The translations under genes were made by a program, and so were the position numbers. Shown piece after piece: positions 1 through 64,000 of a stretch of 64,000 nt of DNA. How positions within the stretch are numbered: the stretch's first letter is position 1; each line of letters opens with the position of its first letter. The DNA lies in NCBI GenBank assembly GCA_003279685.1, contig QCHA01000002.1, forward strand, positions 16,303 to 80,302. Direction: 5' to 3'. Below the pieces are notes generated by a model. It was not told the DNA's origin. It made no database searches and saw nothing but the letters and a program-made list of their open reading frames with translations. Origin of the DNA: Pelagibacteraceae bacterium AG-390-L03. Its GTDB lineage: Bacteria; Pseudomonadota; Alphaproteobacteria; Pelagibacterales; Pelagibacteraceae.

Positions 1-99
1 CCATTTGGTGGATATAGACAATCTGGAAACGGTCGCGAAGGTGGAGTATGGGGTCTTGAGGAATATCTTGAAGTAAAAACTGTTACAGGCTGGAAGTAA
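1..99 (+). CDS. Aldehyde dehydrogenase, C-terminal fragment (gene starts before window)
   Basis: Frame 1 reads [32 protein letters not shown], the ALDH C-terminal signature; TAA at 97-99. Not in the ORF track. Confidence 0.9.
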
Positions 100-102
100 T
101 TA

Positions 103-480
103 ATGATTGGCTTTGTAATGGTTGGTACTAACAATCTAGATAAGGCAACTAATTTTTATGACATCTTACTTGATGCAATTGAATTAAAAAGAGTTGTCAG
201 CAATGAAAAATATATAGGCTATGCTTCAAAAGAAAAGCTTGATGAAGTTGAATTCTATGTAACTAATCCAGTGAATAAAGATAGAGCAACTTTTGGAAAT
301 GGAACACAAATATCTTTTTTAGTTAACTCAAAAGATTTAGTGAATAATTTTTATAATACTGGAATAAAACTGGGTGGAAAAGATGAGGGAGCTCCAGGAA
401 TAAGATCAGGTGATTATTATTGTTATTTGCGAGATCTTGATGGTAATAAAATTTGTGCATTTGCTAAAATACTTTATTAA
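103..480 (+). CDS. VOC/glyoxalase family protein
   Basis: 125 aa; N-terminal GTNNLDKATNFY and C-terminal YLRDLDGNKICA fit the VOC fold. Confidence 0.85.
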   Translation: MIGFVMVGTNNLDKATNFYDILLDAIELKRVVSNEKYIGYASKEKLDEVEFYVTNPVNKDRATFGNGTQISFLVNSKDLVNNFYNTGIKLGGKDEGAPGIRSGDYYCYLRDLDGNKICAFAKILY

Positions 481-1180
481 TATTTTTAAATTCCAACATA
501 TTTTCAAATGTCGACATTTCAGGTTTATATAAAACAATTTTAGGAAATTTTTTATCAAATTCTTTAAATAGATCTTTGTTAAACTCCAACAAATTTTTAA
601 TTTCCTCTTCTGTAAGCTCTCTTAAAATATATGCTAACGTGATATGGAATGTGTATCTTAAATGATTTTCAAATTTAATTTTTAATAATTTACTTAAGTC
701 ATCTCTACAGTCTCTTAGAATTTTTTCATCTTTATTAGAAAAAGGTTCTAAGATAGCGCTATAACCTCCATAAAACATTTTAAGTTTAAGATTAAATTCT
801 TTTGGAAAAATATAGTTCTGAATTCTTTTATTCAATTCAATAGCTATATCTTTATAATCCATATCATGACCTATATCTGATGGCCAATAATTGGTATTTT
901 TTGTATTTAAATTACAACAATCAAATAATGTCATATGAAAACTAGATGGAGGTAAATAGAAATAAGTTTTTTTAGGATTAAAATTTTCTATTTTTTTTTG
1001 AAAACTAATTATTTCATCTGATAAATTAGTATTCAGAGGAATATTGCAAATTATTGTGCACCCTGGAAATGGTAAAGGATTTCCTTTGTCGTCAAATTTA
1101 TTTTCTGCACCTTTTAAAGTGTAACCTTCAAGTTTACCTGATAAAAATTTTTCCTCATTATTAACTATGTTTAAATCCAT
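464..1180 (-). CDS. DUF1868-type 2H phosphoesterase superfamily protein
   Basis: KFDDKGNPLPFPGCTIIC start, two HxT motifs (SSFHMTL, FHITLAY); last gene of the ugp operon. Confidence 0.75.
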   Translation of the reverse strand: MDLNIVNNEEKFLSGKLEGYTLKGAENKFDDKGNPLPFPGCTIICNIPLNTNLSDEIISFQKKIENFNPKKTYFYLPPSSFHMTLFDCCNLNTKNTNYWPSDIGHDMDYKDIAIELNKRIQNYIFPKEFNLKLKMFYGGYSAILEPFSNKDEKILRDCRDDLSKLLKIKFENHLRYTFHITLAYILRELTEEEIKNLLEFNKDLFKEFDKKFPKIVLYKPEMSTFENMLEFKNINKVF

Positions 1181-1189
1181 TTAAAAAAG

Positions 1190-2113
1190 CTAGAACCATT
1201 TTATATTTTCTTTTTCACAAAGTTCCATTAACCTTAGTGGATAATCTGTCATAATACCATCCACACCGTACTCAATCATTTTCAACATGTCGTATTCTTT
1301 ATTTACTGTCCATACATTTATAGGCAAATCTTCTTGATGAGAAATATCTACTAATTTTTTTGTTATATCTTTTCGGTATGGTTGCCAAGCTTTTCCACCT
1401 TGAGACTTTATAATTTTTGGCAATTCATGATCTTCATAAAAAGGCAAAAAACTCATCCAAGGAGATCTATTGTATATAGTTTTTTTAATTTTCATTCCTC
1501 TCACCTGTTGATAAGTTAAATATGCCCTTGAAATTTGAGGATATTGGTTTTTAATTTCTGTCAGAGTTCTCCAGTCAAATGAAGAAACAATTATTTTGTC
1601 TTTTAAATTTGATTTGTTTATCTCATTGACAACTAATTTTACAGTATCCTCTGGAGTAGGTGTTAAATTTTCTTCATCTGGTGTAGATTTAATTTCTAAA
1701 TTTATTAGTAAGTTTTCAGATATATTTTTTGAAGATAGATCTAATAATTCAGAAAGTTTTGGTATTCTTTGATTTTCTAAAGTTTTTTGGTTAATAAATC
1801 GTCTTCCATATCTAGATAATTTATTGATTGAACCTACATCAAATTTTAAAAGTTCTTCATAAGTTAAATCAAATATTTTTATATTTTCATCCTCTATCCA
1901 ATTTCCATTATTATCTTTTGTAAAACTTGGATCCAATCTAAAATCATGAGTAATAACTGGTATAAGATCCTTAGAAATTAATATGTCTGTTTCGTATGAA
2001 TTAATATTATTTTCAAATAAATATTTAAAACTTTCTAAAGTATTTTCAGGAAGGTCTCCTCTAGCTCCTCGGTGTCCGTAAATTTTTATATGATTTGGTT
2101 TACTTAAAATCAA
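1190..2113 (-). CDS. ugpQ: Glycerophosphodiester phosphodiesterase (GDPD)
   Basis: YGHRGARGDLPENT, ETDI, HD, NLEIKS, VWTVN, GVDGIMTDYP motifs. Confidence 0.92.
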   Translation of the reverse strand: MILSKPNHIKIYGHRGARGDLPENTLESFKYLFENNINSYETDILISKDLIPVITHDFRLDPSFTKDNNGNWIEDENIKIFDLTYEELLKFDVGSINKLSRYGRRFINQKTLENQRIPKLSELLDLSSKNISENLLINLEIKSTPDEENLTPTPEDTVKLVVNEINKSNLKDKIIVSSFDWRTLTEIKNQYPQISRAYLTYQQVRGMKIKKTIYNRSPWMSFLPFYEDHELPKIIKSQGGKAWQPYRKDITKKLVDISHQEDLPINVWTVNKEYDMLKMIEYGVDGIMTDYPLRLMELCEKENIKWF

Positions 2114-2115
2114 AT

Positions 2116-3168
2116 TTAATTAACTCTTTTGCCAGTACTTTTATCAAAAATATAATATTTATTATTCTCAATATTTAGACTTATATTGAGGCCTTTTTCA
2201 ATAGTTTGATTTCCTGGACACCTGTAACAAAAGTCTTTTTTATCTTTCAATTGACCATAAACAAGATTATCCGAACCAAGCTGTTCCACTAAGTCTACTT
2301 TTAAATTAATTAAACCATTTTCAGTTTGACTTAAATGCTCAGGTCGTATTCCTAATATGATATCTCCATTAAAGTCACTTTGTATATCTTTAATTTCAAA
2401 ACCCTCTGCAGATAATGTTTTGTTTTTTATATTACCGTCTAAAAAATTCATTTGTGGTGAACCAATAAAACCAGCAACAAATAAAGATTTGGGATTATCA
2501 TATATCTCGATAGGGGTTCCTAATTGTTCAATGATTCCGTTGTTAATAACTGCTAATCTATCAGCAAGTGTCATGGCCTCAACTTGATCATGCGTAACAA
2601 ATATACTTGTTACCCCTACTTTCTGTTGAAGTTTTTTAATTTCAAGTCTCATTTGGATTCTTAATTTTGCATCAAGGTTTGAAAGTGGTTCATCAAATAA
2701 GAATATTTTGGGATTTCTTACAATTGCTCTTCCCATTGCAACTCTTTGTCTTTGACCACCTGACAACATCGAGGGCTTTCTCTGTAAAAAATCTGAAATT
2801 TGTAACAGCTTAGCTGCATCATTTACTTTTTGCTCGATTGTTTCTTTATCAATTCCTCTATTTTTTAAACCATAAGCTAAATTATTATAAACGTTCATAT
2901 GTGGATATAACGCATAATTTTGAAATACCATCGCAACATCTCTTTCTGATGGATCAACTTGATTAATTAATTTTCCATCAAGGCTGACATCTCCCTCAGT
3001 TATATCTTCTAGACCAGCTACCATTCTCAATAAAGTTGATTTTCCACATCCACTAGGTCCAACAAAAACCATAAATTCTCCTTCATCAATACTTAATGAT
3101 GTTTCATGGACGGCTTTAGTTCCGTTAGGATAAATTTTTGTTACATTTTTTAAATCTAGAAAACTCAT
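2116..3168 (-). CDS. ugpC: CUT1 ABC transporter ATP-binding subunit
   Basis: Walker A GPSGCGKS, VFQNYALYPHM, LSGGQRQR, DEPLSNLDAKLR. Confidence 0.9.
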   Translation of the reverse strand: MSFLDLKNVTKIYPNGTKAVHETSLSIDEGEFMVFVGPSGCGKSTLLRMVAGLEDITEGDVSLDGKLINQVDPSERDVAMVFQNYALYPHMNVYNNLAYGLKNRGIDKETIEQKVNDAAKLLQISDFLQRKPSMLSGGQRQRVAMGRAIVRNPKIFLFDEPLSNLDAKLRIQMRLEIKKLQQKVGVTSIFVTHDQVEAMTLADRLAVINNGIIEQLGTPIEIYDNPKSLFVAGFIGSPQMNFLDGNIKNKTLSAEGFEIKDIQSDFNGDIILGIRPEHLSQTENGLINLKVDLVEQLGSDNLVYGQLKDKKDFCYRCPGNQTIEKGLNISLNIENNKYYIFDKSTGKRVN

Positions 3169-4020
3169 TTATTTCTCCGTTTGAATTAAACCTTTTATGA
3201 ACCATTTTTGCAAAATTACTACCACTAAAACCGGAGGTAACATTGATAAAATAATATACGCAAATCTCTCAGCTGTTCTTGGAAGAGCCACACCTTCGTA
3301 GCTTTCAGTAAATATAATTTTCATTCCCATTACAACCGTCCAATATTTTTCACTTGTAGTCATGATTAGAGGCCATAAATATTGACTATATCCATAAACA
3401 AACATAAATATAAACATAGCTGCAATCATAGTTTTGGACAATGGAACCAAGAAATCTATAAAAAATCTCCAACTATTTGCACCATCAAGTTTGGCTGACT
3501 CAAGCAATTCATCTGGAATAGTCCTATAAAATTGTCTAAAGAAAAAGGTTGCAGTTGCAGATGCAACTAAGGGAAGAATTAGGCCTGTGTAAGAATTTGT
3601 TAAACCTAAATCTGATACAATTTTATAAGTAGGAAAAATTCTTACTTCCAAAGGTACTAGCAAAGTAATAAAAATTAACCAAAAAATAGGTACTGCTAAT
3701 TTAAATCTATAATACACAAGGGCATATGCTGACATTGCAGAAATAGTTACCTTAAGGGTTGCTATTCCTAATGCCATTATAAAGCTATTGATAAACATCT
3801 TTGCTGCAGTAACTTCTTCTGACCAGCCACCTTTTTCATTTAAAACTTCATTATAGTTTCTTGAAAAATATTCACCTATATTAAATTTCATACCCTCAGT
3901 TAATATAGTCACTGTATCATGAGTGGAACTTGCAAAAGATATCCAGATAGGTACAACCATTAACAATACACCTAATATAAGAATTATATGAGCTAATATC
4001 TGAAGTGGTTTAATTTTCAT
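3169..4020 (-). CDS. ugpE: Glycerol-3-phosphate-type ABC permease, UgpE-like copy 2
   Basis: Six hydrophobic segments, EAA loop IPDELLESAKLDGA, QYLWPL motif. Confidence 0.82.
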   Translation of the reverse strand: MKIKPLQILAHIILILGVLLMVVPIWISFASSTHDTVTILTEGMKFNIGEYFSRNYNEVLNEKGGWSEEVTAAKMFINSFIMALGIATLKVTISAMSAYALVYYRFKLAVPIFWLIFITLLVPLEVRIFPTYKIVSDLGLTNSYTGLILPLVASATATFFFRQFYRTIPDELLESAKLDGANSWRFFIDFLVPLSKTMIAAMFIFMFVYGYSQYLWPLIMTTSEKYWTVVMGMKIIFTESYEGVALPRTAERFAYIILSMLPPVLVVVILQKWFIKGLIQTEK

Positions 4021-4838
4021 TTATCTTGAAAAACTCCTTTAATAAAATGTTTTTGTAAAATGATTATAATTAAAACTGGTGGAACCATAGACATCATTAC
4101 AAAAGCAAAACGATGAACAATTGATCCTGACATCATTTTTAACCCCATAACCACTGTCCAATATTGCTCAGAAGAAGTTACCAATAATGGCCATAAATAC
4201 TGGTTGTAACCAAAGACAAACATAAATATTAACATGGCAACAATCATTGTTTTTGATAGTGGTACTAAAAAATCAATAAAAAATCTCCAAGTGCTTGCAC
4301 CATCAAGTTTGGCTGATTCGAGTAATTCATCTGGAACAGTTTTATAAAATTGCCTAAAAAATAAAGTTGCTATAGCTGAGGCAGAAATTGGAACTATTAA
4401 TCCAAAATAAGAATTTACTAGATTAAGTTCAGCCATGACTGAGTAAGTAGGAAAAATTCTTAACTCTAAAGGTACTAATATAGTAATAAATATTATCCAA
4501 AATAACAATGTGGCGTATTTTATTCTATAATAAACTAAAGCATACGCAGCCATCAGAGAAGTAACCACTGATAACAATGCTACTCCTGTAGCCATAATAA
4601 AACTGTTAAGAAACATTTTTAAAGCAGTTATCTCTTTAAAAAAACCTCCCTTATACAATAAAACCCTTAAGTAGTTTTCTTGAAAACTATCACCTAAAAA
4701 AAACTGAAGACCGTTCGTGTTAATAAATGAACTTGTATAAGTTGAGCTAGCAAAAATCATCCATACGGGAACAACCATGATAGATATTCCTATAAATAAA
4801 ATTATATGTGAAAAAGTTGATGTAAAAAATCTACTCAT
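4017..4838 (-). CDS. ugpE: Glycerol-3-phosphate-type ABC permease, UgpE-like copy 1
   Basis: EAA loop VPDELLESAKLDGA, NQYLWPL; collinear paralog of the adjacent gene. Confidence 0.8.
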   Translation of the reverse strand: MSRFFTSTFSHIILFIGISIMVVPVWMIFASSTYTSSFINTNGLQFFLGDSFQENYLRVLLYKGGFFKEITALKMFLNSFIMATGVALLSVVTSLMAAYALVYYRIKYATLLFWIIFITILVPLELRIFPTYSVMAELNLVNSYFGLIVPISASAIATLFFRQFYKTVPDELLESAKLDGASTWRFFIDFLVPLSKTMIVAMLIFMFVFGYNQYLWPLLVTSSEQYWTVVMGLKMMSGSIVHRFAFVMMSMVPPVLIIIILQKHFIKGVFQDK

Positions 4839-5716
4839 TAATTATAATGTATTTTCCCTTCAATGTATCTAAATTGAAAAATAGTAATTACTAAAACAAT
4901 TAACATCATCATGATTGATTGAGCTCCAGCGCTTCCTAAATCTAGTCCTCTAAATCCATCCATGTAAGCTTTATAAACAAGGGTTCTTGTTTCTCCAGAT
5001 GGTGCACCAATTGTTGTTGTATCAATAATTCCAAATGTATCAAAAAAAGCATAAGTAATATTAATTATAATTAAAAAAAATGTTGTAGGCATCAATAGTG
5101 GAAATGTAATTGTCCAGAATCTTCTAAAACTACTTTTACAATCAATCATAGATGCCTCTATTACAGATACTTGAATAGCCTGAAGTCCCGCTAAGAAAAA
5201 AATGAAATTAGCACTAATTTGCTTCCAGGAACCAGCTATGATTACATAAATATATGCATCAAAAACACTCTCATACCAATTGAAACCCCACATATCATTA
5301 AATAAATGATATAGAAGTCCAAATCTTTCACTAAAAAAATAATTAGCCATAACACCCACAACAGCTGGTGCAATAGCATATGGCCAAATTAAAAGAGTTT
5401 TATATGCACTCTTTCCATGCATTATATTGTTAGCCTGAACAGCAAGTAATAATCCTATTGCTCCTGTTATTAACGTGATTACAAAACTATAAATAATAGT
5501 AAATTTAAAAGCTGTTTTGTATGCTGGGTCGTCAAAAATAAAAAGAAAGTTATCAATTCCTGCAAATTGAACACTTATTCCAAATGCATCTTGCATTGTA
5601 AATGCATCTCTAAAAGTTTGTAATATTGGCCAATATAAAAAAATTAATAATATACCTAGCTGTGGGGCTAAGAATAAATATTGAGTATAATTAGATTTAA
5701 ATTGAACCTTTTTCAT
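4838..5716 (-). CDS. ugpA: Glycerol-3-phosphate-type ABC permease UgpA-like
   Basis: YLFLAPQL, WPYAIAPAV, NFIFFLAGLQAI, FFDTFGII motifs. Confidence 0.85.
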   Translation of the reverse strand: MKKVQFKSNYTQYLFLAPQLGILLIFLYWPILQTFRDAFTMQDAFGISVQFAGIDNFLFIFDDPAYKTAFKFTIIYSFVITLITGAIGLLLAVQANNIMHGKSAYKTLLIWPYAIAPAVVGVMANYFFSERFGLLYHLFNDMWGFNWYESVFDAYIYVIIAGSWKQISANFIFFLAGLQAIQVSVIEASMIDCKSSFRRFWTITFPLLMPTTFFLIIINITYAFFDTFGIIDTTTIGAPSGETRTLVYKAYMDGFRGLDLGSAGAQSIMMMLIVLVITIFQFRYIEGKIHYN

Positions 5717-5729
5717 AAATATTAAAATA

Positions 5730-5759
5730 ATAAGGAGGGTGTTTTAATACCCTCCTTAT
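5730..5759 (-). terminator. Stem-loop between substrate-binding gene and first permease (attenuating or mRNA-stabilising hairpin)
   Basis: Perfect 11-bp inverted repeat ataaggagggt/accctccttat with 8-nt loop in the ugpB-ugpA spacer. Confidence 0.7.
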
Positions 5760-5774
5760 CAATAGTCTTTTTAT

Positions 5775-7082
5775 TTATAAAGTTTTAGCAAATTGTTTTA
5801 ACAATTTAGCTGCACCCTTATCCATGTTCTTCAATCCTTTTTCGATTGATATTTTACCGTTTAACATTGGCTCAACATTTTCATAAATTACTTCACGAAT
5901 TTGTGGCCAGTTACCAGCTCTATATCCACCAGGAATAGTTGAACCTTCTAAGCTTAGTTGTTCACCAACAGCTTTGTGGTAAGGAGAAGTTCTATAAAAG
6001 TTAATAGTCTCAGCTAACTCTATACCACCTTTAGTCACTGCAGAATAACCAGTCATATTATGATAATATAGATCCATTTCTGGAGAACCCATAAATTCAA
6101 TGAATTTAGCAAGTCCTTTATATTCTTCTTCAGTATGACCATTTAAGATCCAGTTAGCAGCACCACCGATAAATGTTGGATACTCTTTTCCTTTTGTAAC
6201 TGAATCCCAATAAGGAATATGATTTACTGAAAAGTTAGGCACAACACCTTTCATTCCACCAAATGATGCAGCAGAACCAAACCAAAAAGCAGCTTCACCA
6301 GCTATAAAAGGAGCTTGGTTATCTCCCCATGCTCTTCCTTTGTAACCATATAAACCACTTTCATACCATTCTTTAACTTTTTTCCAGTGCATTACGAATG
6401 CATCTGTTTCAGCAAATAAAGTTTTTGTTGGAACAGCATCGTAACCATTGTTTCCATCAGTCATTAACAAATTATGTCTTGAAAAGAAATTTTCTGTCCA
6501 AATCCAAGGAAAGTGACTTTGAACTAAAGGAATGTATCCAGCAGCTTTAATTTTTGGAGCCATAGCCTCAAATTCTTCATAAGTTTTTGGAACTGACTCA
6601 ATTCCTACTTTTTTCAATATGTCCATGTTTGCATACATCAAACAAGTTGAACTATTAAATGGAACACCAATCATTTTTCCATCAGAGTCAGCATAGAAAT
6701 TTTTAATACCTGGAATGTAGTTATCTGCGTCTACACTAATTCCATATTTCTCGGCCATTTCTTCAAAACCAATTACAACACCGTTTTTTACTTGTGCTAC
6801 CATAATTGCAGCTCCAGCATCATAAACTTGTGAATAGTGTGGTTGATCCCCAGCTCTAAAAGCCGCAATTGTTGCGGCCATATTATCCTCATAACTTCCT
6901 TTACCTGTCGGAATGACAGTATAATCGTTTTGAGATGCATTAAATCTATTTGCAATTTCTATAATCACATCACCTAGAAAACCACTGTTTCCATACCACC
7001 AGTGAATCTCTGTTTTAGAGTAACTGTTAGATGTGAAAGAAAATGTAAATAGTATTGTTAAAATACTTAGTATCTTTTTCAT
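5775..7082 (-). CDS. ugpB: Extracellular solute-binding protein, UgpB-like
   Basis: Signal peptide, EIHWW, GKGSYED, PFNSST, IGGAANW; heads the ugp operon; GGAGGG RBS upstream. Confidence 0.8.
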   Translation of the reverse strand: MKKILSILTILFTFSFTSNSYSKTEIHWWYGNSGFLGDVIIEIANRFNASQNDYTVIPTGKGSYEDNMAATIAAFRAGDQPHYSQVYDAGAAIMVAQVKNGVVIGFEEMAEKYGISVDADNYIPGIKNFYADSDGKMIGVPFNSSTCLMYANMDILKKVGIESVPKTYEEFEAMAPKIKAAGYIPLVQSHFPWIWTENFFSRHNLLMTDGNNGYDAVPTKTLFAETDAFVMHWKKVKEWYESGLYGYKGRAWGDNQAPFIAGEAAFWFGSAASFGGMKGVVPNFSVNHIPYWDSVTKGKEYPTFIGGAANWILNGHTEEEYKGLAKFIEFMGSPEMDLYYHNMTGYSAVTKGGIELAETINFYRTSPYHKAVGEQLSLEGSTIPGGYRAGNWPQIREVIYENVEPMLNGKISIEKGLKNMDKGAAKLLKQFAKTL

Positions 7083-7222
7083 TATTTCCCTCCGTTAATT
7101 AAATTTAATTAAAATATAAATTTATAAATGAAACATATAAAAATTATTAAAGTATTGTTACAAATAAATTAATTTTTTTTTAGATGATATTTAATAAAAT
7201 TAAAAAATTTTCTACTTCAGGT

Positions 7223-8356
7223 TTAAATTTGTTTTAAGTAGTTTAATCTTCCAATAATTTCATCTCGATCCATATAATAACCCTGTAGATGTCTATGGCC
7301 TGAGTTCGGATCAAATTCAGTTCGACCATGAAGAAGTCTTCTATTGTTAAATGAAAATATATCACCTGGTTCTAGTCTAAAATTGATTTGAAAATTAGCG
7401 TCATGTAATAAATTACCAAATCTATGATGCGCTCTATAAACTGAATCCATTATATCAGGATGACAGTCAAGTGCATCTAAAGTTGCGATACTGTATCGAA
7501 TATCATTATAATCTCCATCTTTGGTAAGTGAAATTGCGGAACCATAAACACTTCTAACTGCTTCTTGAGTATAGTCTTTGTCCCTAAATTTTAGTGGAGT
7601 ATTTACCAAAACATCAAAAGTTTCTTTTTCATTTTTTTTTAAATATTCTGCAACAGCAAAAGCATCTACAGCTGATGAGTCTCCACCCTTTGCAGAATTA
7701 ACTAAACAATGTAAGAATTGATATCCTGGAGGATTTTCAAACCAAGGAAGATCCATGTGATTTCTCAAAGCATGGGCTGTATAGGCCGAATTATTAGGTT
7801 TTGGAATGTTAATTACTTCAAATGGAGTTTTAAAAAAAGTTTCTCTAGTATGGCTTATTTTATTTAAAACTTTAAAGGCTGAGTCTTTTTCAGTTGGTGC
7901 ATTTTTTACAATTGCTATCCCAGTATAATGCAAAAGCTCTAACCATTTTATTAATCCCTCTTCAGAATTTATAATTTCATCATGGTTGATATGGATTGAT
8001 TCTAAATTATTTTGTAGTGAACTATCCCAAAGTTTATAAGGGGAAACATATTTACTTTTATTTTTGATTGTATAACAATTTTTTCTTAACCAAGATGGAT
8101 CATATGAACTTTTATGATCTCCTTCGCTCCATTCTATTTCTAAGCTTCCATTAATGTTAACATTATAAGTTTTTGGGCTAATATCTGTTGAAACGCTCAA
8201 AATGTTAAACATTCTGTGACGAGAATCTTTGTCATGAGCAGATGGACAATTATCTCTTAACCATAAATAATTAAATTTACTTTCTTCACCATCATCCCAA
8301 ATAACTTTCAAATAGTTAGAATTTTTCTCTAATCTTGAAATTGAACTCATGATCAA
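7223..8356 (-). CDS. Gamma-butyrobetaine hydroxylase-like Fe(II)/2OG dioxygenase (N-terminal DUF971 plus TauD domain)
   Basis: WLRDNC and WLRKNC Zn-domain motifs, HMD iron ligands, FNNRRLLHGRTEF, RHLQGYY. Confidence 0.85.
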   Translation of the reverse strand: MIMSSISRLEKNSNYLKVIWDDGEESKFNYLWLRDNCPSAHDKDSRHRMFNILSVSTDISPKTYNVNINGSLEIEWSEGDHKSSYDPSWLRKNCYTIKNKSKYVSPYKLWDSSLQNNLESIHINHDEIINSEEGLIKWLELLHYTGIAIVKNAPTEKDSAFKVLNKISHTRETFFKTPFEVINIPKPNNSAYTAHALRNHMDLPWFENPPGYQFLHCLVNSAKGGDSSAVDAFAVAEYLKKNEKETFDVLVNTPLKFRDKDYTQEAVRSVYGSAISLTKDGDYNDIRYSIATLDALDCHPDIMDSVYRAHHRFGNLLHDANFQINFRLEPGDIFSFNNRRLLHGRTEFDPNSGHRHLQGYYMDRDEIIGRLNYLKQI

Positions 8357-8480
8357 TCATTATATATAAAGAGTAAAAATTCAATTCAATTTATAGTTGC
8401 AAATAAAATTCAGCTCTTGTGTTTTGTCTTCATTCATTATTAAATCTTAATAATAAAACTTAACCTAAGGAGATAATTTA

Positions 8481-9497
8481 ATGAAGTTTTTGAAAAAATT
8501 AGTTCTTTCAGCTTTTTTTGCATCATCTTTATTAGCAACAAGTGCTAATGCTGGTGACTGTAAAGCTAGATTGGGAGATTTTGACTGGAGTAGTGCAAAT
8601 ATTCATACTGCAATCACAACTTTTATTCTTGAAAAAGGATATGGGTGTGAAGTTTCAGTAACCAAAGGAAGTACTACACCTATTATGGCTGCTCATTATG
8701 ATAAGCAGTTAGATGTTATTACTGAAGTTTGGTATGACAATATTATTGCAAACTACGAGCCGCATGAAAAAGCTGGTACGATCAAAAATATTGGTGTGAA
8801 TACTCCAGACTCTCAGCAAGCTTTCTACGTAGATAAAACTACAGCAGATAAATATAATTTAAAATCTGTAATGGATATGAAAGATCCAAAAATAGCTGCA
8901 CTATTTAGCGATCCAGAAGATCCATCAAAAGGAAGAATGACTAGCTGTATTTCAGGTTGGACTTGTTATACTGTAAACTTGGTTAAACAAATAGAGTATG
9001 GTTTAGATAAATACTATACTAACTTTGATCCGGGTTCAGGTGGAGCATTAGATGCTGCTATTGCAGGAGCTTTTGCTAAGAAAAAACCAATTTTTACATA
9101 CTACTGGGCACCAACAGGTTTAATGGGTAAAGTTGATCTTGTAAGATTGACAGAACCAAAATTTGATTCTGATTGTTGGAACAAAATGTCTGCTGTTGTT
9201 GAAGACATTAAAGCTAACGGACCAGATGCTTACAAAAAATCTTGTGCTTGTGAATATAGAGATATGGCTCTAACAAAATCTGTTTTAACTGATTGGGCAA
9301 AAGCTAATCCAGCTGAAACGGCTTTCTTAGAAAAGTATACTATTCCTACAGCAGTAGTTAATAAAATGTTAGCCTTCTACGAAGATGAGTCAGATGGTGA
9401 TATGGAATTAACTGCTAAAGAGTTTTTAAAAACTGAAGCAATGTGGAAAAGTTGGGTACCTGCAGACGTAGCATCAAAAGTTACAGCTGCTTTATAA
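8481..9497 (+). CDS. proX: Glycine betaine/proline-family ABC substrate-binding protein
   Basis: Signal peptide, DWSSA, EVW, CISGWTC, YYWAPT; AAGGAG RBS. Actual ligand unknown. Confidence 0.8.
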   Translation: MKFLKKLVLSAFFASSLLATSANAGDCKARLGDFDWSSANIHTAITTFILEKGYGCEVSVTKGSTTPIMAAHYDKQLDVITEVWYDNIIANYEPHEKAGTIKNIGVNTPDSQQAFYVDKTTADKYNLKSVMDMKDPKIAALFSDPEDPSKGRMTSCISGWTCYTVNLVKQIEYGLDKYYTNFDPGSGGALDAAIAGAFAKKKPIFTYYWAPTGLMGKVDLVRLTEPKFDSDCWNKMSAVVEDIKANGPDAYKKSCACEYRDMALTKSVLTDWAKANPAETAFLEKYTIPTAVVNKMLAFYEDESDGDMELTAKEFLKTEAMWKSWVPADVASKVTAAL

Positions 9498-9518
9498 TCC
9501 AATTATAATAATCAATTT

Positions 9519-9544
9519 GAAAGAGCCCTTTAATGGGCTCTTTC
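9519..9544 (+). terminator. GC-rich stem-loop after the substrate-binding gene
   Basis: 10-bp stem gaaagagccc/gggctctttc, 6-nt loop, followed by ttt. Confidence 0.7.
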
Positions 9545-9563
9545 TTTAAAAAAATAATCATAT

Positions 9564-10583
9564 ATGTTCAAAAATAAAAAAGATCTATTTAACCTTGGCC
9601 TTTTAGGAATTTTTGTATGGTTATTAATAGCAAGTTACAGCTCATCAAAAAGAAAACCTGAATCCGTTGGTGAATTATTAAAAGATTTTTCTTGGTTAAG
9701 TGATTGGCCAAAATGGTTAGATTTACCTTTAATGAAATGGATCAATAAATGGTTCAAAGCTTTAAATGAAAATTTTGGTTTTATTTTTGAAGCAATAAAT
9801 AATTTTTTACTAGCAATGTTAATGGGGCTAAAAAACTTTTTAGTTCAAGCTCCTTGGCCTGCAGTTATTATTGGTGTTGTTGTATTAACTTATTTTGCAA
9901 GTGGAAAAAAAATTAAAACTACTGTTGCGGTAGGTTTCTGCACATTTTTTATAGGATTTTTACATCCAAGATTTTGGGACAAAGCCATTGAAACTACATC
10001 AATAATGTTAATAAGTATTTTCCTATGTCTTGTAATAGGAGTTCCAATTGGAATTGCAATGTCTAGAGCAAATAAAGTAAGAGAAAAAATTCTTCCGATT
10101 CTTGACTTGATGCAGACAATTCCTGCTTTTGTATATTTAATTCCAGGTATTATGCTATTTGGCTTAGGTGCAGTACCTGCAATTATTGCGACGTTTATTT
10201 ATGCTGTTCCCCCACTGATAAGATTAACTGACCTTGGTATTCGATTGGTAGATACTGAAGTTATTGAGGCAGCTGATGCTTTTGGAGCAAGCAAAAAACA
10301 AAAATTATGGGGTGTTCAAATCCCATTAGCTCTTCCTAATATAATGCAGGGAATTAACCAATGTACAATGATGGCTTTATCAATGGTGGTTATTGCATCA
10401 ATGATTGGCACAAGAGGTTTGGGAGATGAAGTTCTTCTTGGTCTTCAACAACTAAACGTTGGTCGAGCAGCAGAAGCCGGAATTGCAATTGTATTATTAG
10501 CAATCGTTTTAGATAGAATTACCCAGTCTTATGGTGAAACTCTTCAAGAGAGAAATGCTCCGGCTAAAAAGGCTAAAAAATAA
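9564..10583 (+). CDS. proW: Betaine/proline ABC permease
   Basis: LDLMQTIPAFVYLIP, EAADAFGAS, GINQCTMMALSMVVIASMIG. Confidence 0.9.
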   Translation: MFKNKKDLFNLGLLGIFVWLLIASYSSSKRKPESVGELLKDFSWLSDWPKWLDLPLMKWINKWFKALNENFGFIFEAINNFLLAMLMGLKNFLVQAPWPAVIIGVVVLTYFASGKKIKTTVAVGFCTFFIGFLHPRFWDKAIETTSIMLISIFLCLVIGVPIGIAMSRANKVREKILPILDLMQTIPAFVYLIPGIMLFGLGAVPAIIATFIYAVPPLIRLTDLGIRLVDTEVIEAADAFGASKKQKLWGVQIPLALPNIMQGINQCTMMALSMVVIASMIGTRGLGDEVLLGLQQLNVGRAAEAGIAIVLLAIVLDRITQSYGETLQERNAPAKKAKK

Positions 10584-11608
10584 TGTCAAAAATTGAAATA
10601 AATAATATTTATAAAATTTTTGGTAACGATCCAGACTCTGTGATGGATATGGTTAAAAATGGTTCTACAAAAGATGAAGTGCTTGAACAAACAGGACACA
10701 CAGTTGGTCTTGATAATGTTTCTTTAAACATTGAAGAAGGAGAAACTTTTGTTTGTATGGGTTTATCAGGTTCTGGAAAATCAACACTGATAAGACATTT
10801 AAACAGACTGATTGATCCAACAGCTGGGGAGATTCTAATTGATGGCGAAAATGTTATGAATTTTAATCCAGAGCAATTAATAGATTTTAGAAGACACAAG
10901 ATGAGTATGGTCTTTCAAAGATTTGGTTTGTTTCCACATAAAACTGTAATGCAAAATGTTGGCTATGGTTTAGAAATGCAAGGAAAATCAGAAGAAGAAA
11001 GAGACAAGATCGCTATGGAAAAAATTGAAGCTGTTGGTCTTAATGGATTTGAAAACCAATTTCCAAATCAATTATCAGGAGGTATGCAACAACGTGTTGG
11101 TTTAGCAAGAGCACTTGCCACAAATTCTGACATCATGTTAATGGATGAAGCGTTTAGTGCATTAGATCCACTTATTAGAAGTGATATGCAAAAACAATTA
11201 ATTGATCTTCAATCAGAATTAAAAAAAACAATTGTATTTATTACTCATGATCTAGATGAGTCATTAAGACTTGGAGATCATATTGGAATATTAAATGCAG
11301 GAAAATTAGTACAGGTTGGTACACCTGTTGATATCATCATGAATCCTGCTGACGATTATGTAAAAGCATTTGTTAAGGACGTCAACAGAGCAAAAGTTAT
11401 CAAAGCTAAAATCATTATGACAAAAGCTAATGAAACAAACGGTATTGATAAATCAAATCTAGTTAAAGTGAATGAAGATCAATTTATAGAAGAATTTTTA
11501 CCGCAAATAGTTTGTACCAATGCTAATTGTGAAGTAGTTGATAAAAGTGGAAACGTAACAGGTTATATAACTAATAAAGAATTACAGTCATCATTAACAA
11601 AATCATAA
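10583..11608 (+). CDS. proV: Betaine/proline ABC ATP-binding subunit
   Basis: GLSGSGKS, LSGGMQQRVGLARAL, DEAFSALDPLIR. Confidence 0.92.
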   Translation: MSKIEINNIYKIFGNDPDSVMDMVKNGSTKDEVLEQTGHTVGLDNVSLNIEEGETFVCMGLSGSGKSTLIRHLNRLIDPTAGEILIDGENVMNFNPEQLIDFRRHKMSMVFQRFGLFPHKTVMQNVGYGLEMQGKSEEERDKIAMEKIEAVGLNGFENQFPNQLSGGMQQRVGLARALATNSDIMLMDEAFSALDPLIRSDMQKQLIDLQSELKKTIVFITHDLDESLRLGDHIGILNAGKLVQVGTPVDIIMNPADDYVKAFVKDVNRAKVIKAKIIMTKANETNGIDKSNLVKVNEDQFIEEFLPQIVCTNANCEVVDKSGNVTGYITNKELQSSLTKS

Positions 11609-11611
11609 TTA

Positions 11612-12400
11612 ATGGTTAATCAATCATTAAAAAATAAAAAAATAATCATATCAGCAGGAGCTTCTGGAATTGGTTTAGCAACAGTAAAAATATGTCTTTC
11701 TAGAGGAGCTACCGTTTATCTTTGTGATATAGATAGTAAATCACTTAATAAATTGAATAAACACCCATTAAGAAACAAAAGATTATTTTCTTATCTTTGT
11801 GATGCATCAAATGAGTATCAGGTTTTAGATTTTTTTGAAAAAGTTAAAAAGAAAACAAAAAAAATTGATGCATTAATTAATAATGTAGGTATTGCAGGAC
11901 CCACTGGATTGCTTGAAAAATTAAAATCTAAAGATTGGGAAAATACCTTGCATGTAGATGTAAATAGCCACTTCTATTTTACAAAAAAAGCTATCCCATT
12001 AATTAAAAAATCTAAAAATGGATCAATAATCAATATTTCATCTACTGCTGGCATACTTGGTTTTCCACTTCGATCCCCTTATGCTGCAAGTAAATGGGCA
12101 ATAATTGGAGTTACAAAAACATTAGCCATGGAGCTTGGTAAATTTAATATTAGAGTAAATGCAGTATGTCCTGGAACAATTAAGGGAGATAGAATGAAAA
12201 GAGTAATAAGAGATAAAGCAAAATTTACCAAAGTTTCAACAAAAACTATTGAAAAAGATTTTGTGTCTATGAGTTCAATGAAACAATGGGTTTTAGAAGA
12301 AGATATTGGGAAGATGTGTTCTTTTCTAATCTCAGATGACTCAAGTAAAGTATCTGGACAGGTAATTTCTGTTGATGGTCACACAGAAAGAAACGATTAA
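11612..12400 (+). CDS. Classical short-chain dehydrogenase/reductase
   Basis: SAGASGIG, NNVGIAG, NISS, YAASK, VNAVCPG. Confidence 0.9.
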   Translation: MVNQSLKNKKIIISAGASGIGLATVKICLSRGATVYLCDIDSKSLNKLNKHPLRNKRLFSYLCDASNEYQVLDFFEKVKKKTKKIDALINNVGIAGPTGLLEKLKSKDWENTLHVDVNSHFYFTKKAIPLIKKSKNGSIINISSTAGILGFPLRSPYAASKWAIIGVTKTLAMELGKFNIRVNAVCPGTIKGDRMKRVIRDKAKFTKVSTKTIEKDFVSMSSMKQWVLEEDIGKMCSFLISDDSSKVSGQVISVDGHTERND

Positions 12401-12401
12401 T

Positions 12402-13343
12402 TTATCTTAATTTTTTTTCGTATTTTTTTCTAAGCTTTTGAAGCTCTACTAAATATTCATCTCTAATGTTTGAAATTTTGGTAACTGATTTTCCTTTTGA
12501 TTGTTTTTTAGTTCCTTTAATCAATCTATCAATTAACCTATTAGACAACCTTGGAGCCTTAAGTTTTGTCCATGGAAGTTTTAAAGCTGGTCCAAATTGT
12601 TCCAACATATGTCTCATACCAGCTTTTCCTCCTGCTAAATGAAAAGTTAAAAAGGTTCCCATTAATGACCATCTTAAACCTGGTCCATCTTCAATTGCTC
12701 TATCTAAATCCTCTGTAGTTGCATGCCCTTCATTAATAATATGCAGCCCTTCTCTCCATAAAGCTTCTTGCAATCTATCTGATAAATAGCCGGGTAACTC
12801 ATGTTTAACCATTATTGGATTCATTGAAATTGAATTGTAAAACTTTTTAGCTTTATTTAAATATTTTTTAGATGTCTTTTTTCCTGGAACAATCTCAACG
12901 GCAGGCAATAAATAAACTGGGTTAAAAGGATGACCAATCATTGTTCTTTCAGGATTTTTGCATTTAGAATAAATTTTTGTCGGCAATAGTCCTGATGAGC
13001 TTGATGCAATAATTGAATTTTGTTTAGCATATTTTCCAATAGCACTCATCAATTTAGTTTTTAAAGCATAATTTTCACTCGCACATTCTTGGATAAAATC
13101 TGCATCTTTTAATACCTCATCAATAGAAGTGAAATACTTAAAATTTTTAAGATTAAGTTTTTTTTTATTAAAAAGTTTTTTTACAGATGGCCAAGTTCTC
13201 TTAATCTCAGCTATCAAATTTTTTTTTAATTTAATATCTTTATCGTAAGCATGAACAATTTTGTTGTGTGCTAAACATCGAATAATCCAGCCTGTTCCAA
13301 TTACTCCAGTTCCAATAACTGCTATTTTTTTGATTTGAGACAT
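12402..13343 (-). CDS. cdhA: L-carnitine dehydrogenase (3-hydroxyacyl-CoA dehydrogenase family), not fused to a thioesterase
   Basis: GTGVIGTGW, GHPFNPVYLLP, DRLQEALWRE, GPGLRW, HLAGGKAGMRHMLEQFGPALKLPWTKL. Confidence 0.85.
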   Translation of the reverse strand: MSQIKKIAVIGTGVIGTGWIIRCLAHNKIVHAYDKDIKLKKNLIAEIKRTWPSVKKLFNKKKLNLKNFKYFTSIDEVLKDADFIQECASENYALKTKLMSAIGKYAKQNSIIASSSSGLLPTKIYSKCKNPERTMIGHPFNPVYLLPAVEIVPGKKTSKKYLNKAKKFYNSISMNPIMVKHELPGYLSDRLQEALWREGLHIINEGHATTEDLDRAIEDGPGLRWSLMGTFLTFHLAGGKAGMRHMLEQFGPALKLPWTKLKAPRLSNRLIDRLIKGTKKQSKGKSVTKISNIRDEYLVELQKLRKKYEKKLR

Positions 13344-14230
13344 TACTTGTGTTTAACAAGTTTTAACTTTTCTCTTGTTTCAGATGGAGTCATTGGTGTG
13401 TAGCCAATCTCATCAATTATTCTTATAGCTTTTTCAACTAATTGTGCATTAGTAGCAAGTTTCCCTTTTGATAAATATAAATTATCCTCTAGTCCAACTC
13501 TTGGATTTCCTCCCATCAAAGCTGTTTGAGCAACAAATGGCATTTCATTTTTTGAAATTGCAAAACCAGACCATACACCTTCTTTTGGCATTATATCTTT
13601 CATTGCTTGCATTGCTAAAGTAGTTGCCGGTGCACCCCATGGTATTCCTAAACACATTTGAAACATAGGTGGATCACTTAATAATCCTTCTTTATATAGC
13701 TGAGCTCCAAACCACATATTTCCCAGATCAAATGCTTCTATTTCGGGTTTGACACCAATTTCTTTTAATTTTTTTGCAGCTTTTCTTAAATCATTTGGTG
13801 TATTAACAGTAATAGTTGAACCGTCACCAAAATTTAAAGTTCCAGCATCGAGCGTACAAATCTCAGGAAGAAATTGCTCTGCATTTGCAATTCTTTCCAT
13901 GACATTTGCCATATCAGTCATAGGTCCAAAATCTAAAGGGTTGTCACCTTGACCTATATCAAGATCTCCACCCATGCCTGTGGTTAAATTAATTATTACA
14001 TCAGTGTCACTTGAACGAACTCTATCCACAACTTCTTTGTATAATTCTAATCTTCTACTTGGAGTGCCATCTTCTTCTCTAACATGAATATGAGCTATAG
14101 CAGCTCCAGCTTTTGCAGCCTCAATTGAAGCTGTTGCGATTTGTTCAGGAGTTTTTGGTAAATCTGGGTGTTTACTAGCAGTATCACCTGAACCAGTTAC
14201 AGCGCATGATATAAATACTTTATTGTTCAT
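13343..14230 (-). CDS. cdhC: Beta-keto acid cleavage enzyme (BKACE/DUF849), probable 3-dehydrocarnitine cleavage enzyme
   Basis: CAVTG, AHIHVRE, NLTTGMGG, RVGLEDNL; directly upstream of carnitine dehydrogenase. Confidence 0.85.
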   Translation of the reverse strand: MNNKVFISCAVTGSGDTASKHPDLPKTPEQIATASIEAAKAGAAIAHIHVREEDGTPSRRLELYKEVVDRVRSSDTDVIINLTTGMGGDLDIGQGDNPLDFGPMTDMANVMERIANAEQFLPEICTLDAGTLNFGDGSTITVNTPNDLRKAAKKLKEIGVKPEIEAFDLGNMWFGAQLYKEGLLSDPPMFQMCLGIPWGAPATTLAMQAMKDIMPKEGVWSGFAISKNEMPFVAQTALMGGNPRVGLEDNLYLSKGKLATNAQLVEKAIRIIDEIGYTPMTPSETREKLKLVKHK

Positions 14231-14266
14231 TTTAATAATGAAAAAATATACTCTAGATTAATAAAA

Positions 14267-14992
14267 ATGAAAATAAATGAATTAAAACAAGATTTAGCAG
14301 CAGCATTTAGATGGACAGCTAGACTTAATATGAACGAAGGAATAGCTAATCATTTTAGTGTTTGTCTTCCTAATTCAAATGATTTTTATGTTAATGGTTC
14401 TGGATTACACTTTAGCTCAATTAAAGCTAGTGACATGGTTTTAGTAGAACAAGACAAAATTGACGAGATTAAAAAAAAGCCTGAAGTAGTTGACCCAACA
14501 GCATTACATATTCACGGAACAATCCATAAAAAAGTTCCTCATGCTAGGTGCATACTTCATGTTCACTCAAAATATGCTACAGCATTATCAGCCTTAAAAA
14601 ACCCTGTATTACAACCAATAGATCAAAATACTATGAGGTTTTATAACCGTGTTTCAATTTATAATGATTTTGGAGGACTAGGTTTTGAAGAAGAGTCAAA
14701 TAAAATGGCGTCAGCTATTGGAAATAATCGTTCTATGCTTCTTGCGAACCACGGAATATTAACTTTAGGTCAAACTGTTGCTGAAGCATTTGATGAATTA
14801 TACTATTTTGAAAAAGCCTGTGAAACATATTTAACAGCACTTTCTACTAACAAAGAATTAAATATAGTAAGCTCAGAGGTCGCTGAAAAAACAGCACAAG
14901 AATGGGAAAATTATCCTGTAAATATGGGTGAACAACATTTAAATGAAATAAAAAAGATACTTGATAAAGAGGATATGAGTTACAGAGATTAA
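14267..14992 (+). CDS. Class II aldolase/adducin family metalloprotein
   Basis: EGIANHFSV, HIHGTIH, HVHS, LLANHG zinc-ligand pattern. Confidence 0.88.
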   Translation: MKINELKQDLAAAFRWTARLNMNEGIANHFSVCLPNSNDFYVNGSGLHFSSIKASDMVLVEQDKIDEIKKKPEVVDPTALHIHGTIHKKVPHARCILHVHSKYATALSALKNPVLQPIDQNTMRFYNRVSIYNDFGGLGFEEESNKMASAIGNNRSMLLANHGILTLGQTVAEAFDELYYFEKACETYLTALSTNKELNIVSSEVAEKTAQEWENYPVNMGEQHLNEIKKILDKEDMSYRD

Positions 14993-14993
14993 T

Positions 14994-15464
14994 ATGAGAA
15001 AACTAATAATTATTTTTATAATTTTTACCACACCTTTATTTGCAGCAAAAGTTGAGCGATTAGGTTTTTATAATATACAAGAGCTTCTTGAAGACGACAA
15101 TTTAACCTACAAAATTATTAAAAGTTGTGTTTCTTTAAATTCTGCAATAACAGAAATAACAAGAGAAGATCATCCAGAATTATCAAAGAGTTTTTTTGCA
15201 ACAGCTAATTACTTGTATCCATTTGGCATTCTCACTTTAGCAAAAATAAAAAAAATGAATTATCAAGATGTAGAAAAAGAATACCAAAACAGTGTGGGCA
15301 CTCAGGTATCTGATTATATGGATTTTATGAAAGAAAATGGAGTTGCCAATCAAAGCTTTATAAAGGGAACTTTTATTGGAGATGATCTAAATTTTTGTAA
15401 TGAAATTAGATCAGCAATTGAAATAACCATTGCAGAGACTAAAAAATTAAAATCAAAAGACTAA
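14994..15464 (+). CDS. Hypothetical exported protein
   Basis: 156 aa, N-terminal signal-like segment (PLFA/A), two Cys; no family recognised. Confidence 0.6.
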   Translation: MRKLIIIFIIFTTPLFAAKVERLGFYNIQELLEDDNLTYKIIKSCVSLNSAITEITREDHPELSKSFFATANYLYPFGILTLAKIKKMNYQDVEKEYQNSVGTQVSDYMDFMKENGVANQSFIKGTFIGDDLNFCNEIRSAIEITIAETKKLKSKD

Positions 15465-15470
15465 ATTAAA

Positions 15471-15785
15471 TTATTCAGATTTTTTTTTAAATTTTGGAAT
15501 TTTAGATTTTTTTTTCTCTTTTTTCTTAAATTTGGGAATTTTAGATTTTTTAGAGTCTTTTTTACCTTTAGTTTCCTCTACAGCATATTCTTCTAAAGCA
15601 GGCATAATTTCTTTACAATTTTCTAAAGTACAAAAATATGTTGCGCCTGTTTTATTGTTATATAGATAAGCTCCACAATTATTTTGTTTTTTTAAAGTAC
15701 AATTGGCCGGCTCTAAAATATAATCTGCGAAAACTCTTGAGGGGACTAGAAGGATAAAAATAAAAATAAAAATAAATTTTTTCAT
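15471..15785 (-). CDS. Hypothetical exported protein with four Cys and a duplicated Lys-rich tail
   Basis: Signal peptide (VFA/D), four Cys, KKSKIPKFKKK present twice at the C-terminus. Confidence 0.6.
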   Translation of the reverse strand: MKKFIFIFIFILLVPSRVFADYILEPANCTLKKQNNCGAYLYNNKTGATYFCTLENCKEIMPALEEYAVEETKGKKDSKKSKIPKFKKKEKKKSKIPKFKKKSE

Positions 15786-16003
15786 ATAAAAATTATTTTG
15801 TGTTAAAAAATAATTTTATTCAACTCTTAATAGAATATTTTTTTAACATATACTTAATCTAATTTAGATCATTTTTTGCATATAAAACAAACGAAAATTT
15901 AACCTATAAAAATTATATATAAAAATTAGCAATATTTAAATCGTAGAAAAAATTTTTCTTACATGAGAAAGTAACATTATTAATATTAATAAAGGAGGGG
16001 TAC

Positions 16004-17206
16004 ATGAAAATAACTAAAATGATCTATGTTATTATGTTTTCTTCACTTCTTGGAATATTTAGCACAGCAAATTCAGGTGAATTGTGCACAGAGTGTCTAA
16101 AAAAAGTTCCACAAGAAATGAGAGACTATGTTTATAACATGGACTTTATGGATAAAGACCAACCTTTAGGACCTGCGGTAATGAAAGGATGGAAAAGTCC
16201 TAGAAAACCACCGTGGACTATTGGTTACGCTAGTACGTATGCTGGAAACACTTGGAGAAAAGGTGCAATGGAAAGATTAATGGAAGTTGTATATCCTAAG
16301 TGGAAAGCACTAGGAATGGTTGATGAGATTGTAATTACTCAATCAAACTTAGATGACTCATTACAAATTCAGCAAATGAGACAAATGATAGATGGGGGTA
16401 AAGTTGATGCAATTATTATATGTTGCTCTAATATAACTGCTCTTAACACTACTATTAAGTATGGTTGGGAAAAAGGTATACCTACATTATCATTTACAGG
16501 CTTTACAACATCTCCGTATTCAATCAACACATCTGTTAATTACAGATTAGTTGGTTACTATGTAGGTGCATGGATGGCTGAGCTTATTGGAGAAAAAGGT
16601 AATGTTATAGTTATCGAAGGAATACCAGGTTATTCTGCTTCAGACCAACAAAACAAAGGGGTACTAGCTGCGTTGTCAGAATTCCCTGATGTAAACGTTG
16701 TTGGACAACTAGCACATAACTGGACTTCGCAAGTTGCTCAAAAAGAACTGTCACAATGGTTATCAACAAATACAAAAAAAGTTGATGGTATTGCTGTTCA
16801 ATCTTCAGGAGAAACTGGAACTTTGCAGGCCCTACTTCAGTCTGGACTTGATCCAATTCCACCAATTGCATTAGGAGGAGAACTTGGTGCATTATGTTAT
16901 TGGAGACAAAACCCAGGATATATTGATGAAGCAATATATGCATGGCCTCCGGGAGATGAAGTTGAGCTAGGTATGGATGTAATGATTAGAACTTTGCAAG
17001 GTCAAAGTCCTATGATTCAGTCTATATTAGTTGGTCCAGCTACGAAAAATTTCGATGAAATCAGTGAAATCTTAAATGAAGATTGTGATCGAAATTCTAC
17101 TGGTTGGGATAATCCTGGAATGGACAAATGGGCTCCTAAAGAATACGTAGAAGCATTCTTTGAGAATCCAAGCGATCCTACAAAATACGATCCAAAATCT
17201 CACTAA
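16004..17206 (+). CDS. Ribose/sugar-type (Peripla_BP_4-like) ABC substrate-binding protein
   Basis: Signal peptide, AAGGAGGGG RBS, WTIGYASTYAGNTWR, GKVDAIII, GNVIVIEGIPG. Confidence 0.8.
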   Translation: MKITKMIYVIMFSSLLGIFSTANSGELCTECLKKVPQEMRDYVYNMDFMDKDQPLGPAVMKGWKSPRKPPWTIGYASTYAGNTWRKGAMERLMEVVYPKWKALGMVDEIVITQSNLDDSLQIQQMRQMIDGGKVDAIIICCSNITALNTTIKYGWEKGIPTLSFTGFTTSPYSINTSVNYRLVGYYVGAWMAELIGEKGNVIVIEGIPGYSASDQQNKGVLAALSEFPDVNVVGQLAHNWTSQVAQKELSQWLSTNTKKVDGIAVQSSGETGTLQALLQSGLDPIPPIALGGELGALCYWRQNPGYIDEAIYAWPPGDEVELGMDVMIRTLQGQSPMIQSILVGPATKNFDEISEILNEDCDRNSTGWDNPGMDKWAPKEYVEAFFENPSDPTKYDPKSH

Positions 17207-17221
17207 TACTTATAACTAAGT

Positions 17222-18967
17222 ATGAGTGCTGAAAAAAATATAGAAGACAACACCTCTAAAGAGGTGTTGTCTGAGAAGTCAAAAACTGTCCAAGGTGATA
17301 TTTATGTCCAAGATGTTCACAAATATTTTGGTGTGACCAAAGCCTTGAACGGAGTAAATTTCAATGCAAATTTTGGTGAAATTCATGCAATTGTTGGAGG
17401 AAATGGCTGTGGCAAAAGCACATTGGCAAAAACAATGTCTGGAGTTTTGCCAGTAGATAAAGGTAAAGTTTCAATACTTGGTCAAACTCCTACTTCCCCT
17501 GTAATGGCGAGAAACATGGGAATTGCAACAGTTTTTCAAGAAGTAATGATAGCTGAAGAGTCATCAGTAGTAGACAACTTATTTGTTGGCTCAGATGATT
17601 TTTGGTACAAAAATTTAACCCAAAGAGAAAAAGTGCTTAAAGCTCAAGAAATTATGGAAGATCTTGTTGGTGAATACGTTGATCCATATACGCAGGCATT
17701 TAATTTATCACTTCCCATAAAAGCATGGATAACAATTGCTAGAGCTTTCTTGAGAGATAATACAAAAGTATTAATTCTAGATGAGTCATCAGCTGCTCTT
17801 GATTTTGATTCCACTGAAAGATTATTTAAAAAAATGAGAGAGTTACGTGACAAAGGAGTTGCAATTTTCATTGTTACTCACCGAATTGCTGAGCTAGTAC
17901 GAATAAGTGATAAAGCAACTGTTATGAGAGATGGTAAAGATGTAGGGGTGTTAGAAAAAAAAGATCTTAATGAAAAAAATTTAATAGGCTTAATGACTGG
18001 TAGAGAAGAAACAGGAGAAAAATCCACTTCAATAGCTATGCAAACTAAAACAGATAAAGTTGTAATGAGAGCAGAAAATTTAATTGTTTGGCCAGACAGC
18101 AAACCTATCAATTTTGAAGTCAAAAAAGGAGAAATTGTAGGCATAACAGGTCTTGATGGTAATGGACAAGATGACTTTGTTAAGATTTTAGCAGGTGTAC
18201 AAGAATCTCATGGTGGGACTATTGAAATTTTAGACTCAAATGAAAAATTTTTAAAATATAATTCTTTAGAAAGTGCAAAAGAAAATGGAATATCATTTGT
18301 TTCTGGTGATCGAAAAAAAGAAGGAATACTTCCTAACTTAAGTATTTATGAAAATTTAGTTGTACCTCTTTACAAAAAAACTAGCAGAGCAGGATTTTTA
18401 GGTTTTATTAACTGGATGGAACTGAATGGAATTTATGATTGGGAAGTAGAAAGATTAAATATTAAAACTGGCCCAAGTGATAATCTAATTGGTTCACTAA
18501 GTGGAGGAAATCAACAAAAAGTAATGATAGCAAGATCATTTGCACAGCATCCAAAAGTTCTTATTTTAAATGATCCAGCAAGAGGCATAGATATAAGCAC
18601 TAAAAGAGACCTGTATGTTCATTTAAGAAAATATGTTGAAGAAGGTAACACAGTTGTTTTTTTATCAAGTGAACTAGAAGAATTTATTGGGCTATGTCCA
18701 AAAGTTATAGTTTTTAGAAATGGGACAATATTTGATATTTTTGAAAATGATAAAATTAATGCTGATACTTTACTTGAAGGAATGTTTGGTCAAACCGCTG
18801 GGGTTGGTGAAACAACTATTTCAGCTAAACCTAATGTTTCAGCAATAATAAAAAATAAAGCTGAAAATAAAACCGAACCTGAAGGAAGAAAGATTGTAAA
18901 AATAGTAAATTTTGATGATGAAAATAACAATAAGAATAATAATAAAATAAAAGTTAAAACTTTTTGA
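17222..18967 (+). CDS. CUT2 sugar ABC ATP-binding protein (two ABC domains) with a low-complexity C-terminal tail
   Basis: GGNGCGKS, LILDESS, LSGGNQQK, LNDPARGID; about 55 extra C-terminal residues. Confidence 0.88.
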   Translation: MSAEKNIEDNTSKEVLSEKSKTVQGDIYVQDVHKYFGVTKALNGVNFNANFGEIHAIVGGNGCGKSTLAKTMSGVLPVDKGKVSILGQTPTSPVMARNMGIATVFQEVMIAEESSVVDNLFVGSDDFWYKNLTQREKVLKAQEIMEDLVGEYVDPYTQAFNLSLPIKAWITIARAFLRDNTKVLILDESSAALDFDSTERLFKKMRELRDKGVAIFIVTHRIAELVRISDKATVMRDGKDVGVLEKKDLNEKNLIGLMTGREETGEKSTSIAMQTKTDKVVMRAENLIVWPDSKPINFEVKKGEIVGITGLDGNGQDDFVKILAGVQESHGGTIEILDSNEKFLKYNSLESAKENGISFVSGDRKKEGILPNLSIYENLVVPLYKKTSRAGFLGFINWMELNGIYDWEVERLNIKTGPSDNLIGSLSGGNQQKVMIARSFAQHPKVLILNDPARGIDISTKRDLYVHLRKYVEEGNTVVFLSSELEEFIGLCPKVIVFRNGTIFDIFENDKINADTLLEGMFGQTAGVGETTISAKPNVSAIIKNKAENKTEPEGRKIVKIVNFDDENNNKNNNKIKVKTF

Positions 18968-19476
18968 TGAAAACAGAGAATAAACATAAATATTATAATG
19001 ATGAAGATGAAATAAATTTTGAAAAATTAAATAATTTTAGAAAATTTAATTCTAACCTTAAAAATAATATTCAATCAAATAATCATATTATTAAGTATGC
19101 TAATTCTGATAAAAATTATTTTAATAATATTTTAAAGATTGATCAAAAAGCCACTAAATATAATGAAAATGATAAGGAAAAAGAGATAAACTATTATAGC
19201 CTATCAGACTTTCAAAAATTTGATCAACTAGATAGTTTTTCTGAACATAATAATACAGAAAAAATACAAAAAAAAATTAATCTCAAATCAAACTATTCAT
19301 CTAAAGACCATGAAGAGTTTAATAAAATAATTCCAAAAAGAAATTCAGATCAAGAAAAAAATAACGAACTAAACGAAAAAATTAGAGTAATTGATTACAG
19401 TAAAATAAATGAGAATGAAAAAAAACTTAAAAATAAATTTGGGATTGATAAAATAAAAGTAGTTTATTTTGATTAA
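18964..19476 (+). CDS. Orphan N/K/E-rich protein with four ~33-aa-periodic repeats
   Basis: Start overlaps the ATPase stop (ATGA); Y-x3-D-x3-F-x2-[IL] at aa 11, 45, 78, 111; fills the gap inside a tight operon. Confidence 0.7.
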   Translation: MMKTENKHKYYNDEDEINFEKLNNFRKFNSNLKNNIQSNNHIIKYANSDKNYFNNILKIDQKATKYNENDKEKEINYYSLSDFQKFDQLDSFSEHNNTEKIQKKINLKSNYSSKDHEEFNKIIPKRNSDQEKNNELNEKIRVIDYSKINENEKKLKNKFGIDKIKVVYFD

Positions 19477-19481
19477 AAAAA

Positions 19482-21806
19482 ATGGAAATAATTGAAAAGT
19501 TAAAAACTTATAGATCTAGTGTAGATACTTCTTCAAATAAGTATCTAATGGTGCCCATTTTTATTTTTTTTGCTTTATTAATTTTTGCTTTAATTAGAAG
19601 TCCAATACTTATCTCACAATCAGGCATAGGAAGTGCGATAATGCTTACTGCTCCTTTAATTTTAACCACTTACGCTCTAACATTTATAGCTATGGCCGGA
19701 AGAGGTGGGGTTGATTTGTCTATTGGTCCTTTCATGGGTTTTATAAATGTAAGTAGTATTCAACTATATGCTGCTGGATATTTACAAACTCCAATTGGCT
19801 GGTTTGTTTATGCAATAGCAATGGGATTAATTTGGCAGCTTTTCTATGCTTTAATAGTTTGTTTTGTAAGAGTTTCACCAATAATTGTATCTCTAGCTGG
19901 ATATTTAGCATTTGCTGGAATAAATATCGTAATTTTACCAAGACCAGGTGGAATAGCTCCGGACTGGCTGCTTCCATGGGGAGAAGGATTTACAATTCTA
20001 AACCCTATATTTCTTCTAATGATATTGGCGACAATATTATTTTATATAATTACTCATACGGCTTTTTGGGGTCATCTAAAATTAATGGGTTCAGATGAAC
20101 GTGCAGCTTTTACAAGTGGTGTAAAAATTCACCTTGTAAGAATAGTTGCTCATATGATAGCAGGAATTTTTGCAGCTCTTTCTGCAATATGTTTTACGGC
20201 TCTTGTTGGATCTGGAGACCCACTACAAGGAACTAAATACACATTACTAGGTATTACTGCATTAGTTCTAGGTGGCGCAAGTTTGGCTGGTGGGCGTGGA
20301 GGTGCGTTTGGAGCAATTTTAGGTGCATTAAACTTATACCTTATAAATTATATCTTGGTTACTTTTAGATTTGAAAGACTTCAAAGTTTTGTTTCGGACT
20401 TATCTTATGGAGCAGTTTTGGTTATAGCATTATTAGTTAGTCTTATTCTTCCTTATGTCACAAGAGTAACAAAGGGTTTATCGGTAATGGTTTTTTTCAT
20501 TTTAATGGCATTTGCAGGATTATTTGTGGTATTACATCAAGTGTATGATCAACCAATTATTATAGAGAAAGTAGTTGAAACTGATGAAAAATCTCAAAAT
20601 GATGTAAGAGGATCAAAAGTAAGAAAAGTAGATTCAACAGGAAATATTATAGTTGAGGACTCTGAAGCTGGGGCAACAACAGGAACTGGTACTGCTAAAG
20701 GTGGCTCGTTGGCAGGTCATGGCGTAGTTCAACTCACTGAAACACCAGGAACTATAGTGTTTTATGTAATTTTAGGAATAGCATTCGTTGCTTTGTTGCT
20801 TTACCTATTGTCAGCCCATAGAAATCCATCCACGATTTCTTTTGTAATTATCGTAGTCATAATGGCAGCTGGTTTAATTTTTGACCCCGACGATAAAGAA
20901 AAAGACATATTAAAAGATACAGAAAAAATAACTTTAAACTCTAAACAAGTAAGTAGTATTGAAACTTCTGCTCCTCAATACTTTAGCTTGGAAAAAATAA
21001 ACTACTTCCCAAATGTTCTTGAGAGTTCTCTTATTTCTGGAACTACTTATAGTATTATTTATTTTGCTGGAATTGTTTTGTTGGCATCTCTAATTGTAAT
21101 ATCAATGCTTCCTCAATTTAGTCCACGTACTAAATCTACAGCGCTTTTATTTTTTCTAGCAGCTATATCTTTAATTGTTTTAAAAGGTGTTTCATATAAT
21201 AATTTAGTTGAAAGCACTGATAGTAGCTTTTTTGGCATTCAGGGATATGGGGTAATACTAGTTGTTTTACTTTTATTTGTTATAACGGCTCCATTTGTTC
21301 ATTCAAAAATAAAAAACTTAACTAATGTATATATATTTGGATTTGGTATTCTTGCAATAATTTGTACTTATTTTATTGGTGGTAATACTTTTGTTCTAAA
21401 TGATCCATCTTTTTATCAACCTAAAATAATAAGTGAATTAAATATCGGAGATCTTTCTCAAATTAAATACGAAGGGACAAAAAGATTTTTTTATGAAACT
21501 GCAACTTCAGGATATTCTCAATTTGCCTTTAGTATTCTAGCGGTATTTTTAGTCCAATATTTTTTATTCCTTAATATGGGTGAGAAAGCAAATTATAAAA
21601 GATTTGCTCCATATATTTACATAGTAACTATTGCTGTAGCACTTTGGGCTTCAATATTTTATTCTGTAGGATATTCATTATATAAAATTCTTGCAGTATT
21701 AGTAATTGGAATACCTATTACACCTTTGGTTTGGCAATTTATGTCTATCTATAAAGAAAAAAATGCACGTGATAAACAATTAAGTCAATGGGAGGAAATA
21801 AAGTAG
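19482..21806 (+). CDS. CUT2 ABC permease with a ~430-aa multi-TM C-terminal extension
   Basis: GGVDLSIG, HLKLMGSDERAAFTSG, VLGGASLAGGRG in the first ~340 aa, then several additional hydrophobic hairpins. Confidence 0.8.
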   Translation: MEIIEKLKTYRSSVDTSSNKYLMVPIFIFFALLIFALIRSPILISQSGIGSAIMLTAPLILTTYALTFIAMAGRGGVDLSIGPFMGFINVSSIQLYAAGYLQTPIGWFVYAIAMGLIWQLFYALIVCFVRVSPIIVSLAGYLAFAGINIVILPRPGGIAPDWLLPWGEGFTILNPIFLLMILATILFYIITHTAFWGHLKLMGSDERAAFTSGVKIHLVRIVAHMIAGIFAALSAICFTALVGSGDPLQGTKYTLLGITALVLGGASLAGGRGGAFGAILGALNLYLINYILVTFRFERLQSFVSDLSYGAVLVIALLVSLILPYVTRVTKGLSVMVFFILMAFAGLFVVLHQVYDQPIIIEKVVETDEKSQNDVRGSKVRKVDSTGNIIVEDSEAGATTGTGTAKGGSLAGHGVVQLTETPGTIVFYVILGIAFVALLLYLLSAHRNPSTISFVIIVVIMAAGLIFDPDDKEKDILKDTEKITLNSKQVSSIETSAPQYFSLEKINYFPNVLESSLISGTTYSIIYFAGIVLLASLIVISMLPQFSPRTKSTALLFFLAAISLIVLKGVSYNNLVESTDSSFFGIQGYGVILVVLLLFVITAPFVHSKIKNLTNVYIFGFGILAIICTYFIGGNTFVLNDPSFYQPKIISELNIGDLSQIKYEGTKRFFYETATSGYSQFAFSILAVFLVQYFLFLNMGEKANYKRFAPYIYIVTIAVALWASIFYSVGYSLYKILAVLVIGIPITPLVWQFMSIYKEKNARDKQLSQWEEIK

Positions 21807-23207
21807 ATGAAAAAATCAGCATTTCTTTTTTTTAAAGGACTAGGATTATTATTTGCAATTCTTTGTGGAATAGGAACTGCTTTTCTTGGTTGGTATGATG
21901 GCGCAGATTGGATGAATATTGCTACCTACTCTATTGCTGTAACTGGATTAATATTGTGGGGATGGTACCATTTTTCTGTAAGATGGATTAATGAAGATTT
22001 AAAACAAAATATCTTCACTAAATTTCCTAAAGAAGAAATTATAAAAGACGAAGAAGATGAAGAAAATTTTTTCTTCAAAAATATTAGAGAAAATAAATGG
22101 AAAACAATTGCTTTCCTTGGGGTAATTCTAATCTTTATTTTTGTATCTTTTGTAGCAGATGATTTCTTTTCAGGAAGAACCCTAGTTTCATTTTTGATCT
22201 TTTTAGTATTTGTGATTTTTATGGGTATTATCAGCAGATACATAAAAGGTTCAAAAAGTGTTTTTGTAGGGATCTCTGTGTTGATTGGATTGTTTATTAT
22301 TGGATCTCTAACCATACCTGGTTTCTTAACAACCATGAACATGAAATCAATGTTGGTTTTCGCATCATTTTTAGGACTAGCTACTATTGGTCAGACTTTT
22401 GTTGCACTTTTAGGGGGTTTAGATCTTTCAATTCCATTTGTTATTGGCTCTATGAATGTTGGTTTAATGTCGTTAATTTCAAAAGGAGTTCCACCCTGGT
22501 TAGCATGCATAGTAATATTATTGCTAGGAGCTTTAATTGGATTTGTTAATGGAACTCTGAGTTTTAGGCTTCAGGGACAAGCATTAATTTTAACCTTAGG
22601 TGTCGGATTTTTTGTTAAAGGAGGAGTTCAAATTTTAGTCTCTATGGGAACTTTCTCAGCAGGTACAGTTTTTGGTGTAGTACCAGATTGGATGCAAAAT
22701 TTGGCCTCTATGGGAGGAAAAACTATTGGTCTTCCAATACCTCCTGTGATCATTATTTGGATAGTTGCAAGTATATTAGTTATTGTTGCACTTAGATTAA
22801 CAAAATGGGGAAGGCATTTATATGCTTTAGGTGGAAGTAGATTGTCATCATCAAGACTTTCTATTTCTGAAAGAGGATACTGGGTTGGTGCTTATGTTAT
22901 TAGTGGATTTTTCTCAGCTTTAACTGGAATTCTACTTCTTGGTTGGAGTGGTGGAGGATATGTAGGTGCTGGAGATATTTATTTATTCACAACTATAGCT
23001 GCAGTGGTTATTGGTGGAACTTCATTATTAGGAGGTTCTGGAGGTTATGGGTTAAGTGTTATTGGAGTATTTATATTACAAATAATAACAACTGTATTAA
23101 TTGGATGGGGTTTAAGTTGGGAAGCACAACAATTTATTTTAGGATTACTTATTATTCCAATGGTTGCCCTATACGCAAGATCCCCACATATAAGAAGCCA
23201 GATATAA
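21807..23207 (+). CDS. CUT2 ABC permease with a ~150-aa N-terminal TM extension
   Basis: GGLDLSIP, WGRHLYALGGS, VVIGGTSLLGGSG; extra N-terminal helices and acidic linker. Confidence 0.82.
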   Translation: MKKSAFLFFKGLGLLFAILCGIGTAFLGWYDGADWMNIATYSIAVTGLILWGWYHFSVRWINEDLKQNIFTKFPKEEIIKDEEDEENFFFKNIRENKWKTIAFLGVILIFIFVSFVADDFFSGRTLVSFLIFLVFVIFMGIISRYIKGSKSVFVGISVLIGLFIIGSLTIPGFLTTMNMKSMLVFASFLGLATIGQTFVALLGGLDLSIPFVIGSMNVGLMSLISKGVPPWLACIVILLLGALIGFVNGTLSFRLQGQALILTLGVGFFVKGGVQILVSMGTFSAGTVFGVVPDWMQNLASMGGKTIGLPIPPVIIIWIVASILVIVALRLTKWGRHLYALGGSRLSSSRLSISERGYWVGAYVISGFFSALTGILLLGWSGGGYVGAGDIYLFTTIAAVVIGGTSLLGGSGGYGLSVIGVFILQIITTVLIGWGLSWEAQQFILGLLIIPMVALYARSPHIRSQI

Positions 23208-23219
23208 AGGAGAAGATTT

Positions 23220-23939
23220 ATGATAGAATTAAATTGCGATATGGGTGAAAGTTTTGGGATCTATAAAGCGGGTAATGATGAAGAGATAATGCCATTAATA
23301 GATATAGCAAATGTTGCCTGTGGGTTTCATGCTTCTGATCCTAATCATATGAGAAAAACTGTGGCACTTGCAAAAAAACATGGGGTAAAAGTTGGTGCTC
23401 ACCCTTCTTTTTCTGATCTGCAGGGATTTGGAAGAAGAGAAATAAAAATGCCAAGACAAGATATAAAAAATATGGTTATGTATCAGGTAGGTGCTTTAAA
23501 ATCATTTTTAGATGAACAAGATATGCCTTTGAACCATATCAAACCTCATGGATCATTATATGTTATGGCTGCGAAAGATGAAAATATGGCTAACGCAATT
23601 GCAGATGCTGTTGAAACTTTTAATGTGAGTATTTTTGGAATGGCAAATACTTGTCATGAAAAGGTTTATAAAGATGAAAGAGGTTTAAATTTTATAGCAG
23701 AATTTTATGCTGACCTAGATTATGATAAAGAAGGAAACCTAGTTGTAGCTAAAGGAAAAAATGCTAACTACGATAGTAAAATTGCAGCCAAACGTGTCAT
23801 GCGTGCATTAAAAGAAAAAAAAGTTACCAATACTATTGGTAAAGATATAAATGTTGGTTGTGATACAATTTGCGTTCATTCAGATACACCTAATGCAGTT
23901 GAAATAATTACAGGTATTAAATCAGCTCTTAGTAAATGA
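23220..23939 (+). CDS. pxpA: LamB/YcsF family protein (5-oxoprolinase subunit A-like)
   Basis: LNCDMGESFG, ANVACGFHASDP, GAHPS, HIKPHGSLY, TICVHSDTP. Confidence 0.92.
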   Translation: MIELNCDMGESFGIYKAGNDEEIMPLIDIANVACGFHASDPNHMRKTVALAKKHGVKVGAHPSFSDLQGFGRREIKMPRQDIKNMVMYQVGALKSFLDEQDMPLNHIKPHGSLYVMAAKDENMANAIADAVETFNVSIFGMANTCHEKVYKDERGLNFIAEFYADLDYDKEGNLVVAKGKNANYDSKIAAKRVMRALKEKKVTNTIGKDINVGCDTICVHSDTPNAVEIITGIKSALSK

Positions 23940-26389
23940 AAAGAATTTTAATAGCTAACAGAGGTGAAATAGCTTGTAGAATTATTAAAAGCTGTAAAAA
24001 ACTAGGTATACAGTCAATTGCTGTATATTCAGATATAGACAAAAACAGCAAACACGTTAGAGAAGCTGACGAGTCAATCCACATAGGGGGGTCAAAAGCA
24101 CAAGAAAGTTACCTTTTCGCAGAAAAAATCATTGAGGTTGCTAAAAAACTAAATGCTGATGCTATTCATCCAGGATATGGATTTATGGCCGAAAATGCTG
24201 AATTTGCCCAGAATGTAATAGACTCAGGGATAATTTGGATAGGCCCAAAACCAAGCACTATCATATCAATGGGTAATAAAGATGTAGCAAGAGATTTGGC
24301 TATAAAAAATAACCTTCCTATTTGCCCAGGGTTAAAAGATGAAGATTTAAAAAAAGATGATCTAGAAAATAAATGTAATGAAATTGGTTATCCAATTTTA
24401 ATAAAGGCAAGTGCTGGTGGTGGTGGAATTGGAATGCGAATAGCAAACAATTATGAGGAATTAATTCAATCAATTGAAAAAACTAAAAATTTAGCAAAAA
24501 AAGCATTTGGTAATAGCGATATTTTTTTAGAAAAATTTATTTCAAATGCAAGGCATATAGAAATTCAAGTTTTTGGTCTTGGTGAAAGAAAAGCTTTGCA
24601 TTTCTACGAAAGAGATTGCTCAATACAAAGACGCTTTCAAAAAATTATAGAAGAAAGTCCCGCTCCTGAGATTAAAGACTCAATAATTAATGAGATGGCA
24701 GAAAGTGCAGTAAATTTTGTTACAAATCAAAAATATGAAGGAGCTGGTACAATAGAATTTATATACGACATTGATAATAAAAAATTTTATTTTTTAGAAA
24801 TGAATACTAGAATTCAAGTAGAGCACCCTGTTACAGAGATGATCACAAATTCTGATTTAGTTTCAATGCAAATCCAATTTGCATTAAACCTAGATCTACA
24901 ATCTATAGAACAAAATAAAATTAATAAATCAGGACATGCTATTGAATGTAGATTATATGCTGAAGACCCAGCTAAAAACTTTCTTCCTTCTCCAGGTAAA
25001 ATTACTAAATTAAATCTTCCTAATACTGGTTTTGTAGATATTAGACTTGATATAGGTGTAGATGAAGGAGATGAGATATCTTTTTATTATGATCCAATGA
25101 TTGCAAAAATTATTTCAAAAAGTGAAAATAGAATAGAAAGTATAAATAATATGATTCATTATTTAAGTGAATTAAAAATAGAAGGAATTAATACAAATAA
25201 ATCTTTTTTAATTTCAGTTTTAAAAAATGAGTCTTTTGAAAAAGCAACTTATAATACTAAATTTATAGAAAATAATTTATCTTTATTTACAAAAGAATCA
25301 GAAACTTTAAAAAAAAATATAAGTAAAACTATTAATGAAGAAAATATTGTTCAAAAATATACTGATAAAGATGTTGAGGCTTTTAAAAAAATCACAGCAC
25401 AATCTCCTAATAAAAAACACTCAGACCACTACACTGAAAATGATTTCAAAGCATTTAAGAATATTTTAAATAAAAAAAATGATAATCAAAAAAAAGGTTC
25501 TATTAAAAATATAATAGGAAAAGTATATGAAGAACCATTATTTAAACCAGGAGGTGACAAATATATGGTCATTGAATTTGGTAATCTTATGGATCTAGAA
25601 ATTAACTTTACAGCACAAAACTTAGCTAAAGCTATTCTTGATAATAAAATCAAAGGTATTTATGAAACTGCTCCATGTTTTGCTTCGATGCTTATTCATT
25701 ATAATCCTGATGAAATAAAATTTAATGATTTAAAAAATGAGATGAAGTCACTTATTAAGTCATTAGGTCCAACTGATGATATTGAGATTAATAGTAGAAT
25801 TTTCTCATTTCCCACTGTTTATTTAGATAAATGGACAAAAGAATGTATTGAAGATTATTCAAGCAAAATTGTAGAAAAAACTCCTGATCCTGATTTTATT
25901 GTAGAGCTAAATAAACTTGAAAATACTGAACAATTTGTAAGGGTTCATTCTGGAACTGAATATTGGGTTTCGGCACTAGGTTTTTGGCCAGGTCTTCCAT
26001 TTATGATGCCTTTAGACCCTAGATGTAAATTAACTGCACCAAAATATAATCCACCAAGAACCTGGACCCCAAAAGGTGCCGTAGGAATGGGTGGATCTTC
26101 AACTTCAATATATCCTGATAGATTGCCTGGTGGTTATCAAATTTTTGGAATAATACCTGTTCCTATTTGGGATACTCAGAAAAGTTTTTCTGTATTTGAA
26201 GAAAGTATCTGTCTTTTTAAACCTGGTGACAGAGTAAAATTTGTACCCACAAGCTACGAAGAATTTGATCATGTTTCGAATAAGGTAAAGGACAAATCCT
26301 ATGATTATAATATTATTGACTATCAAAAATTTTCAGTAAAAAATTATAAAAATTGGTTAACAACAATTGATAAAACAAAAAGATTTTAA
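23936..26389 (+). CDS. Biotin carboxylase fused to a carboxyltransferase C/D (PxpB/AHS1-like) domain
   Basis: ANRGEIACR, HPGYGF, GGGGIGM, ERDCSIQRR, EMNTRIQVEHPVTE, YYDPMIAK; ~70-aa linker; then GFWPGLPF, PKYNPPRTWTP, PGGYQIFG. Confidence 0.88.
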   Translation: MKRILIANRGEIACRIIKSCKKLGIQSIAVYSDIDKNSKHVREADESIHIGGSKAQESYLFAEKIIEVAKKLNADAIHPGYGFMAENAEFAQNVIDSGIIWIGPKPSTIISMGNKDVARDLAIKNNLPICPGLKDEDLKKDDLENKCNEIGYPILIKASAGGGGIGMRIANNYEELIQSIEKTKNLAKKAFGNSDIFLEKFISNARHIEIQVFGLGERKALHFYERDCSIQRRFQKIIEESPAPEIKDSIINEMAESAVNFVTNQKYEGAGTIEFIYDIDNKKFYFLEMNTRIQVEHPVTEMITNSDLVSMQIQFALNLDLQSIEQNKINKSGHAIECRLYAEDPAKNFLPSPGKITKLNLPNTGFVDIRLDIGVDEGDEISFYYDPMIAKIISKSENRIESINNMIHYLSELKIEGINTNKSFLISVLKNESFEKATYNTKFIENNLSLFTKESETLKKNISKTINEENIVQKYTDKDVEAFKKITAQSPNKKHSDHYTENDFKAFKNILNKKNDNQKKGSIKNIIGKVYEEPLFKPGGDKYMVIEFGNLMDLEINFTAQNLAKAILDNKIKGIYETAPCFASMLIHYNPDEIKFNDLKNEMKSLIKSLGPTDDIEINSRIFSFPTVYLDKWTKECIEDYSSKIVEKTPDPDFIVELNKLENTEQFVRVHSGTEYWVSALGFWPGLPFMMPLDPRCKLTAPKYNPPRTWTPKGAVGMGGSSTSIYPDRLPGGYQIFGIIPVPIWDTQKSFSVFEESICLFKPGDRVKFVPTSYEEFDHVSNKVKDKSYDYNIIDYQKFSVKNYKNWLTTIDKTKRF

Positions 26390-26394
26390 CTTTT

Positions 26395-27519
26395 ATGGTT
26401 CAGGTAATTAAAAAAGGTTTAGAAACATCAGTCCAAGATTATCCTGGAAGAATTGGAACTTTAAATCAAGGATTTCCAGCCTCAGGTCCAATGGATAGTT
26501 GGTCTTTTAGACTTGCAAATATATTGGTTGGAAATAAGCCTGGTGACGCAGCACTAGAGTGTCAATTTATGGGACCAACTCTTAAATTTATTGATGATAG
26601 AACAATAGCTATTACAGGTGCAGACATGTCTCCAAAAATAGATGGTAAAAGTGTTCCTTTATGGGAGAGTATTGAAGTTAAAGCAAATCAAGTTTTAGAA
26701 TTAGAATTTGCCACAATAGGTGCAAGATCATATATTGCTTTTGCTGGAGGAATTAATAGTGAACCTTGGCTTGGATCGAAATCTACATTTCATAAAGCTG
26801 GGGTAGGCGGAATTGATGGTAAAGCTATTGAAAATAATCAAATTCTGCCACTAGGAAACAATAAAAAAATTCAGTTTAGAAAAATAAAAAAAAGTTCAAT
26901 ACCCGAAATCTCTAAAGATAAAAATTGGTCTATAGAAGTTGTTTTAGGTCCCAACGATGATTGGATAGATGACAAAGGTCATGAGATTTTTTTTAATTCT
27001 AAATGGAAACTTCAAGCAAAAAGTGATCGGACAGGGTATAGATTAGATGGACCTAAACTATCTTTCACTGATAAGGCTACAAACAAAAGCCTTGAAAATG
27101 GTTCGGAACCTTCAAATATTATTGACCAGGGCTATCCTGCAGGAGCAATTAATCTTGCAGGTCAAACCCCAATTATTCTTGTTAATGATGGACCAAGCAT
27201 GGGTGGTTTTATTAACCCGTATACTGTGCCATCAGCAACTTTTTGGAAATTAGGACAAGCTAAACCAGGAGATATTCTCAATTTTATAGAAGTTTCAGTT
27301 GAAAAAGCTCAAACATTAAGAGCTGAACAGTCAATCATTTGTAGCGAAGAAAGCCTTATATCTTTTAATAAGAATGAAACTATCAAAAATGAAAAAAACA
27401 AACAATTAGACCCAATAAAGATAATAGATTTTGATAAAAATAAGACGGAGGAGAAAAAAAGAGTAAAATTGATGGAAAAAAAAGGCATGAAAAATATGAA
27501 AATTCGGTTTTTTAATTAA
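26395..27519 (+). CDS. pxpC: Carboxyltransferase A/B (PxpC/AHS2-like) subunit with a charged C-terminal tail
   Basis: VQDYPGR, SGPMD, GARSYIAFAGG, SDRTGYRL, GQTPIIL, GGF..PYTV. Confidence 0.85.
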   Translation: MVQVIKKGLETSVQDYPGRIGTLNQGFPASGPMDSWSFRLANILVGNKPGDAALECQFMGPTLKFIDDRTIAITGADMSPKIDGKSVPLWESIEVKANQVLELEFATIGARSYIAFAGGINSEPWLGSKSTFHKAGVGGIDGKAIENNQILPLGNNKKIQFRKIKKSSIPEISKDKNWSIEVVLGPNDDWIDDKGHEIFFNSKWKLQAKSDRTGYRLDGPKLSFTDKATNKSLENGSEPSNIIDQGYPAGAINLAGQTPIILVNDGPSMGGFINPYTVPSATFWKLGQAKPGDILNFIEVSVEKAQTLRAEQSIICSEESLISFNKNETIKNEKNKQLDPIKIIDFDKNKTEEKKRVKLMEKKGMKNMKIRFFN

Positions 27520-27549
27520 TTATTAAATATGAAAGGAATATTTTAGATA

Positions 27550-27768
27550 ATGACAACTGAGGTAAAAACAACAGTTCCGGGTAATATATGGAAAGTACTA
27601 GTTAAAGTAGGAGATATTGTTAAACAAAATGATGACCTTTTCATTATGGAGGTAATGAAAACAGAGGTACATCACAACTCGCCTATTGATGGAAAAGTTA
27701 TACAAGTAAATATTCAAAATGACCAAGAAGCAGTTGAGCCTGGTACAGTTGCGATTATCATTGAATAA
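27550..27768 (+). CDS. Stand-alone biotin carboxyl carrier protein
   Basis: 72 aa; PG.IWKVLVKVGD and EVMKT (biotinyl-Lys in MK), SPIDG. Confidence 0.85.
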   Translation: MTTEVKTTVPGNIWKVLVKVGDIVKQNDDLFIMEVMKTEVHHNSPIDGKVIQVNIQNDQEAVEPGTVAIIIE

Positions 27769-27771
27769 CAT

Positions 27772-27981
27772 ATGAAATCTAAAAAAAAATTTATTACTAA
27801 ATATTTAGATACTATAATTGAACTATCAAATGAAACTGGGATTTCAAAAAAAGAAGTAAGAACAATCCTAGATATAACATTATCTAATCAAAATCCTGAG
27901 TTTGTTAATTTTGAACTAATAAAAACTGAAATAAAAACATTCATTACAATTAATATTTTTTCGCTAGTGTGTAAATTATAG
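27772..27981 (+). CDS. Small hypothetical protein
   Basis: 69 aa, ATG 3 nt after the BCCP stop; no family recognised. Confidence 0.5.
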   Translation: MKSKKKFITKYLDTIIELSNETGISKKEVRTILDITLSNQNPEFVNFELIKTEIKTFITINIFSLVCKL

Positions 27982-28008
27982 AGTGATAAAAAAATATAAT
28001 TTTTTAAA

Positions 28009-28845
28009 TTAATCGTAATAAAACATTGGAGCTTTTTTCCAATCTAACCATGTAACAGGGTCATGTCCCCAAACTACTTTAGCATTATAATCTTTGGCAA
28101 CTTTTCTTAATTTTTTAACAGAGTCAGCCGCATCTGAAGCAGAAGCAACAAGTCCAGGCAGACATTTATCACACCAATGATCTCCTGTATAACATGCGTC
28201 TCCAGTAAATAACATATGTCCAGTTTTTGGTAAATTTACAAGAACCGATTGATGACCAGGAGTATGTCCAGGAGTAAATATTATTTTAATAACACCATCT
28301 CCAAAGACATCATAAAAATCTGTTTTTCTTCCCTGTAAAAATTTCCATCTTATATTTGGTTTATCAAAATCTGCTCTTACATAAGCTGGTTGTGAAAACC
28401 AGTCTGGATTGAATGCATAATCGTATTCTACTCTTTGTGTAATATGTGTTGCATTAGGAAAGTGACCAATTGCTCCTGAATGATCAAGATGTAAGTGAGT
28501 TTGAATAACATATTTAACATCCTCTGGGTTTGTGTTTACAGATTTAACTACTTCTTTGCACCACTCTGAAGCTTTCATCACAGGATCATAAGCCTCAACA
28601 ACATTTCCCCAATGTTTATGTTTGTCTAGAGCTGCCTCAATTGGCATTCCTCCATCAATAATAACATCTCCTTCAGGATGTTTAATTAAAAACCAAGGTA
28701 CAGGAATTTCATAAGCTTCTTCACCTTGATTCATCTTTATGAATTTCAATTTAGTTTTTATAGAACCAGTTTGAAACATATATAGTTTAATTCCACTATT
28801 AAACTTTGTTGTTTTTTCAAAAAAGTCATCAGAAATATTATTCAT
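28009..28845 (-). CDS. attM: AttM/AiiB-type lactonase (metallo-beta-lactamase fold)
   Basis: HLHLDH, TPGHTPGH, GDACY, GHD; also KMNQG..YEIPVP, PDWF, DFDKP and KKAP features recalled from AttM/BlcC. Confidence 0.85.
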   Translation of the reverse strand: MNNISDDFFEKTTKFNSGIKLYMFQTGSIKTKLKFIKMNQGEEAYEIPVPWFLIKHPEGDVIIDGGMPIEAALDKHKHWGNVVEAYDPVMKASEWCKEVVKSVNTNPEDVKYVIQTHLHLDHSGAIGHFPNATHITQRVEYDYAFNPDWFSQPAYVRADFDKPNIRWKFLQGRKTDFYDVFGDGVIKIIFTPGHTPGHQSVLVNLPKTGHMLFTGDACYTGDHWCDKCLPGLVASASDAADSVKKLRKVAKDYNAKVVWGHDPVTWLDWKKAPMFYYD

Positions 28846-28853
28846 ACTTTATT

Positions 28854-30020
28854 CTACCAGGCTGCCTCATATATGTTAAGAGCGTCATTTTCAGTCAGTT
28901 CTCTTGGGTTATTCACTAATAAACGAGTTTGTTTCATTGCATCTGATGCCATTTTTTTACATGCCTCTTTTGGAATATTTACCTCTCTTAATCTTTGAGG
29001 AAGTCCAATTTTTTGTGACAAACTCTCTAATCGATCAATAAATTCTTTGCATACTGCTTGGCTCCCCTTTTCAGTGTTAATATCTTGGAAAACAAATGGG
29101 GCTAATTCAGCATAATTTTTTGTTGTTTTGCTATCTACACTATTAAATCTTAAAACGTATGGAAGAACTAAAGAGTTTGACAATCCATGAGACACATGAA
29201 AAGTTCCTCCAATCGGATAGGCAAGAGCATGGACTGCTGCAACAGGAGAATTAGCAAATGCTTTCCCAGCTAACATTGCTCCAATTAACATGTTGCCTCT
29301 AGCCTCAATATTCGAACCATCAAATACAGCTTTTTCTATTGAACCCGACAAAAGTTTTAGTGCTTCGATAGCTAACATTTTTGAAATTGGATTATTATTT
29401 TTGTTTGATGAAGTATAACCCTCTATAGCATGAACCATAGCGTCAATTCCTGTAGCTGCTGTTGTGTGTGCTGGTAATCCAATTGTTAAATCTGGATCTA
29501 AAATTGCAATATCAGGTAAAATTATTGGCGAAGAAACTCCTTTCTTTTCTTCATCTCCAACTGTTATGATAGATATAGGAGTTACCTCCGAGCCTGTTCC
29601 AGCTGTAGTCGGTATTAAAATTAATGGTAATCTTGGACCTTTAGCATTAGAAACACCCCAGGCGTCTTCAATATTTTCATTTGAACCTAAAATTAAAGAA
29701 GTTAATTTAGCTACATCCATTGAAGATCCTCCCCCAAATCCAATAACACCTGTAGCATTAATTTTTTTTCCAACTTCTATAGAGTGTAGAAGTGTTTTAA
29801 TTGAAGGATCTGCTTCTACATCTTGAAAAACTTCAACTATTGATGAATATTTATTTAGTTCAGTTAGAGTTGGTTCAGTTAAATTTAAAGACATCAACCC
29901 TTTATCAGTTATAAATAAAACATTTGGTCCCAGTTTTTTTGAAATTTCTTCAACACATATTTTAGACATTCCACTTCCAAATCTAATTCCTGAAGTAGTA
30001 TTAAATGTAAAATTATTCAT
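28854..30020 (-). CDS. Iron-containing alcohol dehydrogenase (AttL/BlcB-like)
   Basis: GGGSSMDVAK, PTTAGTGSEVT, GIDAMVHAIE, AVHALAYP, HGLSN. Confidence 0.88.
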   Translation of the reverse strand: MNNFTFNTTSGIRFGSGMSKICVEEISKKLGPNVLFITDKGLMSLNLTEPTLTELNKYSSIVEVFQDVEADPSIKTLLHSIEVGKKINATGVIGFGGGSSMDVAKLTSLILGSNENIEDAWGVSNAKGPRLPLILIPTTAGTGSEVTPISIITVGDEEKKGVSSPIILPDIAILDPDLTIGLPAHTTAATGIDAMVHAIEGYTSSNKNNNPISKMLAIEALKLLSGSIEKAVFDGSNIEARGNMLIGAMLAGKAFANSPVAAVHALAYPIGGTFHVSHGLSNSLVLPYVLRFNSVDSKTTKNYAELAPFVFQDINTEKGSQAVCKEFIDRLESLSQKIGLPQRLREVNIPKEACKKMASDAMKQTRLLVNNPRELTENDALNIYEAAW

Positions 30021-30031
30021 ACCCCTAATTC

Positions 30032-32098
30032 CTAAACGTAATAAACATAAAATATTATTGAAAATATAGCTAGACCAATTAATATTAAGATCCAGCCATA
30101 GCCAGTTCCTAAATTATCTAAATAATTTTTTTCTCCCGAAACTTCATCTGGATGTTTGTGAAGATCACCAGACTGTATTGGTTTATTTGGTAAAGTTGAT
30201 AAATCCATTTTACTTGCTAAAAACCAAATCAAACCAATTCCAAAAAACCACCATATTAATTGATATCCCCATAATGAAGGTATCTTTAAAATCCAAGATT
30301 CATATCCTGCATTTGGAGCGCCAAAAAAATTATTTCCAAGAACTTGTCCTGGACCTACTCCAAAGAATAACCATATAAGTGCAATAACATATGCAAATGA
30401 TCTTAATTTTGTTCTACTCGGATGAAGGCCCATGTGTTCATTTAAAAAATCATGAAATTTTTGACGATAATCTCTATCATTATCTACTTTTGCTATTGAT
30501 GAAAACGCTGAGACTGAAAAACAAATAAATACATTGAATAATAAGCCCCAAACACCTGAATGAATAGTCAATGGCCATCTTCCCCAAGGCAATCTATTTC
30601 CTGAAATTTGCTGACCAATAGTTTCTGTTAAAATAACAATTATTATTCCAATTATTATACCAGATATAGCGGCTCCTCTTGTTATCCATGGAAACCAGAC
30701 AAGACCAAGTAGAACAATTAAAAATTGAAAAGCTATAGCAATTGAAATACCACTAAAAATAATCATAGCAGGTTTGGCAAATGTAGCTAGATAAAGTGAG
30801 GCCAGAAACATTAACATCATAATTATACGAGCTGCTCTTCGCTCCTTCTCCCAGTTCGAGTTCTTATCTACGTAAGCTTTATAAAAATCTCTAGTAACGA
30901 TGCTACCTGAAGTCATTAAAAGGGCAGCTGCTGTAGATTGAAGTGCAGCAACTAATCCAACAGCCAATAAACCAGTTAACCATAAGGCATGTTTGTCCAT
31001 TAAACCGATAATATGATAAACAATTGATGAATGATCTTTACTTGAAACTTCTGGTAAAAGCTTATTAACGAAAAGACCATTATTATTAATTTCAGCACTA
31101 GCCCCCAATAAAATTGCTCCAATTCCTTGAAAAGTTGTAAATATAAATAATAATAAACCAACAATAACTGCAGATCCCCATATTTGGTAATAAGAAAAAG
31201 CTTTAGGGTGTTTTGCTGTATAGCTTAACATTGAAAATGATGGTGACAGTACTATTCCCATAAAAGAAATTGTAAATGTAAATATCATCATCGCAGTCCA
31301 AGGACCTCCAATTGCTTCATTTTTTCCTAAACCAGCTACCCATTGTATAACACCTGGTAATGCGAAATAACCGTTATAGTCACCTCCTCCATAACCATTT
31401 GTATTTCCCCAAAAACTAATTTTTGTATTTGCTATTTTTGCTAATGATTTACCAAAAGTTTCTATATCTCCTATAAAGGAATAAGTGATTAATCCTAAAA
31501 TAATTATTGTTAAAAAATAAAGCCAAGATTGAACTACACCTACACTAAAAATAGATTTAAAACCTCCTCTTGTTACATAGAATAATACAATGATTGAAAT
31601 TACCCACATTCCTAATTCTCTAGAAACATACTCACCAGTTAATGTATTTATAAGATAACCTGTTGCTCCAAATAAAACAGCAAGTAAGGGTATTGCGAAA
31701 AAAAAAGTTACCAAAACAGAAATAATTCTAATGGTATCACTTTTATAGTAATCATAATACATTTCACCAGGAGTAATGTATCCAAATTTTCTGCTTAGCA
31801 TCCATTGTCTTTTAAAAAAAAATATACTCCCTAAAGGAACAGTTATAGCAATAAAAGCCGTACCAACATATTGAAAGCCATCATGAAAGATAAGGCTGGT
31901 TTGAGAAATTACAGTTAAGCCTGCAAACGTTGCGGCTGTTGCTGCAAAGAAAAAAACCCATGAAGAAATACTTCTATTTGCTAGATAATAATTTTCTGGA
32001 TTATCAGAATTATACCTTGATCCTCTAACGCCCCAAAAAAAACAATAGGCAGCATATAATAATATGAAGATAAATAACCAAACTGATTTTTCAGACAT
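30032..32098 (-). CDS. Sodium:solute symporter family protein (start revised to ATG 32098)
   Basis: YYLANRS, ITPGE, GG..S, AALQST, many TM helices. The ORF-track start at 32230 overlaps the upstream gene and reads as a Lys-rich artefact; MSEKSV at 32098 removes the overlap. Confidence 0.85.
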   Translation of the reverse strand: MSEKSVWLFIFILLYAAYCFFWGVRGSRYNSDNPENYYLANRSISSWVFFFAATAATFAGLTVISQTSLIFHDGFQYVGTAFIAITVPLGSIFFFKRQWMLSRKFGYITPGEMYYDYYKSDTIRIISVLVTFFFAIPLLAVLFGATGYLINTLTGEYVSRELGMWVISIIVLFYVTRGGFKSIFSVGVVQSWLYFLTIIILGLITYSFIGDIETFGKSLAKIANTKISFWGNTNGYGGGDYNGYFALPGVIQWVAGLGKNEAIGGPWTAMMIFTFTISFMGIVLSPSFSMLSYTAKHPKAFSYYQIWGSAVIVGLLLFIFTTFQGIGAILLGASAEINNNGLFVNKLLPEVSSKDHSSIVYHIIGLMDKHALWLTGLLAVGLVAALQSTAAALLMTSGSIVTRDFYKAYVDKNSNWEKERRAARIIMMLMFLASLYLATFAKPAMIIFSGISIAIAFQFLIVLLGLVWFPWITRGAAISGIIIGIIIVILTETIGQQISGNRLPWGRWPLTIHSGVWGLLFNVFICFSVSAFSSIAKVDNDRDYRQKFHDFLNEHMGLHPSRTKLRSFAYVIALIWLFFGVGPGQVLGNNFFGAPNAGYESWILKIPSLWGYQLIWWFFGIGLIWFLASKMDLSTLPNKPIQSGDLHKHPDEVSGEKNYLDNLGTGYGWILILIGLAIFSIIFYVYYV

Positions 32099-32132
32099 AT
32101 GACTTGGCCATATCGTAGATCCTTTTGTTAGA

Positions 32133-32498
32133 TTAAGTGCAGCGTCTAGGTGCTGATTCACCTTTTTCTTTTTTAATTCTTTCAGCTTCTTCTTGGGCTT
32201 CTTTAATCGTTGAGTAAGCCTTATCTTCAAATATTATAAATGGTTTAGCTCTATCAGCATTCAATTGAGCAACACACCATTCTTTGTCAGGTTTAGTGCA
32301 CATCACCATATACGCACCAGGTATAGGTCCATATTTTCTATTATTTAATGTAAAAAGGCTTTTTGCCAGTTCATTCAATTTATCTTCATCCAAATTCCCT
32401 AGAGCATTTTTTTCCAAATTATTTAATGGAGTTTTATTGTCTGAACCTAAAATACTTTTTCCACCTGTTCCTTCAGGTCTAGTAAATTGATTGCTCAT
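32133..32498 (-). CDS. Second dimethylformamidase small-subunit-like protein (partial homolog)
   Basis: YMVMCTKPDKEWCVAQLNADRAKPFIIFEDKAYSTIKEA aligns by eye with KYVTVCKKDFEDYRIGIVTGVRGDPVEILEESFSSEEA of the 34878 protein. Confidence 0.55.
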   Translation of the reverse strand: MSNQFTRPEGTGGKSILGSDNKTPLNNLEKNALGNLDEDKLNELAKSLFTLNNRKYGPIPGAYMVMCTKPDKEWCVAQLNADRAKPFIIFEDKAYSTIKEAQEEAERIKKEKGESAPRRCT

Positions 32499-34855
32499 TA
32501 TGGTAATGGTCCATCTTTTAAAAATCCTCTAATTGTATTTTCTAAAATTTTAGAGACATTATTATTGTAATTATTGTAAGACAAACTTCCACAGAAAGAA
32601 AGTGATCCAGGAGCAAACAAAGCTCCATCGTTTGGTGTTTTGTAATAAATCATATCTGCTCTAACCATAGGATTTTCTGTACCTCCGCCGTAATATCCTC
32701 TTACAGTAAAATGAATCTCTTCATTTACTTGCATCATTAAATTTGTATGGTTTTCTGATCTTGCTAATAGATAAGCATTATGAGGTGTTCCAAATTCTAA
32801 ATCATATCTATCAAGCTCAAGTCCTGCTGCACCTCCACCTACTAAGCCAAAATCTCCTATTACTTCATCTTTTCCAACACCATCAAAAATCCAAGAACAT
32901 TCAGGTCGTTCGCTATCAGGAGACCTTTTGTAATAAGAGCTAACATCAAATCCATATGCTGTAAAAGTTAATCCACATACTTTTGATGGTATTCTCCCTC
33001 GAGCTCTCCACATACCTCCATATTTTCCATCAAAGGCATTATTGTATTCTCCTGGGTTTGCAGTCCATGCTCTAGTACCAGCTTCACCTTTTCTTACTTC
33101 AATGATATTTGGATTGTCAGGGTGATACTCGCTAATCCAATAAAAACCATCTGAACCTAAGTATATCCATCTTCCACCATTAAGCTGATATTGCTCATAA
33201 GCTGCTAACATTTTTTCAGAACTATATTCAGGATGTGATCCTGTTAAAACACATTTGTATCTATTTAACAATTCTACACCTTCTAAATGTAAGTCTTCGT
33301 CTGTAACAACATCAAAATCTAAATTTTTTTCTTCTAACCAATCAGTTAAATGCAAATCTGCATTAAGTTGCCAAAGAGAAGGTGATAACCAATGTCTATA
33401 TTTTGGTCTCATATTCAAAATAGGTCTTAGTCTAGATGCAATTGCAACACCACTTCCATCTGAATGTTGAGAGTAAGTTGATAATCCATATTCTCTATGT
33501 TCATTTAAATACAAATCTGATGCTGACATAACTGGTACTTTTCCAGCTAATAATTGAGCTACAACTGAATTAGTACCAAGGTTATCATTAGAATAGGCTA
33601 TGTAACTATTTGTTGGCAAAACAAATAGAAGGTCCGAAGTAGTTTTTCCTTTAGGAGGTTTGATTACAAATGGAATAAAATCCTCTGTTTCTGCTGAATC
33701 TTCACCATTTATTCTTAATCTTGCTGCATAAACTCCACTTTTAATTTTATCTGGGACTTTATAAACAAAATCTACATCCCATCTTGCATCGTCAATATCG
33801 TCATCGTGAAAATGAATGGCACCGTACTCTTCTGGCTTATGATGAAATACCATTTCATCAGCGGTCCAATTGTATCCTGTCATAGCTCTACATGGTAAAT
33901 TTATAATAAAGCCATTAAGATGATTAGATGTCATATCAACAATTAAAGTTGATGCCATATTTTTAGTGATGTTAGCATGAAAATCCCAAGCTCCTATAAC
34001 TTCAGATCTTAGCTCAGAAGTACAACCGCTAAACCCTCTAGCGAGAGACTCTATCTCTGATTTAGATAATGCTTTTTTACTTAATCTTGGCCTATCTATC
34101 TTTCCGTTATAAGTTAAAGTTTGTTCTGGTAATTCAATGGGACTAAGTGCTTCTTTATAATGTCCACCAAAAATATGTCTTCCAGATCTATCATTTAATG
34201 TGCTTGCTGCCATTAAGAATGGAGCATCATTGGCTCTTGGTTTTAAATTACTAATAGATTCAACATAAGCTGTAGTTTCATCAGCTGGATGAAGAAGTGA
34301 CATACCAAGTCCACCGTTAGTAGGTGTAACACAAGGCTCTTGATATAGTTTTAATTTTCCTGTTTCCGCATCATACGTAGCTGCTACTAAGTACCAAACT
34401 TTTCTCATTAATTTCTTTTCACTAGAAACTGAAGTTGTTTGCCCTCCTCCGTCTCCAATCATTACTGATAAACAACTATTCTCATCTATAAATAACCCAT
34501 AGCCACTTTGAGTTTTATCATTCCATTTTGTTAAGATTCCCTGTTTACCTTTGTCTGGTGTTGTAGGGAAAATATAAGCCTGTAGAGTAAAGCTTGTTGT
34601 ATTTAATCTTTCATCTTGAGGTATTACAATATAGGAGCCTCCATGAATTTTTTGATTTTTTCCTTGATAATTTCTATTACATTCAGCACCTATCTCTTCA
34701 TCTTTATACCCTGGTCCTTCAGGATTTGTGTCTCCATGAATTAATCTAACAATTTGAACCTCATAATTTTCATTTTTCTCTGCATTAACATAAAATTTAA
34801 TCTCTTCACCTGGAAAAGATGTGTACTTATCGCTATATCCTGTAATTCTTAACAT
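32498..34855 (-). CDS. dmfA2: N,N-dimethylformamidase large (beta) subunit family protein
   Basis: ITGYSDKY start, LamG-like N-terminal part, WDFH, NSYIAYSN, GLSTY, GSHPEY, GFYW, GLELDR, VRADM. Confidence 0.88.
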   Translation of the reverse strand: MLRITGYSDKYTSFPGEEIKFYVNAEKNENYEVQIVRLIHGDTNPEGPGYKDEEIGAECNRNYQGKNQKIHGGSYIVIPQDERLNTTSFTLQAYIFPTTPDKGKQGILTKWNDKTQSGYGLFIDENSCLSVMIGDGGGQTTSVSSEKKLMRKVWYLVAATYDAETGKLKLYQEPCVTPTNGGLGMSLLHPADETTAYVESISNLKPRANDAPFLMAASTLNDRSGRHIFGGHYKEALSPIELPEQTLTYNGKIDRPRLSKKALSKSEIESLARGFSGCTSELRSEVIGAWDFHANITKNMASTLIVDMTSNHLNGFIINLPCRAMTGYNWTADEMVFHHKPEEYGAIHFHDDDIDDARWDVDFVYKVPDKIKSGVYAARLRINGEDSAETEDFIPFVIKPPKGKTTSDLLFVLPTNSYIAYSNDNLGTNSVVAQLLAGKVPVMSASDLYLNEHREYGLSTYSQHSDGSGVAIASRLRPILNMRPKYRHWLSPSLWQLNADLHLTDWLEEKNLDFDVVTDEDLHLEGVELLNRYKCVLTGSHPEYSSEKMLAAYEQYQLNGGRWIYLGSDGFYWISEYHPDNPNIIEVRKGEAGTRAWTANPGEYNNAFDGKYGGMWRARGRIPSKVCGLTFTAYGFDVSSYYKRSPDSERPECSWIFDGVGKDEVIGDFGLVGGGAAGLELDRYDLEFGTPHNAYLLARSENHTNLMMQVNEEIHFTVRGYYGGGTENPMVRADMIYYKTPNDGALFAPGSLSFCGSLSYNNYNNNVSKILENTIRGFLKDGPLP

Positions 34856-34877
34856 TTTATATGCCTTTTAATTTTGA

Positions 34878-35303
34878 TCATTGTCCATGTCTTTCTAAAA
34901 GATCTAAAATTCTTTTTAAAAAAATTGCATGTTCGACAGCTTCTTCAGAAGAAAAAGATTCTTCTAAAATTTCAACTGGATCTCCTCTTACTCCTGTAAC
35001 TATTCCAATTCTATAATCTTCAAAATCTTTTTTACATACCGTTACATATTTTTTAATTGCCATTGGTTGTCTTCGAAGTTTATCTAAAACAATTTGAAGT
35101 TCTTTACTATGTTCAACCATTGGCTGACCTTTATGAGGTTGTGGGGCTCGACCAACTGGAGTTGCTCTGTGTTCTTCTATTAATTTGTTTCTCATTTTTT
35201 CATCTCTTAATAGTGGTAATACATATTTTTCAGTAATATAATCATCAGTACTTGTGTGACCAAGATTAAGTTGAACTCCTGTTTTATCTTTTTCCATATC
35301 CAC
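34878..35303 (-). CDS. dmfA1: N,N-dimethylformamidase small (alpha) subunit-like protein
   Basis: LIEEHRATPVG, HSKELQIVLDKLRRQP, EHAIFLKRI; immediately upstream of the large subunit. Confidence 0.75.
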   Translation of the reverse strand: MDMEKDKTGVQLNLGHTSTDDYITEKYVLPLLRDEKMRNKLIEEHRATPVGRAPQPHKGQPMVEHSKELQIVLDKLRRQPMAIKKYVTVCKKDFEDYRIGIVTGVRGDPVEILEESFSSEEAVEHAIFLKRILDLLERHGQ

Positions 35304-35317
35304 TCCTAGTAACTAAA

Positions 35318-36172
35318 TTACTTATTGGTCCTTTCTTGGATTATTTTCAGAGCTTCTATTAAGTAAACTCTAAATAACTCATGATTTTCACTCATTGGAA
35401 AATGCCCTATATCAGGCATTTCAATATAAACTCCGCCTTTAATTTGTCTTGCTGTATTTTCAGTAGCTTCAGGTGGTGTTAAATAATCATAAGTTCCAGT
35501 CATCATTATTACTGGACATTTATGACCATCAATATTCTTCAATTCATTTCTTAAGTCATGATCAACGGAATAAAAATATAAATCACCTTTAAATGCCTCA
35601 GATCCCTGAGTGTAATAATGCCATGTCAACCATCTATCTTTTTCAGGTGATTGAGGTGCCATTAAATCCCACGTACCACTTCCACAAACTTGAGCTGCGT
35701 TTGCATGTGGATGTCTCCACCAATCTAAATAGAAACCTGGCGCATGATCTGCTGCCTCAACTGGAATAACGGCTCTAAATTTATTAGGATGACGAAGGGC
35801 TAATTGCAACGCTACATTTCCTCCAAAAGAAGACCCCATAAAAATAGGATTTTTTAAATCTAATGCTTCACATAATTTAATTATAAAATTACAATAATGT
35901 TCTGCAGTTAGTTTGTATTCTTCTTTCCAAAATTCTTTATTATGTGGAGGGTCTGATTTACCATGTCTAGGTAAGTCATATGCAATTACATTGTAATTTT
36001 TTATAATTTCTTCATCTTCAAGAAGTCCTCTCCATTGATGATTATGACAACCCGCAGTATGTTGACAGATTAATGGTATTCCTTTTCCATTTTGAAGATA
36101 AAAAACTTTATATTCACAATCATCTACTTCAATAGTAACATACCGCCCTACTACACTGTGATGCTTTACCAT
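35318..36172 (-). CDS. Alpha/beta hydrolase
   Basis: YDLPRHGKS, nucleophile elbow GSSFGG, GTYD, GHFP. Confidence 0.85.
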   Translation of the reverse strand: MVKHHSVVGRYVTIEVDDCEYKVFYLQNGKGIPLICQHTAGCHNHQWRGLLEDEEIIKNYNVIAYDLPRHGKSDPPHNKEFWKEEYKLTAEHYCNFIIKLCEALDLKNPIFMGSSFGGNVALQLALRHPNKFRAVIPVEAADHAPGFYLDWWRHPHANAAQVCGSGTWDLMAPQSPEKDRWLTWHYYTQGSEAFKGDLYFYSVDHDLRNELKNIDGHKCPVIMMTGTYDYLTPPEATENTARQIKGGVYIEMPDIGHFPMSENHELFRVYLIEALKIIQERTNK

Positions 36173-36205
36173 TTTTTAAATCCTTTTAATTCAATAAAAT
36201 TCATC

Positions 36206-36595
36206 TTATACGGGAACTCCTGATTTTCTTAATAGTTCAAATTGAACAGTAAAATTTCTTAAATTTTTCATTAAAATTAAATGATTGCCCTCTATTTTTA
36301 AATCTTTTCTAAAACTTGCTGACCAAATACCATGATACATAGGTTTAGGTATTGGCTGACTAAATTCTTTCCAAGTGTTTGCGGAAGCCCTTAAAGCGAA
36401 ATCATATGGGTCTAATGGGCCTGGGTTAGTATTAATATTTTTCACTTTTCCATCATGCATTTCAATAATGACTTTTGCTTTTTCCATATCAAACATAAAT
36501 GAGCATGAATAATATTTTGCCATAGCAGCAATAGTTTCATCACTATTTGTAAGATCTTCGTACTTTTTTGCCCAATTATTCAAATCACTACTCAT
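36206..36595 (-). CDS. SCP2/sterol-carrier-like domain protein
   Basis: 129 aa; IEMHDGKV, DFALRAS..TW, LKIEGN..LM fit an SCP2-like fold; weak. Confidence 0.5.
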   Translation of the reverse strand: MSSDLNNWAKKYEDLTNSDETIAAMAKYYSCSFMFDMEKAKVIIEMHDGKVKNINTNPGPLDPYDFALRASANTWKEFSQPIPKPMYHGIWSASFRKDLKIEGNHLILMKNLRNFTVQFELLRKSGVPV

Positions 36596-36609
36596 ATATC
36601 TTTAACTCT

Positions 36610-38586
36610 TTATTTAGAACTTTTAGGTCCTTTAGTTGGATCATTATCAAAATTCATATGATAATCTTTTTTCGGATTTTCATAATCGCCTAAAATATTT
36701 CTAATATTACTTATTTCACCTGGTGCCATTCCAATTTCTTTAAGTAAACTATCTAAGAAAGGTTGATGAGCTCTGTAACGTAATGCAGAACTAACTACAT
36801 TGTCTGCTAAATTACCGCTTCTTGCAGATCCACCTGTACCATCAGATGCTTCTCCACCGCCTCCTCCAGTGCTGGATGTTCCGCTAAAGCCTGGCAAACC
36901 ATTAACATCAACAATTTTAATATCTCCAATGTTAGCCATTGGTTTAACACTTTCTCTAATGATTGACTCAATCTTATCAGCAAGTTTTAAACGTAATGCA
37001 CTTCTTCTACTTGCATCACTTCTAAGATTTTCAGCAGAGTTTAATGCTTCTTTACCTGCAGCATCTATCTCATATCTTAATTTTGCAGCCATAGTTGCAT
37101 GTCTATCTTGCTCAGCTCTAGATGCAGCTGTTATTACATCTACTTTTTTAATCCCTTGTGCTTTTTCAACATATCTAGCTGAATTAGCTTTTTCTTCTGC
37201 TTCTATAGCTCTAGCTCTAGAATTTTCTTCTTCAGCTTTTGATTTTAAAACCTGTTTCGACTTATTAATCACTTCAAGATTTTTTTGATGCTCTTCAATA
37301 CTTAATCTTTTAGCTTTTTCTATATCAAGAAGTCTCACTACTCTTTCAGATTCAATTCTATGTGAGTCTATATTTTTTTGTTGTTCAATCTTGGCATTTT
37401 TAACTTGTTGTTCTGAAACAATTTGAGCTTCTTCAGCCTCCTTTTGTCTTTCAGATTGTTCTTTTATAATAGCAGCTTTTTCTTGAGCTCGTTTGATATC
37501 AACTTGTCTTTGCTTTTCAAGTCTTGCATATTCACTTTCTTTATCAAGATTTAAAATTTTAACTTCTGTTTCTAAATCTTTTTGTCTTATTTCAAACGCT
37601 GAATTTTTCTCTAATTCATTTTGCTCTTTTCTTCTTTTTTCGATTTCTTCAATAAGTCTTGTTTCTGTTAATTTTCTTTCAACCTCGATAACTTGATTTT
37701 GTGAAATTTTTGCAACTTCAATTTGTTCTTGACTTCTTATTTCAGCTTCTTCTGCTTCTCTTTCTTTCTCAGCTTTTTCTTTTATTGTCTCTGTTTTTTC
37801 TTTAGCTCTTTGAATAGCTATTTCTCTTTCTTGTTGATACTTAGAAAACTCCTCATTTTTCTTAATTTCTAATTCTTTTTGAACTGTCTCTAAATTTTTA
37901 TTTTCAATTGAAATTTTTGTATCTTGAGTAATATCATTTCTCTTTTTCTTTCTCTCTTCAATTTGCTCAGTCAATTGAGTTAAACCCTGAGAGTCAAAAG
38001 TATTAGCAGGATTAAACATTTCAATCGGTGCTTGATCAAGAGAGATGATAGAAACTGTTTCAAGTGCCAATCCAGTATGCCCTATTGATTCATTTGCAAT
38101 GTTTGCAACTTGTTTAACAAATTGACCTCTATTTTCTTGTATTTCATCTAAGGTCATTTTTGCTGCAACTTCTCCAAGGGCGTCTGCAAAACGACCAGCA
38201 ACAACCTCTTTTAAATGTTCTGGATCAAGAGTTCTGTTACCTAAAGTTTGTGCTGCAGTTGATACTGCTTTAGCCTCTGGTGGAACTTTCGTAAAAAATT
38301 CTGTAACAAGTTCTGCTCTCATTCTATCTTTTGTAATTAGAGATTTGTCACCTGCTCTCTTTATATTTAGACTAAGTGTACGCATTCCTACTTGTGTAAT
38401 ATTATGAATTATAGGTAAGACAAACGCACCACCAGATATAACAACTTTTTCCCCTAACATACCTGTACGTACAAACGAAACTTCTTTTGATGATCGTCTG
38501 TATAACCAATGTAATAAGTAAACTATAATCGCAATTGCAAGTGCGACTAAAATTATACCTGCTATTATGTCTGCTCCTTTAGTCAT
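36610..38586 (-). CDS. Flotillin (SPFH domain, long E/K/Q coiled coil, Flot C-terminal domain)
   Basis: N-terminal TM, FVRTG, LITKDRMRA, NTFDSQGLT, long coiled coil, SVKPMANIGDIKIVDV. Confidence 0.92.
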   Translation of the reverse strand: MTKGADIIAGIILVALAIAIIVYLLHWLYRRSSKEVSFVRTGMLGEKVVISGGAFVLPIIHNITQVGMRTLSLNIKRAGDKSLITKDRMRAELVTEFFTKVPPEAKAVSTAAQTLGNRTLDPEHLKEVVAGRFADALGEVAAKMTLDEIQENRGQFVKQVANIANESIGHTGLALETVSIISLDQAPIEMFNPANTFDSQGLTQLTEQIEERKKKRNDITQDTKISIENKNLETVQKELEIKKNEEFSKYQQEREIAIQRAKEKTETIKEKAEKEREAEEAEIRSQEQIEVAKISQNQVIEVERKLTETRLIEEIEKRRKEQNELEKNSAFEIRQKDLETEVKILNLDKESEYARLEKQRQVDIKRAQEKAAIIKEQSERQKEAEEAQIVSEQQVKNAKIEQQKNIDSHRIESERVVRLLDIEKAKRLSIEEHQKNLEVINKSKQVLKSKAEEENSRARAIEAEEKANSARYVEKAQGIKKVDVITAASRAEQDRHATMAAKLRYEIDAAGKEALNSAENLRSDASRRSALRLKLADKIESIIRESVKPMANIGDIKIVDVNGLPGFSGTSSTGGGGGEASDGTGGSARSGNLADNVVSSALRYRAHQPFLDSLLKEIGMAPGEISNIRNILGDYENPKKDYHMNFDNDPTKGPKSSK

Positions 38587-38600
38587 ATATTATTCCCCCC

Positions 38601-39305
38601 TTAATTCTGATTACCTTTCTTTGTATCTTCTAAAGCTGCGCTATAAATTATCATTCCAAAAATGATTTTATTTAATACGTCAGCTAAATTATAAATTATG
38701 TTTAAACTGTTAATATTTGCTCCACCAGCAAGGTGCTCTATAAAGTATCCAATATGATATATTGAAAAACCTATTGTAATTATTAGTCTATTTGCAAAAA
38801 ATGCCATCTGAACTCGCTCATTATTGCAAGATGCATTTGCTCGTCCAGCATCTCCCATATAAAGCTCTCCAATGATATAAAGCCATCCAACAATACCTAC
38901 TAAGAACCCAAGAGTTACACTCATGTAACCATAAGCCCCTAAAAGTTGTGCAATAACCCAAACTAACGTCCCAACTAGCAATCTCCAGAACATTCCACGC
39001 TTAATATCTGTAACTGACTTAAGCATCACATAGAAAGTGAGTATTGTAAGTGGAAATGTTAACAGCCAATCAATATATCTTAGCGCTGTTGGTGCTTGAC
39101 CATTCAAAACCCACAAATTTTTTGCATAGAAGTAATGAATCGATGACATTAATGCTATAACACCAACTAAATTCATTACTGTTCCCCATTTTGGAGACAG
39201 TCGTCCTCTTTCAAGAAAGAAAAATATTGCTGCACCTATCATCGCTACGGATATTAACCAAAAAGATCCGCCTACTACGTCTTGTGGAAGCAATAATTTG
39301 TTCAT
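38601..39305 (-). CDS. Proteorhodopsin-family paralog with DTT motif (flotillin-associated rhodopsin)
   Basis: Seven TMs, SFW, HY, RYIDWLLTFPLTILT (D79/T83/T90), NLADVLNK (K213); adjacent to flotillin. Confidence 0.92.
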   Translation of the reverse strand: MNKLLLPQDVVGGSFWLISVAMIGAAIFFFLERGRLSPKWGTVMNLVGVIALMSSIHYFYAKNLWVLNGQAPTALRYIDWLLTFPLTILTFYVMLKSVTDIKRGMFWRLLVGTLVWVIAQLLGAYGYMSVTLGFLVGIVGWLYIIGELYMGDAGRANASCNNERVQMAFFANRLIITIGFSIYHIGYFIEHLAGGANINSLNIIYNLADVLNKIIFGMIIYSAALEDTKKGNQN

Positions 39306-39540
39306 AAGCTAAAATTTTACCCTCTCAAACTACATTTAAAGATAAAATGACACGCAAAGCAAATTAAAAGTGTTTATATTTTAAATATATAATTTTTATA
39401 TGTAGATGAAAACTTTTAGTTAAATTATGAAAAATTGAAAAAAAATTTCAAATTCAATCACTGGTAGAATTTTACAGAAAATTTTTAGTTAAATCTTATT
39501 CATTCGATCATAACTTAATTATAGAATATATTGCTTACTT

Positions 39541-40179
39541 ATGCTTTCGAAAGTCATAACTATTTCTCAGCAAAAAGGGGGTACTGGAAAAACTACCCTT
39601 GCTGTTCATCTAGCTATGGCTTTTATAAAATATCATAATTTAAAAGTTGCAATTATTGATACTGATCCTCAAGGAAGTTTGGGTAAATGGTTCATGATAC
39701 GAACAGAAAAGAAAGTTTCAAATGAAAATCTAACTTTCAAAACTGCAAGTTTATGGGGAGCACAATATGAATCAAAAACATTAAAAAATGATCATGATAT
39801 CGTTATCATTGATACCCCACCAAAAATTGAGTCAGATGCAAGACCTTCTATTGAAGCAGCAGATTTAGTTTTAATACCTATGGCTGCTTCACATGTTGAT
39901 TTTTGGGCAACAGGAGCAATAGTTGAAATAGCCAAAAAAGCAAACAAGAAAATTTTAGCACAAATTAATAGATCAAGTCAAAGATCCAAGCTTATAGATA
40001 AAACAAAAAATTTTATAAAAAGTCTAGATCTTGAGTCGACTCAAACAATTATAGGAAATAGACAAATTTATACATCTTCAATGGGCGAAGGTAAAACTGC
40101 AGTAGAAAAACAAAGAAAAGGTAATGCTGTAGATGAGATTAAAAAACTTTCAGAACAAATTTTAAATCAATTAAATTAA
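39541..40179 (+). CDS. parA: Short orphan ParA/MinD-family ATPase
   Basis: Deviant Walker A KGGTGKTT, IDTDPQGS, IIDTPP; 212 aa; no parB nearby. Confidence 0.85.
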   Translation: MLSKVITISQQKGGTGKTTLAVHLAMAFIKYHNLKVAIIDTDPQGSLGKWFMIRTEKKVSNENLTFKTASLWGAQYESKTLKNDHDIVIIDTPPKIESDARPSIEAADLVLIPMAASHVDFWATGAIVEIAKKANKKILAQINRSSQRSKLIDKTKNFIKSLDLESTQTIIGNRQIYTSSMGEGKTAVEKQRKGNAVDEIKKLSEQILNQLN

Positions 40180-40180
40180 T

Positions 40181-40648
40181 ATGTCTCTACTTCTAAATAC
40201 CACTAAAATTGTTAATGAATGGACCGATTACAACAATCATATGAATTTATCCTTTTATATATTGGTTTTTGATAAGGCTGCAGAAAAAATTTTATCAAAA
40301 TTTAATATGGGTGAAGAAGCAGCAATAAAAACAAAAAGAAGCACAATGGTTGTAGAGACACACACTACATATAATAACGAAGTTAAAGAAGAGGATGATG
40401 TAGATGTTTATCTTTCATATTGTGATCATGATAAAAAAAGATTGCACTATAAATTGGAAATGTACGAAAAAAGTAAAAATGTTCTCTCTGCAACAACTGA
40501 GGTTTTAGCTTTATATATTAACTTAGATTTGAGAAAAGTAGCAGAATTTGAAAAAGAAAAAATACTGATAATGAACAATTTTATTGATGAAAATAAATCA
40601 AAATTTAAATTTGATAACTTGAAATTTTTAAATAAACTTAAAAAATAA
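40181..40648 (+). CDS. Hotdog-fold thioesterase (CdhB/betainyl-CoA thioesterase-like)
   Basis: EWTDYNNHMN, VFD, VETH..Y..EV, DKKRLH. Confidence 0.75.
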   Translation: MSLLLNTTKIVNEWTDYNNHMNLSFYILVFDKAAEKILSKFNMGEEAAIKTKRSTMVVETHTTYNNEVKEEDDVDVYLSYCDHDKKRLHYKLEMYEKSKNVLSATTEVLALYINLDLRKVAEFEKEKILIMNNFIDENKSKFKFDNLKFLNKLKK

Positions 40649-40658
40649 CCTTAATTAA

Positions 40659-41498
40659 ATGAATACAGAAATAAAATTACTATCAGGTGCACTTGGTGCA
40701 GAAATTAAAGGAGTTGATTTAACTGATATTTCAGATGAAAATTTCAAAAAAATTAATGATTTGCTTTTAGAGCACAAAGTAATTTTTTTTAGAGACCAAC
40801 CAATTACTAAAGATCAGCAGGTAGGTCTTGCAGAAAAATTTGGTCCTTTAGAAACGCATGCTTATGTTAAAGGCTTAGAAAATTATCCAGAAATTGTAAG
40901 AATCATAAAGGGTAAAGAAGAAAAAAACCAATGGGGTGAGAATTGGCATAGCGATGTAAGTTATAATGCTAAACCAACTAAAGCAGTAATTTTAAGATCA
41001 TTAAAAATACCTCCTGTTGGTGGAGATACTTGTTTTTCTAATATGGAATTAGCATGGGAAACATTAGATCCCAAAATTCAAGATAAAATTAAAAATAAAA
41101 AAGCTATCCATAGTTCACTTGGAGCAGAATTTTTTATTGATAATTACAAGTATATGGAAGGTAATGAAAAAAGAAATTACGACTCATACTCTAACGAACA
41201 TCCAATTGTTAGAACTCATCCAGAAACAGGTAAGAAAATCCTTTATGTGAATTGGACATATACAAAACAAATTATTGGTATGGATAAAGAAGAAAGCGAT
41301 CAAATATTAAAAGAAATATTTGAACATCAATCAAGATTAGATTTAACATGTAGATTTAACTGGACTAAAGATACTGTTGCTATCTGGGACAATAGAAGTG
41401 TTATTCATTACGCAATAGCAGATTTTTTTCCTGGAAGAGGTTTAGGTTATGAAAGAATAATGGATCGTATTGCAATTGAAGGTGACCACCCTCAATAA
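40659..41498 (+). CDS. TauD/TfdA-family Fe(II)/2OG dioxygenase
   Basis: GAEIKGVDL, WHSD, GGDT, HPIVRTHPETG, WDNRSVIH. Confidence 0.9.
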   Translation: MNTEIKLLSGALGAEIKGVDLTDISDENFKKINDLLLEHKVIFFRDQPITKDQQVGLAEKFGPLETHAYVKGLENYPEIVRIIKGKEEKNQWGENWHSDVSYNAKPTKAVILRSLKIPPVGGDTCFSNMELAWETLDPKIQDKIKNKKAIHSSLGAEFFIDNYKYMEGNEKRNYDSYSNEHPIVRTHPETGKKILYVNWTYTKQIIGMDKEESDQILKEIFEHQSRLDLTCRFNWTKDTVAIWDNRSVIHYAIADFFPGRGLGYERIMDRIAIEGDHPQ

Positions 41499-41503
41499 TC
41501 TTA

Positions 41504-42040
41504 ATGCAAGTTGTAGATAAAATAATATCAAATTTTGTAAATAATAAATCTCTTTATATTGGTGAAAAAGTCACCATGTCGGAACACATGATACAAACTG
41601 CAATGCTAGCTGAAAAAGCAAAATGTAATGATAATTTAATTTGTTCATGTTTATTGCACGATTATGGTCATTTTATTTTAGAAGAACCAGATGAGTTGGT
41701 TAAACTAAATGTAGACGGTCACCATGAAAATATAGGTTATGAATATTTAAAAAGTTTTTTTAAAAAAGAGATATTAGAACCAATAAAATACCATGTTTTA
41801 GCAAAAAGATATTTGGCAAAAGATAAAAAGTACTTTGATCTTTTGTCAGATGCTTCTAAAACAAGCTTAAAACTTCAAGGTGGTGTATTAAATCAAGAGG
41901 AGAGTAATAAATTTGAAGCTCAAGAATATTTTAAACCTTCAATACTTCTTAGAAAGTTTGATGAGGCAGCGAAAAGAATTGACCTTAAAATGAAATCTAT
42001 TCATGACTATCAAAAGTTGCTAACTTCTAAACTTATATGA
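41504..42040 (+). CDS. HD-domain protein, PhnZ/TmpB-like phosphonate C-P oxygenase family
   Basis: EHMIQTA, LLHDYGH, HENIG, YHVLAKRYL, S..SL.LQGG, LRKFDEAAK. Confidence 0.8.
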   Translation: MQVVDKIISNFVNNKSLYIGEKVTMSEHMIQTAMLAEKAKCNDNLICSCLLHDYGHFILEEPDELVKLNVDGHHENIGYEYLKSFFKKEILEPIKYHVLAKRYLAKDKKYFDLLSDASKTSLKLQGGVLNQEESNKFEAQEYFKPSILLRKFDEAAKRIDLKMKSIHDYQKLLTSKLI

Positions 42041-43617
42041 AATTTGATTATCTAATTATTGGAGCTGGTTCAGCTGGATGTGTTCTTGCAAATCGACTAT
42101 CTAAAGATAGTCAAAATAACGTTGCTGTTTTTGAGGCTGGAAAACCAAGTGATATTTGGAAAGTTAATATGCCCCTTGCAATTCTTTATACAATGCATGA
42201 TCCAAAATATAATTATAAATATTATTCAGAGCCAGAACCTCATTTAAATAATAGAAATCTTTTTTGTCCAAGAGGAAAAATGATTGGGGGTTGCTCCGCT
42301 CATAATGGAATGGTTTATGTAAGAGGAAATCCAAATGATTATGAAAGATGGGCTTCTTTTGGTTTGAAAGACTGGTCTTATGATAAAGTTTTACCCTATT
42401 TTAAAAAAATTGAAACTTGGTCAGAAGGGGAAAATGATTACAGAGGTGGAAATGGAATTTTACCGGTAAACCAATCAAAAAATAAAAATCCTTTATTTAA
42501 AGCTTTTATAAATTCAGCCGGGGAAGCAGGTTATAAAATTAATGATGATATGAATGGTAAAGATCAAGAAGGTTTTGGTATGTACGATGTAACCATTCAC
42601 AAAGGAGAGCGTGCAAGTGTCTCTAAATATTATTTAAATCCTGCAAAAAAAAGAAAAAATTTAAGTGTTTTTACTGATGCTTTTGTTGAGAAGATTATTT
42701 TCGATGGAAAAAAAGCAATTGGTATTGAAGTAAAAATTAAAAATAAAGTTGAAAAAATTTATGCAAATAAAGAAGTTATCCTTAGTGGTGGTGCAATAAA
42801 TTCTCCACAATTACTAATGCTTTCAGGAGTTGGACCAAGTGAACATCTTAAAGATAAAGGAATTGATGTCGTTCATAACCTTGAAGGTGTTGGAAGAAAT
42901 TTACAAGATCACTTAGAAACATATGTTCAACAAGAGTGTAAAACTTCAGACACTCTATATTCTTATGTAAATAAGCTAAATATGATGAGAATAGGTATCC
43001 AGTGGTTTTTATCTAGAACCGGTCCCTGCTCTACTTCTTTTTTAGAAGCTGGTGGTTTTTGTAAATCTTCACCAGAAAGAGAATATCCAAATATACAATT
43101 TCATTTTTTCCCAGCTTTTGTAATTGATCATGGATTAGTTGATCCTGACCGTCATGGTTATCAACTTCATGCTAGCCCTAATCATCCAAAAAGTAGAGGT
43201 CATGTCACTTTAAATAGTTCTAACCCTTATGATTATCCAAAAATTCAATTTAATTATTTAGAACATGAGGATGATCTTAAGCAAACAATAGAATGTATTC
43301 ATGTAGCAAGAAATATTTTGGGTCAAAATTCATTAAAACCTTTTGCTGGAAAAGAAATTGGGCCTGGAGAAAATGTTCATACAAATGAACTATTTGAAGA
43401 ATATATAAGATCCAAAGCTGAAACAGCTTATCACCCATCATGCACTCTTAAAATGGGAGTGGATAATATGGCTGTAGTAGATGAAAAACTGAAAGTACAC
43501 GGTCTAGAAAATATTAGAGTAGTCGATGCATCTGTGATGCCTGAGATTACAAGTGGAAACCTAAACGCTCCAACATTAATGATAGCTGAAAGAGCTTCAG
43601 AATTTATTTTAGATTAA
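42037..43617 (+). CDS. betA: Choline dehydrogenase (GMC oxidoreductase)
   Basis: GAGSAG, CPRGKMIGG, VGRNLQDHLE, TAYHPSCT, GNLNAPT. Confidence 0.85.
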   Translation: MKFDYLIIGAGSAGCVLANRLSKDSQNNVAVFEAGKPSDIWKVNMPLAILYTMHDPKYNYKYYSEPEPHLNNRNLFCPRGKMIGGCSAHNGMVYVRGNPNDYERWASFGLKDWSYDKVLPYFKKIETWSEGENDYRGGNGILPVNQSKNKNPLFKAFINSAGEAGYKINDDMNGKDQEGFGMYDVTIHKGERASVSKYYLNPAKKRKNLSVFTDAFVEKIIFDGKKAIGIEVKIKNKVEKIYANKEVILSGGAINSPQLLMLSGVGPSEHLKDKGIDVVHNLEGVGRNLQDHLETYVQQECKTSDTLYSYVNKLNMMRIGIQWFLSRTGPCSTSFLEAGGFCKSSPEREYPNIQFHFFPAFVIDHGLVDPDRHGYQLHASPNHPKSRGHVTLNSSNPYDYPKIQFNYLEHEDDLKQTIECIHVARNILGQNSLKPFAGKEIGPGENVHTNELFEEYIRSKAETAYHPSCTLKMGVDNMAVVDEKLKVHGLENIRVVDASVMPEITSGNLNAPTLMIAERASEFILD

Positions 43618-44587
43618 CACAGATTAAGCAGATTATTTCAAACATAATTGCTGCAGCAACCATAGATGTAATTTGATTTGGATTATCTTTTGTTGGCATT
43701 AAGCAAGCAACATCACCACCAATAACGTTTTTTCCTTTTAAACATTGAATGAGTTTTCTTGCCTCATCCATATTAAAACCTCTATATGCTGACTCTATAT
43801 TTGCAACCCCTGGTGCAACGGTGGGGTCTAAACAATCTAAATCAAAAGTTATGTAAATAGGATTATCTCCTATTCTATCTAAAATCTTTTTTACACATTT
43901 TTCATGTCCCCACTCTCTATACTCATCCATAGTAATTACTTGGTAACCATTATCATAACTTGCCTGTAACCAATCTAACGTTCTTGGATTTCCTCTAATT
44001 CCAATTTGAGTACTTGTATGAGGATCTACATTTCCTTGTTTAACTAAATATGATGCCCAATGTGCTGCTGATTTTTTTGCACCTAAAAAATGATCTAATT
44101 TTTCAAAACAATCTGTATGTGCATCAAAATGAAGAAATGTAATTTTTTTTCCTTTAGTTAATTTAGAATTTTTTTTTGCTAAACTTTGAACAATTCCTCC
44201 CGTGATAGAATGGTCTCCACCAATTGATACAACTGGCTTTTCTGCTTGTTCAATTTGATCATAAAAAGCAGAAATTCTCTCAATACATTTTTCATTGTTA
44301 TTTGCTTCAGGAAAAGGAACATCACCTAAATCATGAATTTTTTTCATTTTCCAAGGGTCAATTCCGTAATCTAAATGTGATCTTTTAAGCATTGCTGAAA
44401 TATTTCTTACAGCTCGAGGACCTAAATGCTGATCTCTTTCGGTAGTACCATTTCCTGTGCTATGTGGAACACCCACTAAGGCAATATCACAGTTTTTTGG
44501 ATCAGGATCATTTTTGCATCTAAATAAAGTGGGAATACCCCACCAATAAAGAGTATCCATCATTATTTGATCTTCTTCTGAAATCAT
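43604..44587 (-). CDS. Ureohydrolase (arginase/agmatinase) family protein, divergent
   Basis: GGDHS, DAHTD, DLDCLDP metal motifs. Confidence 0.88.
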   Translation of the reverse strand: MISEEDQIMMDTLYWWGIPTLFRCKNDPDPKNCDIALVGVPHSTGNGTTERDQHLGPRAVRNISAMLKRSHLDYGIDPWKMKKIHDLGDVPFPEANNNEKCIERISAFYDQIEQAEKPVVSIGGDHSITGGIVQSLAKKNSKLTKGKKITFLHFDAHTDCFEKLDHFLGAKKSAAHWASYLVKQGNVDPHTSTQIGIRGNPRTLDWLQASYDNGYQVITMDEYREWGHEKCVKKILDRIGDNPIYITFDLDCLDPTVAPGVANIESAYRGFNMDEARKLIQCLKGKNVIGGDVACLMPTKDNPNQITSMVAAAIMFEIICLICVNLK

Positions 44588-44640
44588 AATTTAATATTGC
44601 ACAATTAATAAAAATATAAAGAAGAAAAGTTCTATGTTAT

Positions 44641-45600
44641 ATGGGGCGAATGCCTAGACAAAATAATAATCCAAAAGGAATATTATACATCTTGTTAGCC
44701 ATGATGGTTTTTTCAGTACAGGACGGAATTATGAAACATATTTATAATTTTGTTTCACTTTATGAAGTTTACTTAGTTAGAACTGTAATAAGTTTTGTAC
44801 TTATTCTAACATTTTTAATACTCACAAAAAAACCCATAGTATTTAAAAGTAAATATCCAGTTTTAACTTTTTTTCGTGTAATACTTTTTTTCTTTGGCTT
44901 TAGTTCTTTTTATATTTCTTTAACAGTACTACCACTTGGCACTGCTACAGCTTTATTTTTTGTTACTCCATTTTTAATTACAATATTTGCTCATTTTTTT
45001 TTGAAAGAAGAAATAGGAATGAGAAGATGGTCTGCTGTAGTTGTTGGATTTATTGGAGTTTATATAACTTTAAATCCTGATTTCAGTAATTTTAACTATT
45101 TAAGCTTACTGCCTATTTTATGTGCATTTTGTTATTCATTATCGATGATAATAATAAAAAAAACATCTGATAAAGATAGCGTTTATACACAAACATTTAC
45201 ATTTTACATTGGTGCAATAATTTTAAGTATAATTTTTTATTTCATTATTGGAGATGGTCAATACAACACTTCAGATCATCCAGCTTCTCAATTTATATTT
45301 AGGGAATGGTTTGTTGATTTTAATAGTAGTATTCTTCTAATGAGTATAACTGGAGTTACAGCTACCGTGGCTTTTCTTTTATTATTTACAGCTTATAGCA
45401 TAGCTTCTCCATCTGTAATTTCACCTTTTGAATATTCAATATTATTTTGGTCACCATTATTAGGATGGTTATATTTTGATGAAATACCAACATTAAGTAC
45501 CGTGATAGGAATTTTAATAATTGTATCAAGTGGTATTTATATTTTCATACGTGAAAAAGCTCAAGATCAATCTATAGCTACAGAAAAACCTCTTAGGTAA
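44641..45600 (+). CDS. DMT/EamA family transporter
   Basis: About 10 TM helices, LSIFFLKE-type motif (AHFFLKEEIG), PFEYS. Confidence 0.85.
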   Translation: MGRMPRQNNNPKGILYILLAMMVFSVQDGIMKHIYNFVSLYEVYLVRTVISFVLILTFLILTKKPIVFKSKYPVLTFFRVILFFFGFSSFYISLTVLPLGTATALFFVTPFLITIFAHFFLKEEIGMRRWSAVVVGFIGVYITLNPDFSNFNYLSLLPILCAFCYSLSMIIIKKTSDKDSVYTQTFTFYIGAIILSIIFYFIIGDGQYNTSDHPASQFIFREWFVDFNSSILLMSITGVTATVAFLLLFTAYSIASPSVISPFEYSILFWSPLLGWLYFDEIPTLSTVIGILIIVSSGIYIFIREKAQDQSIATEKPLR

Positions 45601-46569
45601 ATGACAAAAAACATAGTTCCTACTATTAATATTTCATCTATAGTAAAAAATGGTTTTGACAATTCAAAATCAATTATAGCTATTAATAAAATTAGAAATG
45701 CTTGTATTAATATTGGTTTTTTTCAAATTACAGGTCATGGTATAAGTCAAAAAGATATTAAAAATATTTGTAAAATTGGAAATAAATTTTTTAATTCATC
45801 TGAAAAAAATAAAAAAAAATTAGCTCCAAAAAAGTGGAATAAAAAAAATAAGAATACATACAGAGGCTATTTTCCAAATAGCGTTAATGGTAAAGAAGGA
45901 TTGGATTTAGGTGATCTCAAAATAACGCCTCATAATTTAAAAAAATACAGATCTCCTTTTATAGAGTATCTGGACTTAAATAAATCTTTTGATAAATCTT
46001 CTATTAAAAGTCTGTCAAATTATTTTGATGATATTTTTTCTTTAGGTGAAATATTGTTTAAAGGAATAATTAAGCTTTATAACAAAGATGATAGTATCAG
46101 TAATAGAGCTTTCTCAAGACTTAAAACTTTAAGTACATTAAGATTTAACTACTATCCTAATCAAACTAAACCAGTTGAAATTTCAAAACAAGATGGTGTA
46201 GCTCTTGGATGTGAAACGCATGTTGATAGTGGAGTTTTTACTGTTCTTTACCAAGATAAAAAAGGTGGTCTTCAAGTACAAAATAGAAAAAATAAAAAAT
46301 GGTATGATGTGCCATTTAATAAAAAAGCTTTAGTGGTAAATACAGGAAGAACATTAGAGCTTTTAAGTAAAGGAAAGTTTAAAGCAACAAATCATAGAGT
46401 GTTATGGAACAAAAGTAAGAGATTATCTGTTCCCTTTTTTTTTGAACCCTCTTACGACTTTAAAATGAATAAATGTTTCCTAAATTCAAAAGAAAATTCA
46501 AAATCAGGGCAGATATATGAAAAATTTTTAAATCGATCTTTGATGAAATTTGTCGAATATCAACGGTAA
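45601..46569 (+). CDS. Isopenicillin-N-synthase-like Fe(II)/2OG oxygenase
   Basis: GFFQITGHG, RGYF, LRFNYYP, HVD, GLQV, HRV, RLSVPFF. Confidence 0.88.
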   Translation: MTKNIVPTINISSIVKNGFDNSKSIIAINKIRNACINIGFFQITGHGISQKDIKNICKIGNKFFNSSEKNKKKLAPKKWNKKNKNTYRGYFPNSVNGKEGLDLGDLKITPHNLKKYRSPFIEYLDLNKSFDKSSIKSLSNYFDDIFSLGEILFKGIIKLYNKDDSISNRAFSRLKTLSTLRFNYYPNQTKPVEISKQDGVALGCETHVDSGVFTVLYQDKKGGLQVQNRKNKKWYDVPFNKKALVVNTGRTLELLSKGKFKATNHRVLWNKSKRLSVPFFFEPSYDFKMNKCFLNSKENSKSGQIYEKFLNRSLMKFVEYQR

Positions 46570-46627
46570 TTCACATTAAGCCATTGAATATTTGTAATTA
46601 CATTTTATAAACAATAAACAATTTTAA

Positions 46628-47779
46628 ATGTCTAAAGTATTTGATTTATTCATAATAGGTGGTGGTATAAACGGAGCAGGTATTGCAAGAGATGCTGCAG
46701 GCAGAGGTTTTTCTGTTTGTTTAGCTGACAAAGGTGAGATTGGAGGAGCAACTTCTTCTTGGTCTACAAAATTAATTCATGGTGGCCTTCGTTATTTAGA
46801 AAATTATGAATTTAAATTAGTAAGAGAGTCTCTTAAAGAAAGAGAAATTGTTTACAGAATTGCAAAAAACATTTCAAAACCAATTCCATTTATTATTCCT
46901 CATACTGATAAAATTAGACCAGCATGGTTAATTAAATTTGGTTTGCTTTTGTATGATAATTTAGGCGGGAAAACTAGTATTCCAAAATCAAAAACATTAG
47001 ATCTAAATAAAAAATTTCCAAATATTCTTAAGGAGAAATACAAAACTGGTTTTCAATATTACGATATTCAAATTGATGATAAAAAATTAACAAAATTAAA
47101 TGCTCAAGATGCAAAAAAAAATAAAGCTAAAATACTAGAATACAACAAAGTTAAAAAAGCTGAAATTATTAATAATGAATGGGTCATTAGTCTTCAAAAC
47201 AGAAAAAAAATAAAATCAAAAGTTCTAATCAATGCATCTGGACCATGGATAAATGAAACTTTGCATAAAAATATAAAAATAAAATCTAAAAATAAAATAA
47301 GATTAGTTAAAGGAAGTCACATTATTACTAAGAAATTATATAAAGAAGATGTTGCATTTACATTTCAAAATACAGATAAAAGAATAATATTTGTAATTCC
47401 CTACAAAAAAAATTTTTCATTAATTGGAACAACTGAAGTGGAAGTTAAATCGCCTGAAAATACTGTAATATCAAAACAAGAAACTCAATATTTAATTCGA
47501 TCTGTAAATAATTATTTAAAAAAACAAATTAGCAAAAAGGATATAGTTGATACTTATTCTGGCATAAGGCCATTGATAGAAGATTTTAAAGAGGCCTCAA
47601 AAGTTACAAGAGATTATGTTTTTGATTTAAAAATTGTAAAAAAATTACCTCTTTTAAACATTTATGGAGGAAAACTTACTACATACAGAAAGTTGTCTGA
47701 AAAAGTCCTCATAGACCTTAAAAAGTTTTTACCCAAAACAAAAGTGGGACCCTGGACTTCAAAGAAAAAACTGATTTAA
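46628..47779 (+). CDS. glpD: FAD-dependent glycerol-3-phosphate dehydrogenase, C-terminally short
   Basis: GGGINGAG, TSSWSTKLIHGGLRYLE, KGSHI, GIRPL, GGKLTTYR. Confidence 0.88.
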   Translation: MSKVFDLFIIGGGINGAGIARDAAGRGFSVCLADKGEIGGATSSWSTKLIHGGLRYLENYEFKLVRESLKEREIVYRIAKNISKPIPFIIPHTDKIRPAWLIKFGLLLYDNLGGKTSIPKSKTLDLNKKFPNILKEKYKTGFQYYDIQIDDKKLTKLNAQDAKKNKAKILEYNKVKKAEIINNEWVISLQNRKKIKSKVLINASGPWINETLHKNIKIKSKNKIRLVKGSHIITKKLYKEDVAFTFQNTDKRIIFVIPYKKNFSLIGTTEVEVKSPENTVISKQETQYLIRSVNNYLKKQISKKDIVDTYSGIRPLIEDFKEASKVTRDYVFDLKIVKKLPLLNIYGGKLTTYRKLSEKVLIDLKKFLPKTKVGPWTSKKKLI

Positions 47780-47785
47780 AATATT

Positions 47786-48250
47786 TTACCTAGAATTAAT
47801 ATATTTTCTATTAAATGCAGTTACTATATCAGCAAGTCTTGGATTTACCTTTTCAATTTCAGAAATAGACTCAATCACCATCATATCTGCTTGCGCAGGA
47901 TCCATCATATTTTCTGACTCCATTAATCTGATTGAAAAAATTAATGACCCTTCATTAAGTAGTACGCCTGCTGAGTTTGCATTTTCTTCAATTCTCTCTT
48001 GCATAAAAATTTGTCTATCAATAAGTGACTTGTAATCTTCATAGATATTATCAACTTTTTGCTCTACTTTTGTAAGTATTTCCTTTTGAGCTATTGCCTT
48101 ACTTTCAGCTGTATTTTTAAGATAGAAACCTAAAAAAATTATAAAAGCAGAAGCAATTATACATAAAAGAGTTATTGAATAATTTTTTATATTTTCTGAT
48201 GAATTTGCCATTATTAAAAATAATATAAATTGTGATAATTTTGAATACAA
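47786..48250 (-). CDS. Hypothetical membrane-anchored coiled-coil protein
   Basis: One TM helix followed by an E/K/Q-rich helix; true start may be the second Met (MANSS). Confidence 0.55.
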   Translation of the reverse strand: MYSKLSQFILFLIMANSSENIKNYSITLLCIIASAFIIFLGFYLKNTAESKAIAQKEILTKVEQKVDNIYEDYKSLIDRQIFMQERIEENANSAGVLLNEGSLIFSIRLMESENMMDPAQADMMVIESISEIEKVNPRLADIVTAFNRKYINSR

Positions 48251-48305
48251 GCTTATATTATTTTTTTGTAACAGGACTGCTTTAAATATGATAAGCTAAT
48301 CAAAT

Positions 48306-48366
48306 AAAGCGATACATAACTCGTCGTTAAAATCAAAGATTTACGAAAGTGGGATCGGTCGTCTTT
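48306..48366 (+). promoter_or_regulatory. Candidate structured 5' leader RNA
   Basis: About 42% GC over 48309-48363 in an AT-rich spacer; nested complementary segments; ends ~15 nt before AGGAGG. No known Rfam family recognised. Confidence 0.3.
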
Positions 48367-48390
48367 AAATTAACTTTTAAAGGAGGCTTT

Positions 48391-49560
48391 ATGAAATTTG
48401 GTTATTTTTGTAATACCACAAACTGGACACACAAACCTTATCACGAACTATTAGATGAAACTAGAGAGATTACTGAATATTGTGATCAGAACAAATGGAA
48501 TTCTATTTGGTATACGGAACATCATTTTAACCATGAAGGAATGGAATCTTGTACAAACCCATTAATGATGGGTACAGATGCTGCTGCAAGAACTAAACAA
48601 ATTAGAATTGGTCAGGCATGTAATGTAATTACATTTCATAATCCTATACAGATGGCCGAAGATGTGGCTCTTTTAGATCAATTATCTAAAGGTAGAGTTG
48701 AAGTCGGTATTGGTAGAGGAATTTATGGAAGAGAAGCTGTAAATTTAAATATTGAAGCTGATATGAAAGATCAGGCTAAAAACTTTAGACTATTTGAAGA
48801 AACTTTAACTATTTTAAAGAAAGCCTGGAAAGAAAAATTTTTTGATCATAAGGGTGAATTTTACACTTATCCATCACCTGATTATGTTTGGCAGCATGAT
48901 ATGAGCAAACCAAGTGAAGAATTTATGGATATGGAAACTAATGTAATGAAAAAAATTAGCGTTCTACCTCAGCCATATCAAAAACCTTACCCGCCAATTC
49001 ATCAAGTTGTAGATGGTATCAGGTCTATTGAATGGGCTGCGCAACAAGGCTTAAATATTATTATGTGGATACCAACAGTTAAAGCATTAAAAATTAAATT
49101 TGAAGCTTTCAAGAATGCAAAATCTGAAGCTGAAAAAAGAAATGTGCCAATGGGTGAAGGAATTTCGCTTGTAAGAGATATGTTTGTTGCAGATACTATG
49201 GAAGAAGCCAAAGAAAAAGCTGGTGAGCATATGGTAAATTACATGAGATGGGTTTGTCACTGGAGGGGTCTAGGAAATCATATGGATCCAGGTGAAGAAC
49301 TTCCAGAAACTAAAGGTAAATTAGATTTATTAAATTATGAATTTTTACACAAAAGAAATATGTTATTTGGAACTCCAGAATATGTTGCTGATAAAATTCA
49401 TGAATTAAAATCCGAACTAAACTTACAAAACTTACAAGTTTGGTCAAATTTTCCTGGAGTGAAACATGAAGATTGTATGAAAAGTATTAAACTTTTTACT
49501 GAAAAAGTTATGCCTCACTTCCAAGATGATATAGAGACTGAAGTCAAAAAAGTTTCGTGA
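48391..49560 (+). CDS. Luciferase-like (LLM) flavin-dependent monooxygenase (start revised to ATG 48391)
   Basis: AGGAGG at 48381-48386 before MKFG; WYTEHHF, EDVALLDQLSKGRVEVGIGRG, GTPEYV. Confidence 0.9.
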   Translation: MKFGYFCNTTNWTHKPYHELLDETREITEYCDQNKWNSIWYTEHHFNHEGMESCTNPLMMGTDAAARTKQIRIGQACNVITFHNPIQMAEDVALLDQLSKGRVEVGIGRGIYGREAVNLNIEADMKDQAKNFRLFEETLTILKKAWKEKFFDHKGEFYTYPSPDYVWQHDMSKPSEEFMDMETNVMKKISVLPQPYQKPYPPIHQVVDGIRSIEWAAQQGLNIIMWIPTVKALKIKFEAFKNAKSEAEKRNVPMGEGISLVRDMFVADTMEEAKEKAGEHMVNYMRWVCHWRGLGNHMDPGEELPETKGKLDLLNYEFLHKRNMLFGTPEYVADKIHELKSELNLQNLQVWSNFPGVKHEDCMKSIKLFTEKVMPHFQDDIETEVKKVS

Positions 49561-51257
49561 TCAAATCACATAAGAAAATATCTGGTGGCCAGGCTGCCAT
49601 TCAATCTTTAAAAAAAGAAAAAGTTGAACATGTTTTTGGTCTTATCGGTTCTGCTACAATGGAGATGTTTGATGCTCTTTACCATGAAAAAAAAATAAAA
49701 TTTATTGGAGTAAGAGATGAAAGAACAGGCACTCATATGGCTGACGGGTATGCAAGAGCCTCGAACAAACCAGGTGTTATAATAGCTGGACAAAATGGAC
49801 CTGGAGCTACAAACTTAGTAACTGGTGTTGCTCAAGCAAAAGCTGCTTTTTCACCTGTAATTTCAATTGCTGGCTCTTATTCCACAAAAGATAAAATGGA
49901 AGATGCATTTCAGGGTCTTGATCAGCAATCTTTATTTACTCCAATTACAAAGAAAACCTGGACTGTTAAAAATTCAAAAATGATACCTAATGTTATGAGT
50001 GATGCTTTTAGCCTTGCAATGAAACCTAGAAGAGGTCCAGTTTGTGTTAATCTACCAAGAAATATTTTAGCAGCAACAAATACTTATAAAATCAATACTA
50101 ATAAGCCCTCTTTTGAAAGCGAGAGCAGTCTTAAAGGTAAAAAAGAAAAAATAAAAAAAGCTGCAAAAATTATAAATCAAGCAAGTCAATTTGTAATAAT
50201 TGCTGGTGGTGGGATTAAATATACCACTAAATATAAAGAAGTAATCAAACTTGCTGAATTGTTAAATGTACCAATTGTTACTGCAGCTGGCCATGGCGAT
50301 GCCATTCCATTTAATCATAGACTGAATGCAGGACAGATGGGACCCCGTGGAAATCCTGTTGCATCAAGACTTGTTAAAGAAGCAGATGTCATTTTAGCAA
50401 TTGGGACTAGATTAGGTTTTAACTCTACTTTTTACTCTTACGAAAACATAAATAAAAAGGCAAAAATTATTCAAATTGAAATTGAAAAAAAAATGCTTGG
50501 AAAATATTTTCCAATAGTTGTTGGAATTAATGCTGATGCAGCCACTGCCACCAATCAAATATATAATGAAATTAAAAAACAGAAAATTAAATTAGATATA
50601 AAAAATTGGACAAACTCATATTTAAAAGAAAGAAAAGATTATTTAAGTAACAGAGATAGAGATAATCTTGGAAAAAACTTCCCTATTCAACCAAAAGGGT
50701 TATTTAAACAATTAAGAAAAGCTCTACCAAAAGATACTGCTATTACTTTAGATGCAGGAACACTTTGTTTGCAGGCAACAGATGTTTTAGAATATTATAA
50801 TCCACCTTCATTATTTACACCTTTAGACTTTGGATTGGTGGGTTTTTCATTTGCATGCGGTCTTGGTGTTAAAATCGCAAAACCTAAAAAAACTGTTGTC
50901 AGCTTGATGGGAGATGGTGGTTTTGGCATGACTATATCTGAATTAAGCACTGCTGTTGAATATGGAATAAACACAACAACTATTGTAATGAATAATCAAA
51001 GTTGGGGGGCAGAAAAAGCTTACCAAAAAGATTTTTTTGGAAAAAGATATTTGGGTGCAGATATTACTAGCCCTTCATTTGATAAAGTTGCAGAATTATA
51101 TGGTGCAAAAGGGTTTAAGGTTAAAAAAATTTCTGAAGTAAATGAGGCTGTTAGAGCAGCTATTAAATCTAATAAACCTGCAGTAGTTGATGTTGATGTG
51201 GATCCTAGTGCATTATATAGTTTTAGAAGAGATAGTTTTAAACATAGGCAAAAATAA
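49557..51257 (+). CDS. Thiamine-diphosphate-dependent enzyme, Xsc/acetolactate-synthase-like
   Basis: FGLIGS, RDE, NGPG, GDGG...NN ThDP motif, WGAEK. Confidence 0.85.
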   Translation: MIKSHKKISGGQAAIQSLKKEKVEHVFGLIGSATMEMFDALYHEKKIKFIGVRDERTGTHMADGYARASNKPGVIIAGQNGPGATNLVTGVAQAKAAFSPVISIAGSYSTKDKMEDAFQGLDQQSLFTPITKKTWTVKNSKMIPNVMSDAFSLAMKPRRGPVCVNLPRNILAATNTYKINTNKPSFESESSLKGKKEKIKKAAKIINQASQFVIIAGGGIKYTTKYKEVIKLAELLNVPIVTAAGHGDAIPFNHRLNAGQMGPRGNPVASRLVKEADVILAIGTRLGFNSTFYSYENINKKAKIIQIEIEKKMLGKYFPIVVGINADAATATNQIYNEIKKQKIKLDIKNWTNSYLKERKDYLSNRDRDNLGKNFPIQPKGLFKQLRKALPKDTAITLDAGTLCLQATDVLEYYNPPSLFTPLDFGLVGFSFACGLGVKIAKPKKTVVSLMGDGGFGMTISELSTAVEYGINTTTIVMNNQSWGAEKAYQKDFFGKRYLGADITSPSFDKVAELYGAKGFKVKKISEVNEAVRAAIKSNKPAVVDVDVDPSALYSFRRDSFKHRQK

Positions 51258-51887
51258 ATGTCACAAAAAGATATTGGTAATAAAATTCCAATTTATAAAT
51301 TAAAAGCAGGTAAGGAAGTTGAAGATTATTATGACGAATGGACTGTTGAAAATAAATATGACAAGGATATGGTTGATTGGAAATATTCTGGACCTCAAGA
51401 AACTGTAGACCTTTTTAACAAACATGTTCCCAACAAAGATATAAAAATTTTAGATGCAGGTTGTGGGACTGGTTTAGTAGGTATTGAGCTAAAAAAACAT
51501 GGTTTTAAAAACTTTGATGGAGCTGATTTTTCACAAAAAATGCTGGACTTGGTACCAGAGAATATTTATCAAAACTTATTCAAAATCGATCTAAATAAAA
51601 AAGTTGATATAAAAGATAATACTTATGATGGGATAACCTGCGTTGGTACTTTTACATTTGGTCACGTTAACCCCCCTGCTTTAGATGAAATGGTAAGAAT
51701 TTGTAAAACAGGATCATTTATTTGTTTTACAATTAATCTAGGTATTTACGAAGAATATGGATTTGACAAAAAGATCAAAGAATTAGAAGATAAGAATTCT
51801 TGGAAAATAATTGAATTCTTTAAATCAAATTATATTGCAAGCAAAGGAGTAAATGCTTGGTTAGTGTTAGCTCAAGTAACAAAATAA
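51258..51887 (+). CDS. Class I SAM-dependent methyltransferase
   Basis: YDEW, ILDAGCGTGLVG, GADFSQKML, VGTFTFGH. Confidence 0.88.
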   Translation: MSQKDIGNKIPIYKLKAGKEVEDYYDEWTVENKYDKDMVDWKYSGPQETVDLFNKHVPNKDIKILDAGCGTGLVGIELKKHGFKNFDGADFSQKMLDLVPENIYQNLFKIDLNKKVDIKDNTYDGITCVGTFTFGHVNPPALDEMVRICKTGSFICFTINLGIYEEYGFDKKIKELEDKNSWKIIEFFKSNYIASKGVNAWLVLAQVTK

Positions 51888-51893
51888 AAAATT

Positions 51894-52481
51894 ATGGATA
51901 TTAATTTAAGAAAATTTACAAAATTTGTTGATAAAACTTTCATTGAAGGTGGTAAAAAGGCTAATGAACCAGTTTTGTTAGTTTCGGTTGCTGCTGTATT
52001 TAAAAATCCTTGGCATGGACAAGGTTTTGTTGAAGATTTAAGACCTATAATTTTAGATTTAGCACCTAAGCTCGGTGATTTATTAGTGCCCGAACTAATT
52101 AAAGAAATTGGATCTCCAGAAAAAATATTAGCATATGGTAAAGCTGGGGTAGTTGGTTTAAATGGAGAGATAGAACATGCTTCAGCTTTTATACATACAT
52201 TAAGATTTGGTAATAAATTTAGAGATGCTGTTGGTGGAACTTCTTATTTAAGTTTTACAAATACTAGAGGACCAGCTGGATCTAAAATTTCAATTCCAAT
52301 GATGCATAAAACGGACTCAGGATTGCGACCGTATTATTTAACACACGAATTTACGATACATGATGCTCCATTCGATGATGAAATTGTTATAGCAATTGGA
52401 GGAGCTTCAAGTGGAAGAGCTCATGCAAGAACTGGTGATAGATATCAAGATATGAAAGAAATGGGTATTGAGCCTAAGTAA
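51894..52481 (+). CDS. Amino-acid-synthesis family (DUF1185) protein
   Basis: AAVFKNPW, YGKAGVVG.NGEIEHASA, PMMHK, DAP..DE. Confidence 0.85.
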   Translation: MDINLRKFTKFVDKTFIEGGKKANEPVLLVSVAAVFKNPWHGQGFVEDLRPIILDLAPKLGDLLVPELIKEIGSPEKILAYGKAGVVGLNGEIEHASAFIHTLRFGNKFRDAVGGTSYLSFTNTRGPAGSKISIPMMHKTDSGLRPYYLTHEFTIHDAPFDDEIVIAIGGASSGRAHARTGDRYQDMKEMGIEPK

Positions 52482-52484
52482 TAT

Positions 52485-53270
52485 TTGATGACAACCGGGA
52501 ATACTGCATCAGGTACTTTTTATATCTTCAATAAAAAAGAGCAATCAATCCCAATAGTTTTTATTCATGGTGTTGGTTTAACTTATGAAATCTGGCAACC
52601 ACAATTAAATTTTTTTAAAAATTACTCTAATCTTTCATATGATATTCTTGGTCATGGAAGGTCATCTTTAACAAAACAAAATATAAGTTTTGATGATTTT
52701 TCAGAACAGCTTATAGAATTAATTGATGAACTTAAAATTAAAAAAATTCATTTAGTTGGTTTTTCAATTGGATCTTTAATAGCTAGAAATTTTGCAACTA
52801 GATATGGTGACCGATTACAATCATTGATTCTTTTAGGTTCAATATACAAACGATCTGAACAACAACAAAAAATAGTTAATGAAAGATTTGATCAAGCTAA
52901 AAAAGAATTAAAACTCTCAAGACAAGCGTTGAAAAGATGGTTTACAGACAAATATTTAGAAAATAACCCTGATACTTATGAAAAAATTAGTTCAATTTTA
53001 TCTGCAAATAATATGGCTAATTTTTTAAAAGTTTATGAGTTATTTGTTAGACATAAAAATGATGAAGACTTTGAAAAAATCTATTGCAAAACCTTAGTAA
53101 TGACTGGAGAACATGATATTGGGTCTACAATTGAAATGTCACAACAGTTAAACAACATAATTAAAAATAGTGAACTAAAGATCATCAAAGATGGTAAACA
53201 TCTTTGTGGTATTGAGTGTGCAGATGATGTAAATTTAGCAATCAAAAAATTTGTAGACAAAAATGACTAA
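52485..53270 (+). CDS. Alpha/beta hydrolase (TgnD-like context)
   Basis: IHGVG, YDILGHG, GFSIG, TGEHDIGST, H at GKH. Confidence 0.85.
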   Translation: MMTTGNTASGTFYIFNKKEQSIPIVFIHGVGLTYEIWQPQLNFFKNYSNLSYDILGHGRSSLTKQNISFDDFSEQLIELIDELKIKKIHLVGFSIGSLIARNFATRYGDRLQSLILLGSIYKRSEQQQKIVNERFDQAKKELKLSRQALKRWFTDKYLENNPDTYEKISSILSANNMANFLKVYELFVRHKNDEDFEKIYCKTLVMTGEHDIGSTIEMSQQLNNIIKNSELKIIKDGKHLCGIECADDVNLAIKKFVDKND

Positions 53271-54744
53271 GCTAAAACAGTATAAAATGTTCATTAATGG
53301 GGAGTGGGTTGACTCGGAAAGTAAAAGAACTTTTGAAACTTTAAACCCAGAAAACAATGAACCTTGGGCAATTGTTCCAGAAGCAAGTGCTAAAGATGTA
53401 AACAACGCAGTTAATGCGGCACAAAAAGCATTCGAAGGTGAGTGGCCTAAATTACTTCCAAGAGAAAGAGCTAAATTCTTAAGAGCTATTGGAGATCAAT
53501 TGAGACAAAACGCAGAGATGTTAGGTGAAATAGAAACGATTGATACTGGAAAACTTTTTAGAGAAACAAAAAAACAAGCAATCTATATTGCTGAGTATTA
53601 TGATTATTATGCAGGTCTTGCTGATAAAGTTGAAGGAACAGTTCTTCCAATTGATAAACCAAATGTTCAAGCGATAACTACAAGAATTCCAATTGGTGTT
53701 ATTGCTGCAATCATTCCTTGGAATTCACAAATGTTTTTAACAGCAACAAAATTAGCTCCTGCCCTTGCTATGGGGAATACAGTTGTAATTAAATCTTCAG
53801 AATTAGCACCCGCTGTAATGTTTGAATTTGCAAAACTTATTGAAAAAACTGGTATTCCTAAAGGAGTAGTAAATGTTATCACTGGCTTTGGTGATCCGTG
53901 TGGAAAAACTCTAACAACACATAACTTAGTTGAAAAAATTGCTTTTACTGGTGGACCTGAAACAGCAAGACATATAATTAGAAATTCAGCAGATAATTTA
54001 TCAGAAGTAAGTTTAGAACTAGGTGGAAAAAGTCCTGTTGCTGTATTTGATGATGCAGAACAAGAAAATGCAATAAATGGTATTGTTGCTGGAATTTTTG
54101 GTGCAAGCGGTCAAAGTTGTATAGCTGGTTCAAGACTTTATATTCAAAAAGGCATTTATGATGAATTTTTAGACAAACTCTCAAAACGTGCATCAAAAAT
54201 TAAAATTGGTGCTCCTATGGACTCTGAAACTGAGATGGGACCATTAAGTAGTTTTAAACAATTAGAAACAATTGAAAAAAATATAAAAGCGACAATTGAC
54301 CAAGGTGGAAAAATAAAGTGTGGTGGTAAACGACACTCTTTTTCTAACAAAGGATACTATTTTCCAGCGACAATTGTAGAATGCGACAACCATAATTTAC
54401 CTGTTGCAGAAAATGAATTATTTGGACCAGTTCTATCTGTTATGAAATTTGACACTGAAGAAGAAGTAATAAATAAGATGAATGATAATCAGTATGGATT
54501 ATCGTCTGGAGTTTATACCAGCAATCTTTCAAGAGGAATGAGAGTTTCTAAAGCAATAAGAGCAGGGATAACTTTTGTAAATACTTATAGATTAATTTCT
54601 CCATCTGCTCCATTTGGAGGTATTAAAGATAGTGGTTATGGTAAAGAAGCAGGAATCGAGTCAATAAAAGATTATACAAGAGTTAAAACAACTTGGTTCT
54701 ATACTTCTGATGAACCTTCACTAGACCCTTTTTCAATCAGGTAA
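53263..54744 (+). CDS. Aldehyde dehydrogenase (TgnC-like)
   Basis: PWNSQ, FTGGPETARH, LELGGKSP, GQSCIAG, ELFGPV, C-terminal DPFSIR. Confidence 0.9.
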   Translation: MTKLKQYKMFINGEWVDSESKRTFETLNPENNEPWAIVPEASAKDVNNAVNAAQKAFEGEWPKLLPRERAKFLRAIGDQLRQNAEMLGEIETIDTGKLFRETKKQAIYIAEYYDYYAGLADKVEGTVLPIDKPNVQAITTRIPIGVIAAIIPWNSQMFLTATKLAPALAMGNTVVIKSSELAPAVMFEFAKLIEKTGIPKGVVNVITGFGDPCGKTLTTHNLVEKIAFTGGPETARHIIRNSADNLSEVSLELGGKSPVAVFDDAEQENAINGIVAGIFGASGQSCIAGSRLYIQKGIYDEFLDKLSKRASKIKIGAPMDSETEMGPLSSFKQLETIEKNIKATIDQGGKIKCGGKRHSFSNKGYYFPATIVECDNHNLPVAENELFGPVLSVMKFDTEEEVINKMNDNQYGLSSGVYTSNLSRGMRVSKAIRAGITFVNTYRLISPSAPFGGIKDSGYGKEAGIESIKDYTRVKTTWFYTSDEPSLDPFSIR

Positions 54745-54748
54745 TATT

Positions 54749-55606
54749 TTGTCCCCAAAACACACTGTATTAATTGTTTTGGTGATGTTTTTTCTTGGTA
54801 GCGCTTATCCACTTGGTAAATTTGGATTAAATGCTTCAATGAATCCAATTTTCTTTGGTGCATTAAGAATGGGCTTTGTTTTTTTATGTTTATTACCATT
54901 TTGCAAAATAATTATTCCTAAAAAGAAATATATATTACCTTTAATAGGATTTTCTCTTTGTATGGGTGCGGGTGTAAATATGTTTTTATACTTATCTATC
55001 AATGCAGTGACTTTATTGGCTCCTATTACAATTGGAGCACAACTATCTATACCGTTTGCAATACTAATAAGTTCTTTATTTTTAAAAGAAAGTATTAGTT
55101 TAAAAAAATGGATTTTTATTTTTTCATCATTTTTAGGAATACTATTTATAGCTTTTGATCCAAATATTTTCGATGAAATTGTTGGTACTTTTTTGGTTTT
55201 TGGAATGGCCTTTTTTTATGGACTATCTCAAGTTTTTTCAAGATACATAAAAGACCTAGATGTAAAGTTTACAAACGCTTTTATGGGGCTTATAGGTTTT
55301 TTAGTCTTGATTATTTTTTCTCAAATATTTGAAGGAAACATCGTTAAACAAATGGAGAAAGTTGAAACAAATGGTTGGCTTGCGGTTATGTATGCTGGAA
55401 TGATCATTTCAATTTTAGGACACATGATGATGTTTTATCTTTATAAATTTTATCCAATAGGAATGGTCATGCCTTTTTATTCACTATTTCCTGTTTTTGG
55501 ACTGATATTAACTTTCTTTATATTTGGCGAAGTACCCTCTTTAATAACAGTATTTGGCGGTATAGTTGTAATAACATCAATATATTTACTTCAAAAAACT
55601 AAGTAA
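54749..55606 (+). CDS. DMT/EamA family transporter (TTG start)
   Basis: About 10 TMs, duplicated EamA pattern, FLKES. Confidence 0.82.
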   Translation: MSPKHTVLIVLVMFFLGSAYPLGKFGLNASMNPIFFGALRMGFVFLCLLPFCKIIIPKKKYILPLIGFSLCMGAGVNMFLYLSINAVTLLAPITIGAQLSIPFAILISSLFLKESISLKKWIFIFSSFLGILFIAFDPNIFDEIVGTFLVFGMAFFYGLSQVFSRYIKDLDVKFTNAFMGLIGFLVLIIFSQIFEGNIVKQMEKVETNGWLAVMYAGMIISILGHMMMFYLYKFYPIGMVMPFYSLFPVFGLILTFFIFGEVPSLITVFGGIVVITSIYLLQKTK

Positions 55607-55624
55607 TTTTTCATTGAATTGTTG

Positions 55625-55667
55625 AGATAATCATCATTTAATTATCTTTTTATAAATTGTTAACAAT
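55625..55667. promoter_or_regulatory. Two palindromes upstream of livK (possible operators)
   Basis: agataat-N9-attatct (55625-55647) and the perfect 12-bp palindrome attgttaacaat (55656-55667) just before the RBS. Confidence 0.3.
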
Positions 55668-55681
55668 AAAAGAGGAAGATA

Positions 55682-56872
55682 ATGAAAAAACTATTTATTG
55701 CTGCATTTATGCTTGTTTCAAGTTTTGGAACAAATGTAATGGCAGACGGACATGCGATTAAAATGGGGATTATCTTAGGATTTACTGGTCCTATTGAATC
55801 TCTAACACCAGCTATGAGAGACTCAGCTAAATTAGCTTTTGAAGAAGCTTCAGCGTCTGGATCTTTATTGGGTGGAAAAAAAATATCAGTTTTAGAAGCA
55901 GACTCAACTTGTGTTGACTCAGCAGCAGCAACTGCAGCAGCTGAAGGATTAATATCACAAGGTGTAGCGGCTATAATGGGTGCTGACTGTTCAGGTGTTA
56001 CGGGTGCAATTGCATCTAACGTTGCTGTACCTAATGGTGTAGTGATGATTTCACCATCAGCAACTTCTCCAGGATTAACAACTCTAGATGATAATGGATA
56101 TTTCTTTAGAACAGCTCCATCAGATGCTAGAGGTGGTCAAATCTTAGCTGATATTACTAAAGATAGAAAAGTTAAAAGTGTAGCAATTACTTACACTAAC
56201 AATGACTATGGTAAAGGCTTAGCTGATGTTTATAAAGCAGCAGTTGAAAGTCATGGTATTAAAGTAACTACTGTAACTGCTCACGAAGATGGTAAAGCAG
56301 ATTACTCATCTGAAGTTGCAACTCTTGCTTCAGCGGGTGGTGATGCTGTAGCTGTAATTGGCTACCTAGACCAAGGTGGAAAAGGAATTATTCAAGCTTC
56401 TTTAGACTCTGGAGCATTTGATACATTCGTTTTATCTGATGGTATGATAGGTCAATCTCTAGTTGATGCATTTGGAAAAGATTTAAGTAAATCTTTTGGT
56501 TCAATGCCTGGTTCAACTGGAAAAGGTGCTGGTGTATTTGCTGATGTAGCAAAAGCTGGAGGAATTGATTCTTCTGGACCATACACAGGCGAGTCATACG
56601 ACGCAGCAGCTTTGATAGTATTAGCAATGCAAGCAGGTAATTCTGCTGACAGAGCATCAATTGCAAAAAATGTAATGGGTGTTGCTAACGCTCCTGGAAC
56701 TAAAATTTATCCAGGTGAGCTTAAAAAAGGATTGGATTTACTAGCTAAAGGTAAAAAGATAAATTACGAAGGTGCAACTGGAGTAACTTTTACTAGTGTT
56801 GGTGAAGCTGAAGGTTCTTTCTTAGAGCAAGAAATCAAAGGTGGAAAATTCAAAACTAAAAAACAAAGATAA
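55682..56872 (+). CDS. livK: LivK/LivJ-type ABC substrate-binding protein
   Basis: Signal peptide, ILGFTGP, ISPSATSP, FFRTAPSD, NNDYGKG, YDAA. Confidence 0.88.
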   Translation: MKKLFIAAFMLVSSFGTNVMADGHAIKMGIILGFTGPIESLTPAMRDSAKLAFEEASASGSLLGGKKISVLEADSTCVDSAAATAAAEGLISQGVAAIMGADCSGVTGAIASNVAVPNGVVMISPSATSPGLTTLDDNGYFFRTAPSDARGGQILADITKDRKVKSVAITYTNNDYGKGLADVYKAAVESHGIKVTTVTAHEDGKADYSSEVATLASAGGDAVAVIGYLDQGGKGIIQASLDSGAFDTFVLSDGMIGQSLVDAFGKDLSKSFGSMPGSTGKGAGVFADVAKAGGIDSSGPYTGESYDAAALIVLAMQAGNSADRASIAKNVMGVANAPGTKIYPGELKKGLDLLAKGKKINYEGATGVTFTSVGEAEGSFLEQEIKGGKFKTKKQR

Positions 56873-56885
56873 TTATTATCTAATT

Positions 56886-56919
56886 AAAAACCCCAGTAAT
56901 GAAAATTACTGGGGTTTTT
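56886..56919. terminator. Bidirectional intrinsic terminator
   Basis: Perfect 15-bp stem aaaaaccccagtaat/attactggggttttt with GAAA loop, A-tract and T-tract on either side, between convergent genes. Confidence 0.9.
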
Positions 56920-56995
56920 TTATATCTAAATACTAATTAAAATTCTTAAAATATCAAAAAAATGTACTAAAATATTAGACAGAGAATTGTGATAA

Positions 56996-57064
56996 TTAAA
57001 ACATATACTTGTCAGCCATGTACATAGCCCAAGCAATTGCAGCACCTAATATAATATATTTCAT
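56996..57064 (-). CDS. Unannotated 22-aa hydrophobic peptide MKYIILGAAIAWAMYMADKYMF
   Basis: ATG 7 nt after the livM stop, before the terminator; GC-richer than flanking spacer; single TM-like helix. Confidence 0.55.
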   Translation of the reverse strand: MKYIILGAAIAWAMYMADKYMF

Positions 57065-57071
57065 ATAGTAA

Positions 57072-58442
57072 TTACTTTATTTCTATTTTTTCAGGAAGTA
57101 TACCTTTAGGTCGATATCTCATTATCAACAACAACCCAAGGCCCATCATTAAATATCTAAAGTAAGGAACACTCTCAATTAAATGAACTTTTAATGCATG
57201 GGTGTCTGCCATTCCAGCTGTAAAAAAATTTATCAAAAATAGTGCTATAGGTGCGGCCTCAATCCATAAAAACCAAACTGCAAAACCTCCAAGTATAGCT
57301 CCAAAATTATTACCACTTCCACCAACAATTACCATCACCCAAATAAGAAATGTATATCTCATAGGTCTATAACTTCCTGGTGTAAATAAACCATCTTGAG
57401 TAACTAACATTGCCCCAGCAATTCCAACAATTGCAGAACCCAAAATAAATATCAACAGGTGTTGTTTAACAACATTTTTACCCATTGCATTTGCTGCTTC
57501 TTCGTTGTCTCTAATAGCTCTCATCATTCTGCCCCATGGAGAATAAAGCGCTTTTTGAGTTAAAATTAAAAGTATAATAACAACAATCAAAAATAATCCT
57601 GAATAACAAAGTTTAACAAATACAGTTGAGCCTTCTATTACCATTTGATTTAATGCTGCCTGACGATCCGCAAGATTAGAAATTAATGCTAATTTTCCTG
57701 AATTGAATTTTTCTACTAAATTAATAAACCATTCAGTTGTTTGAAGGTCAACTTCATATGGTGCTGGTCTTTTTAAGCCTATTACGTTTTTAACACCTCT
57801 TGTTAACCAGTCTTCATGCTTAATTATTGCAATTACAATTTCAGAAATAAGTAAAGTTGCAATTGCTAAATAATCAGCTCTTAAACCTAAGGCAACTTTT
57901 CCAACTATAAAAGCTAGCCCACCTGCAAAAAATGCTCCAACAATCCAAGAAAAGATAATTGGTAATCCAAAGCCACCTAAGAATCCTGTTTTAGCTGGAT
58001 TAACCCCTTCTATCGCTTCAATTCCAGGTTCAGCTGTTATTCTAATGATTACAATTCCAGCAACTATAATTGCAGCTATTCCATAAGTTCTAAATTTTGA
58101 TTTTTCAAAATTTTTTAAAATAAATCTAATAGCAAATACCATTGCAATAATTAGCCATAGACACATTAAGATATCAAAACCACCTGCACGCCATGCTTCC
58201 TGTACAGGATCAACTGAGATTAAAACTGCCGCTAACCCTCCAAGCGCTGTATAACCCATAATTCCAAAGTTAATTAGTCCTGCATAACCCCACTGAATAT
58301 TTGCCCCCATAGTCATTACTGCAGAAATCAAACAAAGATTAAATATTGATAATGCTACATTCCAAGATTGAAAAATTCCTACAAGAATTATCAAAGCCAT
58401 CATGATGCTATAAGCAGCTATTACATTTAAATTCTTTCTCAC
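57072..58442 (-). CDS. livM: Branched-chain amino acid-type ABC permease LivM-like (large periplasmic insert)
   Basis: GYAGLINFG, LRADYLAIATL, SPWGRMMRAIRDNE, GGSGN. Confidence 0.9.
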   Translation of the reverse strand: MRKNLNVIAAYSIMMALIILVGIFQSWNVALSIFNLCLISAVMTMGANIQWGYAGLINFGIMGYTALGGLAAVLISVDPVQEAWRAGGFDILMCLWLIIAMVFAIRFILKNFEKSKFRTYGIAAIIVAGIVIIRITAEPGIEAIEGVNPAKTGFLGGFGLPIIFSWIVGAFFAGGLAFIVGKVALGLRADYLAIATLLISEIVIAIIKHEDWLTRGVKNVIGLKRPAPYEVDLQTTEWFINLVEKFNSGKLALISNLADRQAALNQMVIEGSTVFVKLCYSGLFLIVVIILLILTQKALYSPWGRMMRAIRDNEEAANAMGKNVVKQHLLIFILGSAIVGIAGAMLVTQDGLFTPGSYRPMRYTFLIWVMVIVGGSGNNFGAILGGFAVWFLWIEAAPIALFLINFFTAGMADTHALKVHLIESVPYFRYLMMGLGLLLIMRYRPKGILPEKIEIK

Positions 58443-59449
58443 AATACTTTTCCTTTAAATATTCCTGAAGGTCTGTAAAGCAGTACTATGACCAATATTG
58501 AAAATGAAACTGCAAATTTATAATCTGTAGATAAAAGTTGAACTAAACTTTCAGGCTCCATACTTTCTGGCAAAATGTACATAAAGAATTTTTTATAAGC
58601 ATAAGTTAAAAATATTTCTGAAAATGCAATAACATATCCTCCTAAAAAGGCACCAAATGGATTTCCTATACCTCCAACAATTGCTGCCGCAAATATAGGG
58701 AGCATATTGTTAAAATAAGTGAAAGGTTTAAAACTTTTATCCAGACCATATAAGGCGCCTCCAATAGTTGCTAAAATCCCTGCTATTATCCATGTAATCA
58801 TCACTATTTTTTTTGGATCAATTCCTGAAAGTAAAGCTAAATCCTCATTATCAGAGTAAGCTTTCATACTTTTTCCTGTTTTAGTCTTATTTAAAAACCA
58901 AAACAAAAGAGAAACTAGAACAATTGTAACAAATATTGTTAGTACTTGCGTAGACTTCAATGCAAGTCCTTCATTAAGGCCTGTCATTTCTTTAAATTCA
59001 CGTGCTTTGATAATAAATTTTTCACCATCAAAAAATCTTTGATCAGAAGGACCAATAATTATTCTTACCACAGCCTGAGTGACAAACATTACACCAATAC
59101 TAACCATTGCTAGTTGAACGGGTGGGCTCTTATTAACTCTGTAATATTTAAATACAAATTTATCTATAAACAGCATGTAAATAATCATAAATAAAATTGC
59201 AAATGGAATAGCTATTAACGCTGTTGGCAAAACCCCAAGTGAAATTCCAATTGATTGAAAATACCAAGTAAATAAAATTGTAACCATTGTCCCAAAAGAC
59301 ATCATGTCTCCAGTTGCAAAATTAGCAAATCTCAAAATTCCATAAATTAATGTAACAAAAATTGCACCTAATGCTAACTGAGAACCATATGTTAAAGCAG
59401 GAATAAAAATATAATTTAATAAAAGAATTATAGCATTTAAAAAATCCAT
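58439..59449 (-). CDS. livH: Branched-chain amino acid-type ABC permease LivH-like
   Basis: YGILRFANFATGD, GKSMKAYSDN, GGIGNP, RPSGIF. Confidence 0.9.
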   Translation of the reverse strand: MDFLNAIILLLNYIFIPALTYGSQLALGAIFVTLIYGILRFANFATGDMMSFGTMVTILFTWYFQSIGISLGVLPTALIAIPFAILFMIIYMLFIDKFVFKYYRVNKSPPVQLAMVSIGVMFVTQAVVRIIIGPSDQRFFDGEKFIIKAREFKEMTGLNEGLALKSTQVLTIFVTIVLVSLLFWFLNKTKTGKSMKAYSDNEDLALLSGIDPKKIVMITWIIAGILATIGGALYGLDKSFKPFTYFNNMLPIFAAAIVGGIGNPFGAFLGGYVIAFSEIFLTYAYKKFFMYILPESMEPESLVQLLSTDYKFAVSFSILVIVLLYRPSGIFKGKVL

Positions 59450-59451
59450 AA

Positions 59452-60159
59452 TTATCCCCCTAGAAAAGAGCTTCTTACTCTTGGATCATTTAATAATTCA
59501 TTTCCAGTTCCTGAATATCTATTTTCTCCAGTTACTAAAACGTATCCTCTGTCAGAAATATTAAGTGCTTGTTTTGCATTTTGCTCAACCATTAAAATGG
59601 CAACATTAGTTCTTTTAACTTTTATTATATGATCAAATAATTCATCCATAACAATTGGTGAAACACCTGCAGTTGGCTCATCCAACATTAGAACTGTTGG
59701 TTTAATCATTAGTGCTCGACCAAGAGCTACCTGTTGTCTTTGTCCACCTGATAGTTCACCAACTAATTGATTTCTTTTTTCTTTAAGAATAGGAAATAAA
59801 TTATAAATTTCATCTATTGTGTCTTTAATTTCATCATTGATAAGAAAAGCTCCCATTTCTAGATTTTCTTCAACAGTCATTCCGGCAAAAACATTTTTAG
59901 TTTGTGGTACAAAAGATATTCCTTCTTTAACTCTATCTTGAGGAGATAATTTAGAGATATCTTTACCGTCAATTTTTACTGATCCAGATTTTAAATTCAA
60001 AAGACCCAACATCGCTTTCATGGCTGTTGATTTACCAGCTCCATTTGGTCCAAGAATTGAGACTATTTCACCTTTGTTAACATTTACTGTGCAAGAATTA
60101 ATTATATTAGGACCACTACCATAGCCCCCTGTCATTGCGTTTCCTTCAAAATATGCCAT
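59452..60159 (-). CDS. livF: LivF-like ABC ATP-binding protein
   Basis: GPNGAGKS, LSGGQRQ, LDEPTAG, VEQNA. Confidence 0.92.
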   Translation of the reverse strand: MAYFEGNAMTGGYGSGPNIINSCTVNVNKGEIVSILGPNGAGKSTAMKAMLGLLNLKSGSVKIDGKDISKLSPQDRVKEGISFVPQTKNVFAGMTVEENLEMGAFLINDEIKDTIDEIYNLFPILKEKRNQLVGELSGGQRQQVALGRALMIKPTVLMLDEPTAGVSPIVMDELFDHIIKVKRTNVAILMVEQNAKQALNISDRGYVLVTGENRYSGTGNELLNDPRVRSSFLGG

Positions 60160-60947
60160 TAATTTGAGTCCTTAAGTTTAGATCCCCTACCTAAATAACT
60201 TTCTATAACTTTTTCATCTTTTTTAACTTCATCTACTGATCCTTCAAATAAAACTGAACCTTCAGCCATTACAATAACTGGGTCGCATAATCTTCCTATA
60301 AAATCCATATCGTGTTCGATCATACAAAAAGTATATCCTTTTTCTTTATTGAGTTTTTCGATTGCTGTCCCAAGATCTTTTAGTAAAGTTCTATTCACAC
60401 CAGCACCCACTTCATCTAATAATACTAATTTAGCGTCTACCATCATTGTTCTACCTAATTCCAATAATTTCTTTTGTCCGCCTGATAAATTTCCAGCCAA
60501 TTCATTTGATAAATGACTAAGATTTAAAAAATCAACAACTTCTTTTGCTTTTTCTTTTACAATAGCTTCTTCTTCAGAAACTAGTTTTGGTTTTAATAGT
60601 GCGGTCATCAGTTTCTCACCTGATTGGTTTCCTGGAACCATCATTAAATTTTCCAATACTGATAAATTTGAAAATTCATGAGCAATTTGGAAAGTTCTAA
60701 GTAAACCTTTTGAAAATAATTCGTAAGATGGAACATCTGTAATATTTTCTTCATCAAAAGTTACTGCTCCACTTGTTGATTTTAAATTACCTGCAATTAA
60801 ATTAAATAAAGTAGTTTTACCAGATCCATTAGGTCCAATAATGCCAGTTATAGTTCCTCTTTTAACATTTAAAGAACAATCAGATACAGCTGCTAAACCA
60901 CCAAAATATTTTGATAAATTATTTATTTCTAAAATATTTTCTGACAT
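60159..60947 (-). CDS. livG: LivG-like ABC ATP-binding protein
   Basis: GPNGSGKT, RTFQ, LSGGQKK, LDEVGAG, IEHDM. Confidence 0.92.
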   Translation of the reverse strand: MSENILEINNLSKYFGGLAAVSDCSLNVKRGTITGIIGPNGSGKTTLFNLIAGNLKSTSGAVTFDEENITDVPSYELFSKGLLRTFQIAHEFSNLSVLENLMMVPGNQSGEKLMTALLKPKLVSEEEAIVKEKAKEVVDFLNLSHLSNELAGNLSGGQKKLLELGRTMMVDAKLVLLDEVGAGVNRTLLKDLGTAIEKLNKEKGYTFCMIEHDMDFIGRLCDPVIVMAEGSVLFEGSVDEVKKDEKVIESYLGRGSKLKDSN

Positions 60948-60952
60948 TGGAA

Positions 60953-61720
60953 TTATTTATTAAGTCGTTTATGGATACTATTTAAAGTTTTTTCTAATGA
61001 CTTATAAAAACCAGCTTTAGTCAATTCTTTAACACCTTGTTCATTAAGACCCTTAGGCGTTTGAGACTCTTTAACTAAATACTTCAAATCCTCTTTAGAG
61101 TTTACAACAGCATCTTGAGATAAAGCTAAGAATAGTGATGTAATATATTTTTGAGCATTATCTCTTTTCACACCACGTTTTACAAGCCAATCTGTCATAA
61201 CTCTAAGCAACTCATAAAAAGGTGCCATCATTCCAGAAGTAGACCAAAAATTAATTGAAGATTTCTCATTTTTAATTTCTACAGTTGTTCCTATTTGATT
61301 AAAGAATTTTTTTATTTTTGGGTTAGGTGGACAAATAGGTACTGGTCCTTTTTTTAATGATATTGGAGGTAATGGTATTGCTCTTACAATATTTGCTTTT
61401 ACTTTAATCGATTTTTTTAATTGCGATAACGTAATCGTTGAAATGAAACTTATAATAGTATGACTAGATTTAAATTTTAAATCTTTAATGATTTTTTCAC
61501 CCACTGTTGGTGTAACTGATAAAAATATCCAGTCACATTTATCAATTATTTCTTGATTATTTTTAGAAATATTAATCTTTTTAAATTTTCTTTTTAAAGT
61601 TTTTGCAGTTTTCTTATTTCTTTCAGAGATTATAATTTTTTTGAATTTAATTTTAGATTTACAGATTCCTGTAATTACTGAAGATGCAATTTTTCCTGTA
61701 CCAATAAATCCTAAATTCAT
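60953..61720 (-). CDS. Pyrroline-5-carboxylate reductase-like NAD(P)-binding protein, divergent
   Basis: GFIGTGKIA Rossmann motif; RAIPLP and QTPKGLNE occupy the positions of ProC RVMPN and SPGGTT. Confidence 0.7.
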   Translation of the reverse strand: MNLGFIGTGKIASSVITGICKSKIKFKKIIISERNKKTAKTLKRKFKKINISKNNQEIIDKCDWIFLSVTPTVGEKIIKDLKFKSSHTIISFISTITLSQLKKSIKVKANIVRAIPLPPISLKKGPVPICPPNPKIKKFFNQIGTTVEIKNEKSSINFWSTSGMMAPFYELLRVMTDWLVKRGVKRDNAQKYITSLFLALSQDAVVNSKEDLKYLVKESQTPKGLNEQGVKELTKAGFYKSLEKTLNSIHKRLNK

Positions 61721-61753
61721 AAATTTTGATTACTTTATATTGATTATATTGAA

Positions 61754-62665
61754 TTAATTAACAAAAAAAGAGCCTCTAATTCTCAGCAATTCTCTATTTA
61801 ATTCCTTATTTTCTTCAAAAGGTTTTCTACCGTGTAACCAGAAGTAATTATTTGCAATAATAGAATTTCCAACTGGAAGCTTAGTAATAACTTTATTGTT
61901 ACTCTCCTCTAAACTGTCTGATAATTTTTGTAAAAAATTTCCTTGTTCCATATTTTTTGGCTCTGGAAATTGATCTATATAAGAAATATGAGGTCTTCCC
62001 TCTTCATCTGATGAAAAAACAGGGTGCTCAACCTTATAATCTATGTTTTTGCTTTTGGGTGATCCCCACATAAAATTTTGTTTACCAACTGGGTCACTAA
62101 ATAAATCATCACAGTGCTCCCAATCGTCTAAGTGCAACATTGCGGTCTCACCACCTTTTACATTCTCTTCATTTATTTTTGTCATTATTAACCAATCTGT
62201 AATTTCTTTTACATAGGTTCCATCTGTATGAAGATCCATATTTCTATAAGCTTTTCTTAAATAAGAATCGCTTTTGTCTTCATGCTTGACTTCAAATCTT
62301 GCATAATATTTTCCAGCCATTGAGTCATGATTGGGTACACCAATTAAATGAGCAATTGCAGTAGAAAGTTTTACTAAAAATTTATCATTAATTTTAGAAG
62401 TAATATTTTTAGGGCCAATTATAAAACATCCTGTATCCCTATCTCTTAATATTTTATTCATTAGTTCACTTAATTTATTATTAGTTAAATCATCTAAACT
62501 TTTTGCAATAGTAAATCTGGTAAATGGTTTTAGTTCTAATGCGGTTAGATCAAATTTGTTAAAAGGGAAGATTAGTTTTTTTATGATTTCATCATCTAAA
62601 CTAATATTAATTATTCGTTTTGATTTTTCATGCTCATGTATTTCAAGACCAGCTATATTTTGCAT
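61754..62665 (-). CDS. glaH: Glutarate 2-hydroxylase (CsiD/GlaH), Fe(II)/2OG dioxygenase
   Basis: KPFTRF, DSYLRKAY, LHTDGTYVKE, LHLDDW, YIDQF, NNYFWLHGR. Confidence 0.9.
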   Translation of the reverse strand: MQNIAGLEIHEHEKSKRIINISLDDEIIKKLIFPFNKFDLTALELKPFTRFTIAKSLDDLTNNKLSELMNKILRDRDTGCFIIGPKNITSKINDKFLVKLSTAIAHLIGVPNHDSMAGKYYARFEVKHEDKSDSYLRKAYRNMDLHTDGTYVKEITDWLIMTKINEENVKGGETAMLHLDDWEHCDDLFSDPVGKQNFMWGSPKSKNIDYKVEHPVFSSDEEGRPHISYIDQFPEPKNMEQGNFLQKLSDSLEESNNKVITKLPVGNSIIANNYFWLHGRKPFEENKELNRELLRIRGSFFVN

Positions 62666-62705
62666 AATAAATTCTAGGTTAACTTTATTAATAAATCAAT
62701 TTTAT

Positions 62706-63029
62706 TTAAAAATAATTGCTTAAAATTGCCATACTGACAGCAGAAAAAATAGTTGGATACACATAGTTTTTTTTTGAAATAAAAAAAACAATTAAAGATA
62801 AAATTACAACAGCTAATCTACTTAAATAACTAGCATCAATTAAAACTCCTACAGGAAAAATAATTGTTCTAGCAATTAGAGCAGCTAATGTTGCATAAGC
62901 TAAACAATTAAACCATTTAAATAATTTTGATGTTTCTTTAATTCCTTCAGAACTTACTGCACCTAAAAATCTTGATAAAAAAGTTGCAAGTGATGTTACA
63001 AGGATTGCATAAACAATATTAGCTGACAT
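62706..63029 (-). CDS. azlD: AzlD family membrane protein
   Basis: 107 aa, ATFLSRF motif, overlaps azlC. Confidence 0.75.
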   Translation of the reverse strand: MSANIVYAILVTSLATFLSRFLGAVSSEGIKETSKLFKWFNCLAYATLAALIARTIIFPVGVLIDASYLSRLAVVILSLIVFFISKKNYVYPTIFSAVSMAILSNYF

Positions 63030-63723
63030 TTAATTCTCCAATCAAATATGCGATTGAACCACCCACCAATCCACCTAATAAAATTGACCACTCTGGTGTT
63101 AAAAAATAAAAAATTGGTCCTAATACTAATCCAAGTATAACTGATAAGGAAACCTGTAAAGTTTTAGAAGCCCCAACCATCATACATAAAAAATAAATAG
63201 GATTTAAAATTGCTAATCCCATCATCAAATCTTTATTTAGATATTCTGAAGAAAAAAAACCAATAAAAGTTCCAATTACCGCAATACTCCAGGTTGCAGT
63301 ACCAATACCAATCCAATAATCAATACGTTGTTCTTTAGGTATTGATTTGTAATTACTTTTCATGATTAACCAAGCAGAAACAGCAATAAAATGACATGAA
63401 AAATAATATTTCCACTTTGGCTGACTTTCATGCATCATCAAAGGGAATAACGATACGGCCATTGGATAAAGTCGGGCATTAACAAACCAAACAGCTAAAA
63501 AAATATTTAGCAAAGAAGCACCAACTAACAATGACTCTGCCATTACCAAAGAACCTGGCAAGGCATAAGTTAACATTGTAGAAAAAACACTCTCTTGAAT
63601 ATTAAATCCTAAATTTTTAAGTAAAGCTCCAATAGCAATAAAACAGCATCCTAATGCAATAGCGGGACTATCATGTTTTAATATGGATTTATAACCTTTA
63701 AGAAAAAATTCTTTATTTATCAT
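63019..63723 (-). CDS. azlC: AzlC family amino-acid exporter permease
   Basis: YALPGS, VNARLYPM, W.IAVIGTFIG. Confidence 0.82.
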   Translation of the reverse strand: MINKEFFLKGYKSILKHDSPAIALGCCFIAIGALLKNLGFNIQESVFSTMLTYALPGSLVMAESLLVGASLLNIFLAVWFVNARLYPMAVSLFPLMMHESQPKWKYYFSCHFIAVSAWLIMKSNYKSIPKEQRIDYWIGIGTATWSIAVIGTFIGFFSSEYLNKDLMMGLAILNPIYFLCMMVGASKTLQVSLSVILGLVLGPIFYFLTPEWSILLGGLVGGSIAYLIGELNVS

Positions 63724-64000
63724 CAGCCGCCAAGAAATAGTCTACCTACGTCTGGATTTTCCAATAAATCATTTCCTTTTCCAGCAATGGCAGTTTGTCC
63801 TGACACTAAAACATAACCAATGTCAGCAAACTCCAGACCTTTCTTTGCATTTTGCTCAACAAGTATTATTGTTTTTTTTTCATTTTGTTGAAGATCTCTT
63901 AAAATTTCAAAAACCATATCTATATATCTTGGCTCTAATCCAATTGAAGGTTCATCTACCAATAACACTGATGGTTTCATAACAAGAGCTCTAGATATTT
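63723..64000 (-). CDS. livF: LivF-like ABC ATP-binding protein, C-terminal part (gene starts beyond window)
   Basis: Frame stays open to the window edge: ISRALVMKPSVLLVDEPSIGL...VEQNA...LFLGG. Confidence 0.88.
   Translation of the reverse strand, partial: ISRALVMKPSVLLVDEPSIGLEPRYIDMVFEILRDLQQNEKKTIILVEQNAKKGLEFADIGYVLVSGQTAIAGKGNDLLENPDVGRLFLGG

Follow-up and report, generated by a model that had tools for sequence, protein, structure and literature searches.

The closest described system is the flotillin-associated rhodopsin (FAR) island of SAR11, for which all genes of both operons are itemised in Table S2 of Haro-Moreno et al. (2023, mSystems; PMC10308929). The main text of that study is silent on the ABC importer, on tags or motifs, on an upstream box shared by the operons, on the identity of p141 as a small subunit and on module variants. 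A FArhodopsin from Pseudothioglobus, PsFAR, is retinal-free and pentameric (Kovalev et al. 2025, bioRxiv 10.1101/2025.04.29.651185). In Aspergillus nidulans, lamA and lamB belong to the GABA regulon and serve the catabolism of a lactam (2-pyrrolidinone). LamA itself is urea-carboxylase-like.

Identity and borders of the locus

The window, that is, the whole 64-kb stretch analysed here, lies on contig C2 of SAG AG-390-L03 (window position + 16302 gives the C2 coordinate). Its two facing operons, 23 kb in all, are the published reference FAR island: DNA, genes, border spacers and DTT rhodopsin are the same, there are zero sequence differences, and the island proteins are identical to the Table S2 entries (PMC10308929). 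The spacers at the island borders measure 218 and 235 nt (219 and 236 nt as published), and 14 nt separate the rhodopsin and flotillin genes (16 nt as published). The first-pass annotation had regarded the extension to the (+) operon as its possibly new part; it is not new, because Table S2 already lists the genes of both operons.

Gene calls confirmed the extent and strand that this annotation had given to the two sets, 16004-27981 (+) and 39305-28009 (-). Its ten (-) genes were all recovered, whereas only ten of its eleven (+) genes exist (Table 1). The eleventh (+) gene of relatives, which encodes a GST-like protein of ~200 aa within a ~600-nt gap, is deleted in AG-390-L03; in relative G151 it is frameshifted, and the G149 copy seems to have lost its N-terminal part. 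Spacers are indeed under about 35 nt, from -4 to 30 nt in the (+) operon and from -1 to 33 nt in the (-) operon (34 nt 5' of the symporter with the published start at 32098). The 27-nt gap between the operons (27982-28008) is wholly A/T-rich, and no terminator-like hairpin was found in it, which agrees with the earlier remark that it holds no GC-rich terminator. The MipZ/ParA-family ATPase gene adjoins the island in every architecture, and a 212-aa CbiA/MipZ protein flanks the HIMB59 cluster; this ATPase was found in none of 60 other near-complete genomes of the family (0/60). Outside the island, the same genome encodes a housekeeping pxpABC (C1:28048-30359) and a proteorhodopsin (C1:98886-99572) that is 44% identical to the FArhodopsin.

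Table 1. Features of the island and its borders, in window positions. Table S2 is that of PMC10308929.
Position	Strand	Feature	Evidence
15905..15919	+	Upstream box TATAAAAATTATATA	85 nt 5' of binding-protein start codon
16004..17206	+	Periplasmic substrate-binding protein, CUT2 sugar/polyol type, Cys-containing N-terminal extension	Peripla_BP_4, E 2.8e-38
17222..18967	+	ABC ATPase, two nucleotide-binding domains, ~55-aa tail with terminal bipartite tag (..KIVKIVNFDDE..KIKVKTF*)	ABC_tran x2
18967..19476	+	Adaptor p170, four Y-x3-D-x3-F-x-[KN]-I motifs and bipartite C-terminal tag	Motif/tag comparison
19482..21806	+	ABC permease, enlarged, 774 aa, ~20 TM (as published)	BPD_transp_2 at residues 53-316 only; Table S2
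21807..23207	+	ABC permease, N-terminally enlarged, 466 aa, 14 TM	BPD_transp_2 at residues 179-450
23220..23939	+	PxpA / LamB-YcsF family lactam-hydrolase-type subunit	LamB_YcsF, E 8e-92
23936..26389	+	Biotin carboxylase + carboxyltransferase C/D fusion (PxpB-like)	BC+CT_C_D domains; linker with two Y-x3-D-x3-F-x-K-I motifs
26395..27519	+	Carboxyltransferase A/B (PxpC-like, nearer urea carboxylase), bipartite C-terminal tag (..IKIIDFDK..MKIRFFN*)	CT_A_B, E 7e-86
27550..27768	+	Biotin carboxyl carrier protein (EVMKT)	Biotin_lipoyl, E 5e-12
27772..27981	+	Small protein p69, hydrophobic C-terminus	ORF call
28009..28845	-	AttM/BlcC-family metallo-beta-lactamase-fold lactonase	NF045700, 400.9 bits (cutoff 390); PDB 9KHO, E 4.5e-97
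28854..30020	-	Iron-containing alcohol dehydrogenase	Fe-ADH + ADH_Fe_C
30032..32098	-	Sodium:solute symporter, 688 aa from published ATG	SSF, E 2e-19; Table S2
32133..32498	-	p121, possible second small-subunit-like amidase partner	hhalign with p141: probability 50%, E 1.7e-4, 54 columns
32498..34855	-	N,N-dimethylformamidase-type large subunit (mononuclear iron amidase)	PDB 6LVB_A, E 2.7e-190, end-to-end alignment
34878..35303	-	Dimethylformamidase small-subunit homolog p141	PDB 6LVB_B, E 4.3e-6, residues 42-127 of 132
35318..36172	-	Alpha/beta hydrolase	Abhydrolase_1
36206..36595	-	p129, SCP2-like lipid-binding protein (published InterPro call IPR036527)	Table S2
36610..38586	-	Flotillin: N-terminal TM, SPFH domain, long coiled coil, Flot domain	Band_7 + Flot
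38601..39305	-	FArhodopsin, DTT type (D79 T83 T90, K213, F84, S54)	Bac_rhodopsin, E 3.5e-27
39386..39400	-	Upstream box, second copy	81 nt 5' of rhodopsin start codon
39541..40179	+	MipZ/ParA-family ATPase, island companion	Cluster gene cds01 in Table S2

Transport and membrane proteins

The binding protein is present in all lineage versions. Its closest solved structures are CUT2 binders (4RSM/4RS3/5HKO, E~1e-19), and it resembles sugar/polyol binders and not known lactam binders, which counts against a lactam as substrate. The larger permease has 714-771 aa in other lineages, except that the high-GC lineage has a shorter one of about 460-480 aa; the 466-aa permease keeps its size in all lineages, and the symporter is found in all of them. 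The flotillin is the sole copy in the AG-390-L03 genome, and its strand IKIVDVNGLPGF is kept in all lineages. The window FArhodopsin falls in the same clade as PsFAR, and both have K213, S54, D79 and D209. In PsFAR an aromatic residue at position 84 fills the retinal channel; the window protein also has an aromatic residue there, with F84 and Q120 against H84 and E120.

Enzymes of the two operons

The domain calls made in the first-pass annotation stood, except that its formamidase is of the N,N-dimethylformamidase type (DMFA2_C domain) and not of the nitrilase superfamily. The large subunit of the Paracoccus enzyme (6LVB) aligns end to end at about 50% identity, and its small-subunit homolog, p141, is encoded next to it as well; p141 is named 'inner-membrane translocator' in Table S2 (PMC10308929). 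In addition to these subunits the island has p121, which accompanies the amidase in all lineages. The motifs with the Tyr/Tyr/Glu iron ligands (SYIAY, LSTY and HPEY, compared with 6LVB_A) are kept. DMF is unlikely to be the natural substrate in the ocean, and another relative, 8HUY, is an N-acetyl-beta-phenylalanine acylase. No protein of the system is better conserved than the alpha/beta hydrolase (80-95% identity across lineages, compared with 35-94% for the rhodopsin), which is always paired with p129, for which searches of Pfam and NCBIfam gave no match.

The lactonase and the directly adjacent Fe-alcohol dehydrogenase recall BlcABC (AttKLM), the gamma-butyrolactone pathway of Agrobacterium, which also has an AttM-family lactonase. 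Unlike that pathway, the island has no succinic semialdehyde dehydrogenase, and its Fe-ADH, which scored under the cutoff of every NCBIfam equivalog model, is no equivalog of the named enzymes.

The island PxpA exceeds the cutoff of its subfamily model NF003814 (282 bits, cutoff 226) and is 32% identical to the housekeeping paralog (G000 C1:29646-30359). PxpB- and PxpC-like domains are present as in the 5-oxoprolinase PxpABC, but they score far under the equivalog cutoffs, and the biotin carboxylase and carrier protein are extra. The carboxyltransferase A/B protein is closer to the urea_carbox model (304 bits) than to PxpC (175 bits). As in A. nidulans, a LamB/YcsF-family protein accompanies a biotin-dependent urea-carboxylase-like protein; the fungal enzyme is a single long chain, whereas that of the island is split into BC+CT(C/D), CT(A/B) and BCCP, in permuted order and with peptide tags. 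In HIMB59 the BC and PxpB-like parts are themselves two distinct genes. HyuAB/CapAB (ATP-dependent caprolactamase/hydantoinase/oxoprolinase) use ATP to open a cyclic amide, as is proposed here for the biotin enzyme of the window, to which they have no sequence relation. The small protein p69 matched no family in Pfam or NCBIfam; it has homologs in SAR11 relatives and in the HIMB59 cluster (p47 in L079).

Co-occurrence and gene order

Island genes, in full or in part, were present in 7 of 301 Pelagibacteraceae genomes; in the remaining ones, about 294, all of them are missing. The two operons, whose independent assortment would have spoken against a common system, did not assort independently: the same 7/301 genomes encode flotillin, a close amidase and the PxpC of the island, always collinear or interrupted by contig ends, although these counts are not independent events because the island is inherited en bloc within one genus. 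The picture was unchanged over 63 genome loci, and it suggests that the island behaves as a single co-inherited unit.

Metagenomes gave at least eight gene orders (SAR11, HIMB59 and gammaproteobacterial/other) in which the ABC importer adjoins FArhodopsin and flotillin, so that this neighbourhood persists through many rearrangements. When metagenome loci of at least 17 kb had an orthologous ATPase, rhodopsin and flotillin were both present (25/25). In SAR11 architecture C, the genes for the binding protein, ATPase and permeases lie immediately 5' of rhodopsin-flotillin on the same strand, and the Fe-ADH is swapped out. In HIMB59, PxpA, BC, permeases, rhodopsin and flotillin are interleaved, next to a divergent SBP-ATPase-PxpB-PxpC-BCCP operon. 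The carboxylase module is missing from three SAR11 SAGs, from all gammaproteobacterial and high-GC versions seen and from most other lineages; no ring-opening enzyme was seen beside the importer in Pseudothioglobus-type clusters. Since this module is dispensable, the obligate partner of rhodopsin and flotillin is not the whole (+) operon but its importer half. In lineage L131 the corresponding position of the importer operon is taken by HyuA and HyuB, the latter with the bipartite tag at its C-terminus; HyuAB is absent from the AG-390-L03 genome. This replacement of the biotin enzyme by a tagged HyuAB in one lineage appears to be unpublished. The proposal that a cyclic amide or ester is opened agrees with what the enzymes point to: in this genome PxpA/LamB with a carboxylase resembling UC, in another lineage the tagged HyuAB.

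A peptide tag and a helical motif shared by importer, adaptor and enzymes

The tags noticed in the first pass are real and conserved, and within AG-390-L03 they are confined to the island. The bipartite tag occurs in 3/1694 ORFs of this genome, all three in island genes, and the strict form of the helical motif has 6 matches genome-wide, 5 of them within the island, an enrichment that is partly circular because the patterns were built from island proteins. Tag and motif are conserved across bacterial orders while the linkers have diverged, as is seen for the ATPase in SAR11, HIMB59 and L130/L131. The carboxyltransferase A/B tag is kept in six genomes, and the HIMB59 homolog lacks it. Proteins of different modules share tags or motifs, the HIMB59 lactonase included. 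In other lineages, ORFs of ~200-256 aa with 2-4 motifs and a tag directly follow the ATPase as p170 equivalents, and a p170-like region is fused to the ATPase (Pseudothioglobus-type) or to PxpB (HIMB59). The fusions thus differ by lineage: ATPase+adaptor, adaptor+PxpB, and BC+motif linker+PxpB. The tag was confined to cases in which ATPase, adaptor and enzyme are encoded as distinct polypeptides, which would fit mutual zippering and cage targeting equally well. In AF2 models the ATPase tail (residues 535-581) is unstructured, with pLDDT <50, and both tails were undocked, so that no binding partner was indicated.

Cargo peptides of encapsulins and bacterial microcompartments are alike in principle only, being short terminal peptides on otherwise unrelated enzymes. 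As in those systems and in SPFH cages (HflK/C-FtsH), a gene for a cage or (here putative) scaffold protein stands beside the tagged enzymes. The tag and helical motif linking importer ATPase, adaptor and ring-opening enzyme, as well as their lineage-specific fusions, appear to be unpublished.

Proposed mechanism and alternative explanations

We favour, at somewhat better than even odds (about 0.55), an assembly built around the importer that handles some small cyclic amide or ester, with peptide-linked soluble enzymes and with flotillin and rhodopsin as a presumed scaffold. The core that recurs in most of the gene orders comprises the CUT2-type ABC importer (binding protein, double-NBD ATPase, two enlarged permeases), the putatively retinal-free FArhodopsin, flotillin and the sodium:solute symporter, and lineage-specific hydrolytic modules are added to it. 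Here these are the dimethylformamidase-type iron amidase with its small subunit and second small partner; the SCP2-like protein with the highly conserved alpha/beta hydrolase; the AttM-type lactonase with the Fe-alcohol dehydrogenase; and PxpA/LamB with the biotin-dependent urea-carboxylase-like enzyme, whose chain is split and whose domains are permuted. We infer uptake of a small, polar, cyclic compound, an amide or ester, whose ring may be opened at the membrane at the expense of ATP, by biotin N-carboxylation followed by PxpA/LamB hydrolysis, while lactonase, amidase and dehydrogenase could work on related ring or N-acyl bonds. Two links would hold the soluble enzymes to the importer. The first is the bipartite beta-tag at the C-termini of the ATPase, of adaptor p170 and of a single enzyme subunit; the second is a helical motif, Y-x3-D-x3-F-x-K-L, that recurs within the adaptor and within linkers of the enzymes.

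The same genes could instead be functionally unrelated cassettes (a microdomain pair, two transporters and catabolic enzymes) on a flexible genomic island, united by block transfer or inheritance only. All Pelagibacter copies do lie at one chromosomal site and exceed the flanking core genes in conservation, as expected of a recombining island, and the carboxylase, GST and Fe-ADH can be lost. We nevertheless consider this unlikely: adjacency holds through at least eight gene orders and several bacterial orders, the HIMB59 genes are interleaved inside operons, different modules have tags and motifs in common, and both operons share an upstream box. Still less probable is the published hypothesis that FArhodopsin and flotillin form raft heterocomplexes with proteorhodopsin for better harvesting of dim light, the metabolic genes being incidental. 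It can draw on the proteorhodopsin paralog of AG-390-L03, on read recruitment to the cluster, highest at the deep chlorophyll maximum and in the lower photic zone, and on the co-transcription of rhodopsin and flotillin. However, the Pseudothioglobus FArhodopsin is retinal-free, with no flotillin- or PR-specific interface seen, the window protein shares the blocking aromatic (F84), and in several lineages the rhodopsin gene lies 15-130 nt downstream of permease genes.

Urea degradation was proposed by Haro-Moreno et al. (PMC10308929), and the biotin enzyme could accordingly be a urea or guanidine carboxylase in an island that scavenges nitrogen from urea-like compounds. All four UC modules are present (BC, CT subdomains A-D, BCCP), and of the NCBIfam models, urea carboxylase TIGR02712 matches the BC and CT parts best (725 and 304 bits), yet every score is under its equivalog cutoff of 1303.85 bits. 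Moreover, the enzyme is divided among several chains with a permuted domain order, the partner is PxpA/LamB with neither allophanate hydrolase nor carboxyguanidine deiminase (CgdAB) in the island, the importer is of the sugar CUT2 type and not Urt, and HyuAB, of the ATP-dependent hydantoinase/oxoprolinase/caprolactamase family, substitutes in another lineage; we give this reading very little credence. The main task might also be to degrade signals, either N-acyl-homoserine lactones or compounds of the gamma-butyrolactone type, in which case AttM lactonase would open the ring, the amidase deacylate, SCP2 take the lipid tail and Fe-ADH oxidise the hydroxy acid. The lactonase exceeds the AttM equivalog cutoff and is near a solved AHL lactonase, the amidase relative 8HUY is an N-acyl amino acid acylase, and the SCP2-like protein adjoins. 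This seems improbable to us, as the lactonase is common to SAR11 and HIMB59 only and the Fe-ADH is taxon-specific (Table S2, PMC10308929), the missing semialdehyde dehydrogenase and sub-cutoff Fe-ADH weigh against it, and a polar sugar-type importer with a symporter is unexpected for membrane-permeant AHLs.

A shared upstream box

The two operons are probably co-regulated. An exact 15-mer, which appears to be unpublished, lies ~81-85 nt 5' of both, and the 1.35-Mb genome holds exact copies at these two sites only. With one mismatch or none allowed, the 64-kb window has two matches, both upstream of the operons, where 0.26 are expected; the genome has 30% GC and the box itself is AT-rich and short, and 5/100 shuffles reach two matches. 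Conservation of its core TAAAA..TATA extends to 51 FAR upstream regions and, to a moderate degree, to 8 SBP upstream regions.

Anatomy of the island and identity with the published cluster

The two facing operons of the flotillin-associated rhodopsin (FAR) island comprise ten genes each, one fewer on the plus strand than the eleven plus ten counted in the first-pass annotation, and their genes are separated by −4 to 30 nt on the plus strand and by −1 to about 34 nt on the minus strand. No terminator-like hairpin was seen in the A/T-rich gap on which they converge, as had been claimed. The earlier domain calls were confirmed with Pfam and NCBIfam, some of them being refined; the anatomy first described is nearly right and the feature is real. 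In relatives, an eleventh gene of about 600 nt, encoding a GST-like protein of about 200 aa, lies between p69 (a small protein of 69 aa) and the lactonase. It is deleted in the AG-390-L03 island, frameshifted in a second Pelagibacteraceae genome (G151) and apparently N-terminally truncated in a third (G149); the HIMB59 cluster also has a GST, located 3' of BCCP.

Features of the FAR island and its borders (window positions)
Feature	Position	Strand	Remark
Small secreted Cys-rich protein	15471-15785	-	just outside the island; Lys-rich tail
Plus-strand operon	16004-27981	+	ten genes
Substrate-binding protein (SBP)	16004-17206	+	Peripla_BP_4
774-aa permease	19482-21806	+	BPD_transp_2
p69	27772-27981	+	hydrophobic C-terminal end
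Convergence gap	27982-28008		27 A/T-rich bases
Minus-strand operon	39305-28009	-	ten genes
p141	34878-35303	-	5' of the amidase
Alpha/beta hydrolase	35318-36172	-	
Flotillin	38586-36610	-	14-nt gap to rhodopsin
FAR-clade rhodopsin	39305-38601	-	
MipZ/ParA-family ATPase	39541-40179	+	adjoins rhodopsin

The rhodopsin listed for AG-390-L03 at C2 54903-55607 in Table S2 of Haro-Moreno et al. 2023 (PMC10308929) is the rhodopsin of the window, and the remaining island genes are all in that table with identical protein sequences. The window (C2:16303-80302) is the reference FAR cluster of that paper, its type example, so that the extension to the plus-strand operon, flagged as possibly new in the first-pass annotation, is already in print. 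The paper (PMC10308929) describes a cluster of approximately 26 kb with border spacers of 236 and 219 nt (235 and 218 nt in our measurement) and ten co-directional genes 3' of the spacer. It names a flotillin, an SCP2-like protein, a dimethylformamidase, PxpA, biotin-dependent carboxylases, hydrolases and an Fe-ADH, bases its expression statement on a 60-m metatranscriptome, and found the island in no isolate; its main text makes no mention of an ABC transporter. What appears to be unpublished is the constant link to an importer, the modularity, the shared upstream box and a cultured carrier, as well as the network of peptide modules, its lineage-specific fusions and the HyuAB replacement described below.

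Two of the small proteins deserve mention. The C-terminal end of p69, EIK-x-[FY]I-x-IN-x-x-SLV, is kept, and a 47-aa homolog is found in the HIMB59 cluster. The Cys-rich secreted protein, which Table S2 marks as 'SAR11 only', has homologs beside the cluster in HIMB59 (L079 14880-15395) and in a deep SAR11-like contig (L137).

An importer, a rhodopsin and a flotillin recur together

Independent assortment of the two operons, the outcome named beforehand as speaking against a joint system, was not observed. Among 301 Pelagibacteraceae genomes, the flotillin was present in five, a close amidase in six and the island-type PxpC (at least 69% identity) in six, the union being seven genomes, in each of which the island is either collinear or interrupted at a contig end. 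Most family genomes, AG-390-L03 included, also have an ordinary pxpC with about 33% identity. When species-representative genomes were scanned, 63 loci of the same gene order were recovered; one belongs to the cultured Ca. Pelagibacter sp. Uisw_094 (NZ_CP159823.1; L020 / L001-L002), whose complete genome carries the whole island in the gene order of the window (architecture A). In three SAR11 SAGs (architecture B) the carboxylase genes are missing and the lactonase is the immediate convergent neighbour of the importer operon. Architecture C, the third within SAR11, has a divergent carboxylase operon, with SBP-ATPase-permeases-rhodopsin-flotillin-...-lactonase on one strand. The HIMB59 order is interleaved, PxpA-BC-permease-permease-rhodopsin-flotillin being on one strand and SBP-ATPase-PxpB-PxpC-BCCP-GST on the other.

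A further scan, seeded with the Pseudothioglobus ATPase, recovered 79 metagenome loci in at least eight gene orders, and both rhodopsin and flotillin were found in all 25 loci of at least 17 kb with an orthologous ATPase. Since this link is kept across lineages and gene orders, we take the recurring core to be importer, rhodopsin, flotillin and symporter. Frequent accessories are the amidase trio, the SCP2/hydrolase pair and the lactonase, while the carboxylase is confined to SAR11 and HIMB59, a distribution that agrees with the co-occurrence column of Table S2. The matches listed in a protein homology search with the BC-PxpB fusion (biotin carboxylase joined to CT(C/D)) were near-identical SAR11 proteins. 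The alpha/beta hydrolase, 80–95% identical across lineages (compared with 35–94% for the rhodopsin and 44–91% for the flotillin), is by this measure the most constrained protein of the system.

The importer has the features of the CUT2 family, namely a Peripla_BP_4 SBP, a fused double-NBD ATPase and BPD_transp_2 permeases. It differs from usual members in the length of its permeases (774 and 466 aa, the norm being about 330) and in the tagged tail of its ATPase.

Rhodopsin, flotillin and the adjoining ATPase

The window rhodopsin has D79, T83 and T90 (DTT type), K213, F84, Q120 and S54. The DTT motif, the retained lysine, the channel-blocking aromatic F84 and a proteorhodopsin elsewhere in the genome (C1:98886-99572, 44% identical) are those of a FArhodopsin. 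According to a 2025 preprint (bioRxiv 10.1101/2025.04.29.651185), the Pseudothioglobus FArhodopsin forms a pentamer free of retinal, with H84 and E120 as the blocking residues; the window protein has F84 and Q120 at these positions, and the absence of retinal binding and of pumping has been demonstrated for the Pseudothioglobus homolog only. The flotillin combines an SPFH/Band_7 domain (PF01145, E 6e-10) with a C-terminal Flot domain (PF15975, E 1e-28).

The neighbour of the rhodopsin is a MipZ/ParA-family ATPase, which borders the island in every architecture, has a homolog beside the HIMB59 cluster and is absent from all 60 other near-complete family genomes. As ATPases of the ParA type position large assemblies in the cell, it may likewise position the FAR assembly.

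Conserved peptide modules that may link the enzymes to the importer

Three island proteins, the ATPase, the 170-aa adaptor p170 and PxpC (the CT(A/B) protein), carry the same bipartite C-terminal tag, h-K-[IV]-[IV]-[DN]-[FY], 9–22 residues, K-[IV]-[KRV]-x-F-[DN], which is kept in six genomes although the linkers drift. A second, helical element, Y-[STN]-x2-D-x3-F-x-[KN]-[IL], is present in four copies in p170 and in two in the BC-PxpB linker. The tag pattern matches exactly these three of the 1694 ORFs of AG-390-L03, and five of the six genome-wide matches to the strict motif pattern lie in the island; both patterns having been derived from island proteins, these counts show specificity and are not an unbiased test.

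The behaviour of the modules across lineages is the stronger argument. In HIMB59, the tag is on the ATPase and on the unfused BC, PxpC being untagged, and the motifs are carried by the lactonase and by an extension at the PxpB N-terminus. Pseudothioglobus-type ATPases (717–763 aa) have about 200 extra residues with four to five motif copies and no beta-tag, in effect a fused adaptor. Other lineages have a separate adaptor ORF of 200–256 aa 3' of the ATPase, with two to four motifs and the tag, and in the 5929 unannotated ORFs from these loci no motif was seen outside the adaptors. In one lineage (L131), a HyuA/HyuB pair, of a family that includes ATP-dependent hydantoinases, oxoprolinases and caprolactamases, lies between adaptor and permeases, and HyuB ends in the same tag. 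As both HyuAB and the biotin enzyme are tagged in the same slot, two unrelated ATP-dependent systems share slot and address.

The beta-tags are confined to arrangements in which ATPase, adaptor and an enzyme form separate chains, from which we think that they zip these chains together. The motif is present even when no enzyme is encoded nearby, and would be expected to bind a component of the universal core: the rhodopsin pentamer, the flotillin, a permease or the ATPase. In AF2 models of the window ATPase and of a Pseudothioglobus-type ATPase-adaptor fusion, the cores were modelled and the tails were disordered (pLDDT <50), each motif being helical and no docking to anything being seen; this picture fits peptides that fold on a partner, which the models do not identify. 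Two candidate tag-like elements were set aside. Residues ~355–400 of the 774-aa permease contain strand-like repeats (IIIEKVVETD, NIIVEDSE), but this loop is found only in SAR11-type proteins, being absent from the HIMB59 and gammaproteobacterial versions, and so cannot serve as a universal tag hub. The flotillin strand IKIVDV, conserved in all lineages, is too short to judge as a tag mimic and is probably an ordinary Flot-domain motif.

The enzymes, a possible function and its rivals

The protein first called a formamidase is more precisely an iron amidase of the N,N-dimethylformamidase type. Its alignment with PDB 6LVB_A (E 2.7e-190) runs from end to end and includes the motifs SYIAY, LSTY and HPEY, and the protein has by sequence the 2-Tyr-1-Glu iron site of the large subunit. 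A solved relative acts on N-acetyl-beta-phenylalanine. The p141 protein is a homolog of the small subunit (6LVB_B, E 4.3e-6), and p121, 3' of the amidase, is a borderline second copy (hhalign probability 50%). Table S2 labels p141 an 'inner-membrane translocator', yet the protein is devoid of TM segments. In one SAR11 genome that lacks the island, a dimethylformamidase-like gene with 42% identity (G031:C1:1314756-1316219) was found.

SAR11, HIMB59 and Pseudothioglobus all have FArhodopsins in abundance; the published idea is light harvesting. The comparative evidence points away from it, the most constant partners of rhodopsin and flotillin being an unusual ABC importer and a symporter. It points instead to enzymes, apparently tied to these transporters by the peptide modules and fusions, that would open cyclic amides or esters. 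Our main reading, to which we give a probability of about 0.55, is an assembly built around the importer, in which a small polar cyclic amide or ester would be taken up and its ring opened at the membrane. The ABC importer would take up the substrate, the biotin enzyme would N-carboxylate the amide before its hydrolysis, and related bonds would be the targets of the lactonase with the Fe-ADH and of the amidase. The biotin enzyme and PxpA/LamB resemble the LamA/LamB lactam utilisation pair of Aspergillus nidulans, of which LamA is urea-carboxylase-like; the literature search confirmed lamA and lamB as lactam catabolism genes only, and LamA was not found described there as urea-carboxylase-like. 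A far more speculative extension, which we consider rather improbable as a whole, is a peptide-addressed transport metabolon in which the motifs (four to five in the adaptor) and the beta-tag recruit ATP-driven ring-opening enzymes to the importer. A pentamer of retinal-free rhodopsin would lie beside it, with the flotillin as a scaffold above, and these two proteins would make up a membrane-bound hub or compartment that has targeting peptides of its own.

Several rivals were weighed against the importer-centred reading. In the proposal of Haro-Moreno et al. (PMC10308929), the cluster genes depend critically on the flotillin, and proteorhodopsin may be tuned by the rhodopsin when light is dim, a role that is compatible with the proteorhodopsin paralog. 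A co-transferred island of unrelated cassettes is another alternative. Between species (window 14267-41498 and relatives' loci L001-L008), the rhodopsin is 94%, the hydrolase 95% and the SBP 88–96% identical, compared with 65–87% for the flanking genes, a difference suggestive of recent exchange of the island or of strong selection; unrelated cassettes would not be expected to keep the same core in so many gene orders.

The enzymes themselves bear on the remaining rivals. Carboxylation of urea or guanidine is suggested by the CT(A/B) protein, for which the urea-carboxylase model outscores the PxpC model, but the BC part (725 bits) and the CT part (304 bits) are under the equivalog cutoff of 1303.85. 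Moreover, urea carboxylase is a single chain, BC - CT(A/B) - CT(C/D) - BCCP, whereas the island has three chains with BC fused to CT(C/D), and no allophanate hydrolase or CgdAB is among the 20 island genes; membership was rejected. A canonical 5-oxoprolinase was rejected as well: PxpA is above its family cutoff (282 against 226 bits), but PxpB (85.9 against 145.55) and PxpC (174.8 against 500) are below theirs, and unlike the biotin-independent, three-subunit PxpABC the same operon also encodes a BC domain and BCCP. An ordinary pxpABC is present elsewhere in the genome. Breakdown of AHL or gamma-butyrolactone is favoured by the lactonase, which exceeds the AttM cutoff (NF045700, 400.9 against 390 bits) and is close to a solved AHL lactonase (PDB 9KHO, E 4.5e-97). 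The BlcABC pathway was nevertheless rejected, as the Fe-ADH reaches 228 bits against a cutoff of 500 in the 4HB dehydrogenase model and the island has no aldehyde dehydrogenase for the succinic semialdehyde step.

Should the importer-centred assembly prove real, it would join a transporter physically to the enzyme of the first catabolic step, something rare among bacteria, and would give a retinal-free rhodopsin its first cellular role. The FAR system is already known; its function is now sharply testable.

A shared upstream box

An exact 15-mer, TATAAAAATTATATA, stands in front of both operons, 85 nt upstream of the SBP gene in one case and 81 nt before the rhodopsin gene in the other; each copy has the orientation of its operon. 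These two are its only matches in the window (0.26 expected), and no other exact copy was seen in the 1.35-Mb genome. Conservation of the core extends to 51 rhodopsin upstream regions and, to a moderate degree, to 8 SBP upstream regions. Local alignment scored 37, compared with 27 ± 4 in shuffles, a score reached by 9 of 500 shuffles. In a genome of 30% GC, we regard the box as moderate evidence that the operons may be co-regulated.

In the deep SAR11-like contig L137, an untagged HyuB-HyuA pair (1-2939, minus strand) lies 3' of the carboxylase operon, so that this lineage has both ring-opening systems side by side.

Follow-up and report, generated by a model that had tools for sequence, protein, structure and literature searches.

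The locus lies on contig QCHA01000002.1 (GCA_003279685.1) of Pelagibacteraceae bacterium AG-390-L03, which has a 1.35-Mb genome with a G+C content of ~30%. All coordinates are positions in the window, i.e. the whole 64,000-nt stretch analysed (contig positions 16,303-80,302, forward strand). The operon of an ABC importer is followed by that of a biotin-dependent carboxylase:

16004..17206, + strand: periplasmic substrate-binding protein of the importer (Peripla_BP_4; Pfam PF13407, E = 2.8e-38)
17222..18967, + strand: ABC ATPase with two NBDs, ribose-type (CUT2-like; Pfam ABC_tran x2), extended by ~55 aa at the C-terminus (NCBIfam matches reach ~aa 519-527 of 581)
18967..19476, + strand: 169-aa repeat protein ("ORF170"; placed by the ATG start at 18967, homologs and sequence reading)
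19482..21806, + strand: permease 1, 774 aa, BPD_transp_2 core (Pfam, aa 53-316 only) plus a ~440-aa extra membrane domain
21807..23207, + strand: permease 2, 466 aa, BPD_transp_2 core (Pfam, aa 179-450) plus a ~170-aa N-terminal extension
23220..23939, + strand: PxpA / LamB-YcsF family protein, gene 1 of the carboxylase operon (PF03746, E = 8e-92)
23936..26389, + strand: biotin carboxylase (BC) fused to a PxpB-like carboxyltransferase C/D domain, 817 aa (Pfam, aa 2-445 and 536-749)
26395..27519, + strand: PxpC-like carboxyltransferase A/B subunit (PF02626, aa 26-297) with a C-terminal extension of ~50 aa that is specific to SAR11 (NCBIfam matches reach aa 314-344)
27550..27768, + strand: minimal 72-aa biotin carboxyl carrier domain (PF00364)
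27772..27981, + strand: conserved 65-69-aa protein closing the carboxylase operon (orthologs at carboxylase-bearing loci)

The importer is an unusual ribose-type ABC importer with extra domains. Its layout is conserved at 40+ SAR11 loci, with the gene of the substrate-binding protein in first place and the repeat-protein gene always between ATPase and permease 1; permease 2 is likewise conserved across the SAR11 loci compared. The ATG at 18967 overlaps the stop codon of the ATPase as TGATG and homologs of the repeat protein begin at the Met of this ATG, an arrangement that indicates translational coupling to the ATPase.

Pfam and NCBIfam profiles place BC, CT C/D, CT A/B, BCCP and LamB/YcsF domains all in the one downstream operon, which identifies a urea-carboxylase-like, PxpABC-related biotin enzyme. 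The 65-69-aa protein at its end has an invariant hydrophobic C-terminus and no family match, and is a possible further member of the importer/carboxylase system.

Motif A in the repeat protein and in the carboxylase linker

The pattern Y-x3-D-x3-F-x2-[IL] ("motif A") is found four times in the repeat protein and twice in the linker of the BC-PxpB fusion:

18994..19029, + strand: copy 1, YNDEDEINFEKL, aa 10-21 (Y10, D14 and F18 invariant in 35 sequences; predicted helix 12-32)
19096..19131, + strand: copy 2, YANSDKNYFNNI, aa 44-55 (Y44, D48 and F52 invariant in 35 sequences; predicted helix 46-56)
19195..19230, + strand: copy 3, YSLSDFQKFDQL, aa 77-88 (Y77 and D81 invariant, F85 nearly so; predicted helix 79-90)
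19294..19329, + strand: copy 4, YSSKDHEEFNKI, aa 110-121 (Y110, F118 and I121 invariant in 35 sequences; predicted helix 112-121)
25280..25516, + strand: SAR11-specific inter-domain linker of the fusion, aa 449-527, with motif A twice (invariant columns, fixed spacing)
25358-25393, + strand: first linker copy, YTDKDVEAFKKI, aa 475 (pattern match)
25430-25465, + strand: second linker copy, YTENDFKAFKNI, aa 499 (pattern match)

All six copies reported by an earlier, sequence-only reading of this DNA were thus recovered. Counted from the real ATG, those of the repeat protein start at aa 10, 44, 77 and 110 (11, 45, 78 and 111 in the TTG numbering of that reading) with spacings of 34, 33 and 33 aa, and the two linker copies are 24 aa apart.

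Recurrence of the motif by chance is excluded. Among 200,000 residue shuffles of the repeat protein three or more copies occurred in none, two in six and one in 1205, and the same number of shuffles of the linker (90 aa) produced one copy in 190 cases and two in none. Six-frame ORFs of the whole genome (at least 50 aa; 685,507 residues) contain the pattern 18 times in 14 ORFs, with more than one copy only in the repeat protein and the carboxylase fusion. The shuffled null and the proteome scan, both of which the sequence-only reading had named as checks, come out in favour of its motif. An independent profile was built from the motifs of the orthologous ORFs alone, with the window and all linker copies left out; searched against 1.06 million residues, it places the linker copies first and third once self-matches are set aside, with nothing but a 37-aa junk ORF in second place. 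Like the pattern, profile HMMs (two in all) single out only the repeat protein and the carboxylase fusion genome-wide, and in profile-profile comparison (hhalign) motifs 3-4 of the ORF align with motifs 1-2 of the linker at E = 4.5e-5. The low-complexity sequence, the ~30% G+C and the definition of the pattern after it had been seen might raise the suspicion that motif A is an accident of composition in an AT-rich, N/K/E-rich genome, or that the ORF is non-coding. However, this explanation is refuted by the shuffles, the genome scan, the independent profile and 432 length-conserved homologs; the invariance of the motif residues at 30% overall identity and the lack of any DNA-level repeat between the copies likewise contradict it, and its probability is practically negligible.

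In 35 sequences with four copies each, Y is present in 140/140, D in 139/140, F in 139/140 and I/L in 137/140 copies. Among these orthologs, which are 30-99% identical, pairwise identity is 96% at the 16 key motif residues and 34% in the spacers; the latter are of low complexity and contain indels, and keep their lengths (33-34, 30-36 and 33-36 aa) while their sequence drifts. We interpret this pattern as strong purifying selection on motif A within drifting surroundings, and a conserved island in a fast-evolving, low-complexity context is characteristic of short linear motifs. The expectation of the sequence-only reading that the motif be kept at homologous SAR11 loci while its flanks drift is borne out.

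The constraint is equally apparent in the linker, whose only invariant columns are Y475, D479, F483, I486, Y499, D503, F507 and I510. Both copies occur at their fixed 24-aa spacing at every fusion-bearing genome locus, and the pair is retained in no fewer than 119 of 120 fusion orthologs from metagenomes. A low-confidence model of the fusion (mean pLDDT 39.8) has helices at 477-488 and 501-511.

The full consensus of motif A is Y-[NST]-x-x-D-x3-F-x2-[IL]. Position +1 is N, S or T in 82% of copies and Asp is invariant at +4, which together make a capping box, and F, I/L, I/L and F at i, i+3, i+4 and i+7 give an amphipathic pattern. In the AlphaFold model each helix begins two residues past the motif Tyr. 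By these features motif A behaves as an N-capped amphipathic helix, much as had been proposed in the sequence-only reading. Amphipathic helices in a protein that is lysine-rich overall might also be membrane anchors, with the motifs binding lipid as helices and the C-terminal tail (see below) as a hairpin at the inner membrane. Yet the four segments with motif A range from neutral to acidic, with mean net charges of -2.8, +0.7, -0.4 and -0.6, and their mean hydropathy of -0.9 to -1.2 marks them as very hydrophilic, unlike the basic, moderately hydrophobic helices of the MinD/FtsA type; known membrane-targeting helices differ from such segments. Since lipid binders tolerate hydrophobic exchange, the fact that Y, D and F almost never vary speaks for a specific site on a protein, and membrane anchoring appears very improbable.

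Family and predicted structure of the repeat protein

The repeat protein is not an orphan, as the first reading had labelled it, since it belongs to a SAR11-restricted family with 432 homologous metagenome clusters (E <= 0.01) of conserved length and members in 47 species genomes or loci. It has no match in Pfam, NCBIfam or the PDB. AlphaFold predicts no compact fold (pTM 0.19) and four isolated helices, and the mean pLDDT of 10-residue blocks is ~66-82 where the motifs lie and 51-57 between them; the tail is disordered in this model, without intramolecular packing between helices and tail. The composition is dominated by K/N/E/D/Q/S (62%), and the net charge is about +7.6. The protein thus looks disordered and multivalent, in agreement with the multivalence envisaged earlier, and local helical propensity in a predicted non-globular host is a further trait of short linear motifs.

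Alternatively, the repeat protein could be a folded helical-repeat or regulatory subunit, in which Y, D, F and I form a core of their own or fold on the ATPase, and the likeness to the linker results from duplication. The 33-34-aa period does resemble that of TPR or Sel1 repeats (~34 aa), spacer lengths are conserved, and the two-motif unit common to both proteins in hhalign would suit duplication. By contrast, the model has a single helix per repeat with no packing, the spacers have the divergence and indels described above, and no repeat-family profile matches even at E <= 10. In addition, eight key residues as the sole invariant positions of a linker that joins two independent domains are hard to explain unless they have a function of their own. 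We consider a folded subunit quite unlikely.

Importer co-occurrence, carboxylase and the two-strand tail

The extra membrane domain of permease 1 is absent from 300 other alphaproteobacterial genomes, and within the family Pelagibacteraceae it co-occurs with the repeat protein in 6/6 assessable genomes of 401. Encoded in the transporter operon and co-inherited with it, the repeat protein has the attributes of an ABC importer accessory subunit. Four SAR11 species possess the importer and the repeat protein with all four motifs and have no carboxylase operon, which implies that coupling to the carboxylase is not the only or original role of the ORF; this distribution suggests that the repeat protein is an importer subunit first and foremost. 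The scaffold idea of the sequence-only reading changes in that the protein is tied to the importer and not to the carboxylase, since strict co-occurrence is with the importer and the protein persists in the four carboxylase-less species. The fusion, in turn, is found only where importer and repeat protein occur (174 high-quality genomes of the family).

The extensions of ATPase and PxpC and the end of the repeat protein carry a second shared feature, a C-terminal tail of two putative strands, b1 and b2:

18896-18916, + strand: ATPase tail b1, VKIVNFD (C-terminus scan of genome ORFs)
18947-18964, + strand: ATPase tail b2, IKVKTF (C-terminus scan of genome ORFs)
19381..19473, + strand: repeat-protein tail, whole
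19381-19401, + strand: repeat-protein tail b1, IRVIDYS
19453-19473, + strand: repeat-protein tail b2, IKVVYFD
27415-27435, + strand: PxpC tail b1, IKIIDFD (C-terminus scan)
27496-27516, + strand: PxpC tail b2, MKIRFFN (C-terminus scan)

These are the only three of 3426 genome ORFs with such an ending. In the repeat protein the tail is the best-conserved block (71% pairwise identity), with a b1-to-b2 spacing of 24 aa in 33/35 sequences, and the tails of ATPase and PxpC are conserved in all loci compared. Judged by sequence, the tail is a second element common to importer and carboxylase proteins. In the orthologous operons of other, non-SAR11 Alphaproteobacteria, BC and PxpB are separate genes with no linker, and PxpC ends without the tail. 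By this comparison, the enzyme gained linker motifs and PxpC tail within the SAR11 lineage.

The analysis shows motifs that are real, specific to this lineage, strongly selected and confined to these proteins, with a helical structure predicted for them in a non-globular host; from this we infer protein binding by the motifs, the choice of partner and the coupling of importer and enzyme. The shared motifs suggest an undescribed docking code that would tie the importer to the carboxylase. In the interpretation that we prefer, the 169-aa ORF would encode an accessory subunit for a ribose-type ABC importer peculiar to SAR11. This subunit is conserved, evolves rapidly and would be intrinsically disordered, and its four evenly spaced N-capped amphipathic helices and two-strand tail would act as short protein-docking elements. 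On joining this importer system, the neighbouring urea-carboxylase-like enzyme would have gained the same elements, i.e. two helix motifs in the linker of the new BC-PxpB fusion and the tail on PxpC, the ATPase being tailed as well. Importer and carboxylase would then likely be held together or clustered, either via a common receptor or via one another, and imported substrate would reach the carboxylase at the membrane. We regard the chances of this reading, a disordered multivalent adaptor subunit with coupling via motif A and tail docking, as about evenly balanced.

A stricter version, which we consider rather unlikely, would have motif A and the tail strand motif b each supply half of a single recognition code, pairing 1:1, by which the dedicated disordered adaptor would assemble a stoichiometric importer-carboxylase supercomplex. 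The counts agree: with the carboxylase there are six A (4 + 2) and six b (two each in ATPase, ORF and PxpC), and without it four A and four b. If true, this would be a bacterial transport metabolon made from short motifs that came to the enzyme with its new linker and tail.

The same evidence as for docking, together with the translational coupling of the ORF to the ATPase and the unusual extra domains of the importer as possible regulatory targets, might instead indicate a regulatory plug, in which the helix motifs control transport by binding ATPase or permease and have a competitor for the site in the carboxylase linker. Import would in that case follow the presence or state of the enzyme, in place of mere tethering. 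Four copies at fixed spacing exceed the needs of a plug, however, and we know of no precedent in ribose-type importers; a plug is distinctly improbable.

Finally, the repeat protein might phase-separate with the carboxylase or package it, as EPYC1, CsoS2 and CcmM do with Rubisco. Four evenly spaced motifs of conserved valency in a disordered, positively charged lysine/asparagine-rich chain, and motif A twice on the client enzyme, fit such a condensate or compartment scaffold. By contrast, the ORF goes with the importer in operon and in distribution, not with the enzyme, in whose absence it persists; it has no homology to known scaffolds in Pfam, NCBIfam or the PDB, and genes for a BMC shell (PF00936) or an encapsulin (PF04454) are absent from the genome. 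We therefore assign this alternative a low probability. The carboxysome/pyrenoid analogy drawn in the sequence-only reading holds for the repeated motif in disordered chain and client and fails for shell genes and dependence on a cargo enzyme, and is useful as a working analogy only.

Comparison with known systems

EPYC1 with the Rubisco-binding motif of the pyrenoid, CsoS2 and CcmM are disordered multi-motif proteins whose motif is also found on further members of their systems. They share with the repeat protein evenly spaced short helical motifs, conserved valency and drifting spacers. The SAR11 system, known here by sequence and prediction, differs in having no Rubisco, shell or sequence similarity to them, and in its gene being part of an importer operon and persisting without the enzyme.

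BMC encapsulation peptides and encapsulin cargo-loading peptides are short helices or C-terminal tags on co-operonic enzymes. The likeness lies in short amphipathic helices or C-terminal tags on otherwise unrelated proteins of an operon, with poorly conserved linkers; in contrast, the SAR11 genome lacks both shell families, and the motif is present four times in a dedicated protein. AccE is likewise a small accessory protein and holds biotin-carboxylase subunits on a larger assembly. AccE is a component of the carboxylase, whereas the small SAR11 protein goes with the importer and is also present where there is no carboxylase, and the comparison concerns their roles.

For the docking elements themselves, the p53 motif F-x3-W-x2-L with MDM2 is an example of helix-in-groove docking, and the docking domains of PKS/NRPS assembly lines set partner specificity. 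Motif A resembles the former in placing hydrophobic anchors at i, i+4 and i+7 of a short helix that would be inducible, and the SAR11 elements resemble the latter as short terminal helix or hairpin elements between separately encoded proteins. Sequence, organism and putative partners are different.

On the transporter side, a parallel is Rv1747 of Mycobacterium tuberculosis, an ABC transporter whose clustering depends on FHA domains and a disordered linker with a regulatory role. Both systems would combine an ABC transporter with a cytoplasmic, disordered multivalent module, and for Rv1747 higher-order assembly is known. Recognition in Rv1747 is by phospho-threonine and FHA domains within one chain, whereas the SAR11 importer would use a separate protein with helix motifs and strand tails, and a metabolic enzyme as its client.

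Gene order and family of the repeat protein

The region lies in a single-cell SAR11 (Pelagibacteraceae) genome of 1.35 Mb with about 30% G+C and consists of two adjoining plus-strand operons, the first for an ABC importer and the second for a urea-carboxylase-like enzyme in pieces.

Genes of the two operons (window positions)
16004-17206, plus strand: importer binding protein
17222-18967, plus strand: two-NBD ribose-type ATPase
18967-19476, plus strand: small repeat ORF, between ATPase and permease 1
19482-21806, plus strand: permease 1, with a large extra membrane domain
21807-23207, plus strand: permease 2, with a large extra membrane domain
23220-23939, plus strand: PxpA/LamB
23936-26389, plus strand: biotin carboxylase fused to a PxpB-like CT-C/D domain
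26395-27519, plus strand: PxpC-like CT-A/B
27550-27768, plus strand: BCCP, 72 aa
27772-27981, plus strand: conserved 69-aa protein, last gene of the carboxylase operon

Comparison of orthologs places the true start of the repeat ORF at the ATG at 18967, whose A also ends the ATPase stop codon (a TGATG junction). The protein therefore has 169 residues, and its four copies of the motif Y-x3-D-x3-F-x2-[IL] begin at residues 10, 44, 77 and 110; two more copies lie in the inter-domain linker (residues 449-527) of the 817-residue carboxylase fusion. The sequence-only reading had recorded all six, and all were recovered exactly where it had placed them. The same reading took the protein for an orphan, which it is not: it has 432 homologous clusters at 90% identity, nearly all of 168-171 aa, and clustering at 50% leaves 54 representatives, each a member of the same family or an assembly chimera of it. 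The gene was found in 47 species-level SAR11 genomes, and the whole cluster is present in the complete Pelagibacter genome NZ_CP159823.1 (locus L043). It sits between ATPase and permease 1 in every locus with enough sequence, and its rate of divergence far exceeds that of the genes around it (identities of 34-99%, compared with 79-100% for the ATPase). Searches of Pfam (E <= 10), NCBIfam and PDB profiles returned nothing meaningful for the repeat protein, the linker or the C-terminal tails described below.

Several features of these loci are recorded here in their own right. In seven metagenome proteins (P0029, P0134, P0138, P0149, P0158, P0165 and P0173) fragments of the repeat protein are joined to enzymes of unrelated kinds, an exonuclease or a nucleotidyltransferase for example; as the partners are random, these are more probably assembly chimeras than natural fusions. 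A contig labelled as a Flavobacteriales MAG (PAKE01000017.1, locus L039) carries a complete SAR11-type cluster at 87-97% identity and is probably a mis-binned SAR11 contig. In about 24 loci (L039, L041, L042, L045, L048-L050, L053, L054, L062, L063, L065-L072, L074, L075, L080, L081) the repeat-protein gene shares its frame with permease 1, and only a stop codon and 1-5 further codons lie between them. In the window the two genes differ in frame, so that read-through is not conserved. Permease 1 has a very conserved N-terminus of 22 residues (K.YRSS.DTSSNKYLM). PxpC and BCCP share a reading frame with 10 codons between them, and in locus L061 the fusion and PxpC genes also lie in one frame. 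At 72 aa the BCCP amounts to a biotinyl domain alone, with neither tether nor linker, which is unusual in multi-subunit biotin enzymes. The terminal protein of 65-69 aa has an invariant hydrophobic C-terminus, TF[IL][TV]IN[IM]F[SF]L[IV]CKL, and a segment LS.E.G[IM]S; it gave no family match and could be a tail-anchored or regulatory partner. In one family genome (G566, C3:14847-22021) the genes for the repeat protein and the fusion are each interrupted by an internal TGA, which could reflect joint decay of the system or sequencing error.

Statistics, conservation and predicted structure of the helix motif

Among 200,000 residue shuffles of the repeat protein none had three or more copies of the motif and six had two, and an equal number of linker shuffles gave none with two. 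A scan of all six-frame ORFs of the genome gave 18 occurrences, spread over 14 ORFs, with more than one only in the repeat ORF and the fusion. Because the pattern was defined post hoc, we built a separate profile from the motifs of orthologous repeat proteins only, leaving out the window and all linker copies. Against 14,972 ORFs (1.06 million residues) its top non-self match is linker copy 1; copy 2 ranks third, the sole intervening match being a 37-aa junk ORF. Profile-profile comparison likewise aligns copies 3-4 of the repeat protein with linker copies 1-2 (E = 4.5e-5). A chance origin of the motif copies is excluded. At the DNA level no repeats among the copies were found beyond chance AT-rich matches, which indicates that neither recent duplication nor gene conversion is involved and that the likeness is therefore maintained at the protein level.

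The sequence-only reading had staked its case on a motif that is kept while its flanks drift, and this is what the alignments of both the repeat protein and the linker display. In 35 repeat-protein sequences, with identities down to 30%, most of the twelve motif Tyr, Asp and Phe are invariant, together with F24, I121 of copy 4 and the tail, and the remaining motif Tyr, Asp and Phe are more than 90% conserved. The 140 motif instances of these sequences have Y in 140, D in 139, F in 139 and I or L in 137. Pairwise identity is 96% at the sixteen key positions, 71% in the tail and 34% in the spacers, the lengths of which are held (33-34, 30-36 and 33-36 residues) despite the drift of their sequence. 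In the fusion, Y475, D479, F483, I486, Y499, D503, F507 and I510 are the sole invariant columns of residues 449-527, and the linker upstream of the motif copies varies between lineages in length and sequence. Both copies stand at a fixed 24-residue spacing in all fusion-bearing genome loci, and by the scan used 119 of 120 metagenome orthologs keep both.

AlphaFold, run with the family alignment, predicts isolated helices at residues 12-32, 46-56, 79-90 and 112-121 of the repeat protein, each starting at Tyr+2, and disorder in the spacers and the tail. That the repeats build a folded repeat protein is unlikely, as the model has no fold (pTM 0.19, mean pLDDT 61); in the single chain the helices are not packed on the protein's own tail. 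In 82% of copies motif position +1 is occupied by N, S or T, and the invariant Asp stands at +4; together they form the classical N-cap plus N3 capping box of the established capping-box rule. Phe, Ile/Leu and the subsequent hydrophobic residues fall on one helix face. Helices that bind membranes are unlikely, because the motif segments are highly hydrophilic and their charge is neutral to acidic; the whole protein is 62% K/N/E/D/Q/S. The single-chain model of the fusion is too poor for use (mean pLDDT 39.8), its alignment of 38 sequences at 72-96% identity probably being too shallow; the model agrees with the result for the repeat protein in nothing but the secondary structure at the motifs, where it has helices at 477-488 and 501-511.

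Shared tails and SAR11-specific additions

The repeat protein, the ATPase and PxpC end in a common tail of two strand-like motifs, about hKhh[DN][FY][DS] and, after 10-20 residues, the C-terminal hKhx[FYT]F[DN].

C-terminal tails (window positions)
18896-18964, plus strand: tail of the ATPase
19381-19473, plus strand: tail of the repeat ORF
27415-27516, plus strand: tail of PxpC

Among 3426 genome ORFs of at least 60 aa only these three have the ending, all with the first strand upstream, and this strand is near-identical (IK[IV][IV]DF[DE]K) among their orthologs. A flotillin gene 9 kb downstream (36610-38586, minus strand) encodes a strand IKIVDV, which bears only a weak likeness to the tail and falls outside the pattern used.

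Every SAR11 locus keeps the paired tail; non-SAR11 alphaproteobacterial PxpC lacks it and terminates about 50 residues earlier. In the orthologous operon of other Alphaproteobacteria (PxpB domain 58-67% identical) biotin carboxylase and PxpB are separate genes with no linker, and no homolog of the extra membrane domain of permease 1 was found in 300 other alphaproteobacterial genomes. The two-motif linker, the tails of PxpC and ATPase and the repeat protein itself are therefore SAR11-specific additions.

Of 401 family genomes taken as a fixed sample, seven have the repeat ORF; six of these have the extra domain of permease 1, and the seventh is interrupted by a contig end. The fusion is present in four of the seven, and in one further genome whose contig begins at the carboxylase operon. 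Among the 174 high-quality genomes four have the ORF, the extra domain and the fusion together, and none has just one or two. Four loci from as many species (L064, L073, L075 and L080) have the importer and a repeat ORF with four motifs and tail, and lack the carboxylase operon: permease 2 is directly followed by the lactonase-like and Fe-ADH genes that in the window come after that operon. The sole match in three of these genomes is a distant stand-alone PxpB that is also present in genomes with the carboxylase, and the fourth returned no match. The repeat protein is therefore part of the importer, to which the carboxylase, with the same motifs, is optionally added.

A putative docking system of importer and carboxylase

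On the simplest reading the repeat protein would serve the importer as a multivalent, disordered adaptor subunit, with helix motifs and tail as putative docking elements. The carboxylase would have acquired the same elements, and so is proposed to plug into the same docking network. The tails may themselves be the receptors of the motifs; the ATPase and the permease domains specific to SAR11 are further candidates. Helix and strand motifs are equal in number, six and six with the carboxylase and four and four without it, a regularity worth attention that may hint at a pairing of the two. The possibility of a condensate scaffold lacks support: the genome is without shell or encapsulin genes, and the repeat protein persists where the cargo enzyme is absent. 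Targeting to a compartment was rejected, as the genome has no BMC or encapsulin genes.

SAR11, the most abundant marine bacteria, are famed for streamlined genomes, and such a genome here devotes about 170 codons to a protein predicted to be disordered, in addition to linkers and tails on three enzymes, with a few motif residues almost invariant across lineages down to 30% overall identity. If the motifs tether the importer to the enzyme by which its substrate is consumed, they would provide a clear and genetically compact coupling of transport and metabolism in SAR11, and engineering would gain a docking pair that is minimal and portable. The complete cluster in NZ_CP159823.1 and the natural variants that lack the carboxylase make the system open to experiment.

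Networks of proteins linked by motifs are well charted for eukaryotes and carboxysomes but, to our knowledge, have hardly been charted in ordinary bacterial metabolism. A full-text literature search found no description of the motif or the protein; the nearest concept it returned is the AccE tether of the mycobacterial carboxylase (PMC13012033).

Follow-up and report, generated by a model that had tools for sequence, protein, structure and literature searches.

Several described systems resemble, each in part, the arrangement reported here. The cargo peptides of encapsulins and BMCs are short, conserved terminal peptides that serve as an address label on unrelated enzymes of one operon, to which they are joined by a flexible linker. 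NRPS/PKS docking domains, some of which match a short linear motif with a beta-hairpin partner (PMC9113145), are also short terminal elements on flexible linkers. They sit at the ends of megasynthase subunits, where they pair consecutive modules, and let subunits that are encoded separately associate specifically and with moderate affinity, with strand augmentation among the modes used. In amyloid signaling (HET-s/NWD2, BASS), one short strand-forming motif lies at the termini of proteins from neighboring genes and sometimes comes as two pseudo-repeats; in BASS, the C-terminus of a Bell-domain effector has this motif in common with the N-terminus of the NLR encoded next to it. Finally, the importer nucleotide-binding subunits MalK, MetN, and ModC bear an extra C-terminal element, in their case a folded domain of at least 100 aa that binds ligands or regulators.

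The window analyzed here is a stretch of 64,000 nucleotides from SAG AG-390-L03 (Pelagibacteraceae; contig QCHA01000002.1, positions 16,303 to 80,302, forward strand), and coordinates below count from its first letter. It contains a FAR (flotillin-associated rhodopsin) gene cluster, a type of locus found widely in certain bacteria that rank among the most abundant of the ocean. The cluster has been described in SAR11, HIMB59, and Pseudothioglobus (Haro-Moreno et al. 2023, PMC10308929), where its function is called unknown. Our locus is this published cluster. Specifically, the rhodopsin and flotillin genes are neighbors that share a strand and are 14 nt apart (16 nt in PMC10308929), and the transporter, biotin-dependent carboxylase, PxpA, DMFase, and SCP2 reported there are all present in the window. 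It is an accessory island, with the operon found in three of 61 related genomes and flotillin, as a single copy, in two of 61 (the same genomes). Moreover, the SCP2-like protein p129 and a conserved 69-aa ORF show full-length identity to AG-390-L03 entries in an excerpt of Table S2 of PMC10308929, which labels the latter 'hypothetical', and permease 2 is identical over the stretch shown in that excerpt. The terms C-terminal, ABC, and hypothetical are absent from the main text of the same paper, so that the shared tags, the helical motif B, and the adaptor are apparently unmentioned there, and the tags appear to be undescribed so far. The features of the locus are as follows.

16004..17206, plus strand: periplasmic substrate-binding protein, untagged (Pfam Peripla_BP_4, E=2.8e-38)
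17222..18967, plus strand: ABC ATPase with two fused nucleotide-binding domains (Pfam ABC_tran, two stretches) and a C-terminal extension of ~65 aa ending in the tag
18896-18964, plus strand: ATPase tag, VKIVNF (18896-18913), 11-aa spacer, IKVKTF and stop (18947-18964)
18964..19476, plus strand: orphan adaptor, 169-170 aa, four motif-B copies and the tag (probable start ATG at 18967)
18994-19029, 19096-19131, 19195-19230, 19294-19329, plus strand: motif-B cores of the orphan (core identity 0.98)
19381-19473, plus strand: orphan tag, IRVIDY (19381-19398), 18-aa spacer, IKVVYFD and stop (19453-19473)
19482..21806, plus strand: permease 1, 774 aa, BPD_transp_2 core and an extra membrane domain of ~450 aa (Pfam covers aa 53-316 only)
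21807..23207, plus strand: permease 2, 466 aa, with an N-terminal extension (Pfam covers aa 179-450)
23220..23939, plus strand: PxpA (LamB/YcsF) lactamase-type subunit, untagged in SAR11 (Pfam LamB_YcsF, E=8e-92)
23936..26389, plus strand: biotin carboxylase fused to CT_C_D (PxpB-like), with a low-complexity linker between them (Pfam)
25358-25393 and 25430-25465, plus strand: two motif-B copies in that linker (motif regex)
26395..27519, plus strand: CT_A_B (PxpC-like) subunit (Pfam CT_A_B, aa 26-297) with a C-terminal linker and tag of ~55 aa
27415-27516, plus strand: PxpC tag, IKIIDF (27415-27432), 21-aa spacer, MKIRFFN and stop (27496-27516)
27550..27768, plus strand: biotin carboxyl carrier protein, 72 aa (Pfam Biotin_lipoyl)
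27772..27981, plus strand: conserved small ORF, 69 aa, kept in SAR11 and in a second order
36610..38586, minus strand: flotillin of the FAR cluster (ORF; co-occurs with the tagged ATPase)
36904-36921, minus strand: probable barrel strand of flotillin, IKIVDV, tag-like by sequence likeness
38601..39305, minus strand: FArhodopsin, separated by 14 nt from the flotillin gene downstream of it

The preliminary description had proposed that the ATPase, the orphan, and the PxpC-like subunit share a paired, strand-like C-terminal tag outside their normal domains. Their ends, re-read in the sequence, are exactly as claimed, and the tails lie outside both ABC_tran stretches of the ATPase and outside CT_A_B in PxpC. 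The pairing itself is real and far beyond chance, but the two 'strands' proved to be two copies of a single repeat unit of seven residues, strand-like by its sequence, h-K-h-h-[D/E/N]-[F/Y]-[D/E/N]. Usually, two such units are placed at the extreme C-terminus on a disordered linker of 20-60 residues. Every tail adjoins the start of the next gene.

The estimate of chance covered every ORF of 80 aa or more in the 1.35 Mb genome, 1609 in total. The pattern [IV][KR][IV][IV][DN][FY] had four matches among these ORFs and the terminal motif seven, three of which were in each case the tails, and the scan for further carriers that had been suggested returned only these three proteins with both motifs in the last 60 aa. 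Likewise, a profile built from 25 tails found exactly these three carriers per SAR11 genome tested and nothing else at E<0.05. Among 1.84 billion representative proteins the profile had 71 matches at E<=1e-3, almost all of which end at the protein C-terminus. It had no credible match in the PDB. A homolog search with the ATPase tail alone yielded only two proteins, because this tail is too variable for shared 5-mers.

An alignment of orthologs, the check proposed in the preliminary description, shows that the tags are kept while the tails around them vary: across 27-33 SAR11 orthologs, mean pairwise identity was 0.68-0.96 in the strands versus 0.33-0.51 in the preceding linkers. In the ATPase tag, identity was 0.68 for the first strand, 0.96 for the second, and 0.37 for the intervening loop, and the PxpC tag was near-invariant across 120 metagenomic orthologs, again behind a variable linker. 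Moreover, at least two codons were used at nearly every conserved tag residue across orthologs, and relatives at 53-59% GC retain the peptide. Because the linkers drift, the codons vary, and the peptide persists at such GC contents, the tag is, on these comparative grounds, maintained by selection acting on the protein. That it might have no protein-level function, being AT-rich low-complexity drift or a nucleotide signal (ribosome-binding sites, translational coupling), would fit the composition of the host genome (29% GC, rich in K, N, and I) and the position of the tails against the next gene's start, but is scarcely credible given a motif unique in the proteome that is also kept in other gene orders. 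The varying synonymous codons and the peptide kept in the GC-richer relatives led us to reject ribosome binding or coupling as its origin.

The tag had been attributed to three proteins, which holds; it also extends, however, beyond SAR11 and beyond these three families. The importer ATPase was tagged in every lineage found, while the other carriers differed by lineage. In SAR11 these were PxpC and the orphan, and in a second alphaproteobacterial order, probably HIMB59, a separate biotin carboxylase. L129 and L133, of a GC-rich lineage, had the tag on an unrelated hydantoinase B subunit and on an orphan-like adaptor, and L128, L132, and L134 encoded at the orphan position a protein of 110-120 aa made of five tag units. 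The ATPase tail was kept in 27 SAR11 orthologs as well as in the second order, L128, L129, and L132-L134, and the tag is ancestral on the ATPase. PxpC itself is a clear CT_A_B member (288.5 bits against a gathering cut-off of 25), with its tail (aa 320-374) outside the domain, and its orthologs outside SAR11 have 322 aa and are without the tail. In every genome scanned the tag was locus-specific, and distant PxpC operons with ordinary transporters, used as a negative control, had none. The 10 kb examined around the L128 locus showed no enzyme with a tag, so that any tethering of enzymes would not be universal.

Two other readings of the tag are a degron and a membrane anchor. A shared degron, by which a membrane protease such as FtsH would recognize the tag and turn over importer, adaptor, and enzyme jointly, would suit a C-terminal tag exposed on a disordered linker, and SPFH proteins are known partners of FtsH. 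It is nevertheless highly unlikely, as the five-unit proteins and the ATPases with at least three internal copies are hard to square with it, and the tag is unlike known C-terminal degrons. Still fainter is the prospect of a membrane anchor, in which the tag would form an amphipathic cationic hairpin on anionic lipids and hold soluble proteins at the membrane. The SAR11 tails, with a net charge of +3 to +6 and alternating hydrophobic and lysine residues, have the appearance this calls for, but acidic flanks surround the unit in relatives at 53-59% GC, the net charge of the five-unit proteins ranges from -8 to +2, several ATPase tails are at -1, and the permeases already hold the ATPase at the membrane. 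With charge not conserved, the cationic anchor was rejected.

The tag also differs from each of the described systems. Unlike cargo peptides, it is also present on a transporter ATPase, and the candidate 'shell' would here be a flotillin cage. Neither an encapsulin shell gene, among the Pfam matches of the operon or of genes flanking it on metagenome contigs, nor BMC shell or BMC-domain genes in the loci were found, and AF2 predicts strands for the tag where BMC peptides are amphipathic alpha-helices of ~18 aa. In contrast to NRPS/PKS docking domains, the enzymes and families are entirely different (the tag is carried by an ABC ATPase, by subunits of a carboxylase or hydantoinase, and by small proteins predicted to be disordered), one tag is placed on several proteins and not in ordered head-to-tail pairs, and multivalent adaptor proteins are present. 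Amyloid signaling motifs are ~21 residues long, whereas the tag units have seven and are carried by metabolic and transport proteins; NB-ARC, NACHT, NLR, and Bell genes were absent from the locus. Compared with MalK, MetN, and ModC, our ATPase ends in a tail predicted to be disordered, the short linear motif of which also occurs on enzymes.

The gene for the substrate-binding protein heads the operon in all lineages. The ATPase that follows is of the CUT2/RbsA type, with two ABC_tran nucleotide-binding domains in one polypeptide and the tail outside both. In an AF2 model of the homologous ATPase of L073, both nucleotide-binding domains reached pLDDT 80-94, while the extension after the second (model residues 542-594) was predicted to be disordered (pLDDT 28-47). 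In L073, the ATPase also reads through naturally and in frame into the PxpB extension, for which Pfam at E<=10 gave no meaningful match, and AF2 of this read-through placed the tag with confidence neither on motif B nor on the nucleotide-binding domains. A tail predicted to be disordered and undocked on these domains fits a role between molecules. The second order and L128 both keep the extension of permease 1, which co-occurs with the tagged ATPase; permease 2 orthologs of other lineages have 463-473 aa (463 aa in G063). Two candidate receptors for the tag were rejected: a SAR11-specific insert of permease 1 (..VRKVDSTGNIIVED..), which is probably periplasmic by the positive-inside rule, and, as a universal partner, the 69-aa ORF, which is absent from L128 and L129 and for which Pfam at E<=10 gave no meaningful match.

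The orphan belonged to no Pfam family, with nothing meaningful even at E<=10, and had 432 homologs. It had been described as a scaffold, and its predicted structure bears out that look: the AF2 model (mean pLDDT 63, pTM 0.19) is disordered, with helices at the four motif-B sites and two strands in the tail. Motif B, a helical Y-x3-D-x3-F-x2-[IL], is present in the orphan (four copies), in the carboxylase linker, and at some enzyme N-termini; its regex had 15 matches in the proteome, of which four were in the orphan and two in the biotin carboxylase fusion. In the second order, motif B was found on a PxpB N-extension and on the N-terminus of a lactamase_B protein, with the tag on biotin carboxylase and ATPase, and the orphan's end (IKVVYFD and stop) is also that of the separate biotin carboxylase (GIKVVYFD and stop). 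Tag and motif B might be a cognate docking pair that joins the tagged ATPase, biotin carboxylase, and PxpC to PxpB, lactonase, and orphan as bearers of motif B, in the manner of the docking domains of megasynthases. Both are extras confined to the locus, their contact in the second order would join biotin carboxylase to its carboxyltransferase, and in SAR11 biotin carboxylase and PxpB are fused via the motif-B linker, and the leftover pieces match the orphan. We nonetheless regard the pair as quite unlikely, since lineages with five-unit proteins lack motif B within 10 kb and the AF2 models show no packing of tag on motif B, with confidence, in the orphan monomer or in the ATPase/PxpB-extension read-through.

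A shared targeting or assembly signal had also been suggested, and comparative genomics strongly upholds the core of this idea, a portable and conserved signal and no coincidence, although AlphaFold gave no docking within one chain. We favor, with a probability of about 55%, a reading in which the tails are a locus-specific, portable tag for assembly between molecules that would tether enzymes and adaptor to the importer. The analysis shows a tag that is specific, conserved, portable, linked to the locus, and predicted to be disordered and prone to form strands; binding, tethering, and the identity of the partner are what we infer. One special ABC importer, with enlarged permeases, has the tag on its ATPase without exception. 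In the proposed arrangement, the tag is also on the cytoplasmic ring-opening or carboxylating enzyme encoded with that importer, whichever enzyme this is, and on a small, disordered adaptor, the gene for which lies between those of ATPase and permease. The tags would pair as beta-strands between molecules, either mutually or with a common receptor, holding the enzyme complex and adaptor to the importer at the cytoplasmic face of the membrane, where imported substrate would at once meet the ATP-dependent enzyme. Motif B may be a second tag of the same network, and the assembly would probably be located in a flotillin microdomain of the FAR cluster.

Tagged ATPase and flotillin were found together in 33 of 35 positive genomes of one order, in two of three in SAR11, and in none of 104 negative genomes; co-occurrence of this kind could stem from simple co-inheritance of one genomic island. 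This linkage also bears on the alternative that the tag is a targeting peptide for the flotillin cage. Flotillin contributes one strand per subunit to a 44-strand barrel (10.1101/2024.05.09.593390). The tag would mimic this single strand of the parallel barrel at the cage apex and dock to flotillin, loading ATPase, enzymes, and adaptors into a flotillin-bounded membrane compartment. The FAR flotillin cage would then be a membrane-attached nanocompartment, and the tag a cargo address that packs ATPase, ATP-dependent enzymes for lactam opening or carboxylation, and multivalent adaptors with a retinal-less FArhodopsin, the cryo-EM structure of which has reportedly been solved with no retinal bound. 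To our knowledge, no targeting peptide for flotillin cages has been described.

We consider the flotillin address possible but unlikely. Apart from the near-perfect co-occurrence, it draws on tag-like flotillin strands in three lineages (IKIVDVNG in the window, IKVVDVNG in G063, IKILQVDG in L128), on the pattern [IV]K[IV][IV]D[FYVIL][DN], which in the proteome is confined to the PxpC tag and the flotillin strand, on the order permease 2, rhodopsin, flotillin, retained in L128, L129, and G063, and on the five-unit multivalent proteins, which would suit an oligomeric receptor. However, such a strand motif is typical of flotillins generally, so that the likeness may be convergent or trivial. The tail profile moreover failed to pick up flotillin, tag and flotillin strand showed no covariation across lineages, a closed barrel has no free edge, and co-inheritance of the island explains the linkage as well. 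In a metagenome scan with flotillin, all matches were close relatives from SAR11 (87-100% identity), and tagged proteins of new types were absent.

If flotillin were the receptor, the tag would be the first targeting peptide to be defined for an SPFH/flotillin assembly of any kind, and, should the cargo reading be true, the FAR cluster would gain a function. The tag units, whether as the seven-residue peptide or as the five-unit protein of 110-120 aa, could also serve as tethers in engineering. As a system, the tags offer a concrete and testable wiring diagram of importer ATPase, adaptor, enzyme, and the peptides that link them. If the tethering reading is true, we would have a rare bacterial example of an importer joined physically to the enzyme that uses up what it imports, an arrangement well suited to cells that live on nutrients at nanomolar levels.

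ORF and Pfam assignments placed the tailed proteins in a single operon on the + strand (window 16004-27981) of the AG-390-L03 genome, which has 1.35 Mb and 29% GC. The operon encodes a sugar-type importer together with a split biotin-dependent urea-carboxylase-like enzyme, and comprises the following genes:

Genes of the operon, window 16004-27981
+ strand, periplasmic binding protein (Peripla_BP_4)
+ strand, ABC ATPase, 581 aa, two fused nucleotide-binding domains
+ strand, orphan (putative adaptor encoded between the ATPase and permease 1), 169-170 aa, without Pfam family
+ strand, permease 1, 774 aa (BPD_transp_2), far above usual length
+ strand, permease 2, 466 aa (BPD_transp_2), far above usual length
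+ strand, PxpA (LamB/YcsF)
+ strand, biotin carboxylase (BC) fused to a CT_C_D (PxpB-like) domain, 817 aa
+ strand, PxpC-like protein, 374 aa (CT_A_B)
+ strand, biotin carrier protein, 72 aa
+ strand, 69-aa ORF, conserved

The three genes from PxpC to the 69-aa ORF share one reading frame (26395-27981), separated only by stop codons plus 1-9 codons. Permease 1 has a SAR11-specific insert, ..SKVRKVDSTGNIIVEDSEAGATTGTGTAKGGSLAGHG.., at aa ~360-405 (window ~20560-20700), between transmembrane segments of its extension and, by the positive-inside rule, probably on the periplasmic side. A second, ordinary PxpC paralogue (32% identical, ~320 aa) without the tail lies elsewhere in the same genome (C1:28048-28926), and such a tailless paralogue is also present in most genomes of the genus.

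The preliminary description held that the ATPase, the orphan and PxpC end in the same paired strand-like tag, and the three C-termini proved exact in sequence and coordinates. In the genome's complete set of 1609 ORFs (80 aa or longer), motif 1 had four matches and the terminal motif seven, three in each case being the tails; both motifs occurred near the C-terminus only in these same three proteins. When six SAR11 genomes were searched with a profile of 25 tails, each yielded exactly these three carriers and no other protein below E=0.05. A chance origin of the common tails is excluded.

Orthologue alignment also bore out the expectation that the tags are conserved inside variable tails. For each protein, 27-33 distinct orthologues from SAR11 were compared, and mean pairwise identity was 0.68-0.96 for the strands versus 0.33-0.51 for the linkers. 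A set of 120 PxpC orthologues from metagenomes, 82-99% identical, had nearly invariant C-terminal ends of ~35 residues, whereas the preceding linker varied freely. At least two codons were used across orthologues for almost every conserved tail residue, and relatives at 53-59% GC retained the peptide despite a quite different codon choice. Codon variation at conserved residues speaks against a DNA-level signal for ribosome binding or coupling; the alignments indicate that selection acts at the peptide level.

Across genomes, the tag proved to be a repeated unit that is portable between proteins. A PxpC alignment run against 185,579 species genomes yielded a gradient of loci. In every SAR11 locus (PxpC 69-99% identical) the operon was complete and the three tails were present, the orphan tail being kept where the orphan body was down to 28-58% identity. 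One SAR11 single-cell genome (L065) encoded a 365-aa PxpC that stops after ..KIMEKKE and is missing the second tag unit, reflecting either natural truncation or an assembly error. Small alphaproteobacterial genomes of a second group, which represent an order other than SAR11, probably HIMB59, had an orthologous importer. There, PxpC (322 aa) is tailless, the ATPase ends in ..NIQVVDF..KIKIKYF* and the separate BC has a 50-aa extension ending in ..IKIVETDK..GGIKVVYFD*. The tags were absent from more distant operons of this gradient, which had ordinary transporters. A genome assigned to the second order (G062, locus L059) had a SAR11-type operon with orphan, BC-PxpB fusion and tagged PxpC, the ATPase and orphan being on the opposite strand, suggesting that the cluster was transferred from one order to the other. 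The PxpA genes of five second-order loci (L074, L076, L079, L080, L087) encode a ~20-aa C-terminal extension ending in K-M-P-Y-I-[IV]-x-[DE]-(K-K)*, absent from SAR11 PxpA and possibly a third short motif at a protein terminus.

A search with the tail profile against 1.84 billion representative proteins returned 71 matches at E<=1e-3, nearly all ending at the protein C-terminus. These included fragments of SAR11 proteins, an ATPase fragment bearing at least three units, and orphan-like proteins that were not AT-rich (59% GC in L129, the sole contig measured) and had four helical motifs followed by ..IKIVDFDKE..NIKIRYFD*. Other matches were small proteins (109-123 aa) made up entirely of five units, [IVM]K[IV]xEF[DG], spaced 21-37 residues apart with the last at the very C-terminus. 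The same importer was present on every examined contig with these proteins (L128, L129, L132-L134). In L128, L132 and L134, the gene for the five-unit protein followed that for the tagged ATPase and preceded permease 1; in L129 and L133, the tagged ATPase was followed by the orphan-like adaptor, hydantoinase A and hydantoinase B, the last of which was itself tagged (..IKIVDFDKQQDEDNNRRKDMKIRYF*). This tagged hydantoinase B provides what we consider the strongest evidence for an address or assembly label: since an enzyme unrelated to PxpC is tagged when encoded with this importer, the tag would be such a label and not part of one enzyme. At L129 10691-14798, hydantoinase A/B (ATP-dependent lactamase type) replaces the biotin-dependent carboxylase beside the importer, with a LuxR-type regulator and a hybrid histidine kinase encoded upstream.

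The orphan contained four copies of a helical motif, Y-x3-D-x3-F-x2-[IL] (motif B), the core positions of which were invariant or nearly so across 63 sequences. Two further copies lay in the BC-PxpB linker, so that six of the 15 matches in the proteome were in these two regions. An AF2 model of the orphan (mean pLDDT 63, pTM 0.19) had short helices exactly at the four motif-B copies and placed two strands (E139-143 and E162-166) in the tail, describing what is probably a disordered adaptor. In the second order, the gene directly 3' of the ATPase gene encoded PxpB with a 140-aa N-terminal extension bearing two to three motif-B copies. Lactamase_B of a second-order genome (G063; L130 17903-18844), 313 aa long (its window counterpart has 278 aa), started with a motif-B copy, YKKSDLDQFDKI, that is almost the same as the most N-terminal motif B in the PxpB extension; motif B at this N-terminus suggests that it behaves as a second portable tag, an N-terminal one. 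Possibly, BC was tagged in the ancestor and PxpB was extended by motif B; in SAR11 the two would then have been fused through a motif-B linker. The orphan would then be leftover motif-B repeats plus the BC-type tail (IKVVYFD*), kept at the old position, and the PxpC tag a later gain.

Several partners of the tag were considered. In an AF2 model of a natural in-frame read-through of the ATPase and neighbouring PxpB extension (L073), both nucleotide-binding domains were well folded and the tail (pLDDT 28-47) docked neither to them nor to the adjacent motif B, which fits a role between molecules. Motif B was ruled out as universal receptor because lineages with the five-unit protein do not have it within 10 kb, and the 69-aa ORF was rejected as universal partner since L128 and L129 do not encode it. 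A cationic membrane anchor is unlikely given that the charge of the tag is not conserved. Flotillin is a serious candidate. The parallel barrel at the apex of the flotillin cage takes one strand from every subunit (10.1101/2024.05.09.593390). For the equivalent segment, the window flotillin has IKIVDVNG, that of G063 IKVVDVNG and that of L128 IKILQVDG, and proteome-wide a 7-mer pattern matched only the PxpC tag and this strand. However, the tail profile missed flotillin, no covariation was seen between tag and flotillin strand, and their likeness may be generic to flotillins. Tag-to-tag pairing is also possible, and would cover all lineages without a separate receptor.

Downstream of the operon lies the following block:

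Block downstream of the operon
28009-39305, - strand, lactamase_B, Fe-ADH, SSF symporter, DMFase subunits, abhydrolase, 129-aa SCP2-like protein, flotillin, flotillin-associated rhodopsin (FArhodopsin)

The window is the published flotillin-associated rhodopsin (FAR) cluster, reported also from HIMB59 (PMC10308929). The 129-aa protein, 69-aa ORF and permease 2 match sequences shown for SAG AG-390-L03 in Table S2 of that paper, and its main text apparently does not mention the tags. Later work showed that FArhodopsin does not bind retinal. Rhodopsin and flotillin followed permease 2 on the same strand in L128, L129 and G063; in the window, the block with both sits 9-11 kb downstream and inverted. 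The operon or ATPase was detected in three of 61 SAR11 relatives and flotillin in two of the same genomes (both in two); among 81 second-order genomes, each was detected in 34 and both in 33. The 129-aa SCP2-like neighbour of flotillin (36206-36595, - strand) is unusually conserved, with 80% identity between the two orders, and is still clearly alignable in L128 (53% GC).

The common tails are real and well beyond chance, and the shared assembly signal proposed for them in the preliminary description is strongly supported by genome comparison. The tags and adaptor appear to be undescribed so far, inside a known but unexplained cluster, and the tag would represent a variant of address or docking peptides.
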